This document shows, piece by piece, positions 1 to 53,844 of a DNA stretch of 53,844 bases; the first letter of the stretch is position 1; the number at the start of each line of letters is the position of its first letter. The notes below the pieces were generated by a model. The model was not told where the DNA came from and ran no database searches. It saw only the letters and a program-made list of their open reading frames with translations. This DNA comes from Candidatus Omnitrophota bacterium. Its GTDB lineage: Bacteria > Omnitrophota > Gorgyraeia > Zapsychrales > JBDRMG01. The stretch spans positions 1 to 53,844 of the forward strand of contig JBDRMG010000010.1 of NCBI GenBank assembly GCA_043812495.1, read 5' to 3'. A program made the translations under genes and the position numbers.

Positions 1-54
1 ATTCGCCCAACGAACTTACGTTCACTAACGTTCCGTAAGTTCAGGGTTCATTGA
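1..54 (+). repeat. Modular double-hairpin element, copy 0 (truncated by window edge)
   Basis: ATTCG-CCC..GAACTTACG/CGTAAGTTC..GGG-TTCATTGA followed directly by GGAGG; same junctions as 12 other copies. Confidence 0.7.
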
Positions 55-64
55 GGAGGGCGCG

Positions 65-217
65 ATGGGAAGAAGGATTGTTCTCTATCTATTTATCGCA
101 TTGATTGTTTATATAATTATTTCTTTTCAAATAAATAAATATAGAGATACTGCATCTGAATTAAATGAAAAGCAATTTTACCATAATGGGGACTTAGGGC
201 AAGCGCATCAACCCTAG
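65..217 (+). CDS. Putative 50-aa small membrane protein (MGRRIVLYLFIALIVYIIISFQ...)
   Basis: Manual translation; GAGGAGG RBS upstream; one hydrophobic N-terminal segment; AT-rich. Confidence 0.4.
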   Translation: MGRRIVLYLFIALIVYIIISFQINKYRDTASELNEKQFYHNGDLGQAHQP

Positions 218-332
218 TAGCATTTTGGAATACGAATATCTTTTAAAAACAGAAGTTGGCTTAACCATTCCTACTGAGATTAAGAAGAATCCGAAATCTC
301 TTTCAAGTTACCATACCTTCCCCAATAATCCC

Positions 333-362
333 TTGCCACCTCAAGAGGCAATATGCTAAAAT
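333..362 (+). promoter_or_regulatory. Putative sigma70 promoter of leuS
   Basis: TTGCCA-N18-TAAAAT with extended -10 TG. Confidence 0.5.
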
Positions 363-416
363 CCCTCCGGCAATAATAACGAAGAATAATCAAAAGTCAT
401 TCGCAACAAAAACAAA

Positions 417-3002
417 ATGGATTACACCATAGAAGAAATAAAAAAAATCGAACAGAAATGGCAGAAGATCTGGGCCGAAAAGAAGATCTTTCAAGCCACG
501 ATCGATCCTCAAAGACCTAAGTATTATGTCCTCGAGATGTTTCCGTATCCTTCCGGAAAAATCCACATGGGGCACGTGCGCAATTACACCATCGCGGATG
601 TGGTGGCTCGCTTTAAGATGATGCAGGGGTTTAATGTGCTTCACCCCATGGGCTATGACGCCTTCGGTCAACCCGCCGAGAATGCGGCCATCAAACACAA
701 AACAGACCCGGCCAAATGGACTTATCAGTGCATCGACCAGATGCGTCAGGAACTGAAACGCATGGGTTTTTCTTATGATTGGGACCGCGAGATTTCTACC
801 TGCGACAAAGAGTATTATCACTGGAATCAGTGGATTTTCCTGAAGATGTTTGAAAAGGGCCTGGCGTACAAAAAGGCCTCGGCCGTCAACTGGTGTCCTG
901 CTTGCGAAACAACACTTGCCAATGAGGAAGTCGTCAACGGCGGCTGCTGGCGGTGTAAGACAGAAGTTGTTCAGAAGGATTTGGAGCAATGGTATTTGAA
1001 GATTACGGCTTACAGCGAAGCTTTGCTCGAGGATCTCAAGAAATTAAAACATTGGCCGCAGCGCGTGATTACGATGCAGGAAAATTGGATTGGCAAAAGT
1101 TATGGTGTGGAAATCTATTTTAAGATTAAAAAAACAGGCGAAGCCTTGCCGGTGTTTACAACCCGGCAGGATACGATCTTCGGCGCGACCTATGTTGTGC
1201 TTGCGCCGGAACATCCTTTAGTCGAGCAATTGACGGCCGGCACGGCTCATGAAAAGAAAGTCAAAGATTTTATTAAAAAAGTCAAAAAGCAAAGCAAGGC
1301 GGACCGCATTGCGGATGGTCTTAAAAAAGAAGGGATCTTTATCGGAGAGCATGCTATTAATCCCGTCAATAACGAAGAGATTCCCATCTGGGTAGCGGAC
1401 TATGTTCTTATGGATTACGGAACCGGTGCAATTATGGCCGTGCCGACCCATGACCAGCGCGATTTTATCTTTGCGAAAGAACACCATCTGCCCATGCGCA
1501 TTGTGATTGCCGATCCTGATGATCCGGGAAAAAAGGTCGAAGACCTCAAAGAAGCTTATGTCGCTGACGGGATTCAGGTGAATTCCGCGCAGTTCAACGG
1601 TCTTTCGAATCGGGAGGCTCTTGAGAAAATTGCACAATGGATGTCCGGCAATCCACCAAAGTGGGTTGCCCCGGCTTCGCCGAAGGCTTCAGCCGAGGCG
1701 AGCGAGATCTCGCCCAACAAATCTCAAAGAGATTTGTCGAGGCGGACAAAAGAAGTTATGGGAAAAATCACCGTTCAGTGGCGACTACGGGATTGGCTCA
1801 TTTCAAGACAGCGCTATTGGGGAACGCCCATTCCGATGGTCTATTGCGACCGATGCGGAATTGTGCCCGTTGCCGAGGATCAATTGCCGGTGGAACTTCC
1901 GGAAAATCTTAAAATTACGGGTGAAGGGGGCAGTCCCTTGGCTCAATGCAAAGAGTTTCTCAATGTCCCATGCCCCAAATGTCACGGCCGGGCCAAGCGG
2001 GAAACAGATACCATGGCCACTTTTTTTGACTCTTCGTGGTATTTCCTGCGTTATTGCTCGGCCCACGACGCAAAACAGATTTTTGACAAGAAAGAGACTG
2101 CTTTCTGGATGCCGGTGGACCAATATATCGGCGGAATTGAACACGCGATTTTACATCTTTTATACTCGCGCTTTTTTACAAAATTCTTCAAGGACATCGG
2201 ACTTGTTTCGTTTGACGAGCCCTTTACCCGTCTTCTCACGCAGGGCATGGTCTTGAAAGACGGCGAAGTGATGTCCAAGTCTAAGGGGAATACCGTTGAT
2301 CCCGATGATATGATCAGCCAATACGGCGCCGATACCTTAAGGCTTTTTATTTTGTTTGCGGCTCCGCCGGAAGATCAGCTGGAATGGAATGATAACGCCA
2401 TGGAAGGGGCGTACAAATTCTTGGCCCGCCTTTGGAATATCTCCCAAGACCGGTATGACCCGGAACGTGATGATGAAGACAATGAAATCGACGCTGCTTC
2501 TTTTGATGAAGAAGACAAAGACCTCGAACGGGAACGGAACGTTGCCGTTCAAAAAGTGACAAATGATTATCAAAATTTCAAATTCAATACGGCGATCAGC
2601 GCCCTGATGATCTTTTTGAACAAGATCGATAAATATAAATACGCCAGTCAGAATCAGAGATTGATTAACAGGTGTCTGAAGACGTTGGTGCGCTTGTTGC
2701 ATCCGATCGCGCCCCATGTTTGCGAAGAAATGTATCAGCAGATGGGCGCAGAAAAGGAAAGCATCGTCTTCACCGGTTTTCCGACGTATGATGAAGAGGC
2801 GCTCAAACAAGAGACCATTGAACTCGTTGTTCAGATCAACGGAAAATTAAGAGGGAAATTCAATGTTCAGGCGGACGCCCGCGAGGATCAGCTGAAAGAA
2901 ATCATTCTCGCCGATGAAAAAATTCAAGAACACATTAGGGGCAAGTCGATTGAGCGCTTCATCGTAATTCCTAACAAATTAGTTAATTTAGTGATAAAAT
3001 AA
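417..3002 (+). CDS. leuS: Leucine--tRNA ligase, with an in-frame palindromic insert of about 35 aa
   Basis: MFPYPSG-x-IHMGH (HIGH), VMSKS (KMSKS), CP1 editing motif [13 protein letters not shown]-terminal VVQINGK. Confidence 0.98.
1642..1748. repeat. Palindromic element inserted in frame in leuS
   Basis: Terminal inverted TGTCCG...CGGACA with internal hairpins; core 1670-1714 matches intergenic 47989-48029. Confidence 0.8.
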
Positions 3003-3007
3003 TAATC

Positions 3008-3835
3008 ATGGCTAATGAAAATACCATAGAGTTGGAAGAGCAACCCGCGTATAGAGGGAATTTCTTCAAATACAGCACATTGGGCATTCTTTTCGTGCTG
3101 ATCATTGTTCAATTGATCAACGCTATTTTAAAAGTAAGAATCATCCCGGAAATCGTGGCCATGGGCGTTGCCTTTGTCTGTGTTTTTTACCTCTGGATAG
3201 CGGAAAGCCAAGATATCTTTATGCTGCAAGAAGCAAACCTTCAGCTTCTGGAGGCCCAGAAAGACCTGAAGGCTAGCCATGTGGAAGCCATCCTTTCTTT
3301 GATTCTCAGCCAGGAAGCGAAAGATTCTTATACCTACGGACATTCCGAAAGAGTCCGTCAATATGCGACGGTGATTACCCAAGAAATGGAACTTTCAACC
3401 GAGGAAATCGAAACCGTTTCCCGCGCCGCGAAGCTTCATGATATCGGGAAAATCGGCATCAAAGACGACGTTCTTTTTTGCAAAGAAATTCTTTCCGAAG
3501 ACAAACTTGAAATCATACGCTCTCATCCCGTGAAAGGGCTGAAAATTCTGGAACCTTTGAAATTTCTTAATAAAGAAAAAGACATCATCCGTCATCATCA
3601 TGAACGCTATGACGGAAAAGGTTATCCTGACGGCCTTAAAGGAGAACAGATTCCGCTGGGCGCGCGCATTATCTGCGTGGCGGATTCGTTTGATGCCATG
3701 CGCACGCAACGGCCGTACAATGATCCTTTAAGCAAGCAGGGAATTATCAACGAATTGAAGAATAACTCCGGAACGCAGTTTGACCCCGTAGTGGTTGATG
3801 CCTTCTTAAAACACATCGATCGTTTTTATGTTTGA
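3008..3835 (+). CDS. Membrane-anchored HD-GYP phosphodiesterase
   Basis: Two N-terminal TM segments; HSERV, HDIGK, HHERYDGKGYP, ADSFDAM motifs. Confidence 0.92.
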   Translation: MANENTIELEEQPAYRGNFFKYSTLGILFVLIIVQLINAILKVRIIPEIVAMGVAFVCVFYLWIAESQDIFMLQEANLQLLEAQKDLKASHVEAILSLILSQEAKDSYTYGHSERVRQYATVITQEMELSTEEIETVSRAAKLHDIGKIGIKDDVLFCKEILSEDKLEIIRSHPVKGLKILEPLKFLNKEKDIIRHHHERYDGKGYPDGLKGEQIPLGARIICVADSFDAMRTQRPYNDPLSKQGIINELKNNSGTQFDPVVVDAFLKHIDRFYV

Positions 3836-4172
3836 TCTGACCCGCCAAGAACGGCTTGTTCTTATTTTTCTTGTTTTGATTTGTCTTTTCGGAATATCCT
3901 TTCGGCTTGCCTTAAAAGTTAACCCTCAGCTCAACCGCATGGTTAATGTTTTAGAAGACGACAAGCTGTACCGTCCGATCGATATTAACCGCGCAAGCTT
4001 AGAAGACCTCATCCGTGTCCCCGGAATCGGCCCTGCCATCGCCGAACGGATTGTCACCTATCGACAAGACCATGGTTCATTTAAGGATTTAGAGGAATTA
4101 AAGACCATCCGAGGCGTTAACGCATCAAACGTTAAGATGATATCCAAATATCTGAAAATCGACTCAAGGTAA
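3828..4172 (+). CDS. comEA: ComEA-family helix-hairpin-helix DNA-binding protein
   Basis: TM anchor plus IDINRAS..LIRVPGIGPAIAERIV HhH motif; precedes comEC. Confidence 0.88.
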   Translation: MFDLTRQERLVLIFLVLICLFGISFRLALKVNPQLNRMVNVLEDDKLYRPIDINRASLEDLIRVPGIGPAIAERIVTYRQDHGSFKDLEELKTIRGVNASNVKMISKYLKIDSR

Positions 4173-4176
4173 TTCC

Positions 4177-5718
4177 ATGAAGTCCCATCGTCCGCTTTTT
4201 TCTGTGACTCTTTGTCTGAGCTTAGGGATACTTCTTGATCCTGTCTGCCCGCTGTCTTTTAAGACACTACTCACATTGATATTGCTGACTTTATGCGCAA
4301 GCCTGATCGCCATCAATAAAAAGTCCGTCTCTAGCATTTTCTTATTAACGAGCATTATCTTGCTCGGCTTGGCCGCATCATTTCAGTACCAATACTTGTC
4401 CAAAGACCACATCGATCATGTCGCAAAATATTATCGGTCAACTACCGTGGAATTGGAAGGCGTGGTTGTCTCGGAGTTACGAGAGCAGAATTTTTTTCAA
4501 GGAAAGAAGACTTCGTTCGAATTGGATGTTAAGCGTTTTAAGACACGATGGGGTTGGCGCGTAAAAAGCGGAAAAATTCTTGTTCAGCTCTTTCGCCAAG
4601 ACAATATTTCTTACGGCGATGACCTTATCTTAGAGGGAAAACTTCACAGGCCGTTTGATTTTTCGGATGATAGCCCGTTTTCCTATAGGGATTATTTGAG
4701 TCGGCGGCAGATTAAGTTGATTCTGAGCGTCAAAAAAGACGGGGTCCTCCGGCGGGTCGGTTCAAACCAAGGACACATGTTCAAAGAGCTTTCTTTGCGC
4801 GTTAAAGATAAGCTCAAATCCATTCTTAAGAATCAGCTGACTCCCCATGAATCGGGCTTAATGCAGGCGATTCTTTTGGGGGATCGATGGGATATTCCGC
4901 AGCATATTCGCGAATTATTTATTCAGACAGGCACGGCCCATATCCTAGCGATCAGCGGGTTACATATCGGCATCATCGCTTTCTTGATATTCGTTGTTCT
5001 TAAAATGATGCCTTTGCCGCGTAAAGCCCGATATGTTCTGACGGTTGTTTTTTTATCGTGCTATGCCTTCTTGACAGGCGGCCGGGCGTCGGTTATACGC
5101 GCGACCATCATGGCTAATGTTTTTCTCTTGAGCTTTCTTGTCGAGCGGGAAACGGAACCCGTCAACTCATTATCTCTGGCGGCCCTGATTCTCTTAATGT
5201 TTAATCCGCTGAATCTATTCGATGTTGGTTTCCAGCTGTCTTTTATCAGCGTTTTTTCCATTATCTTCTTTTATCCGAGGTTTTTTCGCACTGTTTCCAA
5301 TGGCCGGTTAAATCTTAAGAATCGATGGATTCTGTTGTCCGTCCAGTCGTTGATTGTTTCCGTTTCGGCCTGGCTGGGCGTTGCGGGCTTGATTGCGTAT
5401 CACTTTCATATCATCACCCCGATTACGGTCTTGGCCAATTTTCTGATTATCCCTTTTGTTACTTTGATCGTGGCCTTGGGTTTGGGTTTATTGATGGCGG
5501 GCGTGCTTTTACCTCAAGTCGGTTTCATCTTTGCGATTTGCGTCAAGTTAATTCTGAATTTGGCCGTTATGATTATTTATCTGATGAGTCGCTTACCCGG
5601 CGCTTACATCAACCTCCAGCATGTTTCTTTCTGGCCGGTTCTGCTTTACTATGCTGTTATTTTTTTGTTACCTTTTGGCGTGCCTTTCTTGGTGAAGTTG
5701 ACACTTCGACGACCTTGA
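4177..5718 (+). CDS. comEC: ComEC/Rec2 competence channel (no metallo-beta-lactamase domain)
   Basis: GTAHILAISGLHIG and GFQLSF motifs, OB-like N-terminal domain, multiple TM segments. Confidence 0.93.
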   Translation: MKSHRPLFSVTLCLSLGILLDPVCPLSFKTLLTLILLTLCASLIAINKKSVSSIFLLTSIILLGLAASFQYQYLSKDHIDHVAKYYRSTTVELEGVVVSELREQNFFQGKKTSFELDVKRFKTRWGWRVKSGKILVQLFRQDNISYGDDLILEGKLHRPFDFSDDSPFSYRDYLSRRQIKLILSVKKDGVLRRVGSNQGHMFKELSLRVKDKLKSILKNQLTPHESGLMQAILLGDRWDIPQHIRELFIQTGTAHILAISGLHIGIIAFLIFVVLKMMPLPRKARYVLTVVFLSCYAFLTGGRASVIRATIMANVFLLSFLVERETEPVNSLSLAALILLMFNPLNLFDVGFQLSFISVFSIIFFYPRFFRTVSNGRLNLKNRWILLSVQSLIVSVSAWLGVAGLIAYHFHIITPITVLANFLIIPFVTLIVALGLGLLMAGVLLPQVGFIFAICVKLILNLAVMIIYLMSRLPGAYINLQHVSFWPVLLYYAVIFLLPFGVPFLVKLTLRRP

Positions 5719-5901
5719 AGCCGCGCCCTTTTCCGACGCTCAATCTCGTTTCGGTCGGGACATCGAATCGAGTGAAAGCGAGCGTCGGTGCAGGGCGCAG
5801 AAGGATCAAGCCGCTTGAGTGTCAATCCTGAGCCCGTTCGACTTCACTCAGGGCTCAGTCCATGGGCTTTTTGAGCCCGGGGACAGTCGAACGGATTGAC
5901 A
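5698..5901. repeat. Nested CTTCGAC..GCTCAG/CTGAGC..GTCGAA-type palindromic cluster bounded by direct TTGACA copies
   Basis: TTGACA(5698)-CTTCGAC...TGTCAA(5820)...GTCGAACGGA-TTGACA(5896); several internal hairpins. Confidence 0.75.
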
Positions 5902-5924
5902 AAGCGATAGAAGTGTGATAAAGT
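5896..5924 (+). promoter_or_regulatory. sigma70 promoter of bamD, probably giving a leaderless mRNA
   Basis: TTGACA-N17-TAAAGT with TG extension; ATG 7 nt downstream; no SD. Confidence 0.7.
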
Positions 5925-5931
5925 TAACCCC

Positions 5932-6879
5932 ATGAAAAAGTTATTAATATTAGTATTCTTATTAACCATTTCGTCTTCCCAAAGCTATGCGTTTTGGGTC
6001 TGGACGCCCGAAACCAATGAGTGGGTTAATCCGAAATTTTCCGTCAAGGACACGCCTCGAGAACAGCTGGATTATGCCCTGGAAAGCTATCAGGCTAAGG
6101 ATTACAAGAAAACATTAGTAGAACTTGAGAAACTGATTAAGAATTATCCCCGCGCGAAAGAAGCCGCGGATGCCCAATTTTATATAGCCCTATGCTATGA
6201 AGAGCAAGGGGATCTTTTCAAAGCCTTCAAGTCTTATCAGACCGTGGTCGAAAAATATCCTTTCAGCGAAAGGTCTTCGCAAATCGTGGAAAAACAATAT
6301 AGAATCGGAGAGCGGTTTCTTGAGGGAGAAGGCCAGCAAAATAAATTTGTTCGCGCTTTAGTCGGAAGTGATTACAATGTGATCGAGGTTTTCAGAACCG
6401 TCATCAAGAACGCTCCTTACGGTCCTTATGCGGCCCCGGCCCAGTACAAAATCGGTCTTTATCTTCTGGAAAAAGGTCTTTACCAGGAAGCGCGCGATGA
6501 ATTTGAGAAGGTCATGAACGATTATTCCGATAGCCAGTGGGTGAAGGCGGCCAAATATCAAATGGCCATAGCCGATGCGCATCGCTCTGTAGACTCTCAG
6601 TATGATCAGAAGGTTACGCAGGCGGCGGTTAAAGAATTTAAAGAGTTTGTCGACGTGTATCCGGATGCCGAGCTTTCCGAGAAAGCTCGCAAGAAAATTC
6701 ATGAACTGAGGGAAAAAGAAGCGGAAAACAATTTCTTAATCGCTCGTTTTTACGAAAAGAAAAAGGAGCTCGAAGCGGCGAAATTGTATTACCATACGGT
6801 GATTAATGACTATCAGGACACCTCTATCGCTGTCAAGGCCTTAGAGAATCTCCGCGCCCTGGAGCTTGGAAAAAAATGA
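5932..6879 (+). CDS. bamD: Outer membrane protein assembly factor BamD-like TPR protein
   Basis: Signal peptide, repeated TPR helices (YP..S/A), QYDQ..T motif; bamD-lptE-holA context. Confidence 0.8.
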   Translation: MKKLLILVFLLTISSSQSYAFWVWTPETNEWVNPKFSVKDTPREQLDYALESYQAKDYKKTLVELEKLIKNYPRAKEAADAQFYIALCYEEQGDLFKAFKSYQTVVEKYPFSERSSQIVEKQYRIGERFLEGEGQQNKFVRALVGSDYNVIEVFRTVIKNAPYGPYAAPAQYKIGLYLLEKGLYQEARDEFEKVMNDYSDSQWVKAAKYQMAIADAHRSVDSQYDQKVTQAAVKEFKEFVDVYPDAELSEKARKKIHELREKEAENNFLIARFYEKKKELEAAKLYYHTVINDYQDTSIAVKALENLRALELGKK

Positions 6880-7409
6880 GAAGATCCCTCTTATTTCTAA
6901 TCATTCCGTTATTTTGTTTGTTTCTCGCCGGGTGCGGTTATTCGACCTCGTCCCTTTTACCGTCTCATTTAAAAACAATTTATGTCGCCCCTTTTGAGAA
7001 TGCCATTCCCTACGGTACAGAAAGAAGCCGTAATCTCTATTACCCTCTTTTAGAAGTCGAAGTGACCAACAAAATTATCGACCGCTATCTTTTTGACGGC
7101 AATTTGAGAATTGCCAAAGAACAAAACGCCGATTTGATCCTCAAAGGAAAATTGCTCAATTATGAACGTCAGGCCCTGCGCTATTTTGACGACAGTCAGG
7201 ACGTTCAAGAATATCGGCTTAATGTCATCGTTTCCCTTGAACTTTATGATACGGTCAAAGAGAAAGTAAAATGGAACGAGTCGAGTTTTATTGGCGAAAC
7301 CACCTACTTTACCTCCGGCTCCTTAGCTATCTCCGAAGAAGCAGCCGTAGATAAGGCCGTGACGGATTTAGCACGTCGCGTTGTCGAAAGAACAATCGAA
7401 GACTGGTAG
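6876..7409 (+). CDS. lptE: LPS assembly lipoprotein LptE
   Basis: Lipobox LAGCGY, LP..KTIYV.PF.N, ADLILKG; precedes holA. Confidence 0.85.
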   Translation: MRRSLLFLIIPLFCLFLAGCGYSTSSLLPSHLKTIYVAPFENAIPYGTERSRNLYYPLLEVEVTNKIIDRYLFDGNLRIAKEQNADLILKGKLLNYERQALRYFDDSQDVQEYRLNVIVSLELYDTVKEKVKWNESSFIGETTYFTSGSLAISEEAAVDKAVTDLARRVVERTIEDW

Positions 7410-7424
7410 TTGAGACTAACGTCT

Positions 7425-8066
7425 ATGATTTATCTTTTTTTAGGCGAGGATCGTCTATCCAAAGACGCCAAATTAGCTGAATTAAAAAAGAAAATATTTT
7501 CAAATCCCAGCGCGCTCAAATTCGACTACGAAGTCCTTGACGCCCCTGCCTGTGACGCGCAAACCCTCAAGAAAAGTCTCCTCGCCTTACCGGCCATAGC
7601 CAAAAAAAGATGCGTGGTCATCAGGGAATGCCATAAGCTCAGCCGGTATAACCAAGACATGTTGATCGCCTTTTCCAAAGACATGAAAGATTCTCCCATT
7701 GTGATCTTGGATTCGGATGTTTGGGATGAAAAGAATGCCTTTGTGCGCAAGATGAATCAGGCCGGGAAGATTATTCGATTTGCCACGCCAAAGGGAATCA
7801 ATGTATTTGATCTTACGCGGGCGATTGGCTTACGAAAAACGGTGGAGGCGATGAAAATTCTCAGCGATTTACTGTCATCGGGGAATCATCCTTTGCAGAT
7901 TTTGGGCGGATTGGTTTGGTTTTGGGGGAAATCAAAGAATCGCATGCCCGCAGGAGTTTTTGAAAACGGTCTTTTAGCGCTCCAGGCAGCCGATCTGAAT
8001 ATCAAAAGAAGTCGACTGACGTCTGAGCATGCTCTAGAGCTACTGGTTGTTAAACTTTGCTTATGA
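7425..8066 (+). CDS. holA: DNA polymerase III delta subunit (short form)
   Basis: Starts MIYLFLGED; C-terminal D..IK.S....LELLV; lptE-holA-rpsT synteny. Confidence 0.8.
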   Translation: MIYLFLGEDRLSKDAKLAELKKKIFSNPSALKFDYEVLDAPACDAQTLKKSLLALPAIAKKRCVVIRECHKLSRYNQDMLIAFSKDMKDSPIVILDSDVWDEKNAFVRKMNQAGKIIRFATPKGINVFDLTRAIGLRKTVEAMKILSDLLSSGNHPLQILGGLVWFWGKSKNRMPAGVFENGLLALQAADLNIKRSRLTSEHALELLVVKLCL

Positions 8067-8123
8067 GACAGTGTTTGTCTATTTGATGGACGGAAACAAC
8101 GGCGTACTGATGAAAACGCGGGA

Positions 8124-8387
8124 CTAGCTTTTTTTAAGAAGAAGTTTGCTGAAGCGGGATTTTCGATGGGCGGCTGTATTTTTATAAAGGACATGGCATT
8201 TTACAGCCTTATCCAGTTTCTTAAAAACTATTCTTAAAGCCTCTTTGGCTTCGGCGATCTTATTCTGCGCAACCAAACCTTGATAGTTCTTGATAGTTTT
8301 CTTAAGCTCGGTTTTGATATCCAGATTACGCATTCGCCGTCTTTTATTGACGCGCAGGGCTTTGATTCCTGATTTTCGTTGAGGCAA
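8124..8387 (-). CDS. rpsT: 30S ribosomal protein S20
   Basis: (M)PQRKSGIKALRVNKRRRMRN...LDKAVK...KNTAAHRKSR; TTG start with AGGAG RBS. Confidence 0.95.
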   Translation of the reverse strand: MPQRKSGIKALRVNKRRRMRNLDIKTELKKTIKNYQGLVAQNKIAEAKEALRIVFKKLDKAVKCHVLYKNTAAHRKSRFSKLLLKKS

Positions 8388-8436
8388 AGTGATCACTCCT
8401 TTCTTAAAGCGCCTACTATAGCAAAGAGAATAATCC

Positions 8437-10008
8437 ATGTCAACTAATAAATACGAACAACAGGATTCCCACCGGGGGATTATCCGTTCGACATCCATCA
8501 TTTCTTTGGGGACCTTGAGCTCGCGTCTTTTGGGGTTTGTCCGCGATATTGTTCTCGCTAAGATGCTGGGAACGGCGATGCGCGCGGATGCCTTTTTTGT
8601 CGCTTTGCGCATTCCGAATCTTTTTCGCGATATCGTCGGAGAAGGGGCAACCAATTCCGCCGTCGTCCCCGTTGTGAGCGAATACGCCCAGAACAAAAGC
8701 AAAGAAGAGTTGTGGCGTTTTGTGAGCGTCCTTTTTGTCCTGGCACTCATCATGTTGAGCGCTATTACCGTGGTGGGTATTATTTTTGCTCCCGTGCTTG
8801 TTCGTGTGATTGCGCCGGGTTTCTTAGAAGATCCTCAAAAGCTGGAACTGACGATTCGCTTAACTCGTCTGATGTTTCCCTATCTTATTTTTATCGGCCT
8901 CACCGCCTATTTCATGGGAATCCTTTATACCTTCCGGTCCTTTTATGTTCCTGCCTTCAGTCCCTGTCTTTTAAATGTTGCCATTATTATCAGTGCATTT
9001 TTCGCGTCCAAGAACATGCCGGAACCGACGATCGGTTTAGCCATTGGTGTCTTGATCGGAGGGATCGCGCAGTTGGTTGTTCAAATCGGGCCCGTCCTAG
9101 GAAAAGGAATCAGATTTAGAAGGCCAAAGACTTTGGTTCATCCCGGAGCCAGGCAAATCGGACGCCTGCTGATTCCAAGACTTTTCGGTACGGCAATTTA
9201 TCAACTGACGATTTTCGTGGACACATTTTGCGCGTCTTTGTCTTTTGTGATCGGTACAGGAGGAATAGCCGCTGTTTATTACGCCAACCGCATTGTTCAG
9301 TTTCCCCTGGGGGTGGTGAGCATTGCCCTGGCTTCTGCGATTTTGCCGACGTTATCGGCTCAGGCGGTACGCCAGGATATCGATCAACTCAAGAAGACGC
9401 TCATTTTTTCCCTCAAGAATACAATTTTTGTGATGCTGCCTTCGACGGTGTTTCTCCTTTTGTTATCGACACCGGTCATCAGGATTCTTTTTGAGCGCGG
9501 GGCCTTTAATGCGGAATCAACGCGTATTACATCCCTGGCTCTGATGTTTTATGCCCTTGGATTGGTTGGTTTCGGGGGTATTAAAATTATGGTTACGGCT
9601 TTTCACGCCCTTCAAGACACAAAGACACCTGTTCGTATAGCCGCCTGGTGCCTTGCCATCAATACGGTTTTGAAGTTTCTCTTGATGTGGCCTTTAAAAA
9701 TCGGAGGGATTGCACTTGCAAGCGCTATAGCCGCTACGGTTAATTTTATTGTTCTGTTTATCATTCTCGATAGAAGATTGGGCCAGATGACCCGGGTCAT
9801 GATCAGTTATTTCGGAAAGACAACTCTGGCAACCCTTGGTATGGGGTTGGCCGTGATTTTGTCTATGCAATTTTTGACTATGACCCATGAAGTGATTCGT
9901 CTCATTCTCACCGGCGTCATCAGCCTTGTTGCCTTTTGTGGGATTTCTTATTTTCTGAAAATCGAGCAAATCGGTTATATTTTACGATGGATATCAGCCA
10001 GAAGATAA
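8437..10008 (+). CDS. murJ: Lipid II flippase MurJ (MviN)
   Basis: SRLLGFVRD, DAFFVALRIPNLFR..GEGA motifs; many TM segments. Confidence 0.97.
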   Translation: MSTNKYEQQDSHRGIIRSTSIISLGTLSSRLLGFVRDIVLAKMLGTAMRADAFFVALRIPNLFRDIVGEGATNSAVVPVVSEYAQNKSKEELWRFVSVLFVLALIMLSAITVVGIIFAPVLVRVIAPGFLEDPQKLELTIRLTRLMFPYLIFIGLTAYFMGILYTFRSFYVPAFSPCLLNVAIIISAFFASKNMPEPTIGLAIGVLIGGIAQLVVQIGPVLGKGIRFRRPKTLVHPGARQIGRLLIPRLFGTAIYQLTIFVDTFCASLSFVIGTGGIAAVYYANRIVQFPLGVVSIALASAILPTLSAQAVRQDIDQLKKTLIFSLKNTIFVMLPSTVFLLLLSTPVIRILFERGAFNAESTRITSLALMFYALGLVGFGGIKIMVTAFHALQDTKTPVRIAAWCLAINTVLKFLLMWPLKIGGIALASAIAATVNFIVLFIILDRRLGQMTRVMISYFGKTTLATLGMGLAVILSMQFLTMTHEVIRLILTGVISLVAFCGISYFLKIEQIGYILRWISARR

Positions 10009-11246
10009 AAGACATTCCCTCAACAAGCGGCGTTTATCTCATGAAAAACAAGGCCGCGCAAGTGATTTATATAGGTAAGGCCGTATCCCTGCGCAAGCGT
10101 ATCCAATCGTATTTCCGAAAATCCCCTCATGATCTTCCCAAAACAAATAAACTTGTCAGCGAAATCGAAGATATCGCAGTCATTCGAACGGATTCCGAGG
10201 CCGAGGCCTTGATTTTGGAAGCAAGCCTGATTAAGCGCTATAGGCCCAAATATAATATTGAACTGCGCGATGATAAGAGTTTTCCTTCTATCGAGATCAC
10301 CAAAGAAAAATTTCCTTTGATTCGCGTGATTCGTCCGCAAAGCCAGAAAAGAAAGAAAAGAGCAAAGGTGAAGGCGCCGTCGCAATACTACGGCCCCTAT
10401 GTGAGCGCAGGCTTGATCCGTGAAGCGCTGATCATTATCCGACGAATTTTTCCGTTTCGTACCTGTTGCCCTTTGCCGAAAAAAGAATGCCTGGATGCGC
10501 AAATGGGGCTTTGCGAAGCTCCCTGCGCAGGAAAAATCAGCGTCTGGGATTATGCCAAAGATATCAGAAATGTCCGACTGATTCTGGAAGGCAAGAAGGA
10601 TATCCTTTACAAAAATTTAATGAAAGACATGGAACGCTTGGCCCGCAAGAAAGATTTTGAAGAAGCGGCCAAGGTGCGTGATCAGATTCGCGCCATCGGG
10701 GCTTTGTATGCGGGGACAAAAGATATGAATTATTTTAAGGAAGCCGAACAATTGCAGCGCGCTCTTCATCTCTCCAGGCGGCCCGAGCGTATTGAGGCTT
10801 TTGATGTTTCCAATCTCATGGGCGAGCAGGCGGTCGGCTCCATGGTTTCCTTTTTAAACGGCCGTCCGGACAAAAATCATTATCGGCGGTTCCGCATTCG
10901 GGATGTCCAAGGCATTGATGATTTTCAAATGATCGCCGAGATTGTTCGCAGGCGGTATCGTCGACTCAAAAACGAAAAACGGATGTTTCCGGATCTCATC
11001 ATTATCGACGGCGGTAAAGGTCAGTTATCCTCGGCCCAAAAAACCCTCGATCAAGAGGATATCCAAATTCCGATTATTTCGCTTGCCAAACAACAGGAAG
11101 AAATATTCTTACCGAACAGAAAACAACCTTTGATTTTACCTATGGATTCACTCGGGCTCAAACTCATTTGCCGGATTCGTGATGAAGCCCATCGATTCGC
11201 CATTGCCTATCATCGGCTGTTACGCAAAAAAGAGGTGATCGGTTGA
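9987..11246 (+). CDS. uvrC: Excinuclease ABC subunit C, compact form lacking C-terminal HhH
   Basis: GIY-YIG (GVYLM..YIGKA), UVR coiled coil (DFEEAAKVRD), RNase H-like domain (IEAFDVS, DGGKGQ, RIRDEAHRFA). Confidence 0.92.
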   Translation: MDISQKIKDIPSTSGVYLMKNKAAQVIYIGKAVSLRKRIQSYFRKSPHDLPKTNKLVSEIEDIAVIRTDSEAEALILEASLIKRYRPKYNIELRDDKSFPSIEITKEKFPLIRVIRPQSQKRKKRAKVKAPSQYYGPYVSAGLIREALIIIRRIFPFRTCCPLPKKECLDAQMGLCEAPCAGKISVWDYAKDIRNVRLILEGKKDILYKNLMKDMERLARKKDFEEAAKVRDQIRAIGALYAGTKDMNYFKEAEQLQRALHLSRRPERIEAFDVSNLMGEQAVGSMVSFLNGRPDKNHYRRFRIRDVQGIDDFQMIAEIVRRRYRRLKNEKRMFPDLIIIDGGKGQLSSAQKTLDQEDIQIPIISLAKQQEEIFLPNRKQPLILPMDSLGLKLICRIRDEAHRFAIAYHRLLRKKEVIG

Positions 11247-11539
11247 GAAAAAGAAAAGAAAACAATCTAACCGCTTTTGAATGGAAAGTCCTCCAAGCGA
11301 CGGCGCAAATACCTTTGGGGCAGACGCGTTCCTATCAATGGATTGCCGGAAAAATCGGTCACCCTAAAGCCGTGCGGGCCGTCGGTAGCGTCTTACATAA
11401 AAATCCTTTCCCCTTGATTATTCCCTGTCACCGCGTGATTAAGAAAGACGGTTCCCTGGGAGGATTTGCCAAGGGCCGGAAGATGAAAAGGAATCTTTTA
11501 GAAAAAGAGAAGAGCATCATTTCTCAATTTAAGAAATAG
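11243..11539 (+). CDS. MGMT-family methylated-DNA--protein-cysteine methyltransferase (C-terminal domain only)
   Basis: IPLGQTRSY, RAVG and active-site PCHRV. Confidence 0.9.
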   Translation: MRKRKENNLTAFEWKVLQATAQIPLGQTRSYQWIAGKIGHPKAVRAVGSVLHKNPFPLIIPCHRVIKKDGSLGGFAKGRKMKRNLLEKEKSIISQFKK

Positions 11540-11630
11540 GATTACAAGAGCTTTGATAATTGCAATATCTTTCTTGTGCTATCTTTTTTCTTGTACGATA
11601 ATAATAGAAATACATATATAACAATTAGTT

Positions 11631-11757
11631 GAAATATTATTATTGTATTTGTTTTATCCCCCACCACTTTTTATCAAAGTGGTGGGGGATTAATTCGGCC
11701 TCGCACTTATGTTCTCCGCCATAATTCGTGGCGGATCCATAAGTGCAGGCCTCATTA
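11631..11757 (+). repeat. Modular double-hairpin element, copy 1
   Basis: GAAATA-N9-TATTTG, hairpin CCCCCACCAC..GTGGTGGGGG, TTAATTCG, GCACTTATG..CATAAGTGC, CTCATTAA then AAGGAG RBS of the pilT-like gene. Confidence 0.9.
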
Positions 11758-11770
11758 AAAGGAGTGTCCG

Positions 11771-12847
11771 ATGAATATCAGTCGAATATTAAAATTAATG
11801 GTTGAGCAGGAATCCTCCGATCTTTTCTTGCGCGCCAACGCCGCGCCTCATGTACGGGTGCACGGAAAACTGCGCATTCTGGATGCCCAGGTTTTATCCA
11901 AGAATGATATGCTGACGATTACGGATTTTCTTCTGGCCAATGACAATCAACGGGAGATTTATGCCAAGGAGCTGGATATTGATTTTATCCATCAGGAGCC
12001 CGGGATCGGCCGATTCCGCGTCAATATTTTTACCCAACGAGGAAGCCCGTCTATTGTGGCCAGGTATGTCACGGATGCTGTTCATTCCTTCGAAGATTTG
12101 AATCTTCCCGTGGAGTTGTGTCGTCAATTCTGTGAAGAACCCCGGGGTCTTGTTCTTGTCTGCGGCCCGGCCGGAAGCGGTAAATCAACAACCATCGCCA
12201 GCATGGTCGAGTACGTGAACGCCACCATCGAAAAACATATTGTGACCATCGAGGACCCCATTGAATTTTTGTTCAGAGATAAGAAAAGCATTATTAATCA
12301 GCGGGAGCTGGGTATCGACGTTCCTTCTTATCCGGCGGCTCTGAAGCATGTGACCCAGCAGAGTCCCGATATTATTTTTATCGGGACCATTCGCGACGAG
12401 CCGACCATGAAAGCGGCCATTTCCGCGGCCGAGTTGGGGGTTCTAGTCATGTCCACGTTTCATACGATCAATGCGATTCAGACCATTGAACGGATCGTTA
12501 ATTTCTTTCCTCCGCACCTTCATAGCGAAGTCAGAATGCAGCTGTCGCTTTTGTTGAAAGGCGTTATTTCCTTAAGGTTAATTCCGCGCAAAGACGGCAA
12601 GGGCCGTATTCCCGCCTTTGAGACGATGGTCGTGACGCCCACCATCGCTCGCCTGATTCGAGAAGGCAGCATCACGCAGATCCAATCCTTTATTGACGAA
12701 GGACATCTGTTCGGCATGCAGTCGTTCAAGCAATCTTTGGTCAAGCTTGTCAAAGCCAACATGATCCATGAGGACGACGCGCGTTATTTAGCCGACAGCA
12801 GGGATGAATTTGATCTCGAATTAAGAGGTATTAAGAGCCGCCATTGA
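11771..12847 (+). CDS. PilT/PilU-family type IV pilus ATPase with degenerate Walker B and His box
   Basis: SSDLFL, RFRVN, GPAGSGKSTT, TIEDPIE, GMQSF; IGTIRD instead of GE(M/I)RD. Confidence 0.9.
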   Translation: MNISRILKLMVEQESSDLFLRANAAPHVRVHGKLRILDAQVLSKNDMLTITDFLLANDNQREIYAKELDIDFIHQEPGIGRFRVNIFTQRGSPSIVARYVTDAVHSFEDLNLPVELCRQFCEEPRGLVLVCGPAGSGKSTTIASMVEYVNATIEKHIVTIEDPIEFLFRDKKSIINQRELGIDVPSYPAALKHVTQQSPDIIFIGTIRDEPTMKAAISAAELGVLVMSTFHTINAIQTIERIVNFFPPHLHSEVRMQLSLLLKGVISLRLIPRKDGKGRIPAFETMVVTPTIARLIREGSITQIQSFIDEGHLFGMQSFKQSLVKLVKANMIHEDDARYLADSRDEFDLELRGIKSRH

Positions 12848-14862
12848 TGACCTTGTCGCTTTCCAAACCCTCCCGGCCCCTCATCGCTTTGTTTCTTCTG
12901 GGACTTTGTCTGACGCTCTATGCGGGAAGCATGAAGGCCGGATTTGTCATTGATGCCCATTATGCGGTTGAACGAAATCCTGTCATCAAGCAGCCAGCCC
13001 TTTATTATAAAATATTTACGGAAGATTTCTTTTCGGCTACCGATGATCCCTTTTTGCAGAAAATGTATTATTATCGTCCTGTCCCGCTTGTGACTTTGGC
13101 TATCGATTACCGATTATGGAAGCTGAAACCATTTGGTTATCATTTCAGCAATTGCCTGCTTCACGCCATTAATGCGTTTCTGATTTTTTGTTTGATCACG
13201 GCTCTTTTTAAAAATGATGCCTTGGCGTTCTTGACATCGGTGTTTTTCTGTATTTTGCCGACGCAGGAATGGGTGGTCAATTATATTCCGGGGCGGATGG
13301 ACTTAGTCCAGGCCCTCTTTATCTTGCTGTCGTCTTTAGCCCTTGTTCGCGCGCTTGAATCGCGCGCTAAGGGCTATTTCCTGCTCAGTATATTTTACTT
13401 TGTCATCGCCCTTTTAAGCCGGGAAGTAACCGTTATTTATCCCGCTCTGGCTTTTCTCATATGTTATTTTATTCAGAAAAATGGACGAAAATCATTGCTG
13501 GGCGCTTTGCCTTTTCTTGCGATAAGCTTACTCTATTTGAGTATTCGATTTCTCTTTTATCCCATTACTTCCTCAGAGGAAAGTTTAGGGGTTTTGAGAA
13601 CCTTTCTTTCCCTCGATGGCCTGGGGCATTGGATTTTTATTTTTGCGGCCTATATCAGCCGCTTTATTTTTCCGTGGTCTGTGCAATCCATCGTTTTCTC
13701 TGGTTTTCGATTCAGCCTGATCAAACTCCTTGTGTTTGGTTTTCTCATTACGGGCAGTCTCCTGGCCTCAATTGATATATTCCGCAAACATCAAAAAACA
13801 TTTTTTGTATTTGGATGGGCCTGGATTCTTATTTCCTTTCTACCGTTTTCTCTGATGGTGTCTCAATTTTTGCTTATCGGACCGGTTCTCTCTGAGCATT
13901 ATCTTTATTTAGCGTCCATAGGATTCTGTCTTCTTTTAAGCGGATTTATTCTTCAAGCACGTCCCAAAATACAGAGCGGGATCACGGCGTTGGTGATTAT
14001 TTATTTCTGTGGTCTTGTTGTTTATAACAATACGTACTGGAAAGACGAGAAGACATTATTGAACCGCGTCAAATATTTGGAAGGCGAAGATCAATACGTG
14101 TCTTCGAGCCAACTCTTGGTGTTGAATGAGGATCCGGCCGCGGTTCTTAATCGGCTGCAGGATGTCGAGGACCCCTTAAAAAAGAAAAGATGGATATTGA
14201 CCTTGGCGGACCATTACCTGAAACAAAAAGAATATTCCAAAGCCATTGAGTATTATGAACAATCTCTTAAGGGAAATCTTCAAAGCGCTAAAGTTTACAG
14301 AGGCCTGGGAGAAGCTTATGCCAAAACCAACCAAAGAGCATTGGCCATCGAAAGCTTAAAGAAATCTTTGAAGCTTAATCCGGCCGATGATTATACCAGC
14401 TATTATTTAGGATTTCTTTTTTACCAGCAGGATGACTTTCCGCAAGCGATTCGTTACTTGGAACAGTCGAGCTTCTATAATCCCGACAGCGCTGAGACCC
14501 TTTTTACCCTGGGTCTAGCGTATTTTTTTAACCAACAAAAAGAACTATCGGTACGGACGATGAAAAAAGTCGTTGATCTCGCCAACGACAAAGGGGCTGT
14601 CTATCAAGCGGTCGCGCAGGAAATGTATAAACGCGGGTATCAAAATGATGCGGCGTTCTTCCTTGAAAATGCCATGAAAATATTCCCTCAAGACCCCCGC
14701 ATCCTGTTTATGCTCGGCCAGATTTATTATGGGCTGGGTGAGAAAAATATGGCCTTGGCCGTGTGGCAAGAAGCTTTTAATATCGAGCCCAAAGATCAGA
14801 AAACAAAAGATTATATTTTGAAGATCAGAGACAGAATCAAGGCCGTCTCGGCTCAGCCCTAA
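12847..14862 (+). CDS. TMTC-like GT-C membrane glycosyltransferase with C-terminal TPR repeats
   Basis: FVID..NP, YYRP, GYH..N..LH..N, EHYLYL motifs; about 11 TM segments; TPR array. Confidence 0.8.
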   Translation: MTLSLSKPSRPLIALFLLGLCLTLYAGSMKAGFVIDAHYAVERNPVIKQPALYYKIFTEDFFSATDDPFLQKMYYYRPVPLVTLAIDYRLWKLKPFGYHFSNCLLHAINAFLIFCLITALFKNDALAFLTSVFFCILPTQEWVVNYIPGRMDLVQALFILLSSLALVRALESRAKGYFLLSIFYFVIALLSREVTVIYPALAFLICYFIQKNGRKSLLGALPFLAISLLYLSIRFLFYPITSSEESLGVLRTFLSLDGLGHWIFIFAAYISRFIFPWSVQSIVFSGFRFSLIKLLVFGFLITGSLLASIDIFRKHQKTFFVFGWAWILISFLPFSLMVSQFLLIGPVLSEHYLYLASIGFCLLLSGFILQARPKIQSGITALVIIYFCGLVVYNNTYWKDEKTLLNRVKYLEGEDQYVSSSQLLVLNEDPAAVLNRLQDVEDPLKKKRWILTLADHYLKQKEYSKAIEYYEQSLKGNLQSAKVYRGLGEAYAKTNQRALAIESLKKSLKLNPADDYTSYYLGFLFYQQDDFPQAIRYLEQSSFYNPDSAETLFTLGLAYFFNQQKELSVRTMKKVVDLANDKGAVYQAVAQEMYKRGYQNDAAFFLENAMKIFPQDPRILFMLGQIYYGLGEKNMALAVWQEAFNIEPKDQKTKDYILKIRDRIKAVSAQP

Positions 14863-14877
14863 TTGTTGTAATTCCTT

Positions 14878-14977
14878 TCAATGAGTCCGCCACTGGTTCA
14901 ATGGCGGACGAATTAACACCGCCCGCCAATGAATCAATGGCGGGCGGTGGATTAAGCAAATACAATTATAATATTTC
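14878..14977 (-). repeat. Modular double-hairpin element, copy 2
   Basis: + strand reads TCAATGAG-hairpin-CGAATTAAC-hairpin-CAAATA-N9-TATTTC. Confidence 0.85.
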
Positions 14978-15040
14978 AACATAGTTATGTTATAATACCT
15001 CCGTTTTTATTACGCAAACAGACGGACAGGACACCATCTC

Positions 15041-16133
15041 ATGTTTGATGTCATCATAAAGCAAATTCAGGTTTTGGAAGAGAAGCTCGCCCAACTCAGG
15101 GGGTTTCTTTGACCTTCCCAAGAAATGTGAAGAGATAGCCTCGATTCAAGAGCAGATGTCCCAGCCTACCTTCTGGAACGACGGTCAACAGGCCAATCAA
15201 CGGATGAGAGAATTAAAAATACTGAAATCCACGGTTGAACCATTTCAGGAAAGCGTCAGTAAATTAAGCGAGCTCAAAGAACTGGCTGAGATCTCGCAAG
15301 ACGACCCTTCACTTTTGGGGCAGATCAGCAAGAATCTAGAAATTGTATCACAGCAAATCAATGAAATTGAAATCAAAGCAATTCTCGGCGGTGAATTCGA
15401 CAAAAACAATGCCATTTTAAGCATTAATGCGGGTGCCGGCGGAACAGAATCCTGTGATTGGGCGAATATGCTTTTGAGGATGTATACGCGCTGGGCCGAA
15501 GACAAAGAATTTAAAGTCAAAATCCTTGATATTCTGCCCGGCGAAGAGGCGGGAGTCAAAAACGCGACCGTTAGCATTATCGGAGACATGGCTTACGGGC
15601 TTCTGAAATCAGAAAGAGGCGTTCACCGTTTGGTGCGGATTTCACCTTTTGATTCCAACAAACGCCGGCATACCTCGTTTGTTTCCGTCGATGTGATCCC
15701 CGAGATTGAAGATGATATTTCGATCGAAATTGATTCCGATGATCTCAGGATAGATATTTTCCGCTCCTCCGGTCCCGGCGGGCAAAGCGTCAATACCACC
15801 GATTCGGCGGTGCGCATGACTCATATTCCCACAGGGGTCGTCGTGCAATGCCAGAATGAACGCTCACAGCTTCAGAACAGACAAATGGCCATGCGTATTT
15901 TGCGCGCGAGACTTTATGAGAAGAAGCAAAAAGAAAAGGATGAAAAGATGGCCGCCGAGTATGGTCAAAAACAGAAAATTGAATGGGGCAGTCAAATCCG
16001 CTCGTATGTTTTACAGCCCTACAGCCTCGTCAAAGACCACCGCACGGATACAGAAACCGGAAATGTTCAAAGAGTTTTGGAGGGAGATATCAATCTTTTC
16101 ATTGAGGCTTTCTTAAGGACAAGGAAAAAGTAA
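15041..16133 (+). CDS. prfB: Peptide chain release factor 2 (programmed +1 frameshift at 15107-15113)
   Basis: ORF0 MFDVIIKQ...RGFL* with AGGGGG-TTT-CTT-TGA-C; +1 frame continues DLPKK... into SPF and GGQ motifs. Confidence 0.97.
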
Positions 16134-16224
16134 AATTATAGTTTGCTGTACTCCGAGTCCGCCACAAGCATTGGCGGACTCGGGGTCAATTCGCCCGCCA
16201 CTGAATCAATGGCGGGCTCATTGA
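16134..16224 (+). repeat. Modular double-hairpin element, copy 3
   Basis: CCGAGTCCGCC..GGCGGACTCGG-GGTCAATTCG-CCCGCC..GGCGGG-CTCATTGA upstream of secA. Confidence 0.85.
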
Positions 16225-16239
16225 GAAGAAATAATTATT

Positions 16240-19202
<2,963 letters not shown>

Positions 19203-19218
<16 letters not shown>

Positions 19219-20732
19219 AAAAGATAAGCAAATTCAAGCGCTTCAAAACATTCTGGCTTTCTGTCGCCAGCGCGCTTTTATTGAATTTCTCTTTTCCCAA
19301 AATACATTTTGCCTTTCTGGCATTTGTGGCCCTGGTTCCGTTCTTTCTGGCTTTGGATGGCAAGAAGCCGAAGAGGTGTTTTTGGATCGGATATTTTACC
19401 GGCATTTTGTTTTTTGTCATGACGCTGTACTGGTTTATCCATGTGACCGCCGCCGGCGCGTGCGCCTTGATTCTCTATCTATCGCTTTATTTCGGCCTTT
19501 TTGCCGTCGGATATTGTGCGTTTTCAAAAAAATCATTTCTGACTAGGCTCATTTTGCTACCTTGCCTGTGGGTGGGGCTTGAATTTTTACGCGCGCATCT
19601 TCTCACCGGATTCGGATGGGTCAGCCTAGGTCAATCGCAGTATACAAATCTCAATCTTATTCAGTTTGCAGATATCACCGGGATGCTCGGCGTTTCTTTT
19701 TATATCGTCATGGTTAATGTTCTGGTCAAAGAATTTGTTGCTTTCCGATTACATAATAATTTTAAGGCCCATCGGCATGAAATTTTTGCGCCGTGCTTTC
19801 TCGTTGTGATTCTGACAACCGTGATCTTCACCTATGGTTTGGTCCGCATGGACCAAGACATCGACGGACCCGCGGCTAAAATTGCCGTTGTTCAAGCGAA
19901 TATAGCCCAAGACCTCAAGTGGAGTCCACCAGCCTGGCCGGTGATTCTGGAAAAATACCTTGTTCTGACGCGGGAAGCCGCCCAGGAGAATCCGCAACTG
20001 ATTATTTGGCCGGAATCTTCTTTTCCGGGTTATGTCTGGGAGATGCCGGAGGTTTTTGAAGAATTAAAAGATTTTGTACACGAAATGCGTATCCCTTTGT
20101 TAATCGGCTTGGTGACGCGCGTCAATGATCGGTATTACAATTCTGCGGTCCTTATCAGCGAGGACGGAGAGGTGATTCGTCAATACGATAAGCTTCATTT
20201 AGTGATGTTCGGAGAGTATATTCCGCTAAGAAAAATGCTTCCTTTCTTGTCTACGATTGTGCCGATCGATGATTTTACGGCCGGACGAAATTTCACACTT
20301 TTTCCTATTCCGGGACTTAAGGGAAATAATAAGAAATTATCGGTTCTGATCTGTTTTGAAGATACGGTTCCCGAGCTTTCGGCCAACTTTGTGGGCCGAG
20401 GAGCGAATCTTCTTGTCAACATTACCAATGATGCCTGGTTTAAAGACACAAAAGCCCCTTACCTGCATTTGGCCGCGAGCGTCTTTCGTGCTATTGAGAA
20501 TCGACGTGGATTGATTCGCGCGGCCAATACGGGCGTGAGTTGTTTTATTGATGCAAAAGGAGAAATCATTCGCGAGGTCCAAGATTCTACAGGCAAAGCA
20601 ACATACGTCACGGGAGTCCCCATGGAGAATATAGAGCTGAGCCAACGAAAGACTTTCTATACAAAGTATCAAGACCTCTTTGTCTATTTCTGTTTTGGCT
20701 CTATACTATGGGGGATTCTGATAAAGAAATAA
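19203..20732 (+). CDS. lnt: Apolipoprotein N-acyltransferase
   Basis: TM N-terminus plus nitrilase triad [33 protein letters not shown]. Confidence 0.96.
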
Positions 20733-20744
20733 ACACGTTAGAAG

Positions 20745-20890
20745 GAAATTTTGTAATTGAATTTGTTTTACCCCCGCACCAATTATTTCATAATTGGTGC
20801 GGGGGTCAGTTCGGCCTCGCACTTATGTTCCCCCGCTTCTTGCCCCGCAAAATACGGGGCAGCGGGGTCCATAAGTGCGGGCCTCATTGA
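20745..20890 (+). repeat. Modular double-hairpin element, copy 4
   Basis: CCCCCGCACCAATTATTTCATAATTGGTGCGGGGG-TCAGTTCG..GCACTTATG..CATAAGTGC..CTCATTGA then AAGGAG. Confidence 0.9.
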
Positions 20891-20903
20891 AAGGAGTGAC
20901 GCC

Positions 20904-21701
20904 ATGTCAAAAAGATCTGTCGGAATTACCGCGATCGGTTATGGATTATCCTTGGTATACGGAATCGGATTGGCTATTTATTTAGGCGCTTTCATCGTGT
21001 CTTTTGTCGACCAAGGAGCTGTTTTGCAGTCGGCCTTATTCACGAATGAATTCAATAGTCTTGAGGAATTTCAGCGATATGCTGTTATTATCTGGGTTTT
21101 ATGCCTTCCTCAGCTCATCGGTCTTTTGGGAGTTCTCAATTTAAAAGAATGGGGCCGAAAACTGGTGGTATTTATGAATATTGTCAGCTGCGTTTATGTG
21201 ATCTACCGCATGGGTTTTGTCGTGAAAGGCGTGGATCCCTTATCTATTGCCCTCATCTTGATTTATATCGGGATCATCGCATTCTTAAGCTGGTCCAAGA
21301 TCAAAGATCAGTTTATCAGCGACGTGAAGACCTTTCAGAAAAGAATTCTGATTGTGGACGATGACCGCGGTCTTTTGAAATTGGTCAAATCGGTGTTAAC
21401 CAGGAAGGGGTTTCATGTGTATGCGGTCAATACAGGCGAAAAAGGTTTACGCCTGACCAAGAAGGTCAAGCCGGACCTTGTTATTCTTGATGTGATCTTG
21501 CCCGGAATTAAAGGGCGGGATGTCTGCGCTCTTTTGAAGCAAGATGAACGAACAAAGAATATTCCGATTATCTTTCTGACCTCAAAGCAATCGGATGATG
21601 ACATCAAGGCCGAGCTCGAAGCGGGCGCCGTCGCGCATTTGACCAAACCCTTGGATTTACCGACTTTGATTATGGATGTGAGGAAAATTTTAGGTGTTTA
21701 A
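20904..21701 (+). CDS. Membrane protein with C-terminal response-regulator receiver domain
   Basis: Four TM segments followed by RILIVDDD, PDLVILDVILP, IIFLT, LTKP. Confidence 0.88.
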   Translation: MSKRSVGITAIGYGLSLVYGIGLAIYLGAFIVSFVDQGAVLQSALFTNEFNSLEEFQRYAVIIWVLCLPQLIGLLGVLNLKEWGRKLVVFMNIVSCVYVIYRMGFVVKGVDPLSIALILIYIGIIAFLSWSKIKDQFISDVKTFQKRILIVDDDRGLLKLVKSVLTRKGFHVYAVNTGEKGLRLTKKVKPDLVILDVILPGIKGRDVCALLKQDERTKNIPIIFLTSKQSDDDIKAELEAGAVAHLTKPLDLPTLIMDVRKILGV

Positions 21702-21785
21702 GAATACTTCTAAGAAATTGGCTGTTGCTTGGATTATCCTTTGTTGATAACTAATTTGATTATTGGGGAAACAGAGAAAACATTG

Positions 21786-22406
21786 ATGAATAAACAAGAG
21801 GAACTAAATATAACTAGTAAATTTTTGATTCATAAATATAGTCATTGTAAAGAATGGGAAATTATGAATAAGAATGAAGTAAAAAAAGTATTTCCCAGCT
21901 ATAATGGCGAGAATCCAGATTGCGTGATATCCGATGGCAGACAGCATGTCGGAGTTGAATGTTTCAAATTATGTCTAACCGTATCACCACAGCTTGAAAG
22001 TAAACGCGACGAGGATGGCCATAAGATTATAAATTTGCTACATAGGCAAAGCAAATTTCCAAAAAAAATAAATATGTTACAGGTGGATACGGAAAAGCAT
22101 ATTAAAGCTCTAAAAAGATATGGCCTCGCCCTTCAAGATAAAATCGATGACATTTTAAAGCAAGAATTGCCCGATAAGTTTGCAAAAAGTGATGGGTATG
22201 TTACACCAGGTGTATGGCTTTTAGGATACGCTAATGAATTTCCTTCACAGATGAATCTGATACATAATGTTATTGAAGATAATGCGGTAGATGCCTTACG
22301 GCAAATGATTGCAGGAATGAATGTGCCGCTGAGAATAAAAAAAATATTTTTGTTCGAAGTGGATATTAACCAGGTAAATCATTTATTAGAGATATTCACG
22401 CGGTAG
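21786..22406 (+). CDS. Hypothetical low-GC protein, possible PD-(D/E)xK-like nuclease
   Basis: AT-rich ORF; ENPDCVI...GVECFK resembles the PD...E-x-K restriction-fold core. Confidence 0.5.
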   Translation: MNKQEELNITSKFLIHKYSHCKEWEIMNKNEVKKVFPSYNGENPDCVISDGRQHVGVECFKLCLTVSPQLESKRDEDGHKIINLLHRQSKFPKKINMLQVDTEKHIKALKRYGLALQDKIDDILKQELPDKFAKSDGYVTPGVWLLGYANEFPSQMNLIHNVIEDNAVDALRQMIAGMNVPLRIKKIFLFEVDINQVNHLLEIFTR

Positions 22407-22443
22407 AAAAATGTTTTTGGAAAAAACATAATTAGGGCGCTAA

Positions 22444-23175
22444 ATGTCGGTGATCGTATATCTTGATGAAAGCGGTGATCACTCATTAGAACTTGTCGAC
22501 AAGGATTTCCCATTTTTTGCTCTCGCGATGTTTATCTGCGAGGAAGCGATATATAATCAGAAAATTTCACCAGCCATCAATCAATTCAAAATGAATTTTT
22601 TCGGCCACGAGGCAGTTATTATTCATTCGCGGGATATACGCAAGGCCCAACGCGATTTCGGCATTCTTACGAATCCTGTAAAGCGGGCGGAGTTTTATAG
22701 GAAATTGAATCAAATAATGTCGGATTCGGATTATCAGTTGATAGTTTCCATCATAAAAAAGCAAGATCATAAAGAAAAATATGGTATATATGCAGCTAAT
22801 CCTTATGATTTAGGAATGACGTTTTGCATGGAAAGACTCTTGCCTTTGCTTGAAGAAAAGAAACAAGACAAGGTGCAACTCATCGCAGAGAGTCGCGGCA
22901 AGAAGGAAGATGATGACCTGATGCTAAGTTTTCTGAGGATTGCTAACCAGGGCACGAACTACATTCCCGCAGATCGATTCAAAAAGATAAGTTTTAAGTT
23001 GAAATTCGTACCCAAGATAATGAATGTCGTAGGTACGCAGTTGGCGGATTTGGCGGCTTATCCCGTAGCCAGACATATCCATAATCCCAGTAAGCCGAAT
23101 CCTGCCTATAATATTGTCAAAACTAAATTTTATAAGGGTAAAGGATGGGTTCAGGGATTGAAAATATTCCCATAA
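22444..23175 (+). CDS. DUF3800 domain protein
   Basis: N-terminal VYLDESG and C-terminal QLADLAAY motifs typical of DUF3800. Confidence 0.9.
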   Translation: MSVIVYLDESGDHSLELVDKDFPFFALAMFICEEAIYNQKISPAINQFKMNFFGHEAVIIHSRDIRKAQRDFGILTNPVKRAEFYRKLNQIMSDSDYQLIVSIIKKQDHKEKYGIYAANPYDLGMTFCMERLLPLLEEKKQDKVQLIAESRGKKEDDDLMLSFLRIANQGTNYIPADRFKKISFKLKFVPKIMNVVGTQLADLAAYPVARHIHNPSKPNPAYNIVKTKFYKGKGWVQGLKIFP

Positions 23176-23246
23176 AAGCAAAAAGCTCCGATTTTCACCA
23201 GAGCTTTTTGTCGACCGGGAATCCCCAGTCCCTTGAATCAAATTCT
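23176..23246 (-). ncRNA. Putative DUF3800-associated small RNA, convergent to the gene
   Basis: Minus-strand promoter upstream; hairpin GACUGGG-GAUU-CCCGGUC then terminator CAAAAAGCUC..GAGCUUUUUG-CUUUU. Confidence 0.65.
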
Positions 23247-23252
23247 ATATAA

Positions 23253-23281
23253 ACTATACAAGAGAAAACATGGTTTGTCAA
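23253..23281 (-). promoter_or_regulatory. Near-consensus sigma70 promoter pointing back at the DUF3800 gene
   Basis: Reverse complement reads TTGACA-N17-TATAGT. Confidence 0.8.
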
Positions 23282-23330
23282 GATTTTTGAAGGTAGAAAT
23301 ACGAACTATGAACCTAGTCAAGTCTTTATG

Positions 23331-23394
23331 AATAACGACACCCAAAACCATGACCAGACACCAATGATACCTATACCGATAACGAAAACGAATA
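23331..23394. repeat. Hexamer-periodic repeat arm (lone right arm of the element at 26251-26396)
   Basis: AATAACGACACCCAAAACCATGACCAGACACCAA..CCTATACCGA nearly identical to 26334-26396. Confidence 0.8.
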
Positions 23395-23437
23395 TATTGA
23401 TTTTTCCAAGAACGCATAGGATACAGGGAGCTCAAAC

Positions 23438-23920
23438 ATGGACATAAGAAATGTAAAAATCGAGAAACCCGACGATGTGAACGTGATTATCGGTCAATCC
23501 CATTTTATCAAAACCGTGGAAGACCTTTATGAAGCCATTATTTCGTCTGCTCCCCAGATGCTTTTTGGTATTGCTTTTTGCGAGGCTTCGGGGGCGTGCA
23601 AGATTCGCCTGGAGGGCAATGACGAGAATCTTAAAAAACTGGCCGCCAAGAACGCGCAAGCCATTGGGGCCGGGCACAGTTTTGTCATTATGCTTCAAAA
23701 AGGTTTCCCGATCAATATTTTAAACCAGATCAAGAATACTTGCGAAGTCTGCACGATTTTCGCGGCTACGGCCAATCCCTTAGAGGTTATCATCGCCGAA
23801 AGCGAAACAGGACGAGGGATTTTGGGTGTCATCGACGGCCAAAAACCCAAAGGCATAGAGGATCAAAACGATATCGCCTGGCGTAAGGATCTCTTGCGTA
23901 GATTCGGATACAAACGTTAA
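23438..23920 (+). CDS. Adenosine-specific kinase family (DUF355) protein
   Basis: NVIIGQSHFIKTVEDLYE, FCEASG, ATANP, GRGILGVIDG. Confidence 0.9.
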   Translation: MDIRNVKIEKPDDVNVIIGQSHFIKTVEDLYEAIISSAPQMLFGIAFCEASGACKIRLEGNDENLKKLAAKNAQAIGAGHSFVIMLQKGFPINILNQIKNTCEVCTIFAATANPLEVIIAESETGRGILGVIDGQKPKGIEDQNDIAWRKDLLRRFGYKR

Positions 23921-23922
23921 TC

Positions 23923-24852
23923 ATGCTTTTTCGCGACCGAATAAAAATCTTTAAAAGAGCCATGGCCCGCCACGGCCTGTTGGGTTCGACCTGGATTTTG
24001 ACAAGGTTGCCTTACGGCCTCGTCAAGATTATTGCGCGTGGCATGATGGCCATCGGTTTTCGTTTGACCGTCAAGCAAAGGCGTATTGCCATGGAGAGTT
24101 TGCATATCGCCTTAGGTGCGGAAAAGTCCGAGAAGGAGCTCAAGAAAATATACCGCGATTGCTTTGAGAACGTCGGCCGCAGCATGATCGAAATGATTTA
24201 TTTTATGGCGCATCCGGACATGATCAAAGAACGGGTGACTTTTGAAGGTAAAAACCACTTGGACGAAGCGCTCGCCCAAGGTAAGGGCGTGGTCGCGATC
24301 AGTGCTCATTTCGGTAACTTTCCTCTTATGCTTTTGCGTTTGGTGCAAGAAGGATACAAAACTAACGCGATTATGCGCGCCACACGCGACGAGAAAATCG
24401 AAGAATATTTTCAGAATCTGCGCACGCGTATGGGGCTTCATACGATTTACAGCCTGCCGCGCAAAGCCTGCGTGGACGAATCATTGAAAGTTTTGCGAAA
24501 CAATGAATTTTTATTTATCCCCCTCGATCAGAACTTTGGTTCCGGCGGCGGTGTTTTTGTGGATTTCTTCGGCCAGCAGGCCGCAACCGCCACAGGACCT
24601 GTAGTTTTTTCCATGCGCACGGGCGCGCCGCTTTTGCCTGTTTTTATGGTCCGCCAAAAGGATGATACGCATAAGATTCTCATCGAGCCGCCGCTTAATC
24701 TGATAGAGAATCAAGATGATAAGGAAACCATTTACGTCAATACGGCGCGCATCACATCCATCATCGAACAATATATCCGCCGGTATCCCGAAGAATGGGG
24801 CTGGATGCATCGGCGTTGGAAGAGCAAGCCTCCAGGTCAACCGGCATCGTGA
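23923..24852 (+). CDS. Lipid A lauroyl/myristoyl acyltransferase family (LpxL-like)
   Basis: HFGNF, DQ, FVDFFG, P.EW.WMHRRWK motifs. Confidence 0.9.
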   Translation: MLFRDRIKIFKRAMARHGLLGSTWILTRLPYGLVKIIARGMMAIGFRLTVKQRRIAMESLHIALGAEKSEKELKKIYRDCFENVGRSMIEMIYFMAHPDMIKERVTFEGKNHLDEALAQGKGVVAISAHFGNFPLMLLRLVQEGYKTNAIMRATRDEKIEEYFQNLRTRMGLHTIYSLPRKACVDESLKVLRNNEFLFIPLDQNFGSGGGVFVDFFGQQAATATGPVVFSMRTGAPLLPVFMVRQKDDTHKILIEPPLNLIENQDDKETIYVNTARITSIIEQYIRRYPEEWGWMHRRWKSKPPGQPAS

Positions 24853-24867
24853 AACACAGGAGGAACT

Positions 24868-25041
24868 ATGGCAAAGTTACCCAAGAAAATCATATATTTT
24901 TTTAGCGGTTTTGTTTTTTTGATTTGCGGAATAGCGTTTATTTTGGGGTATTGGCCTTATGTGGTTGTTTTATTCAAAGGAGTGATCGGCATTTGTCTGG
25001 CCTTTTTGGGTCTGGTCGTGCTTTTTTTCATCAAGGAATAA
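24868..25041 (+). CDS. 57-aa two-TM small membrane protein (not in ORF track)
   Basis: AGGAGG RBS; MAKLPKKIIYFFSGFVFLICGIAFILGYWPYVVVLFKGVIGICLAFLGLVVLFFIKE. Confidence 0.7.
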   Translation: MAKLPKKIIYFFSGFVFLICGIAFILGYWPYVVVLFKGVIGICLAFLGLVVLFFIKE

Positions 25042-25099
25042 TATTGCCATTTGGTAAGGTCATAAGAAAATATTAATCGTGTTCCGAAAATTTATATTC

Positions 25100-25213
25100 T
25101 AAACGCAGATTTACGCAAATCAAACGCAGATGGTCGCAGATATTTTATCCAGTATACTATTAAAGAAATCAATCTGCGTTAATCTGCGTGAAATCTGCGT
25201 TAATCCGCGTTTA
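25100..25213. repeat. Inverted arrays of 10-11-mer AAACGCAGAT / ATCTGCGTT
   Basis: Four units on each arm around an AT-rich core of about 30 nt. Confidence 0.85.
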
Positions 25214-25247
25214 AGTTCTTTAAAAAAATTAATATTTTAGGAAAACT

Positions 25248-26246
25248 ATGGTTTGGTTACAATTTTTGACAAGCGCCCTGTTGATTGTTATTGCGGGCGT
25301 CAAATTAGTCAAATACACGGACATTTTAAGCGACAAGTTGTCCTTGAGCAAAGCTTGGCTTGGAGTAATTCTCTTAGGCCTGGTGACATCCCTGCCGGAG
25401 GCCATTACAAGTATTACGGCGCTCATTTCTTTTCAGGCGACGGATTTGGCTGTCGGTAATATGCTTGGCAGCAACCTGTTTAATTTGATGATTATTGTTC
25501 TTTTGGATGCCATGTACCGCAAAGGGTCTGTTACCGACGCTATCGAACCCAATGCCGCCAATATTTTACCGGCCGTTTTTGCGATTCTTCTTTCCATGAT
25601 TGTGGGTACGGAGATTTTTATCGGCTCAAAAATGACTTTACCAAGAATCGGATTTATGAGTTATGGTTTGCTTGCGGTCGCCGTCATTTATCTTGTTGGG
25701 ATACGGATTTTGGGAAAGATAGGTGCCATCGGCTCTCTGAGCGGACCGGTCTCATCGGCAGGCAAGAACAGCCCGATCTTGTCAAAAGTTATTCTGGTCT
25801 TATCCCTGAATGCCGTTTTGGTCATCGTGGCTTCAATCGGGTTGACGGATTCTTGCGAAACAATTGCCCATTTGACGAACCTTGGCCGAACGTTTATCGG
25901 CAGTACGCTTCTGGCATGGTCGACGAGCCTGCCGGAAATTGTTGTGTCTGTTTCGGCTTTTCGCATCGGCTCCTTTGATATGGCCTTCGGGAATATTTTC
26001 GGAAGCAATATGGTCAACATGTTCATTGTGTTTATTTGTAGCTTTTTTTATCGCAAGGGACCGATTCTTGCGGCTGTTTCGCAAACTCATGTGTTCTCGG
26101 CCATGGCTGTGATTATGATCAGTTGTCTGGCGCTCGCCGGGATTTTCTCCAAGAATAAAAAGAAATACGCGCACATGGGTATTGATTCCATTACCATGAG
26201 TATTTTTTTTGTTGTCATTATTGCCGTGCTTTATCGGCTGAAATAA
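25248..26246 (+). CDS. Sodium:calcium (CaCA) antiporter family protein
   Basis: Two alpha repeats TSLPE...GNxxGSN. Confidence 0.92.
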   Translation: MVWLQFLTSALLIVIAGVKLVKYTDILSDKLSLSKAWLGVILLGLVTSLPEAITSITALISFQATDLAVGNMLGSNLFNLMIIVLLDAMYRKGSVTDAIEPNAANILPAVFAILLSMIVGTEIFIGSKMTLPRIGFMSYGLLAVAVIYLVGIRILGKIGAIGSLSGPVSSAGKNSPILSKVILVLSLNAVLVIVASIGLTDSCETIAHLTNLGRTFIGSTLLAWSTSLPEIVVSVSAFRIGSFDMAFGNIFGSNMVNMFIVFICSFFYRKGPILAAVSQTHVFSAMAVIMISCLALAGIFSKNKKKYAHMGIDSITMSIFFVVIIAVLYRLK

Positions 26247-26250
26247 AAAC

Positions 26251-26396
26251 TGTTTTTGTTGGAGGTATGGGCATGGTTAGAGTCTTGTTGTCGTTTTCGT
26301 TGTGGTTATGGTCGGCAAAAAGTCTTGTTCACAAATAACGACACCCAAAACCATAACCAGACACCAACGATGCCTATACCGAGAACAAGAACAAAT
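26251..26396. repeat. Long imperfect hairpin with hexamer-periodic arms
   Basis: G/T-rich left arm is near-complementary to A/C-rich right arm with regularly spaced mismatches. Confidence 0.8.
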
Positions 26397-26438
26397 AAAT
26401 AGGTTTTGATTTAACAACATTAATGTAAGGAGAACTCC

Positions 26439-27032
26439 ATGGGAGCACGATTAAAACGATATTTTATTTCGGGGTTAATCATTTTTTTGCCGCTGGCGCT
26501 GACAGTGTATTTTTTTGTGCTGATGATTCAGGTGGCTGACGGATTATTGGGGAAATTCATCGAGCCGTATTTTGCCCGTGAATTCGGTTTTTACTTCCGG
26601 GGCATCAGTATTATCGTGAGCGCCGCGATTATTTTTCTCATCGGGTTTCTGGCGACGAATTTCTTGGGACGCCGTCTGTATCCGGTTTTTGAAAATTTGC
26701 TTTTACGATTGCCCTTTTTCAAGCAGGTCTATCCGGCCTTTAAGCAGATGGCCATCTTTTTATTTTCACGGGAACGACCGGCTTTTAAACAGGTTGTTTT
26801 GGTGGAATACCCCAGAAAAGGTATCTACTCGATCGGTTTTTTGACCAATGATACCGGCGGACGACTGAATCAGAAACTCCGGCATGAACACTGCAATGTG
26901 TTTGTGCCCAGTTCCCCCGGGCCTCTAACCGGATTTGTTATTTTGGTTCCCAAGCATGAACTGATTTATCCGGATATCAGCATTGAAGACGCAATCAAAC
27001 TCATCGTTTCCGGAGGCGTTGTCAATCCTTGA
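26439..27032 (+). CDS. DUF502 domain membrane protein
   Basis: YFISGL, VLVEYPRKG, VFVPSSP.P.TGF, IVSGG. Confidence 0.9.
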   Translation: MGARLKRYFISGLIIFLPLALTVYFFVLMIQVADGLLGKFIEPYFAREFGFYFRGISIIVSAAIIFLIGFLATNFLGRRLYPVFENLLLRLPFFKQVYPAFKQMAIFLFSRERPAFKQVVLVEYPRKGIYSIGFLTNDTGGRLNQKLRHEHCNVFVPSSPGPLTGFVILVPKHELIYPDISIEDAIKLIVSGGVVNP

Positions 27033-27051
27033 TGATTTTCTCGCAACGTTG

Positions 27052-27720
27052 ATGAAGAAGAGAATCCGACTCATTATTTTTGATCTTGACGGAACGCTGG
27101 TCAATGCCTACCCGGCCATTGAAGAAAGCTTCCGTTATGTGATGAAGAAAATAGGTCAGTCGTCCCCGAACAGCTTGACCATCCGACGGGCCGTGGGATG
27201 GGGAGACCGGCATCTCTTGAGGCCTTTTGTGGGAGAGAAGGGGCTTTCTTTAGCGCTGAAGCTTTATCGGGCGCATCATGTGTGGTCTTTGATACGCAAA
27301 ACTCGGTTTCTTATCGGCGCCAAGGAGCTGATTAAGAAATTGAGAAAAAGAGGCTACCGGTTATCCGTGGCCAGCAATCGTCCCACCCGGTTTTCGCACA
27401 TCATCTTAAGGACGCTAAATATCAGAGATGATTTTGACTATATTCTTTGCGGTGATAAGATGAAAAGAGCTAAACCTCATCCAGACATTCTTTTGAAGAT
27501 TTTGAAGAAATGCAAAGTCACACCCACTCAGGCCCTTTATGTGGGGGATATGTCGGTAGATATTTTAGCGGGAAAAAGAGCTCACATCAAAACCATTGGA
27601 GTGGCAACGGGGTCAAACACAAAACGCGAGTTGCAAAAACTGAAACCTTATCGCGTAATCGATCGCGTTTCTTTGGTTTATTCCATTGCTGAAGAGCTTA
27701 ACAACCATCAACAACGTTGA
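27052..27720 (+). CDS. HAD-superfamily hydrolase (phosphoglycolate phosphatase-like)
   Basis: FDLDGTL, KPHP, YVGD motifs. Confidence 0.9.
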   Translation: MKKRIRLIIFDLDGTLVNAYPAIEESFRYVMKKIGQSSPNSLTIRRAVGWGDRHLLRPFVGEKGLSLALKLYRAHHVWSLIRKTRFLIGAKELIKKLRKRGYRLSVASNRPTRFSHIILRTLNIRDDFDYILCGDKMKRAKPHPDILLKILKKCKVTPTQALYVGDMSVDILAGKRAHIKTIGVATGSNTKRELQKLKPYRVIDRVSLVYSIAEELNNHQQR

Positions 27721-27729
27721 TTCATGAAT

Positions 27730-27868
27730 GAAATATTATAGTTATTTTATTTCCCAGCACTAATTTTAAATCTCCAGGGACATACAAAATTAGTGCTGGG
27801 TTAATTCAGCCTCGCACTTATGTTCTCCGCCATAATTCGTGGCGGATCCATAAGTGCGGGCTTCATTA
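27730..27868 (+). repeat. Modular double-hairpin element, copy 5
   Basis: CCCAGCACTAATTT..AAATTAGTGCTGGG-TTAATTCA..; core of hairpin B identical to copy 1; CTTCATTAA then AAGGAG. Confidence 0.9.
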
Positions 27869-27889
27869 AAAAGGAGAGGAGAATAAGCA

Positions 27890-27973
27890 ATGGGCAAAAG
27901 ACAACGGCGCGGAAAATTACGATGGCGCTCCAAAAGAGCTCGACACGGCAAAAGTCCGACCAAAGGGCATTAA
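27890..27973 (+). CDS. 27-aa basic peptide, bL37-like ribosomal protein candidate
   Basis: MGKRQRRGKLRWRSKRARHGKSPTKGH with AGGAG RBS; resembles mycobacterial bL37 (..SKANHGKRPN). Confidence 0.6.
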   Translation: MGKRQRRGKLRWRSKRARHGKSPTKGH

Positions 27974-28018
27974 TGATTTTGCAGGTATCCACTAACCATT
28001 TACTCAAGGGGGAGAAAG

Positions 28019-30118
28019 ATGTTTAATCTATTGATATTGGCCCCGGTATGCTCGCTTGTGGCCTTGGCCTTTGCGGTTTATCTTGTGTTTTCTATTCTTA
28101 AAAAAGAAGAAGGCACCGACCGCATGAAAGAAATCGCCAATGCCGTAAAAGAAGGAGCGGGCGCGTACTTAAAAAGACAGTATATGGGGGTGAGCATATT
28201 TTTTGCCATTGTCTTTGTGATTCTATTGCTTCTTTCTCGTCAGGGATACCTGGTTGTTTTTGTTCCGTTTGCCTTCTTGACGGGCGGTCTCTTGTCGGGG
28301 CTTTCGGGTTTTTGCGGGATGAAGATTGCCACCAATTCGAGTGCCCGCACGGCCAATGCCTGTCGCACGAGTCTCAACGGGGGTCTGCGCATAGCCTTTT
28401 CTTCGGGCGCCGTGATGGGTCTGACGGTTGTGGGCTTGGGTCTTCTGGGTTTGAGCACTTGGTATTTCGGTCTGGATTGGTATTACACAACTGTTAAGAA
28501 ATTTAACGACATAGACAAGTTCGCCGATATCACAAGTACTCTGCTTTGTTTCGGGATGGGCGCGAGCTTTCAGGCCCTGTTTGCCAGAGTCGGCGGCGGT
28601 ATTTTCACCAAAGCCGCGGATGTGGGCGCGGACTTAGTCGGTAAAGTCGAAGCCGGAATTCCCGAAGACGATCCGCGCAATCCCGCAACAATCGCGGATA
28701 ATGTCGGCGATAATGTCGGCGATGTCGCAGGGATGGGAGCGGATCTTTATGAATCTTACGTCGGTTCTATCGCGGCCACAGCGACACTTGGCATTGCGGC
28801 CGGCTTGGGTCATGTAGGCGTGGCGACACCGTTGATCATTGCCGCGGTCGGCATCATCGCGTCGATCATCGGTACATTTTTTGTCCAATCCAAAGAAGAC
28901 GCCAAGCAAAAAACGCTTTTGATGGCACTGCGCAAAGGCATTTTTACCTCAGCCGGATTAGTTGCCCTTGCCTCGTTCTTTCTGGTTCATTTTCTTTTGG
29001 GAGAGGCGCACATCGGCATTGCCTGGTCCATTATTACGGGACTTGTGGCCGGAATTTTAATTGGTTTATCGACGGAATATTTTACCTCCTCCAGTTATAA
29101 ACCCACGCAAAATCTTGCGGATGCGACAACTACGGGTCCGGCCACCTTTATCATTGCCGGACTGGCTGTGGGAATGATCTCAACCATCTTGCCGGTTTTG
29201 ATTGTAGGAATCGCTGTGATTGCGAGCTTCGCTCTGGCCGGCGGTTTTGAGAATTTTACTTTGGGGCTTTACGGAATCGGAATCGCGGCCGTAGGGATGC
29301 TCAGCACCTTGGGTATTACGTTAGCCACTGATGCCTATGGTCCCGTAGCGGACAATGCCGGCGGAAACGCGGAAATGGCTCAACTCGAACCCGAGGTGAG
29401 AAAAAGAACGGATGCCTTAGATTCGCTTGGAAACACCACGGCCGCAACAGGCAAAGGTTTTGCCATCGGCTCCGCAGCTTTGACCGCCCTGGCCTTGATT
29501 GCTGCATTTAAAGAAAAGGCTATTTTAGCCGGGGGTTTGGTGACTTTGGATTTGATGAGTCCCCTAGTCTTGGTGGGTATTTTTTTAGGGACAATGCTTC
29601 CTTTTGCGTTTTCAGCCTTGACCATGAGCGCCGTGGGACGCGCCGGCGGAAAGATTGTCGTCGAGGTCAGGCGTCAGTTTAAGGAAATTGCCGGAATCAT
29701 GGAAGGCACAACCAAGCCGGATTATGCCAATTGCGTGAAGATCGTCACCACCGAAGCCCAAAAAGAAATGGTGCTGCCGGCAATGCTTGCGATTATTACA
29801 CCGGTCGCGGTGGGCTTGATTCTGGGCATCAACAGTTTGGGCGGGCTTTTGATCGGCGCGACCGCTTCAGGGTTTGTTCTGGCGATCATGATGGCCAATG
29901 CCGGCGGCGCGTGGGATAACGCCAAAAAATATATCGAAGAAGGTCATCATGGCGGAAAAGGGTCCCCGGCGCACAAAGCGGCCGTCGTGGGCGATACCGT
30001 AGGCGATCCGTTTAAGGATACCTCGGGCCCGAGCATCAATATTTTGATTAAACTGATGTCTATGGTCTCGATCGTTTTTGCTTCGTTCATCATACAGAAT
30101 GCCTTGAAACTATTTTAA
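28019..30118 (+). CDS. hppA: Membrane-integral pyrophosphatase, K+-dependent type (probably Na+-pumping)
   Basis: [26 protein letters not shown] (Ala = K+-dependent), [20 protein letters not shown]. Confidence 0.96.
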
Positions 30119-30181
30119 GAACGCTCTCATTTTTCTGATTTTTTGCTAAAGAAATTTTGGGCGCATGTTAGAATAATTCTG

Positions 30182-30310
30182 TTAATGAGGTCTGCACTTA
30201 TGGATGCCGATCGTTGTCGGCTAAACATAAGTGCAAGACCGAATTAACCCCCGCACCAATTATGAAATAATTGGTGCGGGGGCATTTAACAAAGACAATA
30301 ATCATATTTC
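30182..30310 (-). repeat. Modular double-hairpin element, copy 6
   Basis: TAATGAG..GCACTTATG..CATAAGTGC..CGAATTAA-CCCCCGCACC..GGTGCGGGGG..CAAAGA-N9-TATTTC. Confidence 0.9.
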
Positions 30311-30319
30311 AAATTCATC

Positions 30320-31861
30320 ATGGATGAAAAGATCCAAATCGGTCAACCTCATCATCCCCGTCCTCAGTGGCGCTCGCGCGTCGGTTTTATCTTTGCGGCC
30401 TTAGGTTCGGCCATTGGCTTGGGTAATATCTGGCGCTTTTCCTATTTGTGTTATAAAAACGGAGGCGGGGCCTTCCTGATACCCTATACGCTTGCCCTTA
30501 TTACCGTCGGGATTCCCCTGATGATCCTAGAGCTTGGCATCGGCCATCGCATGCGCGGCTCGGCACCCATGACTTTCGCGCGCATCAATCGCAAATGGGA
30601 ATGGGCCGGTTGGTGGGCGGTCAATTGCGCGATGTTCGGCATCATGATGTATTATTCGGTCGTCATTGCCTGGTGCCTTAGTTATGTGTTTTTTTCTTTC
30701 AATTTAAGCTGGGGACAGGATGCCAATGCCTTCTTTTTTAAAGAGTTTCTCCAGATCAGCTCGGGACCGGCCGAAATCGGAGATATCCGCGCTCCTATCT
30801 TAGGGGCCTTAAGCGGTGTCTGGTTTTTAAGCTGGCTGATTGTGTTCTTCGGTGTGCAAAAGGGTGTGGAACGCGCCAATAAGGTTTTTATGCCGCTTTT
30901 GTTTGCGTTAACGCTGGTTCTTGTTTTATGGAGCGTGAACCTCAAAGGAGCTTTCAAAGGACTTGAAGTTTATCTGAAGCCGGATTTTTTGCTTCTTGCC
31001 AAACCCCAGATTTGGGTGGATGCCTTTTCGCAGATTTTCTTCACGCTGTCTTTGGCGTTCGGCATTATGATCACGTACGCCTCTTATCTGCCGCGCAAGG
31101 CCGATATCGTGATTGATGCGGTAGCGATTAGCGTCGGCAATTGCTTATATTCTTTTGTCGCCGGTTTTGCGGTTTTCGGGACGCTTGGGTATATGTCGTA
31201 CTCGACGGGAAAGCCGGTGGCGGAAGTCGTGCGCGAATCCATTGGCTTAGCGTTCGTGGCGTATCCGCAGGCGATTAGCCTTATGCCCGGAGGACTCGCC
31301 AACCTTTTCGGTGTTTTGTTTTTCTCGATTCTTGTCGTGGCCGGGCTCTCAAGCGCGATTTCGCTGGTGGAAGCGTTCACATCGGCGGTTGTGGATAAAT
31401 TTCATTATTCTCGAAAGGTCGTGGTGTCGGTTCTGTGTATTTTCGGATTTATGGGAAGCATGATCTTTACCGCGCGAAGCGGTCTTTATTGGGTCGATAT
31501 CGTCGATCATTTTATCACGCATTACGGGCTCGTGGTGGTGGGGATTCTGGAATGCGTTTTGGTCGCCTGGATTTTTAAATCTCAAAAACTGCGTGAGCAT
31601 ATCAGCCACGCGGCCTCGGAGGCCTCGGCCTGGACCTGGCCTAAGGTTTTGAAGCTTTGGGAAATCAGCATCAAATTTATTACGCCATCAATCCTCATCG
31701 TTATTTTGATTAACGATATCATCAAGGAAGTCGCCAAGCCTTACGAAGGATACCCGTGGCTTTCGATTGTTTTGATCGGCCGGGATTGGTTGTTGTTTGC
31801 CCTGATCGCGGCTTTGGTGATCGCGGCACGCCCGTGGAAGCGGGATTTGGATGCGGATTAA
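30320..31861 (+). CDS. Sodium-dependent transporter, neurotransmitter:Na+ symporter (SNF) family
   Basis: GSAIGLGNIWRF, NGGGAFLIPY, QIFFTLS. Confidence 0.96.
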   Translation: MDEKIQIGQPHHPRPQWRSRVGFIFAALGSAIGLGNIWRFSYLCYKNGGGAFLIPYTLALITVGIPLMILELGIGHRMRGSAPMTFARINRKWEWAGWWAVNCAMFGIMMYYSVVIAWCLSYVFFSFNLSWGQDANAFFFKEFLQISSGPAEIGDIRAPILGALSGVWFLSWLIVFFGVQKGVERANKVFMPLLFALTLVLVLWSVNLKGAFKGLEVYLKPDFLLLAKPQIWVDAFSQIFFTLSLAFGIMITYASYLPRKADIVIDAVAISVGNCLYSFVAGFAVFGTLGYMSYSTGKPVAEVVRESIGLAFVAYPQAISLMPGGLANLFGVLFFSILVVAGLSSAISLVEAFTSAVVDKFHYSRKVVVSVLCIFGFMGSMIFTARSGLYWVDIVDHFITHYGLVVVGILECVLVAWIFKSQKLREHISHAASEASAWTWPKVLKLWEISIKFITPSILIVILINDIIKEVAKPYEGYPWLSIVLIGRDWLLFALIAALVIAARPWKRDLDAD

Positions 31862-31896
31862 TTTGACTCTTTACTTATTGAAAAGGAGGACATAGT

Positions 31897-32298
31897 ATGG
31901 TGACTGAAATGAGAAAGAGGCTTTTGCCTGCTGTGGTTGTTTTGCTTGCCTTGTCTTTGAGCGGATGCTGGCCGCTTATCTTCGGCACTCTGGCCGCGGC
32001 CGGCGGTTATGCCGTAAGCAGAGACACGATTCAGGGGGAAACGGAAAAAGATTTTGATGATGTGTGGCATGCCGCTATGGCTGTCGTACCCGTGATGGGT
32101 TCGGTCGTCTCGGAAAGTTATGAATTGGGCCATATCGAAGCCATCGTCAACGGCGCTAGGGTCAAGGTGGATGTTTTGCAGATGACATCTTCGATTGTGC
32201 GTTTGAAGGTGAAGGCGCGCAAGAATATTTTTCAAAGCCTCGTCAATGCCCAGCAGGTGTTTATCAAGATTATGAACAAAGTGAATGGAGAAGATTGA
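31897..32298 (+). CDS. DUF3568-like lipoprotein
   Basis: Lipobox LSGC followed by Gly/Ala-rich segment (AAAGGYAV); AAGGAGG RBS. Confidence 0.65.
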   Translation: MVTEMRKRLLPAVVVLLALSLSGCWPLIFGTLAAAGGYAVSRDTIQGETEKDFDDVWHAAMAVVPVMGSVVSESYELGHIEAIVNGARVKVDVLQMTSSIVRLKVKARKNIFQSLVNAQQVFIKIMNKVNGED

Positions 32299-32324
32299 TC
32301 GCTGGTTTGCGGCTAGATCGGTCA

Positions 32325-32536
32325 TTGATACTTCGACGGCGCCAAAGTCTTGGTTGCCTTTGGACCGGAAATCAAGTAGTTCGAACTGCTCGTCGTATTT
32401 CAAGCTATACGGTGTTCAGTTGAAGCGGCGCCGCTCAGTATAACAACCCTGCCCGCCCCGCCGCTTCGCGGCGAAAGCCGCGGGCCGGGGGAGCAAATCC
32501 CGGCCTGAAAGGCCGGGGAGCGTCGAAGGGTTGACA
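32325..32536. repeat. Nested CTTCGAC..GCTCAG..GTCGAAGGG palindromic cluster ending at a -35 box
   Basis: TTGATA-CTTCGAC...GCTCAG...GTCGAAGGG-TTGACA; same architecture as 5698-5901. Confidence 0.7.
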
Positions 32537-32558
32537 TCTTCAGAAACTCTGGTAAAAT
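32531..32558 (+). promoter_or_regulatory. sigma70 promoter of the tRNA-Phe locus
   Basis: TTGACA-N16-TAAAAT with TG extension. Confidence 0.65.
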
Positions 32559-32676
32559 GTTGCATCTGAAAACAAAAAAAGGTTATGCCAATCCTACTTC
32601 GCTAAAAGGCTTTCGCGTTTAGCTTCGTAGGATTTGGCAAAATCTTTTCTCAATAAATGAAATTATTGAAGATTTT

Positions 32677-32950
32677 GCCAAGATAGCTCAGGTAGTAGAG
32701 CGCGGGACTGAAAATCCCGGCGTCCCCAGTCCTTCGATGCGATTCGGCATGATGGCGATTAACAAAGAAATTTTCCGCCGAGGTAGCTCAGGTAGTAGAG
32801 CGCGGGACTGAAAATCCCGGCGTCCCCAGTGCAAGTCTGGGCCTCGGCACATGTTATTCAACAAAAGCCATCATGCCGAATCTTACTCAGGATGGTGAGC
32901 GACCCCGCCAAAGGCGGGGGAGTCGAACCATGCAAGTCTGGGTCTTGGCA
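32677..32950 (+). pseudogene. Outer tRNA-Phe(GAA) interrupted in the T-loop by a 201-nt insert (pseudogene or spliced tRNA)
   Basis: 32677-32730 (54 nt) plus 32932-32950 (19 nt) rebuild a 73-nt cloverleaf with its own acceptor stem GCCAAGA/TCTTGGC. Confidence 0.8.
32777..32849 (+). tRNA. tRNA-Phe(GAA), intact, nested inside the interrupted copy; CCA not encoded
   Basis: Acceptor GCCGAGG/CCTCGGC, anticodon loop CTGAAAA, T arm CCCAG-TGCAAGT-CTGGG. Confidence 0.93.
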
Positions 32951-33072
32951 TTCTTCTTCGCCAAAGTGTTTTCGCCTTTGGCTTCGAAGGAATGCCACGC
33001 CGATTTTTGTCGGAACACTTTTTTGACAAAAATCGGCAGGGCACTTTTCTTTTGGTAAAGGGAGGCCTGTCT

Positions 33073-33270
33073 ATGCTTAAGACAATTGTTGTGATCTGTG
33101 CGGTCATTGTTTTTTCCATTTGCCTTTATTCTTTTCTACTCGGTAACGGCGTCTTTAAAGGCGATTTCGATAACGAAGCCCTGAGCTGGTATTTTCTAGC
33201 CAAGGGCATTTTTTGTGGGTTGTCCTTGTATCTGTCGTATCTGATCATTGAGTCGCTGAAGAAGAGGTAG
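33073..33270 (+). CDS. 65-aa small membrane protein
   Basis: GGAGG RBS; two hydrophobic segments; WYFLAKGIF. Confidence 0.65.
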   Translation: MLKTIVVICAVIVFSICLYSFLLGNGVFKGDFDNEALSWYFLAKGIFCGLSLYLSYLIIESLKKR

Positions 33271-33406
33271 GGAAGAAAAATTTGCCGTTCCGGCTTCGCT
33301 TCGAATAATTAGAAATGCCGATCCGGCTTCCCTTCAAAACTTTCGTTTGGAAGCTTCGCCGGATTCGGCACTTGATTTTTCTAAATAAATATTGTTGAAA
33401 TCAAGT

Positions 33407-33479
33407 GCCGACGTAGCTCAGTTGGTAGAGCAACGGTTTCGTAAATCGTGGGTCGGAGGTTCAACTCCTCTCGTCGGCT
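33407..33479 (+). tRNA. tRNA-Thr(CGT); CCA not encoded
   Basis: Acceptor GCCGACG/CGTCGGC, anticodon loop TTCGTAA, T loop TTCAACT. Confidence 0.95.
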
Positions 33480-33530
33480 TAAGATGTGTAATTTAAAACC
33501 CAGCCACAGTTTAAAAGTTCTTTTTAAAAG

Positions 33531-33650
33531 GAAATAGTAAAATTTTAATTTGGTGTTCCCCGAGTCCGCCACAAACTTTGGCGGACTCGGGGTCAATTCG
33601 CGCATATGATTTATACTCCCTATCGTTCGTATAAATCATGCGCTCATTGA
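33531..33650 (+). repeat. Modular double-hairpin element, copy 7
   Basis: Hairpin A nearly identical to copy 3; GGTCAATTCG-CGCAT..ATGCG-CTCATTGA directly before the MFS ATG. Confidence 0.85.
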
Positions 33651-33651
33651 A

Positions 33652-34929
33652 ATGAAGAGACTCAAGGAAAGCTTTAAAAACAGAAACTTCTTTTGCCTCT
33701 GGCTGGCGCAGATCATCAGTCAGTTCGGCGACCGCATCAATCAAATGGCATTGATTGGGCTGGTGGCTGAGCGCGGCTTGAATTCCACCTTTGATCTGGC
33801 CAAACTTCTGTCCTTCAGCATCATTCCCGTCTTTATCGTCGGGCCCATCGCGGGGGTTTACGTCGACCGTTGGGACCGGCGCGTAACGCTTTTTGTCTGC
33901 GATTTCCTGCGCGGCTTTCTGGTCTTATCGATCCCCTTCTTGTTTATTTACCGCGAATCCATGATTCCCATTTACGTGATTGTTTTTTTGGTGTTTTCCT
34001 TAAGCCGTTTCTATGTACCGGCCAAGATGTCGATTATTCCGGAATTGGTCCCACAAACGGATCTCTTGATGGCCAATTCGCTTGTCAGCACAACCGGTAT
34101 GATCGCCTTTGTGCTGGGATGTTTATTCGGAGGGTTGATTGTCGAAAATTTAGGTTCGGCCGGCGGGTTTTTCTGGGATGCCGTGACCTTCTTTGCCTCA
34201 GGAGTCCTGGTTTTATCCATCAGCTTGGAAATTAAAAAGAGTTTTAAAACACGAGAGCTCATCCGAGCCGGTTTAAAGACATCTAAAGAAATGATCGATG
34301 TTATTCATAAATCCGTGATGAGCGAAATCAAAGAAGGCGTCAGCTACTTAGTGAACCACAAGGATATCCGATTTATCATCAGTATATTGTTTATCCTTTT
34401 TTCGGCAGCCGGCGCGGTGTATGTGGTCATCATCGTCTTCATTCAAAAGGCTTTTAGCACGATCACGCGGGATTTGGGATTTCTCGCGGTCTTTTTGGGC
34501 CTGGGGCTTTTTGCGGGCGCGATTCTCTACGGCCGTTTCGGAAGGAAATTCTCGCGCATTAAAACCATGTTTTTCTGCCTTATCTTAGGGGGTCTCATTC
34601 TGATGACCTTTGCCTCGTTTGTTGAATATGTCCATAATTTTGCTTTGGCCGCGCTGTTGGCCTCAATTCTCGGATTTGTCGTCGGGCCCATCATGATCGC
34701 CACCAACACCGTTGTGCATGAAGTAGCCGATGAAAGAATGCTCGGCAAGGTCTTCAGTTCCCTTGAAATCGTGATTCACTTTGCGTTTCTTGTCAGCATG
34801 CTCTTAAGTTCCTTCTTGGCCGAACGCATAGGACATTTTGTGATTTTGATGTCTGTTGGTGTAATATTTGCATTTGTGGGTCTGGGCGGACTTTTGACTT
34901 ACAAAAAACAGATTGTCTTTAAAATTTGA
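33652..34929 (+). CDS. MFS transporter
   Basis: About 12 TM segments; LWLAQIISQFGD and GVYVDRWDRR (motif A). Confidence 0.93.
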   Translation: MKRLKESFKNRNFFCLWLAQIISQFGDRINQMALIGLVAERGLNSTFDLAKLLSFSIIPVFIVGPIAGVYVDRWDRRVTLFVCDFLRGFLVLSIPFLFIYRESMIPIYVIVFLVFSLSRFYVPAKMSIIPELVPQTDLLMANSLVSTTGMIAFVLGCLFGGLIVENLGSAGGFFWDAVTFFASGVLVLSISLEIKKSFKTRELIRAGLKTSKEMIDVIHKSVMSEIKEGVSYLVNHKDIRFIISILFILFSAAGAVYVVIIVFIQKAFSTITRDLGFLAVFLGLGLFAGAILYGRFGRKFSRIKTMFFCLILGGLILMTFASFVEYVHNFALAALLASILGFVVGPIMIATNTVVHEVADERMLGKVFSSLEIVIHFAFLVSMLLSSFLAERIGHFVILMSVGVIFAFVGLGGLLTYKKQIVFKI

Positions 34930-35050
34930 AATAGTATTTTTGTATTTGCTTAATCCCCGCCTACCATTGAATCAATGGCGGGGTTAATTCGGCTAACAAC
35001 TTATGTCGTCCCGCCTTTGGCGGGACATCCATAAGTTGGAGCCTCATTAA
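34928..35050 (+). repeat. Modular double-hairpin element, copy 8
   Basis: GAAATA-N9-TATTTG overlapping the MFS stop; GGTTAATTCG..CAACTTATG..CATAAGTTG..CTCATTAA then AAGGA. Confidence 0.9.
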
Positions 35051-35063
35051 AAGGAAAAACTCT

Positions 35064-35669
35064 ATGATGACCTTTGCCTGTTTGGTTTCTGGCCGCGGCA
35101 CAAACCTGCAAACCATCCTGAACGTCATCAAAAAAGGAAAACTAAAAACCCGTTGCGCTGTTGTCTTAAGCGACAATGAAAAGGCCTTGGCCTTGAAACG
35201 CGCCGTCAAAGCCGGCGTCAAGGCCGTGTACATCAACCCAAAAGATTTCCGCACGCGCGCGCTTTTTGATCGCGCGATTTTAGATTACCTGAAAGCCGAA
35301 AGGGTCGATTTTGTCGTCCTGGCCGGATTCATGCGCGTTTTAAGCCCCGCTTTTGTGCGGGCCTATCGGAATAAAATCCTCAATATTCATCCTGCGCTTT
35401 TACCCAATTTCCGCGGAGCCCACGCCATTCGGGATGCCTTTAAAAGTGGCGTCGATACAACCGGCGTCACGGTTCATTTTGTGGATGAAAAAGTGGATCA
35501 CGGCCCAATCATTCTGCAAGAAAAAGTCAAAATCAGCCCAAAAGACACCCTCGCCTCGCTCGAAGCAAAGATTCACAAAGTTGAGCACAAGCTCTATCCT
35601 AAGGCCATTGATCTTTTTGTTAAGAAAAAGCTGAAGATTGCCGGCCGCAAAGTCAGAATTAAAAAATAA
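35064..35669 (+). CDS. purN: Phosphoribosylglycinamide formyltransferase
   Basis: SGRGTNL, LAGFMR, NIHPALLP, GVTVHFVD..VDHGPII. Confidence 0.97.
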   Translation: MMTFACLVSGRGTNLQTILNVIKKGKLKTRCAVVLSDNEKALALKRAVKAGVKAVYINPKDFRTRALFDRAILDYLKAERVDFVVLAGFMRVLSPAFVRAYRNKILNIHPALLPNFRGAHAIRDAFKSGVDTTGVTVHFVDEKVDHGPIILQEKVKISPKDTLASLEAKIHKVEHKLYPKAIDLFVKKKLKIAGRKVRIKK

Positions 35670-35690
35670 TTGAATTATTTAAAGAACATT

Positions 35691-35908
35691 AAACGCAGAT
35701 CTACGCAGATCAAACGCGGATTTACGCAGATATCTGCTAAGGATATCAGGGGATCGGGTGATCGGGGACTAGGTGATTGGGAAATAGGGAGATCAGGGAC
35801 GTTATCATTTAAAAGTCCCCAATATCCGAATACCCAATTTCCTAGTACCGGATTTCCAGATCGCCTGATTACCCGCATTGATAATTATCTGCGTCAATCT
35901 GCGTTTAA
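35691..35908. repeat. AAACGCAGAT/ATCTGCGTTT inverted arrays with a nested octamer inverted array
   Basis: Outer arms as at 25100; inner arms GGATCGGG-like 8-mers (about 35748-35810) versus ACCCAATT-like 8-mers (about 35815-35875). Confidence 0.8.
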
Positions 35909-35925
35909 ATTTTGAATTTAACTGA

Positions 35926-36795
35926 TTACTGCTGGAAAGATTTTAGCTGAAGAGGTCCGACGCTTGCCTTTTGATGGCTGCGCAAATCATGCAGAGTCAC
36001 GTCCTTAAGTTGCGAAAAATCGTAATATTTAACAACGCTCGCAACAATGGTGAGGATTTCTTTTTGCGTATCCGCACTCGGCGTAAAATCGCTTTGTGTG
36101 TATTTGAAATTGATGCGTGCCGTGATTTGCTCGGCGAGAAATGCGCCTAAGGAAAGCGGAACGCACCCGATCGTCTCGCCTTTTGTGTCATTGACCAAGC
36201 GCTTTTCGCCTGCGGAATCCGTCAAAATCCGCTGCGTGTATTCTTCCTGCGGAAGAGAGTTCACCTGGTAACGCTTAAGATCATCAAAATAAAATGTGTG
36301 CGTAACCGCTATACCTTCGCGGATATCGGCAATGGTCAATTTGAAAAATTCCGGGGGAACGGGCACATCCAAATAAATGCGCGAAACAGCGCTAAATAAA
36401 TTCCGGTACGCGCTGTTGTAGTTTTCCGTGTAGGCGCTCGTTAAACCGTTACCTTCGGGTTGCTTTGTCATCGGGATAATATCGTATTCGATTTTAAAAG
36501 CGCCATCGGCATAATCGTTTGTGAGGTATTGCACCGAAAACGGTCGGCCGGCCGCATTCTTCTCGACTGTTTTGTATTCAAACAAATTTTCTTTTAAAGG
36601 AAGATAGACCGAAAGCGTACGTTTGCACAACCGCACCACGACATCATAATGAAATTCTTTTTTGGCTAACGCCTTAAGGCGCGTTTCGTTGTCGCCCGTT
36701 TCTTGAGAATTGAGATTCTGGCAGCCCGGGCGTCCCGCCAGGACCAGGGTGATCAAAAAAAAGATAAGCACATGAGGTTTTGTCATGAACCGCAT
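35926..36795 (-). CDS. Hypothetical exported protein, translationally coupled to the tandem-AAA protease
   Basis: 289-aa ORF with hydrophobic N-terminus; start overlaps upstream stop (TGATG). Confidence 0.75.
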   Translation of the reverse strand: MRFMTKPHVLIFFLITLVLAGRPGCQNLNSQETGDNETRLKALAKKEFHYDVVVRLCKRTLSVYLPLKENLFEYKTVEKNAAGRPFSVQYLTNDYADGAFKIEYDIIPMTKQPEGNGLTSAYTENYNSAYRNLFSAVSRIYLDVPVPPEFFKLTIADIREGIAVTHTFYFDDLKRYQVNSLPQEEYTQRILTDSAGEKRLVNDTKGETIGCVPLSLGAFLAEQITARINFKYTQSDFTPSADTQKEILTIVASVVKYYDFSQLKDVTLHDLRSHQKASVGPLQLKSFQQ

Positions 36796-39296
36796 CAGGA
36801 TATCTGAGGCCTTGAGGCAGGCTGCAGGCCGAACTGATCAAAGATGGCCTTGATCTCTTCGTATTCGAGCTCGCCTTTTTTAATCAGCTCCTTGGCAAAG
36901 TGCTCAAACAAATCATTATGTTTGCGCAAGATAGACTCGACTTCTTGGATGCAGTCACTCAGGATCGCCTGAACGTCCTCATCGAGCTTTTCTTTGGTCT
37001 TTTCCGAGACGCTATAGTCGCCGTTATAATTTCTTAAGGCTCCGAAATCACCCACCAATTGAGTTTTACCCATGCCTAAGTTCCAGACCATCGCATGCGC
37101 AGCTGTCATTGCCTGGCCAAAATCCGATCCCGCGCCTCCGCCGACACCGGATGTGGTGTATCCGAATTTCAGTTTCTCGGCGACATAAGCAGCGACGCAA
37201 AATTTAATATTCGCGAGTAATTCTTCTTTTGTTTTGGAGTGCGTTTCTTCGCGGGGCTGGAGGGAAACCATGCCAAGTGAGCCTTTGCGGGGAATGATGG
37301 TGGCCTTGATGATATCGTCGCTGGGATGCAAAAGATACCCGATGATGGCATGGCCGGCTTCATGGTAGGCTGTTTCTATTTTTTCTTTTTCGGTCAGAAG
37401 AATATTGGATTTATCTCCGTACTGAATGCGATCGTACGCATTCGATAAATCTTTGAAACAGATCGTATCGCGTTTTTCCCGCATGGCAAAAATACCCGCC
37501 TCGCGCACCATGCTGTCGATTTGGGAGGGCGAAAAATACGGAGTCTTTTGGGCCAGCAGCTTAGGGTTGCAGGAGACATCGGCCTTTACTCTTGAGAGAT
37601 AAAAACCAAAAAGATCTTCGCGTTCTTTGAGATTAGGAAGCGTGATATAAATTTTGCGGTCAAACCGCCCCGGGCGCATCACAGCCGGATCCAGCATGTT
37701 TTCGGAAACATTGGTCGCCGCAAAAACAACGATGTTGTTTTCGGCCTGGCGCAGTCCGTCGAGTTCGGTCAAAAACTGATTGATGGCCGCGTTCATGCTT
37801 GAAGTCGCGCCGAAACCGCGATCGGTTGTCCGGGGAAAAGCAAACGCATCGATTTCGTCGATAAAAATAATGCAACCGCCTTCGGCCCTGGCCAATTTGC
37901 GGCCCTCTTTAAACGTTTCCTCGACCATCCGGGCGCCTTCTCCGACCCACATGCGCACAAAGTCGCTTCCGGTGCGCGAAATAAAAGGAAAACCGGATTC
38001 CGTCGCCATGGCCTTGGCCAGATACGTCTTGCCGCAGCCCGGCGGTCCCAGCATAATGACGCCCTTGACGATCTTGCCGCCCACGGCTTTTAATTTATTG
38101 CGGTCTCTTAACAGTTCGACAATTTCCCAGGCCTCTTTCTTGGCGGATTCCATGCCGATGACGTCATTCCATTTGACATTAACTTTTTCGGTAAGGATTT
38201 TATCGCCGCCCATTTTCTCGAGTGAAATCATAATGCGCGTAAGGGCCTCCTTAAGATCGTCACGATTGATGGTGCTGCGGCTCTGACGCGAGGCGATCAC
38301 CACGGCTTCGCGCACCATGTTGTGGATATCCGAAGGGGAAAACCATTTGGCTTTTTCGGCAAAGAATGCGACGTCGATAGAAGCTTCCGCGCTGACCTTG
38401 CTCAGGTAATATTTGATTATTTTGGCCCGCTCGATCGCGTTGGGTTTTTCGACCCGGATCTTCCGATCGAACCGTCCCGAACGCATGATCGCCGCATCCA
38501 GTTCATCTTCATTGACATTGGTGGCAGCGATGATCACGATATTGTTTTCACTTTTGCGGAGGCCGTCTAATTCGGTGAGGAATTGATTGATCGTGGCGCT
38601 ATGACTGATATCGCCGGCTTGGGCCGGAAGCCCTGTTTTGGTCCGCTCATCCCTTGGGCGGGCAAAGGCATCAATTTCATCAATAAAGATGATGCAGCCG
38701 CCGTGGATTTTAGCCAATTCTCTCCCTTGCTTAAAGAGCGACTTCATACGGGCCGCGCCCTGTCCCATAAACATAGCCACAAACTCGCTTCCCGACGTTG
38801 AGATCATGGGTAGTTTGCATTCGGTGGCCATGGCCTTGGCGAGATACGTCTTTCCGCATCCCGGCGGGCCGATCAGGAGCGTTCCCTTGATGATATTGCC
38901 GCCTACGGCTTTTTGAAACGCGTGGTCGCGAAGCAGTTTAACAACCTCTAGAGCATCTTTTTTGGCCTCATCCAGGCCGATCACATCATCGAGGGAGACG
39001 CCGGTGCCTTCCTTATCCACGCGGTTGACTTTGGTCGACCCGATGCCGCCGCCTTGGTAAAAATACCAAGAGATAAGAAAGAAAAACGGTAAAACGAGTA
39101 ACTGCGCAAAAACAAACATCGGAAATGTCATGGCATGATAGCCCGCGGCCTGTCTCTTGGAAAAGGTCTCAAGCTGCATAAAACTTGTGGCGACATATTT
39201 TATATAAGTACCTATCCCTATGAGGATTAAGACAAGAACCGATATCAAAAGGACCTTGAGCCAATTGATCTTAAGCCAAATGATAAATTTTTGCAT
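36795..39296 (-). CDS. FtsH-like M41 metalloprotease with two tandem AAA+ domains
   Basis: Two TM segments; twice GPPGCGKT / IIFIDEID / R.GRFDR; HEAGH zinc motif. Confidence 0.92.
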   Translation of the reverse strand: MQKFIIWLKINWLKVLLISVLVLILIGIGTYIKYVATSFMQLETFSKRQAAGYHAMTFPMFVFAQLLVLPFFFLISWYFYQGGGIGSTKVNRVDKEGTGVSLDDVIGLDEAKKDALEVVKLLRDHAFQKAVGGNIIKGTLLIGPPGCGKTYLAKAMATECKLPMISTSGSEFVAMFMGQGAARMKSLFKQGRELAKIHGGCIIFIDEIDAFARPRDERTKTGLPAQAGDISHSATINQFLTELDGLRKSENNIVIIAATNVNEDELDAAIMRSGRFDRKIRVEKPNAIERAKIIKYYLSKVSAEASIDVAFFAEKAKWFSPSDIHNMVREAVVIASRQSRSTINRDDLKEALTRIMISLEKMGGDKILTEKVNVKWNDVIGMESAKKEAWEIVELLRDRNKLKAVGGKIVKGVIMLGPPGCGKTYLAKAMATESGFPFISRTGSDFVRMWVGEGARMVEETFKEGRKLARAEGGCIIFIDEIDAFAFPRTTDRGFGATSSMNAAINQFLTELDGLRQAENNIVVFAATNVSENMLDPAVMRPGRFDRKIYITLPNLKEREDLFGFYLSRVKADVSCNPKLLAQKTPYFSPSQIDSMVREAGIFAMREKRDTICFKDLSNAYDRIQYGDKSNILLTEKEKIETAYHEAGHAIIGYLLHPSDDIIKATIIPRKGSLGMVSLQPREETHSKTKEELLANIKFCVAAYVAEKLKFGYTTSGVGGGAGSDFGQAMTAAHAMVWNLGMGKTQLVGDFGALRNYNGDYSVSEKTKEKLDEDVQAILSDCIQEVESILRKHNDLFEHFAKELIKKGELEYEEIKAIFDQFGLQPASRPQIS

Positions 39297-39420
39297 TGGA
39301 GAATCCTTTCGCTGCTCTTAAAAACCGTTTAAAAGATTTTTTATTAAGTTACCATATATCTATTAATGTGTACACAAGAATCTCACAAAGGATAACCGCT
39401 GCGTCGGGATTGATTAGGTC

Positions 39421-39449
39421 TTGACTTTGCGGGCAATCTATGTTAATTT
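39421..39449 (+). promoter_or_regulatory. Putative sigma70 promoter of eno
   Basis: TTGACT-N17-TAATTT with TG extension. Confidence 0.55.
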
Positions 39450-39460
39450 GGGCAGTAATC

Positions 39461-39580
39461 TCGATGAGGTCCGCACTTATGCGACTTTAAAGGAGCATAA
39501 GCGCGAGACCGAATTGACCCCCGCACCAATTATGAAATAATTGGTGCGGGGGTACTAAACAAATACAGTAAAGAATTTTC
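39461..39580 (-). repeat. Modular double-hairpin element, copy 9 (in the eno leader)
   Basis: GATGAG..GCACTTATGC..GCATAAGCGC..CGAATTGA; hairpin A identical to copies 4 and 6; CAAATA-N9-ATTTTC. Confidence 0.9.
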
Positions 39581-39594
39581 TCCACCGAGCATAG

Positions 39595-40893
<1,299 letters not shown>

Positions 40894-40896
40894 GTA

Positions 40897-40972
40897 GTTT
40901 GCGAGTTAACGAGTGAGCGAGTTTACGAGTTTAGTCAAATTGATAATTCGACAACTCGACAACTCGACAACT
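40897..40972. repeat. Inverted octamer arrays (CGAGTTTA-like / CAACTCGA) between eno and ftsB
   Basis: About four CGAGT-containing units mirrored by ACAACTCG units. Confidence 0.75.
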
Positions 40973-40978
40973 GATAAA

Positions 40979-41251
40979 ATGCTTAAAAACGCTCTTTGGC
41001 TCTTTACCATTGCTGTTATTCTCTTAATCGTGTTTATCCCTTCGTATAGCCGGATGCAGGATTTAAGACAGAAAAACAGCGACTACGAGGCTCAAATCGA
41101 GAAGCTTAAAGGAGATGTTGTCAAGTTAAGCGAAGAGAAAGAACGGCTTGAGAACGATCCGGTGTATTTGGAAAAGGTCGGTCGTGAGAAGATGGGCATT
41201 GGCCGGGAAGGCGAAGTGATTTATAAGATGGTGCCCGCCGACGAAGAATAG
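40979..41251 (+). CDS. ftsB: Septum formation initiator FtsB/DivIC family
   Basis: TM plus coiled coil, DPVYLEKVGREKMG..GE; eno-ftsB synteny. Confidence 0.88.
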   Translation: MLKNALWLFTIAVILLIVFIPSYSRMQDLRQKNSDYEAQIEKLKGDVVKLSEEKERLENDPVYLEKVGREKMGIGREGEVIYKMVPADEE

Positions 41252-41394
41252 CGATTAGCGGTTAGGGCATAGTTGTTCTTTTCGAGATAAATTTATTTCT
41301 GTAGGAAGCATTGCTGAGGATTGCCCGTCAATCCCGCCTTAAGGCGGGATTGACGAGGCACCCCGCGGTAGCTGCTTCCTGCGGAAGCAGCTAC

Positions 41395-41471
41395 CGTGGG
41401 GTGGAGCAGCCAGGAAGCTCGCCAGGCTCATAACCTGGAGGTCCTCAGTTCAAATCTGAGCCCCGCAACCA
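41395..41471 (+). tRNA. Initiator tRNA-fMet(CAT), CCA encoded
   Basis: C1:A72 mismatch, anticodon loop CTCATAA, T loop TTCAAAT. Confidence 0.95.
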
Positions 41472-41778
41472 AAATTAAGCCCCGCCTATAAGAAAATTGT
41501 AGGCGGGGTTAATTTTGGTTGCGTACTTTGACTTCCTTAGCTTTTAATGAGGAAAGTCAAAGTACCGCAATAGGCCCGAACTAGAGTGAGGGCCGTTAGA
41601 AATCGTTTCTTTAGGCCCCCGCCGTTGGCGGGGGCCTTTGTCGTGATTGGTTGCGCTTCTTTGCCTTCCACTATAAAGAAGAGGCAAAGAAGGCAATAGC
41701 CCCGAGTCAGAACGAGGGGCGTTAATTTCGCTTCCCAGACTTCCATTTAATAAAAAAGCCTGAGGAGTGTAGCTTTCC

Positions 41779-41830
41779 GGGCCGCCCGCCAATGATTCAT
41801 TGGCGGGCGGCCCGCTTTCTTCTTTTTTCT
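41779..41830 (+). terminator. CCGCCA(A/T)TGAWTCA(A/T)TGGCGG REP hairpin followed by a T-rich tract
   Basis: GGGCCGCCCGCCAATGATTCATTGGCGGGCGGCCC then GCTTTCTTCTTTTTT. Confidence 0.65.
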
Positions 41831-41864
41831 TTAAAAAATCCTTTTATTTTATGCTAAAATACTC

Positions 41865-42035
41865 TCAATGAGGCCGCAACTTACGGAAATCCAACTAAAG
41901 GCGTGATGACGTAAGTTGCTGGCCGAATTGACCCCGCACCTTTTTCTCATTCAAATATCTTAAGATGGTTCGGCTTTAAAACGTTTGAATAAATAAAAGG
42001 TGCGGGGAAGCAAAAAAACACAAATATAATATTTC
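41865..42035 (-). repeat. Modular double-hairpin element, copy 10
   Basis: TCAATGAG-GCCGCAACTTACG..CGTAAGTTGCTGGC-CGAATTGA-CCCCGCACC..GGTGCGGGG..TATTTC; directly before the ATG at 42040. Confidence 0.88.
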
Positions 42036-42039
42036 AACG

Positions 42040-43074
42040 ATGACTTCCCGAAAGAACAAAGCTTTAATCCTTTCCCAAAAGAACATATACTTGCGGCTCG
42101 TCGGCAATCTCAAAAAAGAAATCGAACAGGGTTTAGGCGCGATCGCGCGCTATGCCGAGGCGCGCAAGGTTCTGACCTACTGGAAGCTGGGCCGGCTGAT
42201 CAGGCGTTTCCTTACGAATAACAGTTCTTTTCGCAATCAGGATATTTATCTGAAACTCTCCGAAGACCTGCACGTCAACGAGCGCACGCTCCAGCAGTGC
42301 GTGCAGTTTGAGCGCGTGTACCCGAAGCTCGAGAGCAAACTCTCCCTGTCCTGGTCTCATTACCGGCATCTGATGACGCTCGAAAAAAAAGAACGGCAGG
42401 CGTGGCAAAAGCGCATCCTCAAAGAAAATCTTAACGCGGAACAGTTCATTATTCTTTTGCGCCAGGCCAAGGCCAAACCGCTTCTTTTGCCTTTAAACGC
42501 GTCCAAACAAAAAGTCAAACGCGGAACCCTCTACGCGTATCGCCTCATGAAAGTCGATTACGCGCTCGATAGCCCCGGCGGCCTCGTGGTGGACTGCGGT
42601 TTTGAAATCCGCATCCAGCCGCCGCCAGCCCATGGAAAGCTCGACAACAAAAGGATCGTCGAATCCGTCAAAGACAAAGACGGCCTCTATACGCTCAAGC
42701 TCAGCCATTGCCTGCTTGAAGATATCTTTACCTACAAAGCGCTCATCGAGCGTGTGGTGGACGGCGACACCCTCATCGTCAATATCGACGCAGGTTTCGG
42801 CATCTGGAAAAGAGAGCGCCTTCGCCTACGCGGCATTGACGCGCCCGAAGCGCGCACCATTGCCGGGGACAAGGCCAAGTACTGGCTTGAAAATGAGATT
42901 GCAGGCCTGCCTTTTGTCATCATCAAGACCTACAAGACAGACAAATACGACCGCTATCTGGTGGATGTCTTTTATGAGCCCCGGATGAGCGATCCTTCTC
43001 AAGTGGCTGAAACAGGGAGCTATTTGAACGGCCTGATGCTTAGCCGCGGCTTGGCCAAGGCCTGGGTATTGTGA
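42040..43074 (+). CDS. DUF1016(YhcG) N-terminal domain fused to a thermonuclease (SNase) domain
   Basis: LTYWKLGRLI and LSWSHYR.L (DUF1016_N); RVVDGDTL, RLRLRGIDAPE, DKYDRYL (SNase). Confidence 0.85.
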   Translation: MTSRKNKALILSQKNIYLRLVGNLKKEIEQGLGAIARYAEARKVLTYWKLGRLIRRFLTNNSSFRNQDIYLKLSEDLHVNERTLQQCVQFERVYPKLESKLSLSWSHYRHLMTLEKKERQAWQKRILKENLNAEQFIILLRQAKAKPLLLPLNASKQKVKRGTLYAYRLMKVDYALDSPGGLVVDCGFEIRIQPPPAHGKLDNKRIVESVKDKDGLYTLKLSHCLLEDIFTYKALIERVVDGDTLIVNIDAGFGIWKRERLRLRGIDAPEARTIAGDKAKYWLENEIAGLPFVIIKTYKTDKYDRYLVDVFYEPRMSDPSQVAETGSYLNGLMLSRGLAKAWVL

Positions 43075-43359
43075 GAAAAAGGTGCAGCTTGGGTTCAAGA
43101 TTCTAGTGCAACACCTTTCCTCTGTTATTTTAACAGATTAAGGTTTTGCGTTAGTCATTTGAACTTAAGGACATTGTCGATAGCCATTTGGCAGGCAAAG
43201 ACTTACAAAAATAATCCGGGAGAAAGGATTTTGTCCGCAACATCTTGGCCCATGAGATATTGCGGACAACGTCTAGCCGGTTATATAGCCGGTTAGTCGG
43301 AATTTTTGGCCGGAATTTCCTGCCCAATCCTTAAAAATTCTTAGACTACAAATTTTGAC

Positions 43360-43430
43360 TTGCATATGCGGAGAATATGTGTTATATTCTACGCATTAGA
43401 TGCGGAGAATCAATTAGTCTTTTTCCGCAC
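43360..43430 (+). promoter_or_regulatory. Fic promoter overlapped by two TGCGGAGAA inverted-repeat operators
   Basis: TTGCAT-N17-TATATT; ATGCGGAGAATA/TATTCTACGCAT and ATGCGGAGAA/TTTTCCGCA dyads. Confidence 0.6.
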
Positions 43431-43450
43431 AATACAGAAGGAAAACGGAG

Positions 43451-44620
43451 ATGAAATACATTCACCAATTAGATAGTTGGCCGAAATTCACATGGAGCCA
43501 TGAACAGATTGCCTCCGTTCTGGGGTCTGTGCGTAATCGCCAGGGTCGGTTCATCGGACGCATGGAGGCGTTGGGCTTCTCCTTACGTTCCGAGGCTATG
43601 TTAAGAACCATCACGCTTGATGTTGTTAAGAGCAGCGAAATCGAAGGAGAGATTCTCGATCCGCAAAAGGTGCGTTCATCTATTGCGCGCAGATTAGGTA
43701 TAGACATCGGCGGGCTTGTCCCTTCCGACCGTTATGTTGACGGTGTGGTCGAAATGATGCTGGATGCGACTCAGAATTTTGATAAACCGCTGACAGAAGA
43801 TCGATTATTTGATTGGCATGCCAGTTTATTCCCAACGGGACGTAGTGGAATGCATAAGATTATTGTCGGTGCTTGGCGTGATGATAGTCACGGTCCCATG
43901 AGGGTCGTGTCGGGCCCTATCGGTCGCGAGCGAGTTCATTTTGAAGCGCCGGAGGCCAGCTGCCTGAAAGGCGAAATGAAGAATTTCTTAACCTGGTTGA
44001 ACACTTCGACTTCGCACAGCGCCGATGGAACGAAAGACTTAGACCCTGTGCTCAAAGCGGGCATCGCGCATTTGTGGTTCGTGACGCTTCATCCTTTTGA
44101 GGACGGCAATGGACGGATAGCGCGCGCAATCGCGGATAATCAGCTTGCGCGCGCCGACGGAAGCCGGGAACGATTTTACAGTATGTCTGTCCAGATTCGT
44201 GAGGAGCGAAGTGCTTATTACGATGTTCTCGAGAAGACGCAGAAAATTACCCGTGTACCCAAAGATGACCTGCCTACAAGACAGCCAGGAATTGATATCA
44301 CCTTATGGCTCGTGTGGTTCTTGTCTTGCTTGAACCGGGCGCTTGATACAACGGAAAGCACGTTGTCCGGTGTGTTTAAAAAAGCAAGATTTTGGGAAAC
44401 TCATCCGGCCGGATCTCTTAATAGTCGCCAGCAAACCATGATTAACATGTTGTTTGAAGGTTTTAAAGGTAAGGTCACCTCATCCAAATGGGCGAAGATA
44501 ACAAAGTGTTCGCAGGACACGGCTCTGCGGGATATTCTCGATCTTGTCGATAAAAATATTCTTATCAAAGATCCCGCAGGCGGACGCAGTACAAGTTACT
44601 CGTTGGAAGATATGCAATAA
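43451..44620 (+). CDS. Fic family protein (DUF4172 N-terminus, C-terminal HTH)
   Basis: YIHQ..WPKFTW, SSEIEGE, canonical HPFEDGNGRIAR, KCSQDTALRDI..GGRSTSY. Confidence 0.95.
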   Translation: MKYIHQLDSWPKFTWSHEQIASVLGSVRNRQGRFIGRMEALGFSLRSEAMLRTITLDVVKSSEIEGEILDPQKVRSSIARRLGIDIGGLVPSDRYVDGVVEMMLDATQNFDKPLTEDRLFDWHASLFPTGRSGMHKIIVGAWRDDSHGPMRVVSGPIGRERVHFEAPEASCLKGEMKNFLTWLNTSTSHSADGTKDLDPVLKAGIAHLWFVTLHPFEDGNGRIARAIADNQLARADGSRERFYSMSVQIREERSAYYDVLEKTQKITRVPKDDLPTRQPGIDITLWLVWFLSCLNRALDTTESTLSGVFKKARFWETHPAGSLNSRQQTMINMLFEGFKGKVTSSKWAKITKCSQDTALRDILDLVDKNILIKDPAGGRSTSYSLEDMQ

Positions 44621-44649
44621 TTAAGACCGTTTCTAATCAAATAGTCAAT

Positions 44650-44748
44650 AGGGACAGGTCCCGATTCTAACCCAGACCTGTCTCCGAGGGGACACATCCA
44701 AAATCAGTTCGGGACCTGTCCCTAAAAGGGACAAGGGGGCAGTCACCT
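44650..44748. repeat. GGGACAGGTCCC/GGGACCTGTCCC-type palindromic cluster
   Basis: Inverted AGGGACAGGTCCCGA..TCGGGACCTGTCCCT plus GGGGGCAGTCACCT (also at about 46613). Confidence 0.65.
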
Positions 44749-44969
44749 GAAAATCGTATTTTCCCCCTTTTTCGTCCCTGTTTTCGTATTTCCTTGAATA
44801 GGGGATCAAGTAAATACGATCATACTGCGATCATACTATTTCTACTAATATAAGCCGGGTTGTGGTATACTAATCATCAGATTAGCTGATCTTATTCTCC
44901 TTCGCCTTACGAATGGAACATAATGGTACAGGCTTCGGAGAATTATTCTGAGTAGAATATTCTACGAAG

Positions 44970-45098
44970 TTCTCCTTCGCTAAAGTTCGACTTCGCTCTT
45001 CGAGCTTCGTCGAAATCTCGCCGAAGCATGAAATGCGAAGACGGACTACGGAGAATCCTTCGAAGTCCGCCAACGAAACAATGGCGGACGAAGAAGGA
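44970..45098. repeat. Nested CTTCGCTAAAG/CTACG palindrome cluster
   Basis: TTCTCCTTCGCTAAAG[insert]CTACGGAGAA followed by TCCTTC..GTCCGCC..GGCGGAC..GAAGGA hairpin. Confidence 0.65.
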
Positions 45099-45138
45099 CA
45101 TATACTATTATTTCCATTGGTTATGCGAAGTAGAATAA

Positions 45139-45177
45139 GCCGCAAAGGAGACCACTAACCTTTGCGGTTTTTTTATT
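45139..45177 (+). promoter_or_regulatory. Leader terminator/attenuator shared with both csp leaders
   Basis: GCCGCAAAGG-AGACCACTAA-CCTTTGCGGT followed by a T tract. Confidence 0.7.
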
Positions 45178-45201
45178 CGGCTCTCTTTAAGGAAAGGAAA
45201 T

Positions 45202-45369
45202 ATGATCAAACCGGTAAAAGTTTTTCGTAAAGGAAGAAAATGCAAACATCCGCGATGCCAACACATCTTGAGTATTTATAATAGTGATACTTATTGCAAT
45301 ATTCATTCCGACTACGTATCGCAGGAACAACGGGTTCAGAAAACAACCGCTAGATCAGGCACAAAATGA
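45202..45369 (+). CDS. 55-aa putative zinc-binding protein (not in ORF track)
   Basis: MIKPVKVFRKGRKCKHPRCQHILSIYNSDTYCNIH...; AAGGA RBS; ATGA overlap with the helicase. Confidence 0.7.
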   Translation: MIKPVKVFRKGRKCKHPRCQHILSIYNSDTYCNIHSDYVSQEQRVQKTTARSGTK

Positions 45370-46607
45370 ACAAAGCAAATGAACTATCACAGGGTTCCGT
45401 TTCCCCTTCGTCGAACTTTTATGGTCTGGGGATCGCCCCTAAGATCATGGAAACCATCGCCCAGCTAAAATTTACAAAGGCAACGCCCATCCAGCTTCGG
45501 GCGATCCCCATCGCTTTAGATAACAAAGATCTGATCGGCATCGCGCAGACCGGGACAGGCAAGACCATGGCTTTTGCAATTCCCATTGTCCAGAATCTCG
45601 CCCAAAATAAATCATGGGCTTTGATTTTGGTCCCGACCAGGGAGTTGGCGATTCAGGTCAAAGAGAGTGTTGCCAAGATCGCCGGTCCATTTGGCATAAA
45701 ATCTGCGGTTTTGATCGGGGGCGCATCAATCCACGCGCAGTTGAAGGCTCTTTCGCAACAGCCGCGGATCATAATCGCGACTCCGGGGCGGCTCATCGAT
45801 CTGATGCAGCAGAGGAAGATCCATCTGAACAAAGTGAGCATTCTGGTTTTGGATGAGGCCGATCGCATGTTGGACATGGGGTTTGCTCCACAGATTGCCA
45901 AGATCCTAAAGACTGTTCCGCTTAATCGGCAGACCATGCTTTTTTCGGCCACGATGCCTTCGACGATTGTCGGTATTGCCACCTCTTATATGAAATTTCC
46001 GGTCCAGGTGGAAATAGCCCCTCCGGGAACTTCGGCAGAAGATGTCTCGCATGAATTATTCATCATCCATCGGGAAAAAAAGAGAGAGGTTTTAGAGAAA
46101 TTGTTGCAGCAGTACAAGGGTTCGATTTTGTTGTTTTGCCGGACAAAAGTGGGAACAAAAAAGATCGCGCGCTTCATCCGGGGCCTGGGGCATCGCGCTG
46201 CGGAGATTCATTCGGACCGCTCGTTGTCTCAGCGTCAGGAGGCGATGGAGGGTTTCCGAATCGGGCGACATCGTATCCTGGCTGCAACCGATATCGCGGC
46301 TCGCGGCATTGACGTTGTGGGAATCGAACTCGTCATCAATTATGATATCCCGGAAGACCCGGAGAATTATATCCACCGCATCGGACGGACCGGGCGCGCC
46401 GGAAAGGCGGGTCATGCGATTTCATTGGCTACGCCGGACCAGGGGAGAGATGTCCGGAATATTGAACAGCTGCTCAAAATGGCTCTGCCGGTTACGCGGC
46501 ATTCCGATAGTGCCGTTGAGAAATTCGATAAGCCGAAAACGGTGTTTAGTGCCCAAAAAGTCCGTGGACGCTGGAAGATATCCTCCCGATATAGGAGTCG
46601 ACGTTAA
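45366..46607 (+). CDS. DEAD-box RNA helicase (RhlE-like)
   Basis: Q motif, AQTGTGKT, PTRELA, DEAD, SAT, ARGID, HRIGRTGRAG. Confidence 0.97.
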   Translation: MNKANELSQGSVSPSSNFYGLGIAPKIMETIAQLKFTKATPIQLRAIPIALDNKDLIGIAQTGTGKTMAFAIPIVQNLAQNKSWALILVPTRELAIQVKESVAKIAGPFGIKSAVLIGGASIHAQLKALSQQPRIIIATPGRLIDLMQQRKIHLNKVSILVLDEADRMLDMGFAPQIAKILKTVPLNRQTMLFSATMPSTIVGIATSYMKFPVQVEIAPPGTSAEDVSHELFIIHREKKREVLEKLLQQYKGSILLFCRTKVGTKKIARFIRGLGHRAAEIHSDRSLSQRQEAMEGFRIGRHRILAATDIAARGIDVVGIELVINYDIPEDPENYIHRIGRTGRAGKAGHAISLATPDQGRDVRNIEQLLKMALPVTRHSDSAVEKFDKPKTVFSAQKVRGRWKISSRYRSRR

Positions 46608-46668
46608 TGATAGGGGGCAGTCACCTGTCATTTATCATTAAGGTAAAACCGTTAACCAAAACTATGTG

Positions 46669-46773
46669 TTGACAAAACAGCAATAGTAGCGCATACTCTG
46701 CTTGAGTAAATAAGGGAAAAGGAATCTTAGATCGCAAGGTAGAAGGTCACTTATCTTGCGATTTTTTGTTTTT
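46669..46773 (+). promoter_or_regulatory. csp promoter and structured leader with terminator hairpin
   Basis: TTGACA-N17-CATACT; AATAAGGGAAAAGGAA; ATCGCAAGG..CACTTATCTTGCGAT then T tract. Confidence 0.75.
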
Positions 46774-46821
46774 CAGCTTGCCGTTATTTACTTAATTTGC
46801 TTAAAAAGGAGGTTGTCAATA

Positions 46822-47022
46822 ATGGCAAAAGGAAAAGTGAAATGGTTCAATAACCAAAAAGGTTATGGCTTTATTACGCCGGAGTCAGGTCAAGATGTGT
46901 TTGTTCATCACAACGAAATTCAGGGTGACGGCTATAAGTCCTTAGACGAAGGCCAGGCAGTTGAATTTGACATTGCCCAAGGCCCCAAAGGCGAACAAGC
47001 CAAAAACGTACGTAAGGTATAA
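46822..47022 (+). CDS. Cold-shock protein (CspA family)
   Basis: GKVKWFN..KGYGFI, DVFVH; AGGAGG RBS. Confidence 0.97.
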
Positions 47023-47074
47023 CGAAAAATGGGCTGGTTCATTCAACAACCCCTTTTATGAGAGGAAGACCGTA

Positions 47075-47383
47075 ATGAATATTTATATTGGGAATTTTTC
47101 CAGCGATGTCACAGAAGACGATTTGAGGCAGGCCTTTGAGAAGTTTGGACAGGTCGCGGACGTCAAGCTGATTAAGGACAAATACAGCGGTGAATCCAGA
47201 GGATTCGGATTCATCGAGATGCCCTCAAAAAAAGAAGCCGAGGAAGCGATGAACGGCACTAAGGAACTGAAAGGACGCATGGTTGTCGTCAACGAGGCCC
47301 GACCGCGTTCTTCAGATTCGCGCGGCGCAGGAAGGCAAGGTTCAGGACACCGCGGCGGATATTCAAGAGAAGGACGCTATTAA
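47075..47383 (+). CDS. RRM RNA-binding protein with Gly/Arg-rich tail
   Basis: MNIYIGN (RNP2), RGFGFIEM (RNP1), VNEARPR. Confidence 0.95.
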   Translation: MNIYIGNFSSDVTEDDLRQAFEKFGQVADVKLIKDKYSGESRGFGFIEMPSKKEAEEAMNGTKELKGRMVVVNEARPRSSDSRGAGRQGSGHRGGYSREGRY

Positions 47384-47386
47384 TTT

Positions 47387-47503
47387 CGCAGCCAATCACA
47401 AGGCCCCCGCCCGCCATTGAATCAATGGCGGGCGGGGGCCTTTCTTGTGAATAGGTTGCGCTTCTTTGCCTTCCACATTCAGAAAAGGCAAAGGAGTGAA
47501 ACC
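47387..47503 (+). terminator. Composite REP hairpin terminator after the RRM gene
   Basis: AGGCCCCCGCCCGCCATTGAATCAATGGCGGGCGGGGGCCTTTC; right half repeated at 41613-41697. Confidence 0.7.
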
Positions 47504-47626
47504 GGATGAATTTAAGGGCAGTCAGTAAACTAGAATATTGGCTGCCTTTTTAGAAAATAAGGAAAGCCCGAATTCTTGATAGCACCAGTGTCCCCGCTCG
47601 ATTTTGAGCTGGGACACTTTATTATC

Positions 47627-47758
47627 CCCTGTTTCAGAAACTACGCCCGTGAGGGCGTAGAATGAAAGGGGTCCGCTATCGCGAATATTTATAGATAGCG
47701 GACAAGCGAAGCTTGAATTTTAGTAAAATGCTACGGCCGTGAGGCCGTAGAAGTTTAC
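47627..47758 (+). mobile_element. Putative non-autonomous IS200/IS605-like miniature element
   Basis: Two related hairpins CTACGCCCGTGAGGGCGTAG and CTACGGCCGTGAGGCCGTAG, the second ending AAGTTTAC like IS605 right ends. Confidence 0.5.
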
Positions 47759-47881
47759 TTATTAGGCCTTGTGGAGTATAATATCTTCAATACCCAGCCT
47801 TATGAAGGAGAATGGTAGAAGGAAAGGGGTAGTCATCTTTTAGTTGGCCGCCTCGTATGCTGAAAGATACTTTTGTATAAA

Positions 47882-48152
47882 GAAATAGCATCATTGTATT
47901 TGTTTCATCCCTGTCCTTTTGCCTTCGGCAAAAGGACAGGGATAATTCGGTCATGCACTTATGTTTCCGCCGAAATCTTTGATTTCGGCCCGCTTCGCCA
48001 AAGCTCAGCGAGGCGAGCGAGGTCTCACCAGATCGCCTTACGGCAACCTGGCGGACTTTCGCTTCCTGTCTGCCGACAGGCAGGCGCTAAACGATGTTTC
48101 AGTTGCACAACGATGTTTCAGTTGCACAATCCATAAGTGCAGACCTCATTAA
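47882..48152 (+). repeat. Modular double-hairpin element, copy 11 (hairpin B expanded by nested palindromes)
   Basis: GAAATA-N9-TATTTG, CCCTGTCC..GGACAGGG, ATAATTCG, GCACTTATG[about 170 nt]CATAAGTGC, CTCATTAA then AAGGAGG. Confidence 0.9.
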
Positions 48153-48164
48153 AAGGAGGGTGGC

Positions 48165-48221
48165 ATGAGCAAAGGAAGAGATAAACCAAAGAAAGAGAAG
48201 AAGAAACAAAAAAAACGATAA
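48165..48221 (+). CDS. 18-aa lysine-rich micropeptide MSKGRDKPKKEKKKQKKR
   Basis: AAGGAGG RBS at good spacing; followed by strong hairpin 48231-48267. Confidence 0.5.
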   Translation: MSKGRDKPKKEKKKQKKR

Positions 48222-48286
48222 CAATAAACAGGGGGCACGGACCTCCTCGAAGGAGGTCCGTGCCCCCAAAAGCAGATCCGACTTTT

Positions 48287-49303
48287 ATGAAATCATTTCT
48301 TAAAAAAACTTTCCTTTTATTTTGCATTATTCTTTTTTTGAGCGTTACGGGTTTTTTGATTCTTTGCTATTCTTCCCGGACATTAGAAGGCCTTATCACC
48401 TTCGGCGGTAACCGTTTTCAGAAAGAAATCACAATCCGCAAATTCACCATCACAAAACAAACTTACGATTTCCCTAAAAAGTTAACTTTTCAGAATGTGT
48501 CCTTATTATTCGACAGGGAGCAAGAGGCCTATTCGCTTGATTTCAAGACGATCGAATTATCCGGACTTTTTGGGCTTATCTTTAAGAACCATCCTGTCGC
48601 TCTTCAAGCCGAAGGTGGTCTTTTCGAAACTTCGGCATTTTGCCTAGAAGGTTTGGAGGTGAATCTGAAGACCACAGACACAAAAGTCTGGAAAGGGCCG
48701 GTTCTTATCAAAAAAGCGAAGGCGAGCGGATTTGAGGCGACAAATATCAGCGGGAATGCCGAAGTTCAATCCCAAAAAGCCGTTGTTTCGGACATCAAGG
48801 GAAGTTCCTATCGAGGGAAAGTCACCGGAAGGCTGACCGTTCATTTTGCGCCGGATGTCCGTTACGAGGCGGATATCGCCTTTCAAGATTTAGACACTCA
48901 TGAGATGGAAAGTATCAACCCCTCTTTGTTTTCGCAGGTGCGCGGGCAAATCTACGGGACGATTCTTATCCGGGGTCCGGCCGGCGGCCTTGAAACGATT
49001 CAGATGAACATGCAATTAGGAGAGGGGGCTGAGCTTCTGGCCGGCGTTCTTCAGCCTTTGCTGAAGCATATTCCTAAAAGCACCCAGCGAAAAGAGATTC
49101 AGGCCGCTATTAAAGAAGGCCGGATGATTGGAATCAATGATGCCGCATTGACTCTCGGCAACAGTGATGATAAAACTGTCTCTACGGAAATTCTACTCAA
49201 AAGCAAGGCCCTGAACATCGATGTGGACGTTAAAATAGATGTTAACATAGAAGGGGGTCTGCAAAATCTTTTGAAAACTGTTCTTCAATTTTACCATCCA
49301 TGA
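48287..49303 (+). CDS. AsmA-like / YdbH-like membrane-anchored protein
   Basis: N-terminal TM, beta-rich body (YRGKVTG.L); upstream of ynbE/ydbL-like genes. Confidence 0.7.
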   Translation: MKSFLKKTFLLFCIILFLSVTGFLILCYSSRTLEGLITFGGNRFQKEITIRKFTITKQTYDFPKKLTFQNVSLLFDREQEAYSLDFKTIELSGLFGLIFKNHPVALQAEGGLFETSAFCLEGLEVNLKTTDTKVWKGPVLIKKAKASGFEATNISGNAEVQSQKAVVSDIKGSSYRGKVTGRLTVHFAPDVRYEADIAFQDLDTHEMESINPSLFSQVRGQIYGTILIRGPAGGLETIQMNMQLGEGAELLAGVLQPLLKHIPKSTQRKEIQAAIKEGRMIGINDAALTLGNSDDKTVSTEILLKSKALNIDVDVKIDVNIEGGLQNLLKTVLQFYHP

Positions 49304-49509
49304 GGCCATGATGTGCAACTGAAATATCGTGTGCAACTGAAATATCGTTTATGCCTGCCTGCCGTCAGGCAGGGAGTCCGCCGGATTAAAGTGCAAACGA
49401 TGTTTCAGTTGCACAGCCAATGATGTGAGGTGGACGACATAAGTCATTCGGCCGAATTGACCTCGCTTGCCTTAGTTTTTGCTTTGGACAAGCTGAGGCA
49501 AACGAGGGG
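49298..49509 (-). repeat. Modular double-hairpin element, copy 12
   Basis: ATGAGGCC..GGCCGAATTGA-CCTCG..CGAGG; its ATGAG supplies the stop codon of 48287-49303; shares 19-mers with copy 11. Confidence 0.8.
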
Positions 49510-49528
49510 AAAGAAAGGATAAAAGTCT

Positions 49529-49738
49529 ATGCGTTATCGAGCTACTACAGGATTATGTTGTTTGCTTCTGTTTTTGCTCTCAGGTTGCACGGTTAAGGCC
49601 GTCGGAGATCCGAAGAGACCAATCACCATCGACGCCCATATTACGATAGATATCAAGGGCCTGCAGAACACGGCTGCCGATATCGAGGATTATGTCAGCG
49701 GTAAAAAGTCAAAAGATAGTTTACCTATAGAAAAATAA
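49529..49738 (+). CDS. YnbE-like lipoprotein
   Basis: Lipobox LSGC; PITIDAHITIDI. Confidence 0.7.
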   Translation: MRYRATTGLCCLLLFLLSGCTVKAVGDPKRPITIDAHITIDIKGLQNTAADIEDYVSGKKSKDSLPIEK

Positions 49739-49748
49739 GGAGGAACGC

Positions 49749-50162
49749 ATGCGTAAGAGATTAGCGATCATTTATTTTGGCTGTTTATTTTTTATCCTTG
49801 GTATGTCTCCGGGCGCTTTTGCGCAAGAGAAATACACTATCAAAGAAATGACGCCGTCTGTCATAGCCGCGTTAGAAAACCGGCGGAACCGTTATGACGA
49901 ACTTCAAGAGCTTAAAAAAGAGGGGAAAATCGGGGAGACCAATCAAGGGTATGTGAAAGCATTCTCAGATGAAGGCAGCGTGCAATCTATGGCGGATGCC
50001 GAGAACCATGACAGAGAAATGATTTACCGGACGATCGCCGAACAAAATGGTTTAACCGCTGCTTTGAATACCATCGAGAAGGTGTTTGCCCAAACCCAGC
50101 GCGATAATGCCGAGCACGGAGAAAAGATACAATTGGACAACGGCAGCTGGGCCACCAAATAG
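49749..50162 (+). CDS. YdbL (DUF1318) family exported protein
   Basis: Signal peptide; IGETNQGYV, AENHDR..IY..IA, G.W. Confidence 0.85.
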   Translation: MRKRLAIIYFGCLFFILGMSPGAFAQEKYTIKEMTPSVIAALENRRNRYDELQELKKEGKIGETNQGYVKAFSDEGSVQSMADAENHDREMIYRTIAEQNGLTAALNTIEKVFAQTQRDNAEHGEKIQLDNGSWATK

Positions 50163-50254
50163 CATAGAAACAAAAATAGGTCACCGTTATAGGAAAGTCA
50201 GAGAAAGGTGATAGCAGTCTTTTGGGTGACTGCCATCTATAATTTAAATATCGA

Positions 50255-50350
50255 GGGGACGGCCCACCACTGATTCAATGGTGGGCCGTCCCCATTTCTT
50301 TTTAAATCGGAAGAAGAAGGGTGCAGTTCCCTCGAGGGAACTGCACCCTT
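50255..50350. repeat. Two palindromes (REP with TGATTCA loop; AAGGGTGCAGTTCCCTCGAGGGAACTGCACCCTT)
   Basis: Near-perfect inverted repeats visible directly. Confidence 0.75.
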
Positions 50351-50495
50351 TGACCTTCGAAAAAATTTGATCAACATATCTCCCAAGCAATTTCACACAG
50401 ACAGGCTTTATTTATCAGGCAATGTGCAGTATAATATCGTCGTCATTAAGTTCCTTTATCAATTTTTATTTTTGAAATTACATATCTGTAAAATC

Positions 50496-51503
50496 ATGAA
50501 ACATTCTCGTAATCCGAATAATTCGCACAAACCAAGCCATTCTATAAGCCATTATGTTACGGTTGAAAAGGCCAAACACCACGCGGAAGTTCTTGCCAAC
50601 CGCATCCGCAAACGTTTCCGTCATCTGTCGCGACGGTTCAAGCGACAGAATATCGATTGTTTTCGCCTGTATGATTGGGACATCAAAGAGGTGCGCGCCG
50701 TGGTAGATTGGTACGCGGGTCATGTGGTGGTTGCCGAATACGAGCGCCTGCAAACCGGACCCACATGGCTTCCTCAGATGGCTGAAGCTGTGGGTCAGGC
50801 CCTGGACCTTCCTAAGGACCATGTTCACATCAAGCGCCGACGAACAAATCCCAAACAGGGACCGCGTTACGCCAAAATGGCCTCCAAAGGTTTGCGTTTT
50901 TCAGTTTGCGAAAGGGACCTTCGTTTCTGGATTAATCTGGATGATTTTTTAGATACCGGTTTGTACTCGGATCATAGGGATACTCGCATGATCATAAGAA
51001 AACTCGCGTCCGGCAAAGATTTCCTTAATCTCTACGCGTACACAGGCGCGTTTACGTGTGCGGCTGTGGCCGGAGGGGCTCAAACAACGGTGACCGTGGA
51101 CCGCTCAGCCACTTACCTGAAATGGGCTAAGGATAATCTGGAATTAAACGGACTTGAGGGACCGCAGCATACTTTGGTTCAATCCGATGTCATGAAATAT
51201 CTCACCCAGGCTTACCGTGCAGGCCGTCGATTTACACTGGCGTTTGTCGATCCGCCATCGTTTTCTAAGGACCATACGAAGGGTGTATCTTTTGACATCA
51301 ACCGGGATCATCCGGAATTGATCAGAAGCGTCCTAAAAGTCATGGCACCGGGGTCACAGGTCTTTTTCTCGACAAACCATCAGCGTTTTGAGCCCCAATT
51401 CAATAATCTTCCCGTCAAGGAATTGACGGAGATGACCCCCAAGACGATTCCCGAAGACTTTCGCAACCGCCGCGTTCATCGTTGCTGGCAGATAACGGCA
51501 TGA
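50496..51503 (+). CDS. SAM-dependent rRNA methyltransferase, stand-alone RlmK-like (C-terminal half of RlmKL)
   Basis: ANRIRK, FRLYD.DI.E, DFLDTGLYSDHR, FLNLYAYTG, VDPPSFS, TIPEDF. Confidence 0.88.
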   Translation: MKHSRNPNNSHKPSHSISHYVTVEKAKHHAEVLANRIRKRFRHLSRRFKRQNIDCFRLYDWDIKEVRAVVDWYAGHVVVAEYERLQTGPTWLPQMAEAVGQALDLPKDHVHIKRRRTNPKQGPRYAKMASKGLRFSVCERDLRFWINLDDFLDTGLYSDHRDTRMIIRKLASGKDFLNLYAYTGAFTCAAVAGGAQTTVTVDRSATYLKWAKDNLELNGLEGPQHTLVQSDVMKYLTQAYRAGRRFTLAFVDPPSFSKDHTKGVSFDINRDHPELIRSVLKVMAPGSQVFFSTNHQRFEPQFNNLPVKELTEMTPKTIPEDFRNRRVHRCWQITA

Positions 51504-51573
51504 CAAAAATATTCGCTTAAGAAATCGAACAAGCCTCTAGTGGATCTCATATTTATTAAGGGAGAATTATCTC

Positions 51574-51680
51574 TTGACAAACCCGCACATTTCATTCATA
51601 CTTTCACATAGAGTTAATAAGGAAAAGGAAACTTAGACCGTAAGGGAAGAGCACCTAACCTTGCGGTTTCTTTGTTTTCT
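51574..51680 (+). promoter_or_regulatory. Second csp promoter and structured leader
   Basis: TTGACA-N17-CATACT; AATAAGGAAAAGGAA; ACCGTAAGG..CACCTAACCTTGCGGT then T-rich tract. Confidence 0.75.
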
Positions 51681-51727
51681 TGGTAAGCCATTATGACTCA
51701 AGTTCATTTGAAAGGAGGTTGTCCATA

Positions 51728-51928
51728 ATGGTCAAAGGAAAAGTAAAATGGTTTAATAACCAAAAAGGTTATGGCTTTATTTCACCGGAATCAGGAGCTG
51801 ATGTTTTTGTGCATCACAGTGCGATTCAGGGTGACGGCTATAAATCGTTAGACGAAGGACAGGAAGTTGAGTTCGAAATCACGGATGGTCCCAAAGGTCA
51901 ACAAGCCATCAATGTTATGAAGGCATAA
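51728..51928 (+). CDS. Cold-shock protein (CspA family), paralog of 46822-47022
   Basis: [31 protein letters not shown]. Confidence 0.97.
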
Positions 51929-51942
51929 CAAAGAAATAGAGA

Positions 51943-52000
51943 CAAACAAAAGACCCCCGCCCGCCATTGATTCAATGGCGGGCGGGGGTCTTTTGTTTGC
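51943..52000. terminator. Bidirectional REP terminator
   Basis: CAAACAAAAGACCCCCGCCCGCCATTGATTCAATGGCGGGCGGGGGTCTTTTGTTTG. Confidence 0.85.
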
Positions 52001-52365
52001 CCGCTTCTCCATCCGCCAATGAGGGGGCTGTCTTATCTTGAGCTGTTTTATGCAAACAAAAAGAGGACCGTCCCTTTTTTTGCCTCGCAGGCAAAAATTT
52101 GACATATTGTTTATATGTGTTAATATAGACAGCAATCATGTTTGATGAGAGATTAAATTTCAGATGTAATCAGATTCTTGTTAAGCAGAAGTCCAGTTTT
52201 ATCCGTTTCTATCGGTTCAAATGTCCTCATTTATCTCAACCTCCACAATTTTCTAACCCATCTTTCTGACGGCATCTGTTTGGCTTCAAGATTGATTTTA
52301 CTTCATACGCGTTGCCTTGTAGTTCATGGTTTCATTTATCTTTAATATTTTCATTGCTCAATATT

Positions 52366-52560
52366 ATGATTACGCTGATTGGAATACTTTTAGGAAGAAT
52401 TATTACTTTACTGGAGAAAAAAGGAAAACCTGTAACCATCCATCAAATATATTCGGCCTTGGGCCGACCTAAGGAGGCCATCTGCATGGCTGTCGGATGG
52501 CTCACCCGGGAGGGGATTCTTACGACCACTTACACGAGGGGCACTACATCGTTTCTTTGA
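52366..52560 (+). CDS. Small winged-helix protein (DUF2582-like)
   Basis: IG...G.I...L and MAVGWLTREG motif. Confidence 0.7.
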   Translation: MITLIGILLGRIITLLEKKGKPVTIHQIYSALGRPKEAICMAVGWLTREGILTTTYTRGTTSFL

Positions 52561-52591
52561 CACCTAAGGAAATTTTGAGAAAGGCAAAAAG

Positions 52592-53716
52592 ATGCAAAAG
52601 ATCTTACTGATGACATTTGAGTATCCTCTGGGGAAGGAGTATTGCGGTGGTGTGGGGCAAATGGTTCAGCTCTCCAGGCAGGCGTTGCTGGACTTGGGCT
52701 ACGAGGTTTATGTGTTGGTTAGCCGTGAATTTCGCAAAAACCATCTCGTAAAAGTCCTCGGGCCGGATGGCATGCTGATGCATTACCCGAGTTTTTTCTT
52801 TTTTGAAAAAAAATTGCCGTTGAAGAAATTTGATTTGATTATTCAGCATTTTGTCAATTGGACGAATGATTTTAAAAGACTGAAAAGTGGCGGGTCCAAA
52901 AGGCCAAAAATCATTTATCACTTTCATAGCATTCTGCGCCGGGAAAAGGATTCGGGATTTCGAACCTTCAATCGCTTTCTTCTCAACCAGGAGAAGATGA
53001 TTCAGCTGGCCGATCATATTATTTGTCCTTCAAGATACGAATACGATAATTTCAACAGGTATTTTCCTTATTTTTCCGATAAGATCACGTTGATCGAAAA
53101 CGTGGTAAACGTTTTTCGACCCCAAAAGAACGCCATAGAAATAATCAAAGCACGCTATAGCATCAAAGCTCACGATATCGTTTCGCTTTATGTCGGCCGC
53201 ATCGAAAGGGCTAAAGGAGCGCATATTCTGATCGAGCATCTGCCTCACGCACTCAAACGACATAAAAATCTTAAAATATTTATGATCGGAAAATCCTTAG
53301 AAAGAGGGATATACAGAAAATTGGCGAACTTGCAGAAAGAATACCCCAAACAGATTTTTTATATCAAATACCTGGAAAAGAATTTGTTATTTCAATATTA
53401 TCATCTGAGCGATATCTACATTAATCCTTCCTTAAGCGAGTCCTTTTCTTTGAGCACCCATGAAGGTGCTTTCTGCAAAAATGCCTTATTGCTGAATCGG
53501 TTGCCTGTTTTTGAGAGATTCAGGAAGGGGGCTTTTTTCTTTTCACCTTGGAATTCAAACGGCGACGGATTCTCGCATCAATTCGAAACCCTAATGAAGA
53601 ATAAGCCGTTGAGGCAGCGTTTGAGCCAAAACGCCTTTAAGGTCGCTCATGCATTTATCCTTAGAAGAGATTTGAAGAAGGATTTTGCCGGTTTTATTAA
53701 AAATATTCAAAAGTAA
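52592..53716 (+). CDS. Glycosyltransferase family 4 protein
   Basis: MTFEYP..GGVG, YVGRIE..KG, PSLSESF. Confidence 0.9.
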   Translation: MQKILLMTFEYPLGKEYCGGVGQMVQLSRQALLDLGYEVYVLVSREFRKNHLVKVLGPDGMLMHYPSFFFFEKKLPLKKFDLIIQHFVNWTNDFKRLKSGGSKRPKIIYHFHSILRREKDSGFRTFNRFLLNQEKMIQLADHIICPSRYEYDNFNRYFPYFSDKITLIENVVNVFRPQKNAIEIIKARYSIKAHDIVSLYVGRIERAKGAHILIEHLPHALKRHKNLKIFMIGKSLERGIYRKLANLQKEYPKQIFYIKYLEKNLLFQYYHLSDIYINPSLSESFSLSTHEGAFCKNALLLNRLPVFERFRKGAFFFSPWNSNGDGFSHQFETLMKNKPLRQRLSQNAFKVAHAFILRRDLKKDFAGFIKNIQK

Positions 53717-53808
53717 AAACAGTTAATAAAAGGAAAGAAAAGACAATTCTTGTGAGCAACTTGTCATAAATGAAGGTGAAATAAGAAAAATAACGTCAAG
53801 AAGAGAGA

Positions 53809-53844
53809 CCCCCCGCCCGCCATTGATTCAATGGCGGGCGGGGG
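53809..53844. repeat. REP hairpin CCGCCCGCCATTGATTCAATGGCGGGCGG (at window edge)
   Basis: Core identical to the copy at 51951. Confidence 0.85.

What the first reader, a model, noticed from the sequence alone, without database searches (positions are those of the whole stretch)
11631..49509. Dispersed modular element: fixed dyad and fixed junctions around two interchangeable hairpins (13 copies, both orientations)
Seen: copies at 1+, 11631+, 14878-, 16134+, 20745+, 27730+, 30182-, 33531+, 34928+, 39461-, 41865-, 47882+ and 49298-. Consensus is GAAATA-N9-TATTTG (degenerate in some copies), hairpin A, GTYAATTCG, hairpin B, CTCATTRA. The junctions and the N9 spacing are conserved while hairpin length varies from about 25 to 200 nt. 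Hairpins are shuffled as modules: A is identical in copies 4/6/9 and near-identical in 3/7, the B core is identical in 1/5, and the ATTGAWTCAAT REP serves as A in 2/8 but as B in 3. The base of hairpin B keeps a conserved asymmetry: AAT-GA-G..C-GA-ATT, a tandem G.A mismatch on one strand. Inference: a strand-specific ssDNA or RNA structure plus a dsDNA protein-binding dyad is being selected, as for attC sites or REPINs, but the sequence matches neither. Occurrence in both orientations relative to transcription favours a DNA-level mobile or recombination element. About one copy per 4 kb here implies hundreds per genome. I do not recognise it as a described element.
Basis: partly seen in the sequence, partly recalled or inferred. 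Interest (0 to 1): 0.92.

Follow-up and report, generated by a model that had tools for sequence, protein, structure and literature searches.

The report
Nested hairpin mobile repeats at gene starts
The 13 look-alike stretches are real copies of a small, recently multiplied piece of hairpin-forming DNA that has inserted between genes of this uncultured Omnitrophota bacterium; full versions of its first hairpin carry a tiny GIY-YIG nuclease gene, so it is a selfish repeat rather than a shared regulatory switch.

Summary
All 13 copies exist. The unit is an AT-rich 21-nt box, 5-7 nt, hairpin A, TYAATTCG, hairpin B, CTCATTRA. A ribosome-binding site and start codon usually follow.

- **Abundance:** the genome holds 103 junction-framed B hairpins against 1 in a reversed-genome control, 90 boxes against 0, and 145 composite loci.
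- **Recent insertions:** six of six window sites tested are unoccupied in the one same-family genome. Its prfB-secA spacer is 3 nt, against 106 nt here.
- **Lineage of the parts:** the box occurs only in this genome among 41 searched. The A+B core occurs in 77 of 401 genomes of the phylum.
- **Link to a nuclease:** hairpin A is the paired-arm remnant of a cassette. In this genome and three others, an 84-aa GIY-YIG nuclease gene sits between the same arms, flanked by inverted B modules.
- **Level of selection:** stems co-vary, but both strands fold equally and wobble pairs favour neither strand. This points to DNA-level rather than RNA-level selection.

The closest known kinds are Ssn nucleases with SRM/NTS hairpin repeats (2025) and REP/BIME mosaics. 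It is a new variant of a known kind.

This scan reached the same GIY-YIG hairpin reading before, on other DNA of this genome and phylum. The promoter role of the box and the enzyme that moves the repeat remain inferred.

The parts
1..54 (+). Copy 1: B module cut by the contig start (ATTCG + hairpin + TTCATTGA). GGAGG and an ATG follow.
11631..11758 (+). Copy 2. Box 11631-11651. Hairpin A (arms CCCCCACCACTTTTT) lies within 11652-11689. TTAATTCG 11690-11697. B 11697-11751. CTCATTAA 11751-11758. AAGGAG then the ATG of a PilT-like ATPase gene (11771) follow. A native TGTACGATAAT promoter-like box is kept upstream.
14878..14977 (-). Copy 3, antisense between the TPR gene and prfB. Box 14957-14977 (a perfect 21-mer). 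A is a REP-type hairpin. TTAATTCG 14909-14916. B is a 25-nt REP-type hairpin. CTCATTGA 14878-14885.
16124..16224 (+). Copy 4 fills the prfB-secA gap. Its degenerate box overlaps the prfB stop codon. A is CCGAGTCCGCCAC.... TCAATTCG 16186-16193. B is a 25-nt REP. CTCATTGA 16217-16224. The secA ATG is at 16240.
20745..20890 (+). Copy 5. Box, then A (CCCCCGCACCAATTATT...), TCAGTTCG, a 71-nt B with a nested hairpin, and CTCATTGA. AAGGAG and an ATG follow (response-regulator gene).
27730..27869 (+). Copy 6. Degenerate box, then A (CCCAGCACTAATTTT...), TTAATTCA, a 55-nt B and TTCATTAA. An SD and a conserved 27-codon ORF follow, ahead of the H+-PPase gene.
30182..30310 (-). Copy 7, antisense between the H+-PPase and SNF-symporter genes. 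Box 30290-30310. A is identical to that of copies 5 and 10. The B hairpin is 52 nt.
33531..33650 (+). Copy 8. Variant box (GAAATAGTAAAATTTTAATTTG), then A (CCCCGAGTCCGCCAC...), TCAATTCG 33593-33600, a 44-nt B and CTCATTGA 33643-33650. The ATG of an MFS gene follows almost directly.
34928..35050 (+). Copy 9 fills the MFS-purN gap. The MFS stop codon TGA lies in TTGAAATA. Box 34928-34948. A is REP-type. TTAATTCG 34984-34991. B is 53 nt. CTCATTAA 35043-35050.
39461..39580 (-). Copy 10, in the divergent gap between the FtsH-like and enolase genes. It points toward the FtsH-like gene. The box is degenerate and B is 43 nt.
41865..42035 (-). Copy 11. Box 42015-42035. A has a long loop (arms CCCCGCACCTTTT...). 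TCAATTCG 41924-41931. B is 53 nt. CTCATTGA 41865-41872.
47882..48152 (+). Copy 12. Box, A, ATAATTCG, a 197-nt B carrying further nested hairpins and a 19-nt tandem repeat, and CTCATTAA. AAGGAGG and an ATG (48166) follow.
49298..49509 (-). Copy 13, inverted on the far side of the same gene. It has no box. The long B shares the 19-nt repeat, and its 3' arm is degenerate.
47408..47436 (.). Example of the free-standing REP-type hairpin (CCCGCCAYTGAWTCAATGGCGGG) that also serves as A, as B, or nested in the tip of B. Others lie at 41783-41811, 45064-45092, 50261-50289, 51958-51986 and 53814-53842.

Best explanation
The element is a mosaic of nested palindromic DNA repeats, not one RNA or one protein site.

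**Core.** The core, hairpin A plus a B module, belongs to a family found across Omnitrophota. In its complete form, an ~84-residue single-domain GIY-YIG nuclease gene sits in the loop of hairpin A, with inverted B modules on both sides. The window's copies are gene-less remnants.

**This lineage.** Here a derivative has multiplied to roughly 90-145 copies. In it, the left B module is replaced by a 21-nt AT-rich box that contains a TATAAT. The copies lie at gene boundaries. They often fill the whole gap from one gene's stop codon to the next gene's ribosome-binding site.

**Shown:** the insertions, the cassette link, the co-variation, and the lineage-specific burst.

**Inferred:**
- The nuclease, acting like Ssn enzymes on hairpins in single-stranded DNA, makes the cuts that let the repeats or its own gene spread.
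- The conserved junctions act as preferred landing points, or as short homologies, for exchanging hairpins.
- The surviving copies are those that do not break expression. The AT-rich box may act as a promoter, and the element ends just before the ribosome-binding site.
For: **Census.**
- 103 B modules against 1 in the control.
- 90 boxes against 0 in the control. Of these, 73 are followed by the 5' junction within 140 nt, and most of the remaining 17 are still followed by a hairpin A.

**Empty sites.**
- prfB-secA: a 3-nt spacer in G001, 5 nt in G002, about 15 nt in G010 and an unrelated spacer in G018, against 106 nt here.
- MFS-purN: empty in 4 of 4 syntenic genomes.
- ogt-pilT: empty in 3 of 3.
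- The three other window sites are empty in G001.
- In the 23 orthologous loci, a regex scan found no box and only 3 weak motif pairs.

**Lineage of the parts.**
- Box with <=3 mismatches: 77 in this genome and 0-1 (control level) in each of 40 relatives. Thirteen copies are identical 21-mers.
- Core pattern: in 20 of 41 relatives and in 77 of 401 genomes of the phylum, with all controls at 0.

**Cassette.**
- G000:C5 carries rcB - arm - GIY-YIG (84 aa; PF01541 E 9.8e-17) - arm - B - SD - ATG.
- The same layout stands before four unrelated genes in G000, G001 (a pseudogene there), G129 and G104. That is 4 of the 30 homologue loci examined.
- The arm sequences match the window's A hairpins of copies 2, 5/7/10, 6 and 11.

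**Structure.**
- Co-variation: CG 57 / TA 52 at outer-helix position 2, GC 58 / CG 49 at stem position 9, and four pair types at position 10.
- Both strands fold equally well, with z from -3.6 to -14.
- A families combine freely with B classes.

**Gene partners.** The GIY-YIG homologue is found in 17 of 20 core-positive relatives and in 12 of 21 core-negative ones.
Against: - Only one intact cassette of this type is in the genome. Nothing here shows that the nuclease moves the repeats.
- The abundant box-bearing form lacks the left arm, so it is unclear how it would be recognised at both ends.
- GIY-YIG homologues also occur in 12 of 21 genomes without the core pattern, and 3 of 20 core-positive genomes lack one at E<=1e-8.
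- The genome also encodes Y1 (IS200-like) transposase domains, 7 over the cut-off. An IS200-like element and its miniature form sit exactly in the 5' junction after TCAA. A Y1 enzyme could therefore be the mover.
- Target-site duplication was not established. The flanks of A share 5 of 5 letters in only 2 of 75 cases.
- The sense bias (52:22) and the fixed 8-20 nt distance to a start codon in 47 of 103 copies could reflect a selected function rather than mere tolerance.
Confidence: 0.72

Rival explanations
1. A shared RNA-level leader: promoter, 5' stabilising stem-loop A, structured stem B and ribosome-binding site. Selection would keep it because it controls stability, processing or translation of many mRNAs (a regulon).
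For: - 52 of 74 copies in co-directional gaps are sense.
- 47 of 103 have a start codon 8-20 nt after CTCATTRA, and 51 of 103 have an SD-like motif there.
- The box holds a consensus TATAAT, and the stems co-vary.
Against: - 6 of 6 window sites tested are empty in the sister genus, including operon junctions of 3-17 nt.
- The genes served are unrelated housekeeping genes.
- 22 copies are antisense and 8 lie in convergent gaps.
- The hairpin content is interchangeable.
- Wobble pairs show no sense-strand excess. Single mismatches in WC-only folds are A.C 27 against G.T 8. At the stem base they are G.T 18 against A.C 10.
- On the sense strand the invariant mismatch is pyrimidine-pyrimidine.
- At the pilT site the native promoter is still present upstream.
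- No Rfam family matches.
Confidence: 0.1
2. REP/BIME-type repeats moved by a Y1 (HUH) transposase of the RAYT or IS200/IS605 kind. Such enzymes cut single-stranded hairpin DNA and insert 3' of a short target such as TYAA(T). On this reading the GIY-YIG genes are separate parasites that home into the hairpin loops.
For: - Eight PF01797 matches in the genome, 7 over the cut-off. Three are paralogues of 325-331 aa.
- Both A and B lie directly 3' of a TYAAT.
- An IS200-like element (C64) and its ORF-less form (C18) are inserted exactly between TCAA and TTCG of the junction, with no duplication.
- The orientation bias fits a single-strand mechanism.
Against: - 0 of 7 Y1 loci have the repeats on both sides.
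- Y1 presence does not track the core pattern: 15 of 20 positive against 15 of 21 negative relatives.
- G006, with 13 copies, has no Y1 match but three GIY-YIG matches.
- No GTAG- or CGTC-type tag is seen at the hairpin feet.
Confidence: 0.15
3. Integron-like attC recombination sites, or another tyrosine-recombinase substrate.
For: The hairpins are imperfect, with conserved unpaired bases on one strand.
Against: - The copies lie singly at the boundaries of unrelated core genes, not in a cassette array.
- Most carry two or more different hairpins plus an AT-rich box.
- No integrase search was done.
Confidence: 0.02

Closest known systems
Ssn single-domain GIY-YIG ssDNA nucleases with NTS/SRM hairpin repeats (Chenal et al. 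2025, PMC11893778). I read the abstract, Results part 1, the section on the Ssn family, the Discussion and term passages.
   Same: - A nuclease of under 100 aa with only a GIY-YIG domain.
- Its gene is bracketed by hairpin-forming repeats.
- The same repeats are dispersed in tens to hundreds of intergenic copies.
- The repeats have an orientation given by non-palindromic flanks.
- The authors themselves note that the repeat-gene-repeat layout looks like an insertion sequence.
   Different: - Here the gene lies inside one hairpin (A), with a second kind of hairpin module (B) outside it.
- The repeats are 60-270 nt mosaics with nested hairpins, not 20-50 nt units.
- The sequence differs from NTS.
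- A lineage-specific AT-rich box and an adjoining ribosome-binding site are attached.
- Membership of the cd10448 clade could not be tested. The nearest solved relatives are UPF0213 proteins.
- A term search of 12 of the paper's 14 supplementary files found no Omnitrophota or Patescibacteria.
REP / BIME / REPIN elements with RAYT transposases (PMC3116915 and PMC3733652, of which I saw only the search listing and the start of the abstract)
   Same: - Short GC-rich palindromes between genes.
- Combined into mosaics.
- Thought to act as single-stranded hairpins.
- Non-autonomous copies far outnumber the enzyme gene.
   Different: - No RAYT flanked by these repeats (0 of 7).
- No GTAG/CGTC tag.
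- The associated gene is a GIY-YIG nuclease.
IS200/IS605 'peel and paste' elements
   Same: Hairpin ends, insertion 3' of a short target without duplication, and strand bias. One such element uses this repeat's junction as its target.
   Different: In the A/B units, the two halves of a hairpin are arms of one palindrome rather than distinct left and right ends. The resemblance to IS608 end motifs is recalled from memory and was not tested.
Correia elements (CREE/NEMIS) of Neisseria, and 'mobile promoters' (PMC3575422, listing and start of abstract only)
   Same: Small inverted-repeat insertions next to gene starts that can bring promoter-like sequence and are co-transcribed. This comparison rests on my own knowledge.
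   Different: No TA duplication or Correia terminal repeats are seen. Promoter activity is unproven here.

Membership tests
Ssn / SRM system | Single-domain GIY-YIG protein of about 90-100 aa | tested here: met
   The ORF is 84 aa. PF01541 covers positions 2-74 of 78 at E 9.8e-17. NCBIfam gave only sub-threshold partial hits.
Ssn / SRM system | [quoted passage not shown] | not testable with these tools
   No CDD and no SsnA sequence were on hand. The best PDB sequence hits are the UPF0213 proteins 1zg2 (E 1.4e-8) and 1ywl.
Ssn / SRM system | Gene flanked on both sides by hairpin repeats that are also dispersed through the genome | tested here: met
   A arms plus inverted B modules flank the gene in G000, G001, G129 and G104, which is 4 of 30 homologue loci. 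The repeats are dispersed: 103 and 90 copies.
Ssn / SRM system | Site-specific cleavage of single-stranded DNA next to the hairpin | not testable with these tools
   This needs a biochemical assay.
REP/REPIN-RAYT | Y1 (RAYT) gene flanked by the repeats in inverted orientation | tested here: not met
   Seven PF01797 loci were examined. None has REP, junction or box motifs on both sides within 350 nt.
REP/REPIN-RAYT | Conserved GTAG or CGTC tag at the hairpin foot | tested here: not met
   The feet read TYAAT-TC-G...C-TC-ATTRA and CCCC...GGGG. The tag definition comes from the listing of PMC3733652 only.
Integron attC | Sites arranged in a cassette array next to an integron integrase | tested here: not met
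   The copies lie singly at boundaries of unrelated core genes. No integrase search was run.
Any Rfam RNA family | Covariance-model score at or above the gathering threshold | tested here: not met
   The whole window gave only three tRNAs. A permissive scan of 33480-35100 gave a best E of 0.18, far below gathering.
Sigma-70 promoter (for the AT-rich box) | -35 and -10 hexamers at 16-18 nt spacing, and a mapped start site | tested here: inconclusive
   The box consensus holds a TATAAT at positions 8-13, but there is no conserved -35 at 17 nt. TTGAAA + 17 nt + cTTAAT lacks the A at position 2 of the -10. The scanner flagged only some copies, and promoter-like sites were not enriched: 41 against 33.8 expected. 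No RNA run was listed.

The most novel reading that the evidence does not exclude
The unit may be a self-contained 'landing pad and expression adaptor'.

On this reading it is a mobile repeat that carries its own promoter-like box and ends exactly at the ribosome-binding site. It can therefore split operon junctions without silencing the downstream gene.

Its two fixed junctions (after TTAAT, and TCAA|TTCG) would be reusable docking points for at least three kinds of single-strand hairpin mobile DNA: GIY-YIG cassettes, REP-type hairpins and IS200-like elements.

That would make it a natural modular system. It would rewire transcription across a streamlined genome and would explain fixed junctions around interchangeable hairpins.
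Probability: 0.25. Interest if true: 0.75.

Novelty: new variant of a known kind. Interest (0 to 1): 0.58.

Why it matters
Omnitrophota are uncultured, small-genome bacteria, and their intergenic DNA is almost unannotated. Here one repeat family makes up a large share of the spacers between genes.

In this genome, promoter, leader, terminator and small-RNA predictions will therefore be dominated by selfish hairpins. Assemblies also break at them: this contig starts and ends inside repeats.

The locus also gives a natural, testable pairing of a tiny GIY-YIG nuclease with defined hairpin substrates. That is the class of enzyme just proposed as site-specific ssDNA cutters.

Finally, it is a dated burst, absent from the sister genus, in which to study how such repeats spread and how far they are co-opted for gene expression.

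Tried and rejected
- **RNA evidence.** No RNA holder was listed for 11200-21100.
- **Read laying.** Three groundwater DNA runs laid on 11200-31199 gave only 200-300-nt low-depth pieces and other organisms' conserved genes. No contig bridged or skipped an element.
- **Rfam.** Nothing at gathering and nothing near threshold.
- **Plasmid and phage collections.** No match to copy 2.
- **Promoter scanner.** Not decisive.
- **Target-site duplication around hairpin A.** Not established. Only one convincing A-less unit was found, at C16 minus strand near 21587 of the reverse-complemented contig. No B-less unit was found.
- **First census filters.** A strict ungapped stem filter missed copies with the conserved 5' bulge. 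It found 58 and then 85 candidates, with 16 in the control, and was replaced by a folding filter.
- **My own first reading.** I started with a propagated promoter/leader at 60%. I demoted it after the cassette and the empty sites were found.
- **Literature.** 'Omnitrophota' + 'GIY-YIG' returned 2 papers, of which 1 was listed. Its one passage is about gene transfer, not repeats. A five-term search on GIY-YIG and palindromic repeats listed nothing describing this element among the 15 shown of 464.
- **Not run.** Pattern plus folding scans with controls were used instead. ISfinder was not available.
Full report
**What is there.** The window is contig C10 of a 1.94-Mb, 66-contig genome bin. Earlier notes of this scan label it Omnitrophota. 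I did not test that label.

Read in the element's own direction, each is built as follows:
- an AT-rich 21-nt box with consensus GAAATATTATAATTGTATTTG, often preceded by TT
- 5-7 nt (cTTAAT)
- hairpin A, CCCC...GGGG
- TYAATTCG
- hairpin B
- CTCATTRA
- usually AAGGAG and a start codon

Hairpin B is 25-197 nt in the window. Both strands of three copies fold far better than shuffles as DNA, and equally well, with z from -3.6 to -14.

**More than chance.**
- The short motifs alone are not significant.
- A scan for the two junctions (<=1 mismatch each) around a segment that folds end to end found 103 modules in the genome and 1 in the reversed genome.
- It recovered 9 of the window's 13 copies.
- The box with <=4 mismatches occurs 90 times against 0 in the control. 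In 73 cases the 5' junction follows within 140 nt, and most of the remaining 17 still have hairpin A.
- Merging the two sets gives 145 loci, one per 13.4 kb. The window is about three-fold enriched, and 'hundreds per genome' is too high.

**Structure.**
- The outer helix TYAAT/ATTRA co-varies: CG 57, TA 52, AT 4, TG 4, TT 1 in 118 distinct modules.
- The next two positions are an almost invariant T/C, C/T mismatch (115 and 118 of 118). This is tandem G.A on the other strand.
- The first stem of B shows GC 58 / CG 49 at one position and four pair types at the next.
- B has a recurring plan: a 4-5 bp base, a 1-2 nt bulge on the 5' arm, a stem ending in CTTAYG/CRTAAG, then nested apical hairpins.
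- Wobble pairs do not favour the mRNA-sense strand. Single mismatches in Watson-Crick-only folds are A.C 27 against G.T 8. At the base they are G.T 18 against A.C 10.

Pairing is therefore kept, but nothing marks it as RNA-level.

**Position.** With crude ORF-based genes:
- 52 modules are sense and 22 antisense in co-directional gaps
- 10 lie in divergent gaps and 8 in convergent gaps
- 8 fall inside called ORFs and 3 at contig edges

A start codon opening an ORF of >=50 codons lies within 60 nt downstream in 64 of 103, and at 8-20 nt in 47 of 103. The genes served are unrelated: a PilT-like ATPase, SecA, a response regulator, H+-PPase, an MFS transporter, PurN and an FtsH-like protease.

**They are insertions.** Gene order is conserved with the single same-family genome G001 and with other families of the order.
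- **prfB-secA:** the gap is 106 nt here. It is 3 nt in G001, 5 nt in G002 and about 15 nt in G010. G018 has an unrelated spacer, and the G006 contig ends there.
- **MFS-purN:** the gap is filled by copy 9 here and is empty in G001, G002, G006 and G010. G018 is not syntenic, but it has a B-like module before purN.
- **ogt-pilT:** the site is empty in G001, G002 and G006. Each shows a TGnTAnAAT-type promoter, and a similar box is still present upstream of copy 2 in the window.
- **Copies 6, 7 and 10:** these sites are empty in G001.
- **Regex check:** a scan of all 23 orthologous loci found no box and only three weak motif pairs.

Six of six window sites are thus unoccupied in the sister genus.

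**Age and spread.**
- The box with <=3 mismatches occurs 77 times here, and 13 copies are identical. It occurs 0-1 times, the control level, in each of 40 relatives including G001.
- The core pattern (GGGTYAATTCG, 20-60 nt, CTCATTRA) is in 20 of 41 relatives and in 77 of 401 genomes sampled across the phylum, with every control at 0.
- This genome has the most copies (53). The next, G128, has 27.
- In 20 copies fetched from five other genomes, hairpin A and B are present without the box. Only some are followed by a ribosome-binding site and ATG.

So an old, widespread core acquired a box in this lineage and then burst.

**What hairpin A is.** Prompted by earlier notes of this scan, I searched the genome for GIY-YIG domains. 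There were 16 matches, one of them UvrC.
- One 84-codon gene, G000:C5:24312-24563, lies between the two arms of an A hairpin (CCCCCACACCAATTATT / AATAATTGGTGTGGGGG).
- It has an inverted B module on its left and a B module, SD and ATG on its right.
- I then examined 30 homologue loci from a search of 168 genomes of the order. Four have this exact layout: G000; G001, where the gene carries stop codons; G129; and G104. Each stands before a different gene.
- Further loci have A-type arms without B. Many others sit inside tRNA genes.
- The arm sequences in G129, G104, G000/G001 and G023 match the window's A hairpins of copies 2, 6, 5/7/10 and 11.

The window's A hairpins are therefore gene-less arm pairs of this cassette family.

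**Modularity.** A families and B classes combine freely. For example, the CACCAATT type of A occurs with five B classes. One unit lacks A altogether, with the box running straight into TTAATTCG.

An IS200-like element with a Y1 transposase frame (C64) and its ORF-less derivative (C18) are inserted exactly between TCAA and TTCG of the junction. The junctions are thus real insertion points for hairpin-ended mobile DNA.

A clean target duplication around A could not be shown.

**Which enzyme.** The genome has 8 PF01797 matches, 7 over the cut-off, but none is flanked by the repeats on both sides.

| Gene | Core-positive relatives | Core-negative relatives |
|---|---|---|
| GIY-YIG homologue | 17 of 20 | 12 of 21 |
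| Y1 domain | 15 of 20 | 15 of 21 |

G006 has 13 copies, no Y1 match and three GIY-YIG matches. These are related, incomplete genomes, so the association is weak. The physical nesting of the GIY-YIG gene is the stronger argument.

**Comparison with what is known.** The nearest described system is the Ssn family. These are single-domain GIY-YIG enzymes that cut ssDNA beside NTS/SRM hairpins. Their genes are flanked by those repeats, and the authors note that the layout looks like an insertion sequence (PMC11893778).

Clade membership could not be tested. The closest solved sequences are UPF0213 proteins. REP/BIME-RAYT and IS200/IS605 are the other close kinds.

The searches I ran found no paper describing this element. 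This scan itself reached the GIY-YIG hairpin-element reading earlier on other DNA.

**Open points.**
- Whether the box is a promoter. No RNA data were available.
- Which enzyme moves the repeats.
- How fixed junctions coexist with exchangeable hairpins, whether by nested site-specific insertion or by recombination at the junctions.

Noticed in passing
window 27880-27963; also L083 (G001) and L084 (G002): A 27-codon ORF for a very basic peptide (MGKRQRRGKL.WRSK.A.H.K.P.KGH) lies just upstream of the H+-pyrophosphatase gene. It is conserved in three genomes of two families.
   Followed up: partly
window 47882-49509: The gene at about 48166-49303 (347 aa as listed from a later GTG at 48260; no Pfam family) is bracketed by two inverted long-B copies (12 and 13). 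Both share a 19-nt tandem repeat (AAACGATGTTTCAGTTGCAC-like) and a CTGCC...GGCAGG hairpin. This is the repeat-gene-repeat layout discussed for NTS in Neisseria.
   Followed up: partly
G000:C64:1-700 (L097) and G000:C18:18960-19270 (L098): An IS200-like element (its Y1 transposase frame holds one TAG) and a ~130-nt ORF-less derivative with the same ends are inserted between TCAA and TTCG of two box-A-B units.
   Followed up: partly
window 1-54 and 53814-53844: The contig begins inside a B module and ends inside a REP-type hairpin. These repeats probably break the assembly.
   Followed up: no
window 32677-32749 vs 32777-32850: A degenerate 73-nt copy (85% identical) of tRNA-Phe lies 100 nt upstream of the intact gene. 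Neither ARAGORN nor Rfam calls it a tRNA.
   Followed up: partly
window 12844-14862: The 672-aa TPR gene between pilT and prfB is missing in G001, where the gap is about 195 nt. It is present in G002 and G006, judging by gap size.
   Followed up: no
G000 contigs C50, C29, C18, C36, C51, C66, C17, C8, C4, C62 (L001-L012): About a dozen further small GIY-YIG genes lie with other hairpin types. Several sit inside or beside tRNA genes and duplicate the tRNA's 5' part.
   Followed up: partly
G000:C2:46102-47079, C45:203-1198, C4:1223-2215: Three paralogous 325-331-aa proteins have an N-terminal Y1 transposase domain and an uncharacterised C-terminal two-thirds. G001 and G009 hold similar-length frames.
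   Followed up: partly

Follow-up and report, generated by a model that had tools for sequence, protein, structure and literature searches.

A tRNA-Phe Gene Interrupted by a Palindromic Insert That Carries an Intact tRNA-Phe in an Omnitrophota Bacterium

Mobile DNA that enters an essential, single-copy gene is normally lethal unless it is spliced out, as introns and inteins are, or unless the end of the gene is rebuilt, as happens with the islands that reside in tRNA genes. In archaea, the tRNA introns at non-canonical positions and the split tRNA genes are interruptions of loops that are flanked by complementary sequences. A different kind of element is represented by the REP/REPIN sequences with RAYT, the miniature elements derived from IS200/IS605 and the Correia elements, all of which are short, non-coding, multi-copy hairpins that are moved in trans. 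The Y1 transposases act on folded single-stranded DNA. We know of no REP/REPIN, IS200/IS605-derived or Correia element that has a tRNA gene in its internal loop.

In the tRNA-dependent lysogeny described by Guerrero-Bustamante and Hatfull (2024, PMC10865867), a phage disrupts an essential tRNA gene and supplies the same tRNA; in the parts of that account considered here, the mobile DNA is an entire temperate phage, which has a tyrosine integrase and a common core of ~10 bp. The Ssn proteins are GIY-YIG single-strand nucleases that, in the sections consulted, are described as cutting single-stranded DNA beside their own flanking hairpin repeats (Chenal et al. 2025, PMC11893778); those sections contain no tRNA nests. 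A third system involves SegB, a free-standing GIY-YIG homing endonuclease of the phage T4 tRNA cluster, which brings about the preferred inheritance of its own tRNA region (PMC2330249). As presented in the portion of that paper used here, the SegB process runs from phage to phage and leaves no broken outer gene.

The locus described here is part of a draft genome of an Omnitrophota bacterium (1.94 Mb, 66 contigs, 90.5% complete, 41 tRNA genes and a tmRNA gene). The window, that is, the whole stretch of DNA analysed, is 53,844 nucleotides long. Inspection of its sequence shows a tRNA-Phe gene that is cut in two by a 201-bp insert, which itself holds an intact tRNA of the same type. As in tRNA-dependent lysogeny, to the extent that the sections of PMC10865867 considered describe it, the gene is broken and the same tRNA is brought in. 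The tRNA-Phe nest differs in that the insert is only 201 bp long, has the tRNA as its sole gene and no integrase, overlaps its target by 1 nt and ends in palindromic hairpin repeats. With neither a phage nor an integrase, the nest is outside the class of tRNA-dependent lysogeny. The literature searched yielded no published description of such tRNA nests or of the hairpin element, E, that is described below.

Anatomy of the tRNA-Phe nest

The features of the locus are collected in Table 1. Every sequence quoted in a preliminary description of the locus is present at the position it gave, and the two tRNA genes that it recognized are both borne out, as follows. When positions 32677-32730 and 32932-32950 are joined in silico, the outer halves rebuild a 73-nt sequence that ARAGORN calls as tRNA-Phe(GAA), with the acceptor strands GCCAAGA/TCTTGGC. 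All of its acceptor pairs (7/7) are Watson–Crick, and the cloverleaf is the minimum-free-energy fold. The inner tRNA-Phe(GAA), at 32777-32849/50, is called by ARAGORN and by Rfam, where it scores 61 bits against a gathering score of 29 (RF00005). The unjoined outer 5′ part, from 32677, scores 25.8 bits with the same model and is thus sub-gathering. A repeat finder reports a 73-nt direct repeat at the locus and an additional copy of the tRNA 3′ end, 20 nt long, at 32931-32950 with 90% identity.

Table 1. Features of the tRNA-Phe nest and its transcription unit, with positions in the window.
Feature	Position	Strand	Match or remark
Putative sigma-70-type promoter, TTGACA, 16 nt, TG-extended TAAAAT	32531..32558	+	11/12 matches
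CTTCG-foot family hairpin, in the transcription-unit leader	32590..32634	.	Repeated on at least 10 other contigs; several of the copies adjoin tRNA genes
Outer tRNA-Phe 5′ part: positions 1-53, acceptor GCCAAGA, D arm, anticodon arm GAA, T-stem 5′ strand	32677..32729 (or T 32730)	+	
Composite insert, 201 bp: E-family hairpin element and cargo	32730..32930	+	
E left foot TCCTTCGA	32730..32737	+	8/9 vs consensus TCCTTCGAC
Left arm of the perfect 16-bp inverted repeat enclosing the inner gene	32741..32756	+	
Inner intact tRNA-Phe(GAA), acceptor GCCGAGG/CCTCGGC, A18, G55	32777..32849	+	
Right arm of the 16-bp inverted repeat	32867..32882	+	
E centre CTCAGGATGGTGAGC: stem of 4-5 bp, loop GGATGG	32886..32900	+	15/15 vs consensus
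Small GC hairpin CCCCGCC AAA GGCGGGG, between E centre and right foot	32903..32919	.	
E right foot GTCGAACCA	32922..32930	+	9/9 vs consensus
Outer tRNA-Phe 3′ part: T loop, T-stem 3′ strand, acceptor TCTTGGC, A73	32931..32950	+	
Second CTTCG-foot hairpin; stem begins in the last bases of the outer tRNA	32947..32995	.	96% identical copies in three other families of the order
Terminator-like hairpin and T run, where the tRNA-Phe transcription unit likely ends	33000..33023	+	

The outer and inner genes differ at four of 73 positions (4, 7, 66 and 69). That is, the differences make up two base pairs, 4:69 and 7:66, each of which is altered on both strands, and the changes are compensatory, as the preliminary description had recognized. 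The core, of 47 + 12 nt, is 100% identical. Since only two compensatory acceptor pairs differ, we suggest that the halves were formerly one working gene and that the inner gene is another working allele that has not decayed. The outer halves are also free of any decay, which would be compatible with a recent event and, equally, with continued use.

The insert is 201 nt long and splits the T loop, as had been reported, although its borders require a small shift. The two junctions overlap by 1 nt, so that a T (32730 or 32931) can be assigned to either side. Copies of the E family start with TCCTTCGA, which favours 32730-32930 as the extent of the insert and puts the break between tRNA positions 53 and 54. 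The perfect 16-bp inverted repeat that had been noted around the inner tRNA is real, its arms being 100% complementary. In the predicted fold of the segment 32677-32950, the outer acceptor stem and the 16-bp stem close around the inner cloverleaf (z = -6.05).

The insert as a copy of the hairpin element E

E, of which the insert is a copy, is a hairpin element of 39 nt with the feet TCCTTCGA and GTCGAACCA and the centre CTCAGGATGGTGAGC. E is modular: a foot TCCTTCGAC is followed by an optional hairpin, the centre, another optional hairpin and the foot GTCGAACCA. A sequence was assigned to the family if it has the feet TCCTTCGAC and GTCGAACCA around the centre CTCAGGATGGTGAGC, in that order and on one strand, and the insert belongs to it with the matches listed in Table 1. 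The cargo is located at the left internal-loop position of E and is a 142-bp module made of the 16-bp stem and a 110-nt loop; the loop is the inner tRNA gene flanked by 20 and 17 nt. At the right internal-loop position, the extra DNA is the small GC hairpin.

The 201-bp insert as a whole occurs once in the host genome, and its component parts recur. There are 13 matches to the 15-nt E centre in the host genome (up to two mismatches), and eight of them, including the copy in the window, bear the family feet; the palindrome family CTTCGA..CTCAG..GTCGAA of the preliminary description is therefore genuine. No further copy of the 16-bp arms is present in the host genome. A 19-nt match to the arm region in another genome is inside a coding sequence and was rejected as chance, and the core of the GC hairpin, CCCGCC..GGCGGG, was set aside because its 19 occurrences in the host genome have unrelated flanks.

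Comparison of the right-hand 82 nt of the insert with 400 other genomes of the phylum found the final 32-40 nt at 89-100% identity in several of them, and one of the phylum's other genomes shares the stretch of centre, hairpin and foot at 100% identity over 32 nt. When one genome per prokaryotic species was scanned, the E centre and right foot were found at no fewer than 122 loci in many phyla. Among the matches listed, the record titles name Omnitrophota, Planctomycetota, Zixibacteria, Binatia and several Patescibacteria groups, and also Thermodesulfobacteriota, Opitutaceae, Auribacterota, Elusimicrobia, Ignavibacteria and Nitrospirales. The 80 loci fetched, of at least 122, contain 82 copies, mostly 39-41 nt long. 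In a consensus built from 44 copies, each 39 nt long, invariance is 90% or more save for two 3-nt stretches in the internal loop. Element E, at 39 nt, is almost invariant across many phyla, among the matches listed, and this conservation calls for explanation. No match to E was found in 50,697 phage records, 72,556 plasmids and viral contigs.

E lacks a regular target duplication, with none in 51 of 73 copies. The flanks show preferred letters, namely C at -3 (40/73), G at -1 (36/73) and T at +1 (39/73), and the insertion site in tRNA-Phe, which reads C, A, G before the insert and T after it, fits this preference. Twelve of 73 copies are situated between flank stems of at least 5 bp, versus 2.3 expected and at most 8 in 200 re-pairings; hairpin loops are therefore favoured sites.

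A tRNA gene within 450 nt of E was found at none of the 80 loci fetched (of at least 122), and a GIY-YIG frame at two of these 80, results that rule out E as a generally tRNA-linked or GIY-YIG-linked element. E with a cargo of 125-155 nt is present in the host genome alone among 401 genomes of the phylum, as judged with an exact pattern that variants would escape. Because an E with cargo of this size is known from one genome in 401, the unit of E plus tRNA is a one-off so far and is unproven as a mobile family.

E is like the REP/REPIN, IS200/IS605-derived and Correia elements in that it is a multi-copy hairpin without a regular target duplication, and Y1 genes are present in the host genome. 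In contrast to the lineage-specific repeats of the REP/REPIN type, E is near-identical across many phyla, among the matches listed, and no transposase gene was found beside E copies. In particular, no Y1 transposase was seen beside an E copy, the nearest being ~3 kb off, and the tRNA-Phe locus itself has no nuclease or transposase gene.

The working gene, its relatives and further nests

No intact tRNA-Phe gene other than the inner one was found in the host draft genome (~90% complete, 41 tRNA genes). Two promoter-like sites are present in the segment 32300-33600, one at 32531-32558 and the other ahead of a tRNA-Thr gene, and none is within the insert. The site at 32531-32558, which is upstream of the outer copy, is the sole one between 32300 and the inner tRNA; with no other candidate ahead of it, the inner gene must be read from this promoter. 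In the only other genome of the family, tRNA-Phe is preceded by a promoter much like this one, and we therefore take the outer copy to mark the ancestral position.

The preliminary description had called for a comparison of the locus in relatives. In all 16 of the relatives' loci fetched, tRNA-Phe is a single, uninterrupted gene, and neither partial tRNA copies nor a GIY-YIG frame are found within ~1.5 kb of it (16/16 loci). The 5′ strand of the acceptor reads GCCGAGA in 11 of these 16 relatives, GCCGAGG (the inner type) in two, GCCGAGT in two and GCCGGGG in one; the outer type, GCCAAGA, is found in none of the 16. The outer and inner copies are each one compensatory pair away from the common form GCCGAGA. 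Judged from the sequences, this is the pattern that would be expected of two alleles that diverged while both were working, rather than of a gene whose duplicate is decaying. The inner gene has flanks unlike those of the outer gene, and the exact inner allele (74 nt, 0 differences) is present in contigs of two other metagenomes, where its flanks are unrelated. In the genome of the same family, tRNA-Phe is at a contig break, where two contigs share a 55-nt overlap ending at T54. A nest was considered for this gene and rejected: the 55 nt resemble a k-mer overlap left by an assembler, and the gene is not followed by a 3′ remnant.

Partial self-copies within 1.5 kb (E < 1e-3) accompany 11 of the 41 tRNA genes of the host genome, with breakpoints mostly in loops. 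The tRNA-Cys gene is split at 32/33 by a 156-bp insert whose ends are an E-like variant in the opposite orientation. This insert holds the only intact tRNA-Cys found in the host genome; the outer halves, when joined, give a valid tRNA-Cys, and four of its five differences from the inner gene make up two compensatory acceptor pairs. A tRNA-Arg(TCT) gene is inside another perfect 16-bp inverted repeat, unrelated in sequence to the tRNA-Phe arms, and its outer copy is a compensatory acceptor variant that has lost its middle part. The tRNA-Asp nest has the order outer positions 1-56, a 69-nt E-like hairpin, a small GIY-YIG gene, the intact tRNA-Asp and the outer 3′ end. As in the tRNA-Phe nest, the hairpin stands at 53/54 of the outer copy, and an 8-bp direct repeat is present at the borders of the cassette.

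GIY-YIG proteins give 16 matches in the host genome, 15 of which are small frames, and ten of the 16 are at most 520 nt from a tRNA or tmRNA gene. With NCBIfam, these proteins yield a sub-threshold match to a group I intron endonuclease and nothing more. The host genome also has eight matches to the Y1 (HUH) transposase (Y1_Tnp) and two to the tyrosine recombinase PF00589, both on other contigs; an IS110-type transposase gave no match in it. The phenomenon is far less marked in the same-family genome: partial copies of 14-16 nt occur at four of the 31 tRNA genes examined (tRNA-Phe apart), and the one GIY-YIG gene is between tRNA-Leu and a copy of the tRNA-Leu 3′ end.

Small single-domain GIY-YIG genes among hairpin repeats are a feature that the host genome shares with the Ssn systems, as these are presented in the parts of PMC11893778 considered. 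By this analogy, the Ssn family is a plausible relative of the host's GIY-YIG genes, and Ssn-like cutting would suit cutting directed to loops. Unlike the motifs in those parts of the Ssn account, E rarely adjoins a GIY-YIG gene (two of the 80 loci fetched). The tRNA-Asp nest resembles SegB, again as far as the portion of PMC2330249 used describes it, in having a GIY-YIG gene among tRNA genes; the tRNA-Phe nest is without a nuclease gene.

Proposed replacement of the gene in place and the alternatives

We propose that tRNA-Phe was replaced in place, at the DNA level, by a palindromic mini-element bearing cargo, and that the outer halves are recent relics; we give this a probability of about 0.7. 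Of the interpretations offered in the preliminary description, the one that is supported is that of a palindromic element with a replacement copy of the gene, in view of the E ends and centre, the sole intact tRNA-Phe and the further nests; removal at the RNA level is unsupported. The proposed course is as follows. A resident tRNA-Phe (GCCAAGA/TCTTGGC), with its own promoter, would have been opened at the boundary of the T stem and T loop, 53/54, and the DNA inserted there would have been a palindromic mini-element, 201 bp long, that has E feet and an E centre. Its cargo, in the internal loop of E, would have been a 16-bp stem whose loop is a complete tRNA-Phe with ~20-nt flanks of its own. 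This tRNA (GCCGAGG/CCTCGGC) would derive from a closely related lineage, and the insertion would have been tolerated because the cargo is the same tRNA. The inner gene would now supply all of the tRNA-Phe: its transcript would start at the old promoter and run through the defunct 5′ half, and RNase P, 3′ trimming and CCA addition would then release the tRNA. The 16-bp stem perhaps insulates the fold of the inner tRNA from the identical outer 5′ half in the transcript; alternatively, and speculatively, the 16-bp stems may be kept as a processing stem. Selection would retain only those insertions that bring a working copy.

The element and its cargo probably arrived together. As nothing has decayed, the insertion is likely to be recent. 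Loops recur as sites in the host genome, namely the T loop, the anticodon loop, the D loop, the internal loops of E and the loops of flanking hairpins, which suggests cutting and joining in folded single-stranded DNA. We infer that insertion occurs in single-stranded hairpin loops and that the mobilisers are small GIY-YIG nucleases and/or Y1 (HUH) transposases of the host, acting in trans.

Replacement of this kind would be an apparent third solution to the problem of entering an essential single-copy gene, at a miniature scale: 201 bp, no protein gene and an insert that carries the gene's new copy. The principle of bringing a copy has so far been documented for whole phages, in the parts of the work on tRNA-dependent lysogeny considered here (PMC10865867). 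If general, it would offer a route for the exchange of tRNA alleles between lineages and would account for the numerous tRNA 'ghost' fragments in small genomes of uncultured bacteria. The compensatory acceptor changes in three nests might be marks of the donor lineage or of nuclease immunity.

A first alternative is local repair without mobile cargo, in which a break in the T loop was followed by out-of-register copying from the sister chromosome, giving a nested duplication in whose junctions hairpin repeats settled later. The identity of the outer and inner cores (100% over 47 + 12 nt) would be expected of such an event, the breakpoints of partial tRNA copies in the host genome are mostly in loops, and the genome is rich in nucleases beside tRNA genes. 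However, a fresh duplication would not yield two compensatory acceptor pairs, each in a working state, and compensatory acceptor differences are also seen at tRNA-Cys and tRNA-Arg(TCT). Further, the borders of the insert are exactly the E feet, with no separate, later insertion of a hairpin visible, and the inner and outer genes have different flanks. These points make local repair unlikely.

An assembly artefact would have arisen if reads of two strains or loci had been joined through the 47 nt common to both copies. The genome is a draft of 66 contigs from which no spanning reads were obtained, and the contigs of the same-family genome also break at tRNA-Phe (the 55-nt overlap to T54), so that the gene evidently troubles assemblers. 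No sequencing run listed matched in more than 9% of the sampled words, and no RNA run was among the matches. The four best-matching runs gave no contig that bridged either junction; they yielded only tRNA-Phe-like contigs with other flanks, two of which bore the exact inner allele. Metagenomes were also scanned with the 18 nt of the left junction (T stem and E foot); the 80 matches examined of those listed included no tRNA, all of them being chance matches in GC-rich coding DNA. Against an artefact, both junctions between a tRNA half and an E foot must exist in the reads however the core is threaded, and the other threading pairs GCCAAGA with CCTCGGC, a mismatched acceptor. Moreover, as a member of a repeat family the insert is well formed, the structure is in the middle of a 53.8-kb contig, and like nests are found on other contigs (up to four, with tRNA-Cys, tRNA-Arg(TCT) and tRNA-Asp named above). 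The preliminary description had argued from the compensatory changes against a duplication made in assembly; the argument is sound, although it is weaker than spanning reads would be. Taken together, an artefact is very unlikely.

The second interpretation in the preliminary description was an intervening sequence removed at the RNA level to give two tRNAs. In this case, the inner tRNA would be cut out of the transcript and the outer halves joined, for example by RtcB, or kept as a nicked pair, so that there would be two species of tRNA-Phe, one of which would start with GCCAAGA, be joined across 53/54 and end with TCTTGGCA(CCA). The undecayed outer halves with their intact acceptor pairs agree with this, as does the predicted closure of the outer acceptor and 16-bp stems around the inner cloverleaf. 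A gene for the RtcB ligase is present in the host genome (one match, 601.8 bits), although it lends weak support, since RtcB is common in bacteria (six of ten bacterial and four of four archaeal control genomes). The tRNA splicing endonuclease PF01974 had no match in the host genome (90.5% complete), whereas the control search matched four archaea. Nor does the segment 31500-34500 contain a group I intron or another Rfam family at E up to 1; the Rfam matches there are tRNAs and one chance hairpin only. A bulge-helix-bulge has two 3-nt bulges staggered by 4 bp; here, TCC lies opposite CCA in a symmetric 3x3 internal loop that adjoins a helix of 5-6 bp. Finally, an intact inner gene is present in every nest, although removal of the inserts would make it superfluous, and elsewhere the outer copy is partly deleted (tRNA-Arg(TCT)). 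On these grounds, removal at the RNA level is highly improbable. The slimmest chance of all is given to its particular form in which the T-loop intervening sequence encodes a tRNA, this inner tRNA is released by RNase P and 3′ processing, and the outer halves, kept together by pairing in the acceptor and 16-bp stems, are then trimmed and joined by RtcB, one transcript thus giving two tRNA-Phe with different acceptor stems.

A group I intron is rejected for want of an Rfam group I match and because the site is 53/54 and not the anticodon loop, and an integrase-borne island because the 201-bp insert is without a reading frame, PF00589 is found only on other contigs and the junction overlap is 1 nt.

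The nest has in common with the archaeal tRNA introns that tRNA-Phe is broken in a loop, at 53/54, between complementary flanks. It differs from them in that the host is a bacterium, with a tmRNA, in which no splicing endonuclease or bulge-helix-bulge was found, and in that a full replacement gene is inside the interruption. The nest also bears on the origin of split and interrupted tRNA genes.

The ends of element E and its spread

The 39-nt hairpin element E, which consists of two feet and a centre, was compared between the window and 80 fetched loci. Its termini are unpaired, with TCC at the 5′ end and CCA at the 3′ end, and these two triplets are complementary to the two halves of the element's own central loop, GGATGG. 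Among the matches listed, which come from many phyla, each of the 12 letters of the termini and central loop shows a conservation of at least 90%. It follows from the complementarity that a joined right–left end would mirror the centre. This complementarity may reflect a guide-type recognition of the ends. At seven loci in genomes of different phyla (L043, L049, L062, L063, L075, L094, and L117), E is embedded in one common larger repeat, and both of its flanks are nearly identical among the seven. Such conservation of the flanks across phyla implies that E is disseminated within a larger conserved composite as well.

Repeats and nests around tRNA genes

The coordinates of E, of the repeats surrounding the tRNA-Phe nest, and of the further nests in the draft genome containing the window (G000) are collected in the table below.

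Features of the window and of genome G000 (C-numbers are contigs)
Feature	Position	Remark
E copies compared	window 32730-32737, 32886-32900, 32922-32930; loci L043-L122	
GC-rich structured repeat	window 32427-32533	just upstream of tRNA-Phe promoter
Two hairpins of one family, CTTCG on both arms	window 32590-32634 and 32947-32995	bracket outer tRNA-Phe
Imperfect 19-bp palindrome	window 32993-33043	overlaps terminator-like site
tRNA-Cys nest	G000 C54:403-617	locus L315
tRNA-Arg(TCT) nest	G000 C36:2885-3224	locus L316
tRNA-Asp nest	G000 C66:14500-15180	locus L314

The GC-rich repeat has copies on G000 contigs C56, C41, C29, C1, and C53 (87-100% identity), and its cores are found at 93-98% identity in genomes from other families of the order. 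Members of the CTTCG hairpin family lie beside other tRNA genes of G000, and for the downstream hairpin, copies with 96% identity occur in three other families. An Rfam match of the imperfect palindrome to a plant microRNA family was sub-threshold (24.6 bits versus 59) and was dismissed as due to chance.

Besides the Phe nest, G000 contains three tRNA nests, for Cys, Arg(TCT), and Asp. The inner gene of the Arg(TCT) nest lies within a perfect 16-bp inverted repeat whose sequence is unrelated to that of the Phe nest; the two nests have loops of nearly equal length (110 and 112 nt), and in each of them the flanks add up to 37 nt.

GIY-YIG and Y1 genes

GIY-YIG domains occur at 16 places in the 1.94-Mb G000, 15 of them small single-domain frames. 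Ten GIY-YIG frames lie 520 nt or less from a tRNA or tmRNA gene, and another, on C51, comes after a tRNA-like fragment of 21 nt. Eight matches to the Y1 (HUH) transposase family lie on contigs C64, C2, C45, C4, C47, C31, C43, and C5; three of these matches are in open frames of about 330 residues, exceeding the length of short Y1 transposases.

tRNA-Phe in related genomes

Two contigs of G001, a genome of the same family, share a 55-nt overlap (C21:1-55, locus L041, and C35:9009-9063, locus L042) that ends exactly at T54 of tRNA-Phe. This overlap may be only the assembler's k-mer overlap at a branch, but the tRNA-Phe 5′ half could have a second context that is masked by it.

The inner tRNA-Phe of the window (32777-32849) and those of 12 of 16 relatives (loci L002-L020) combine the T loop TGCAAGT, in which G55 replaces U55, with the D loop AGGTAGTA, in which A18 replaces G18. 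All four of the 16 relatives whose tRNA-Phe has a canonical T loop have G18. The paired swap, A18 with G55, is also seen in two tRNA-Thr genes (L015 and L019).
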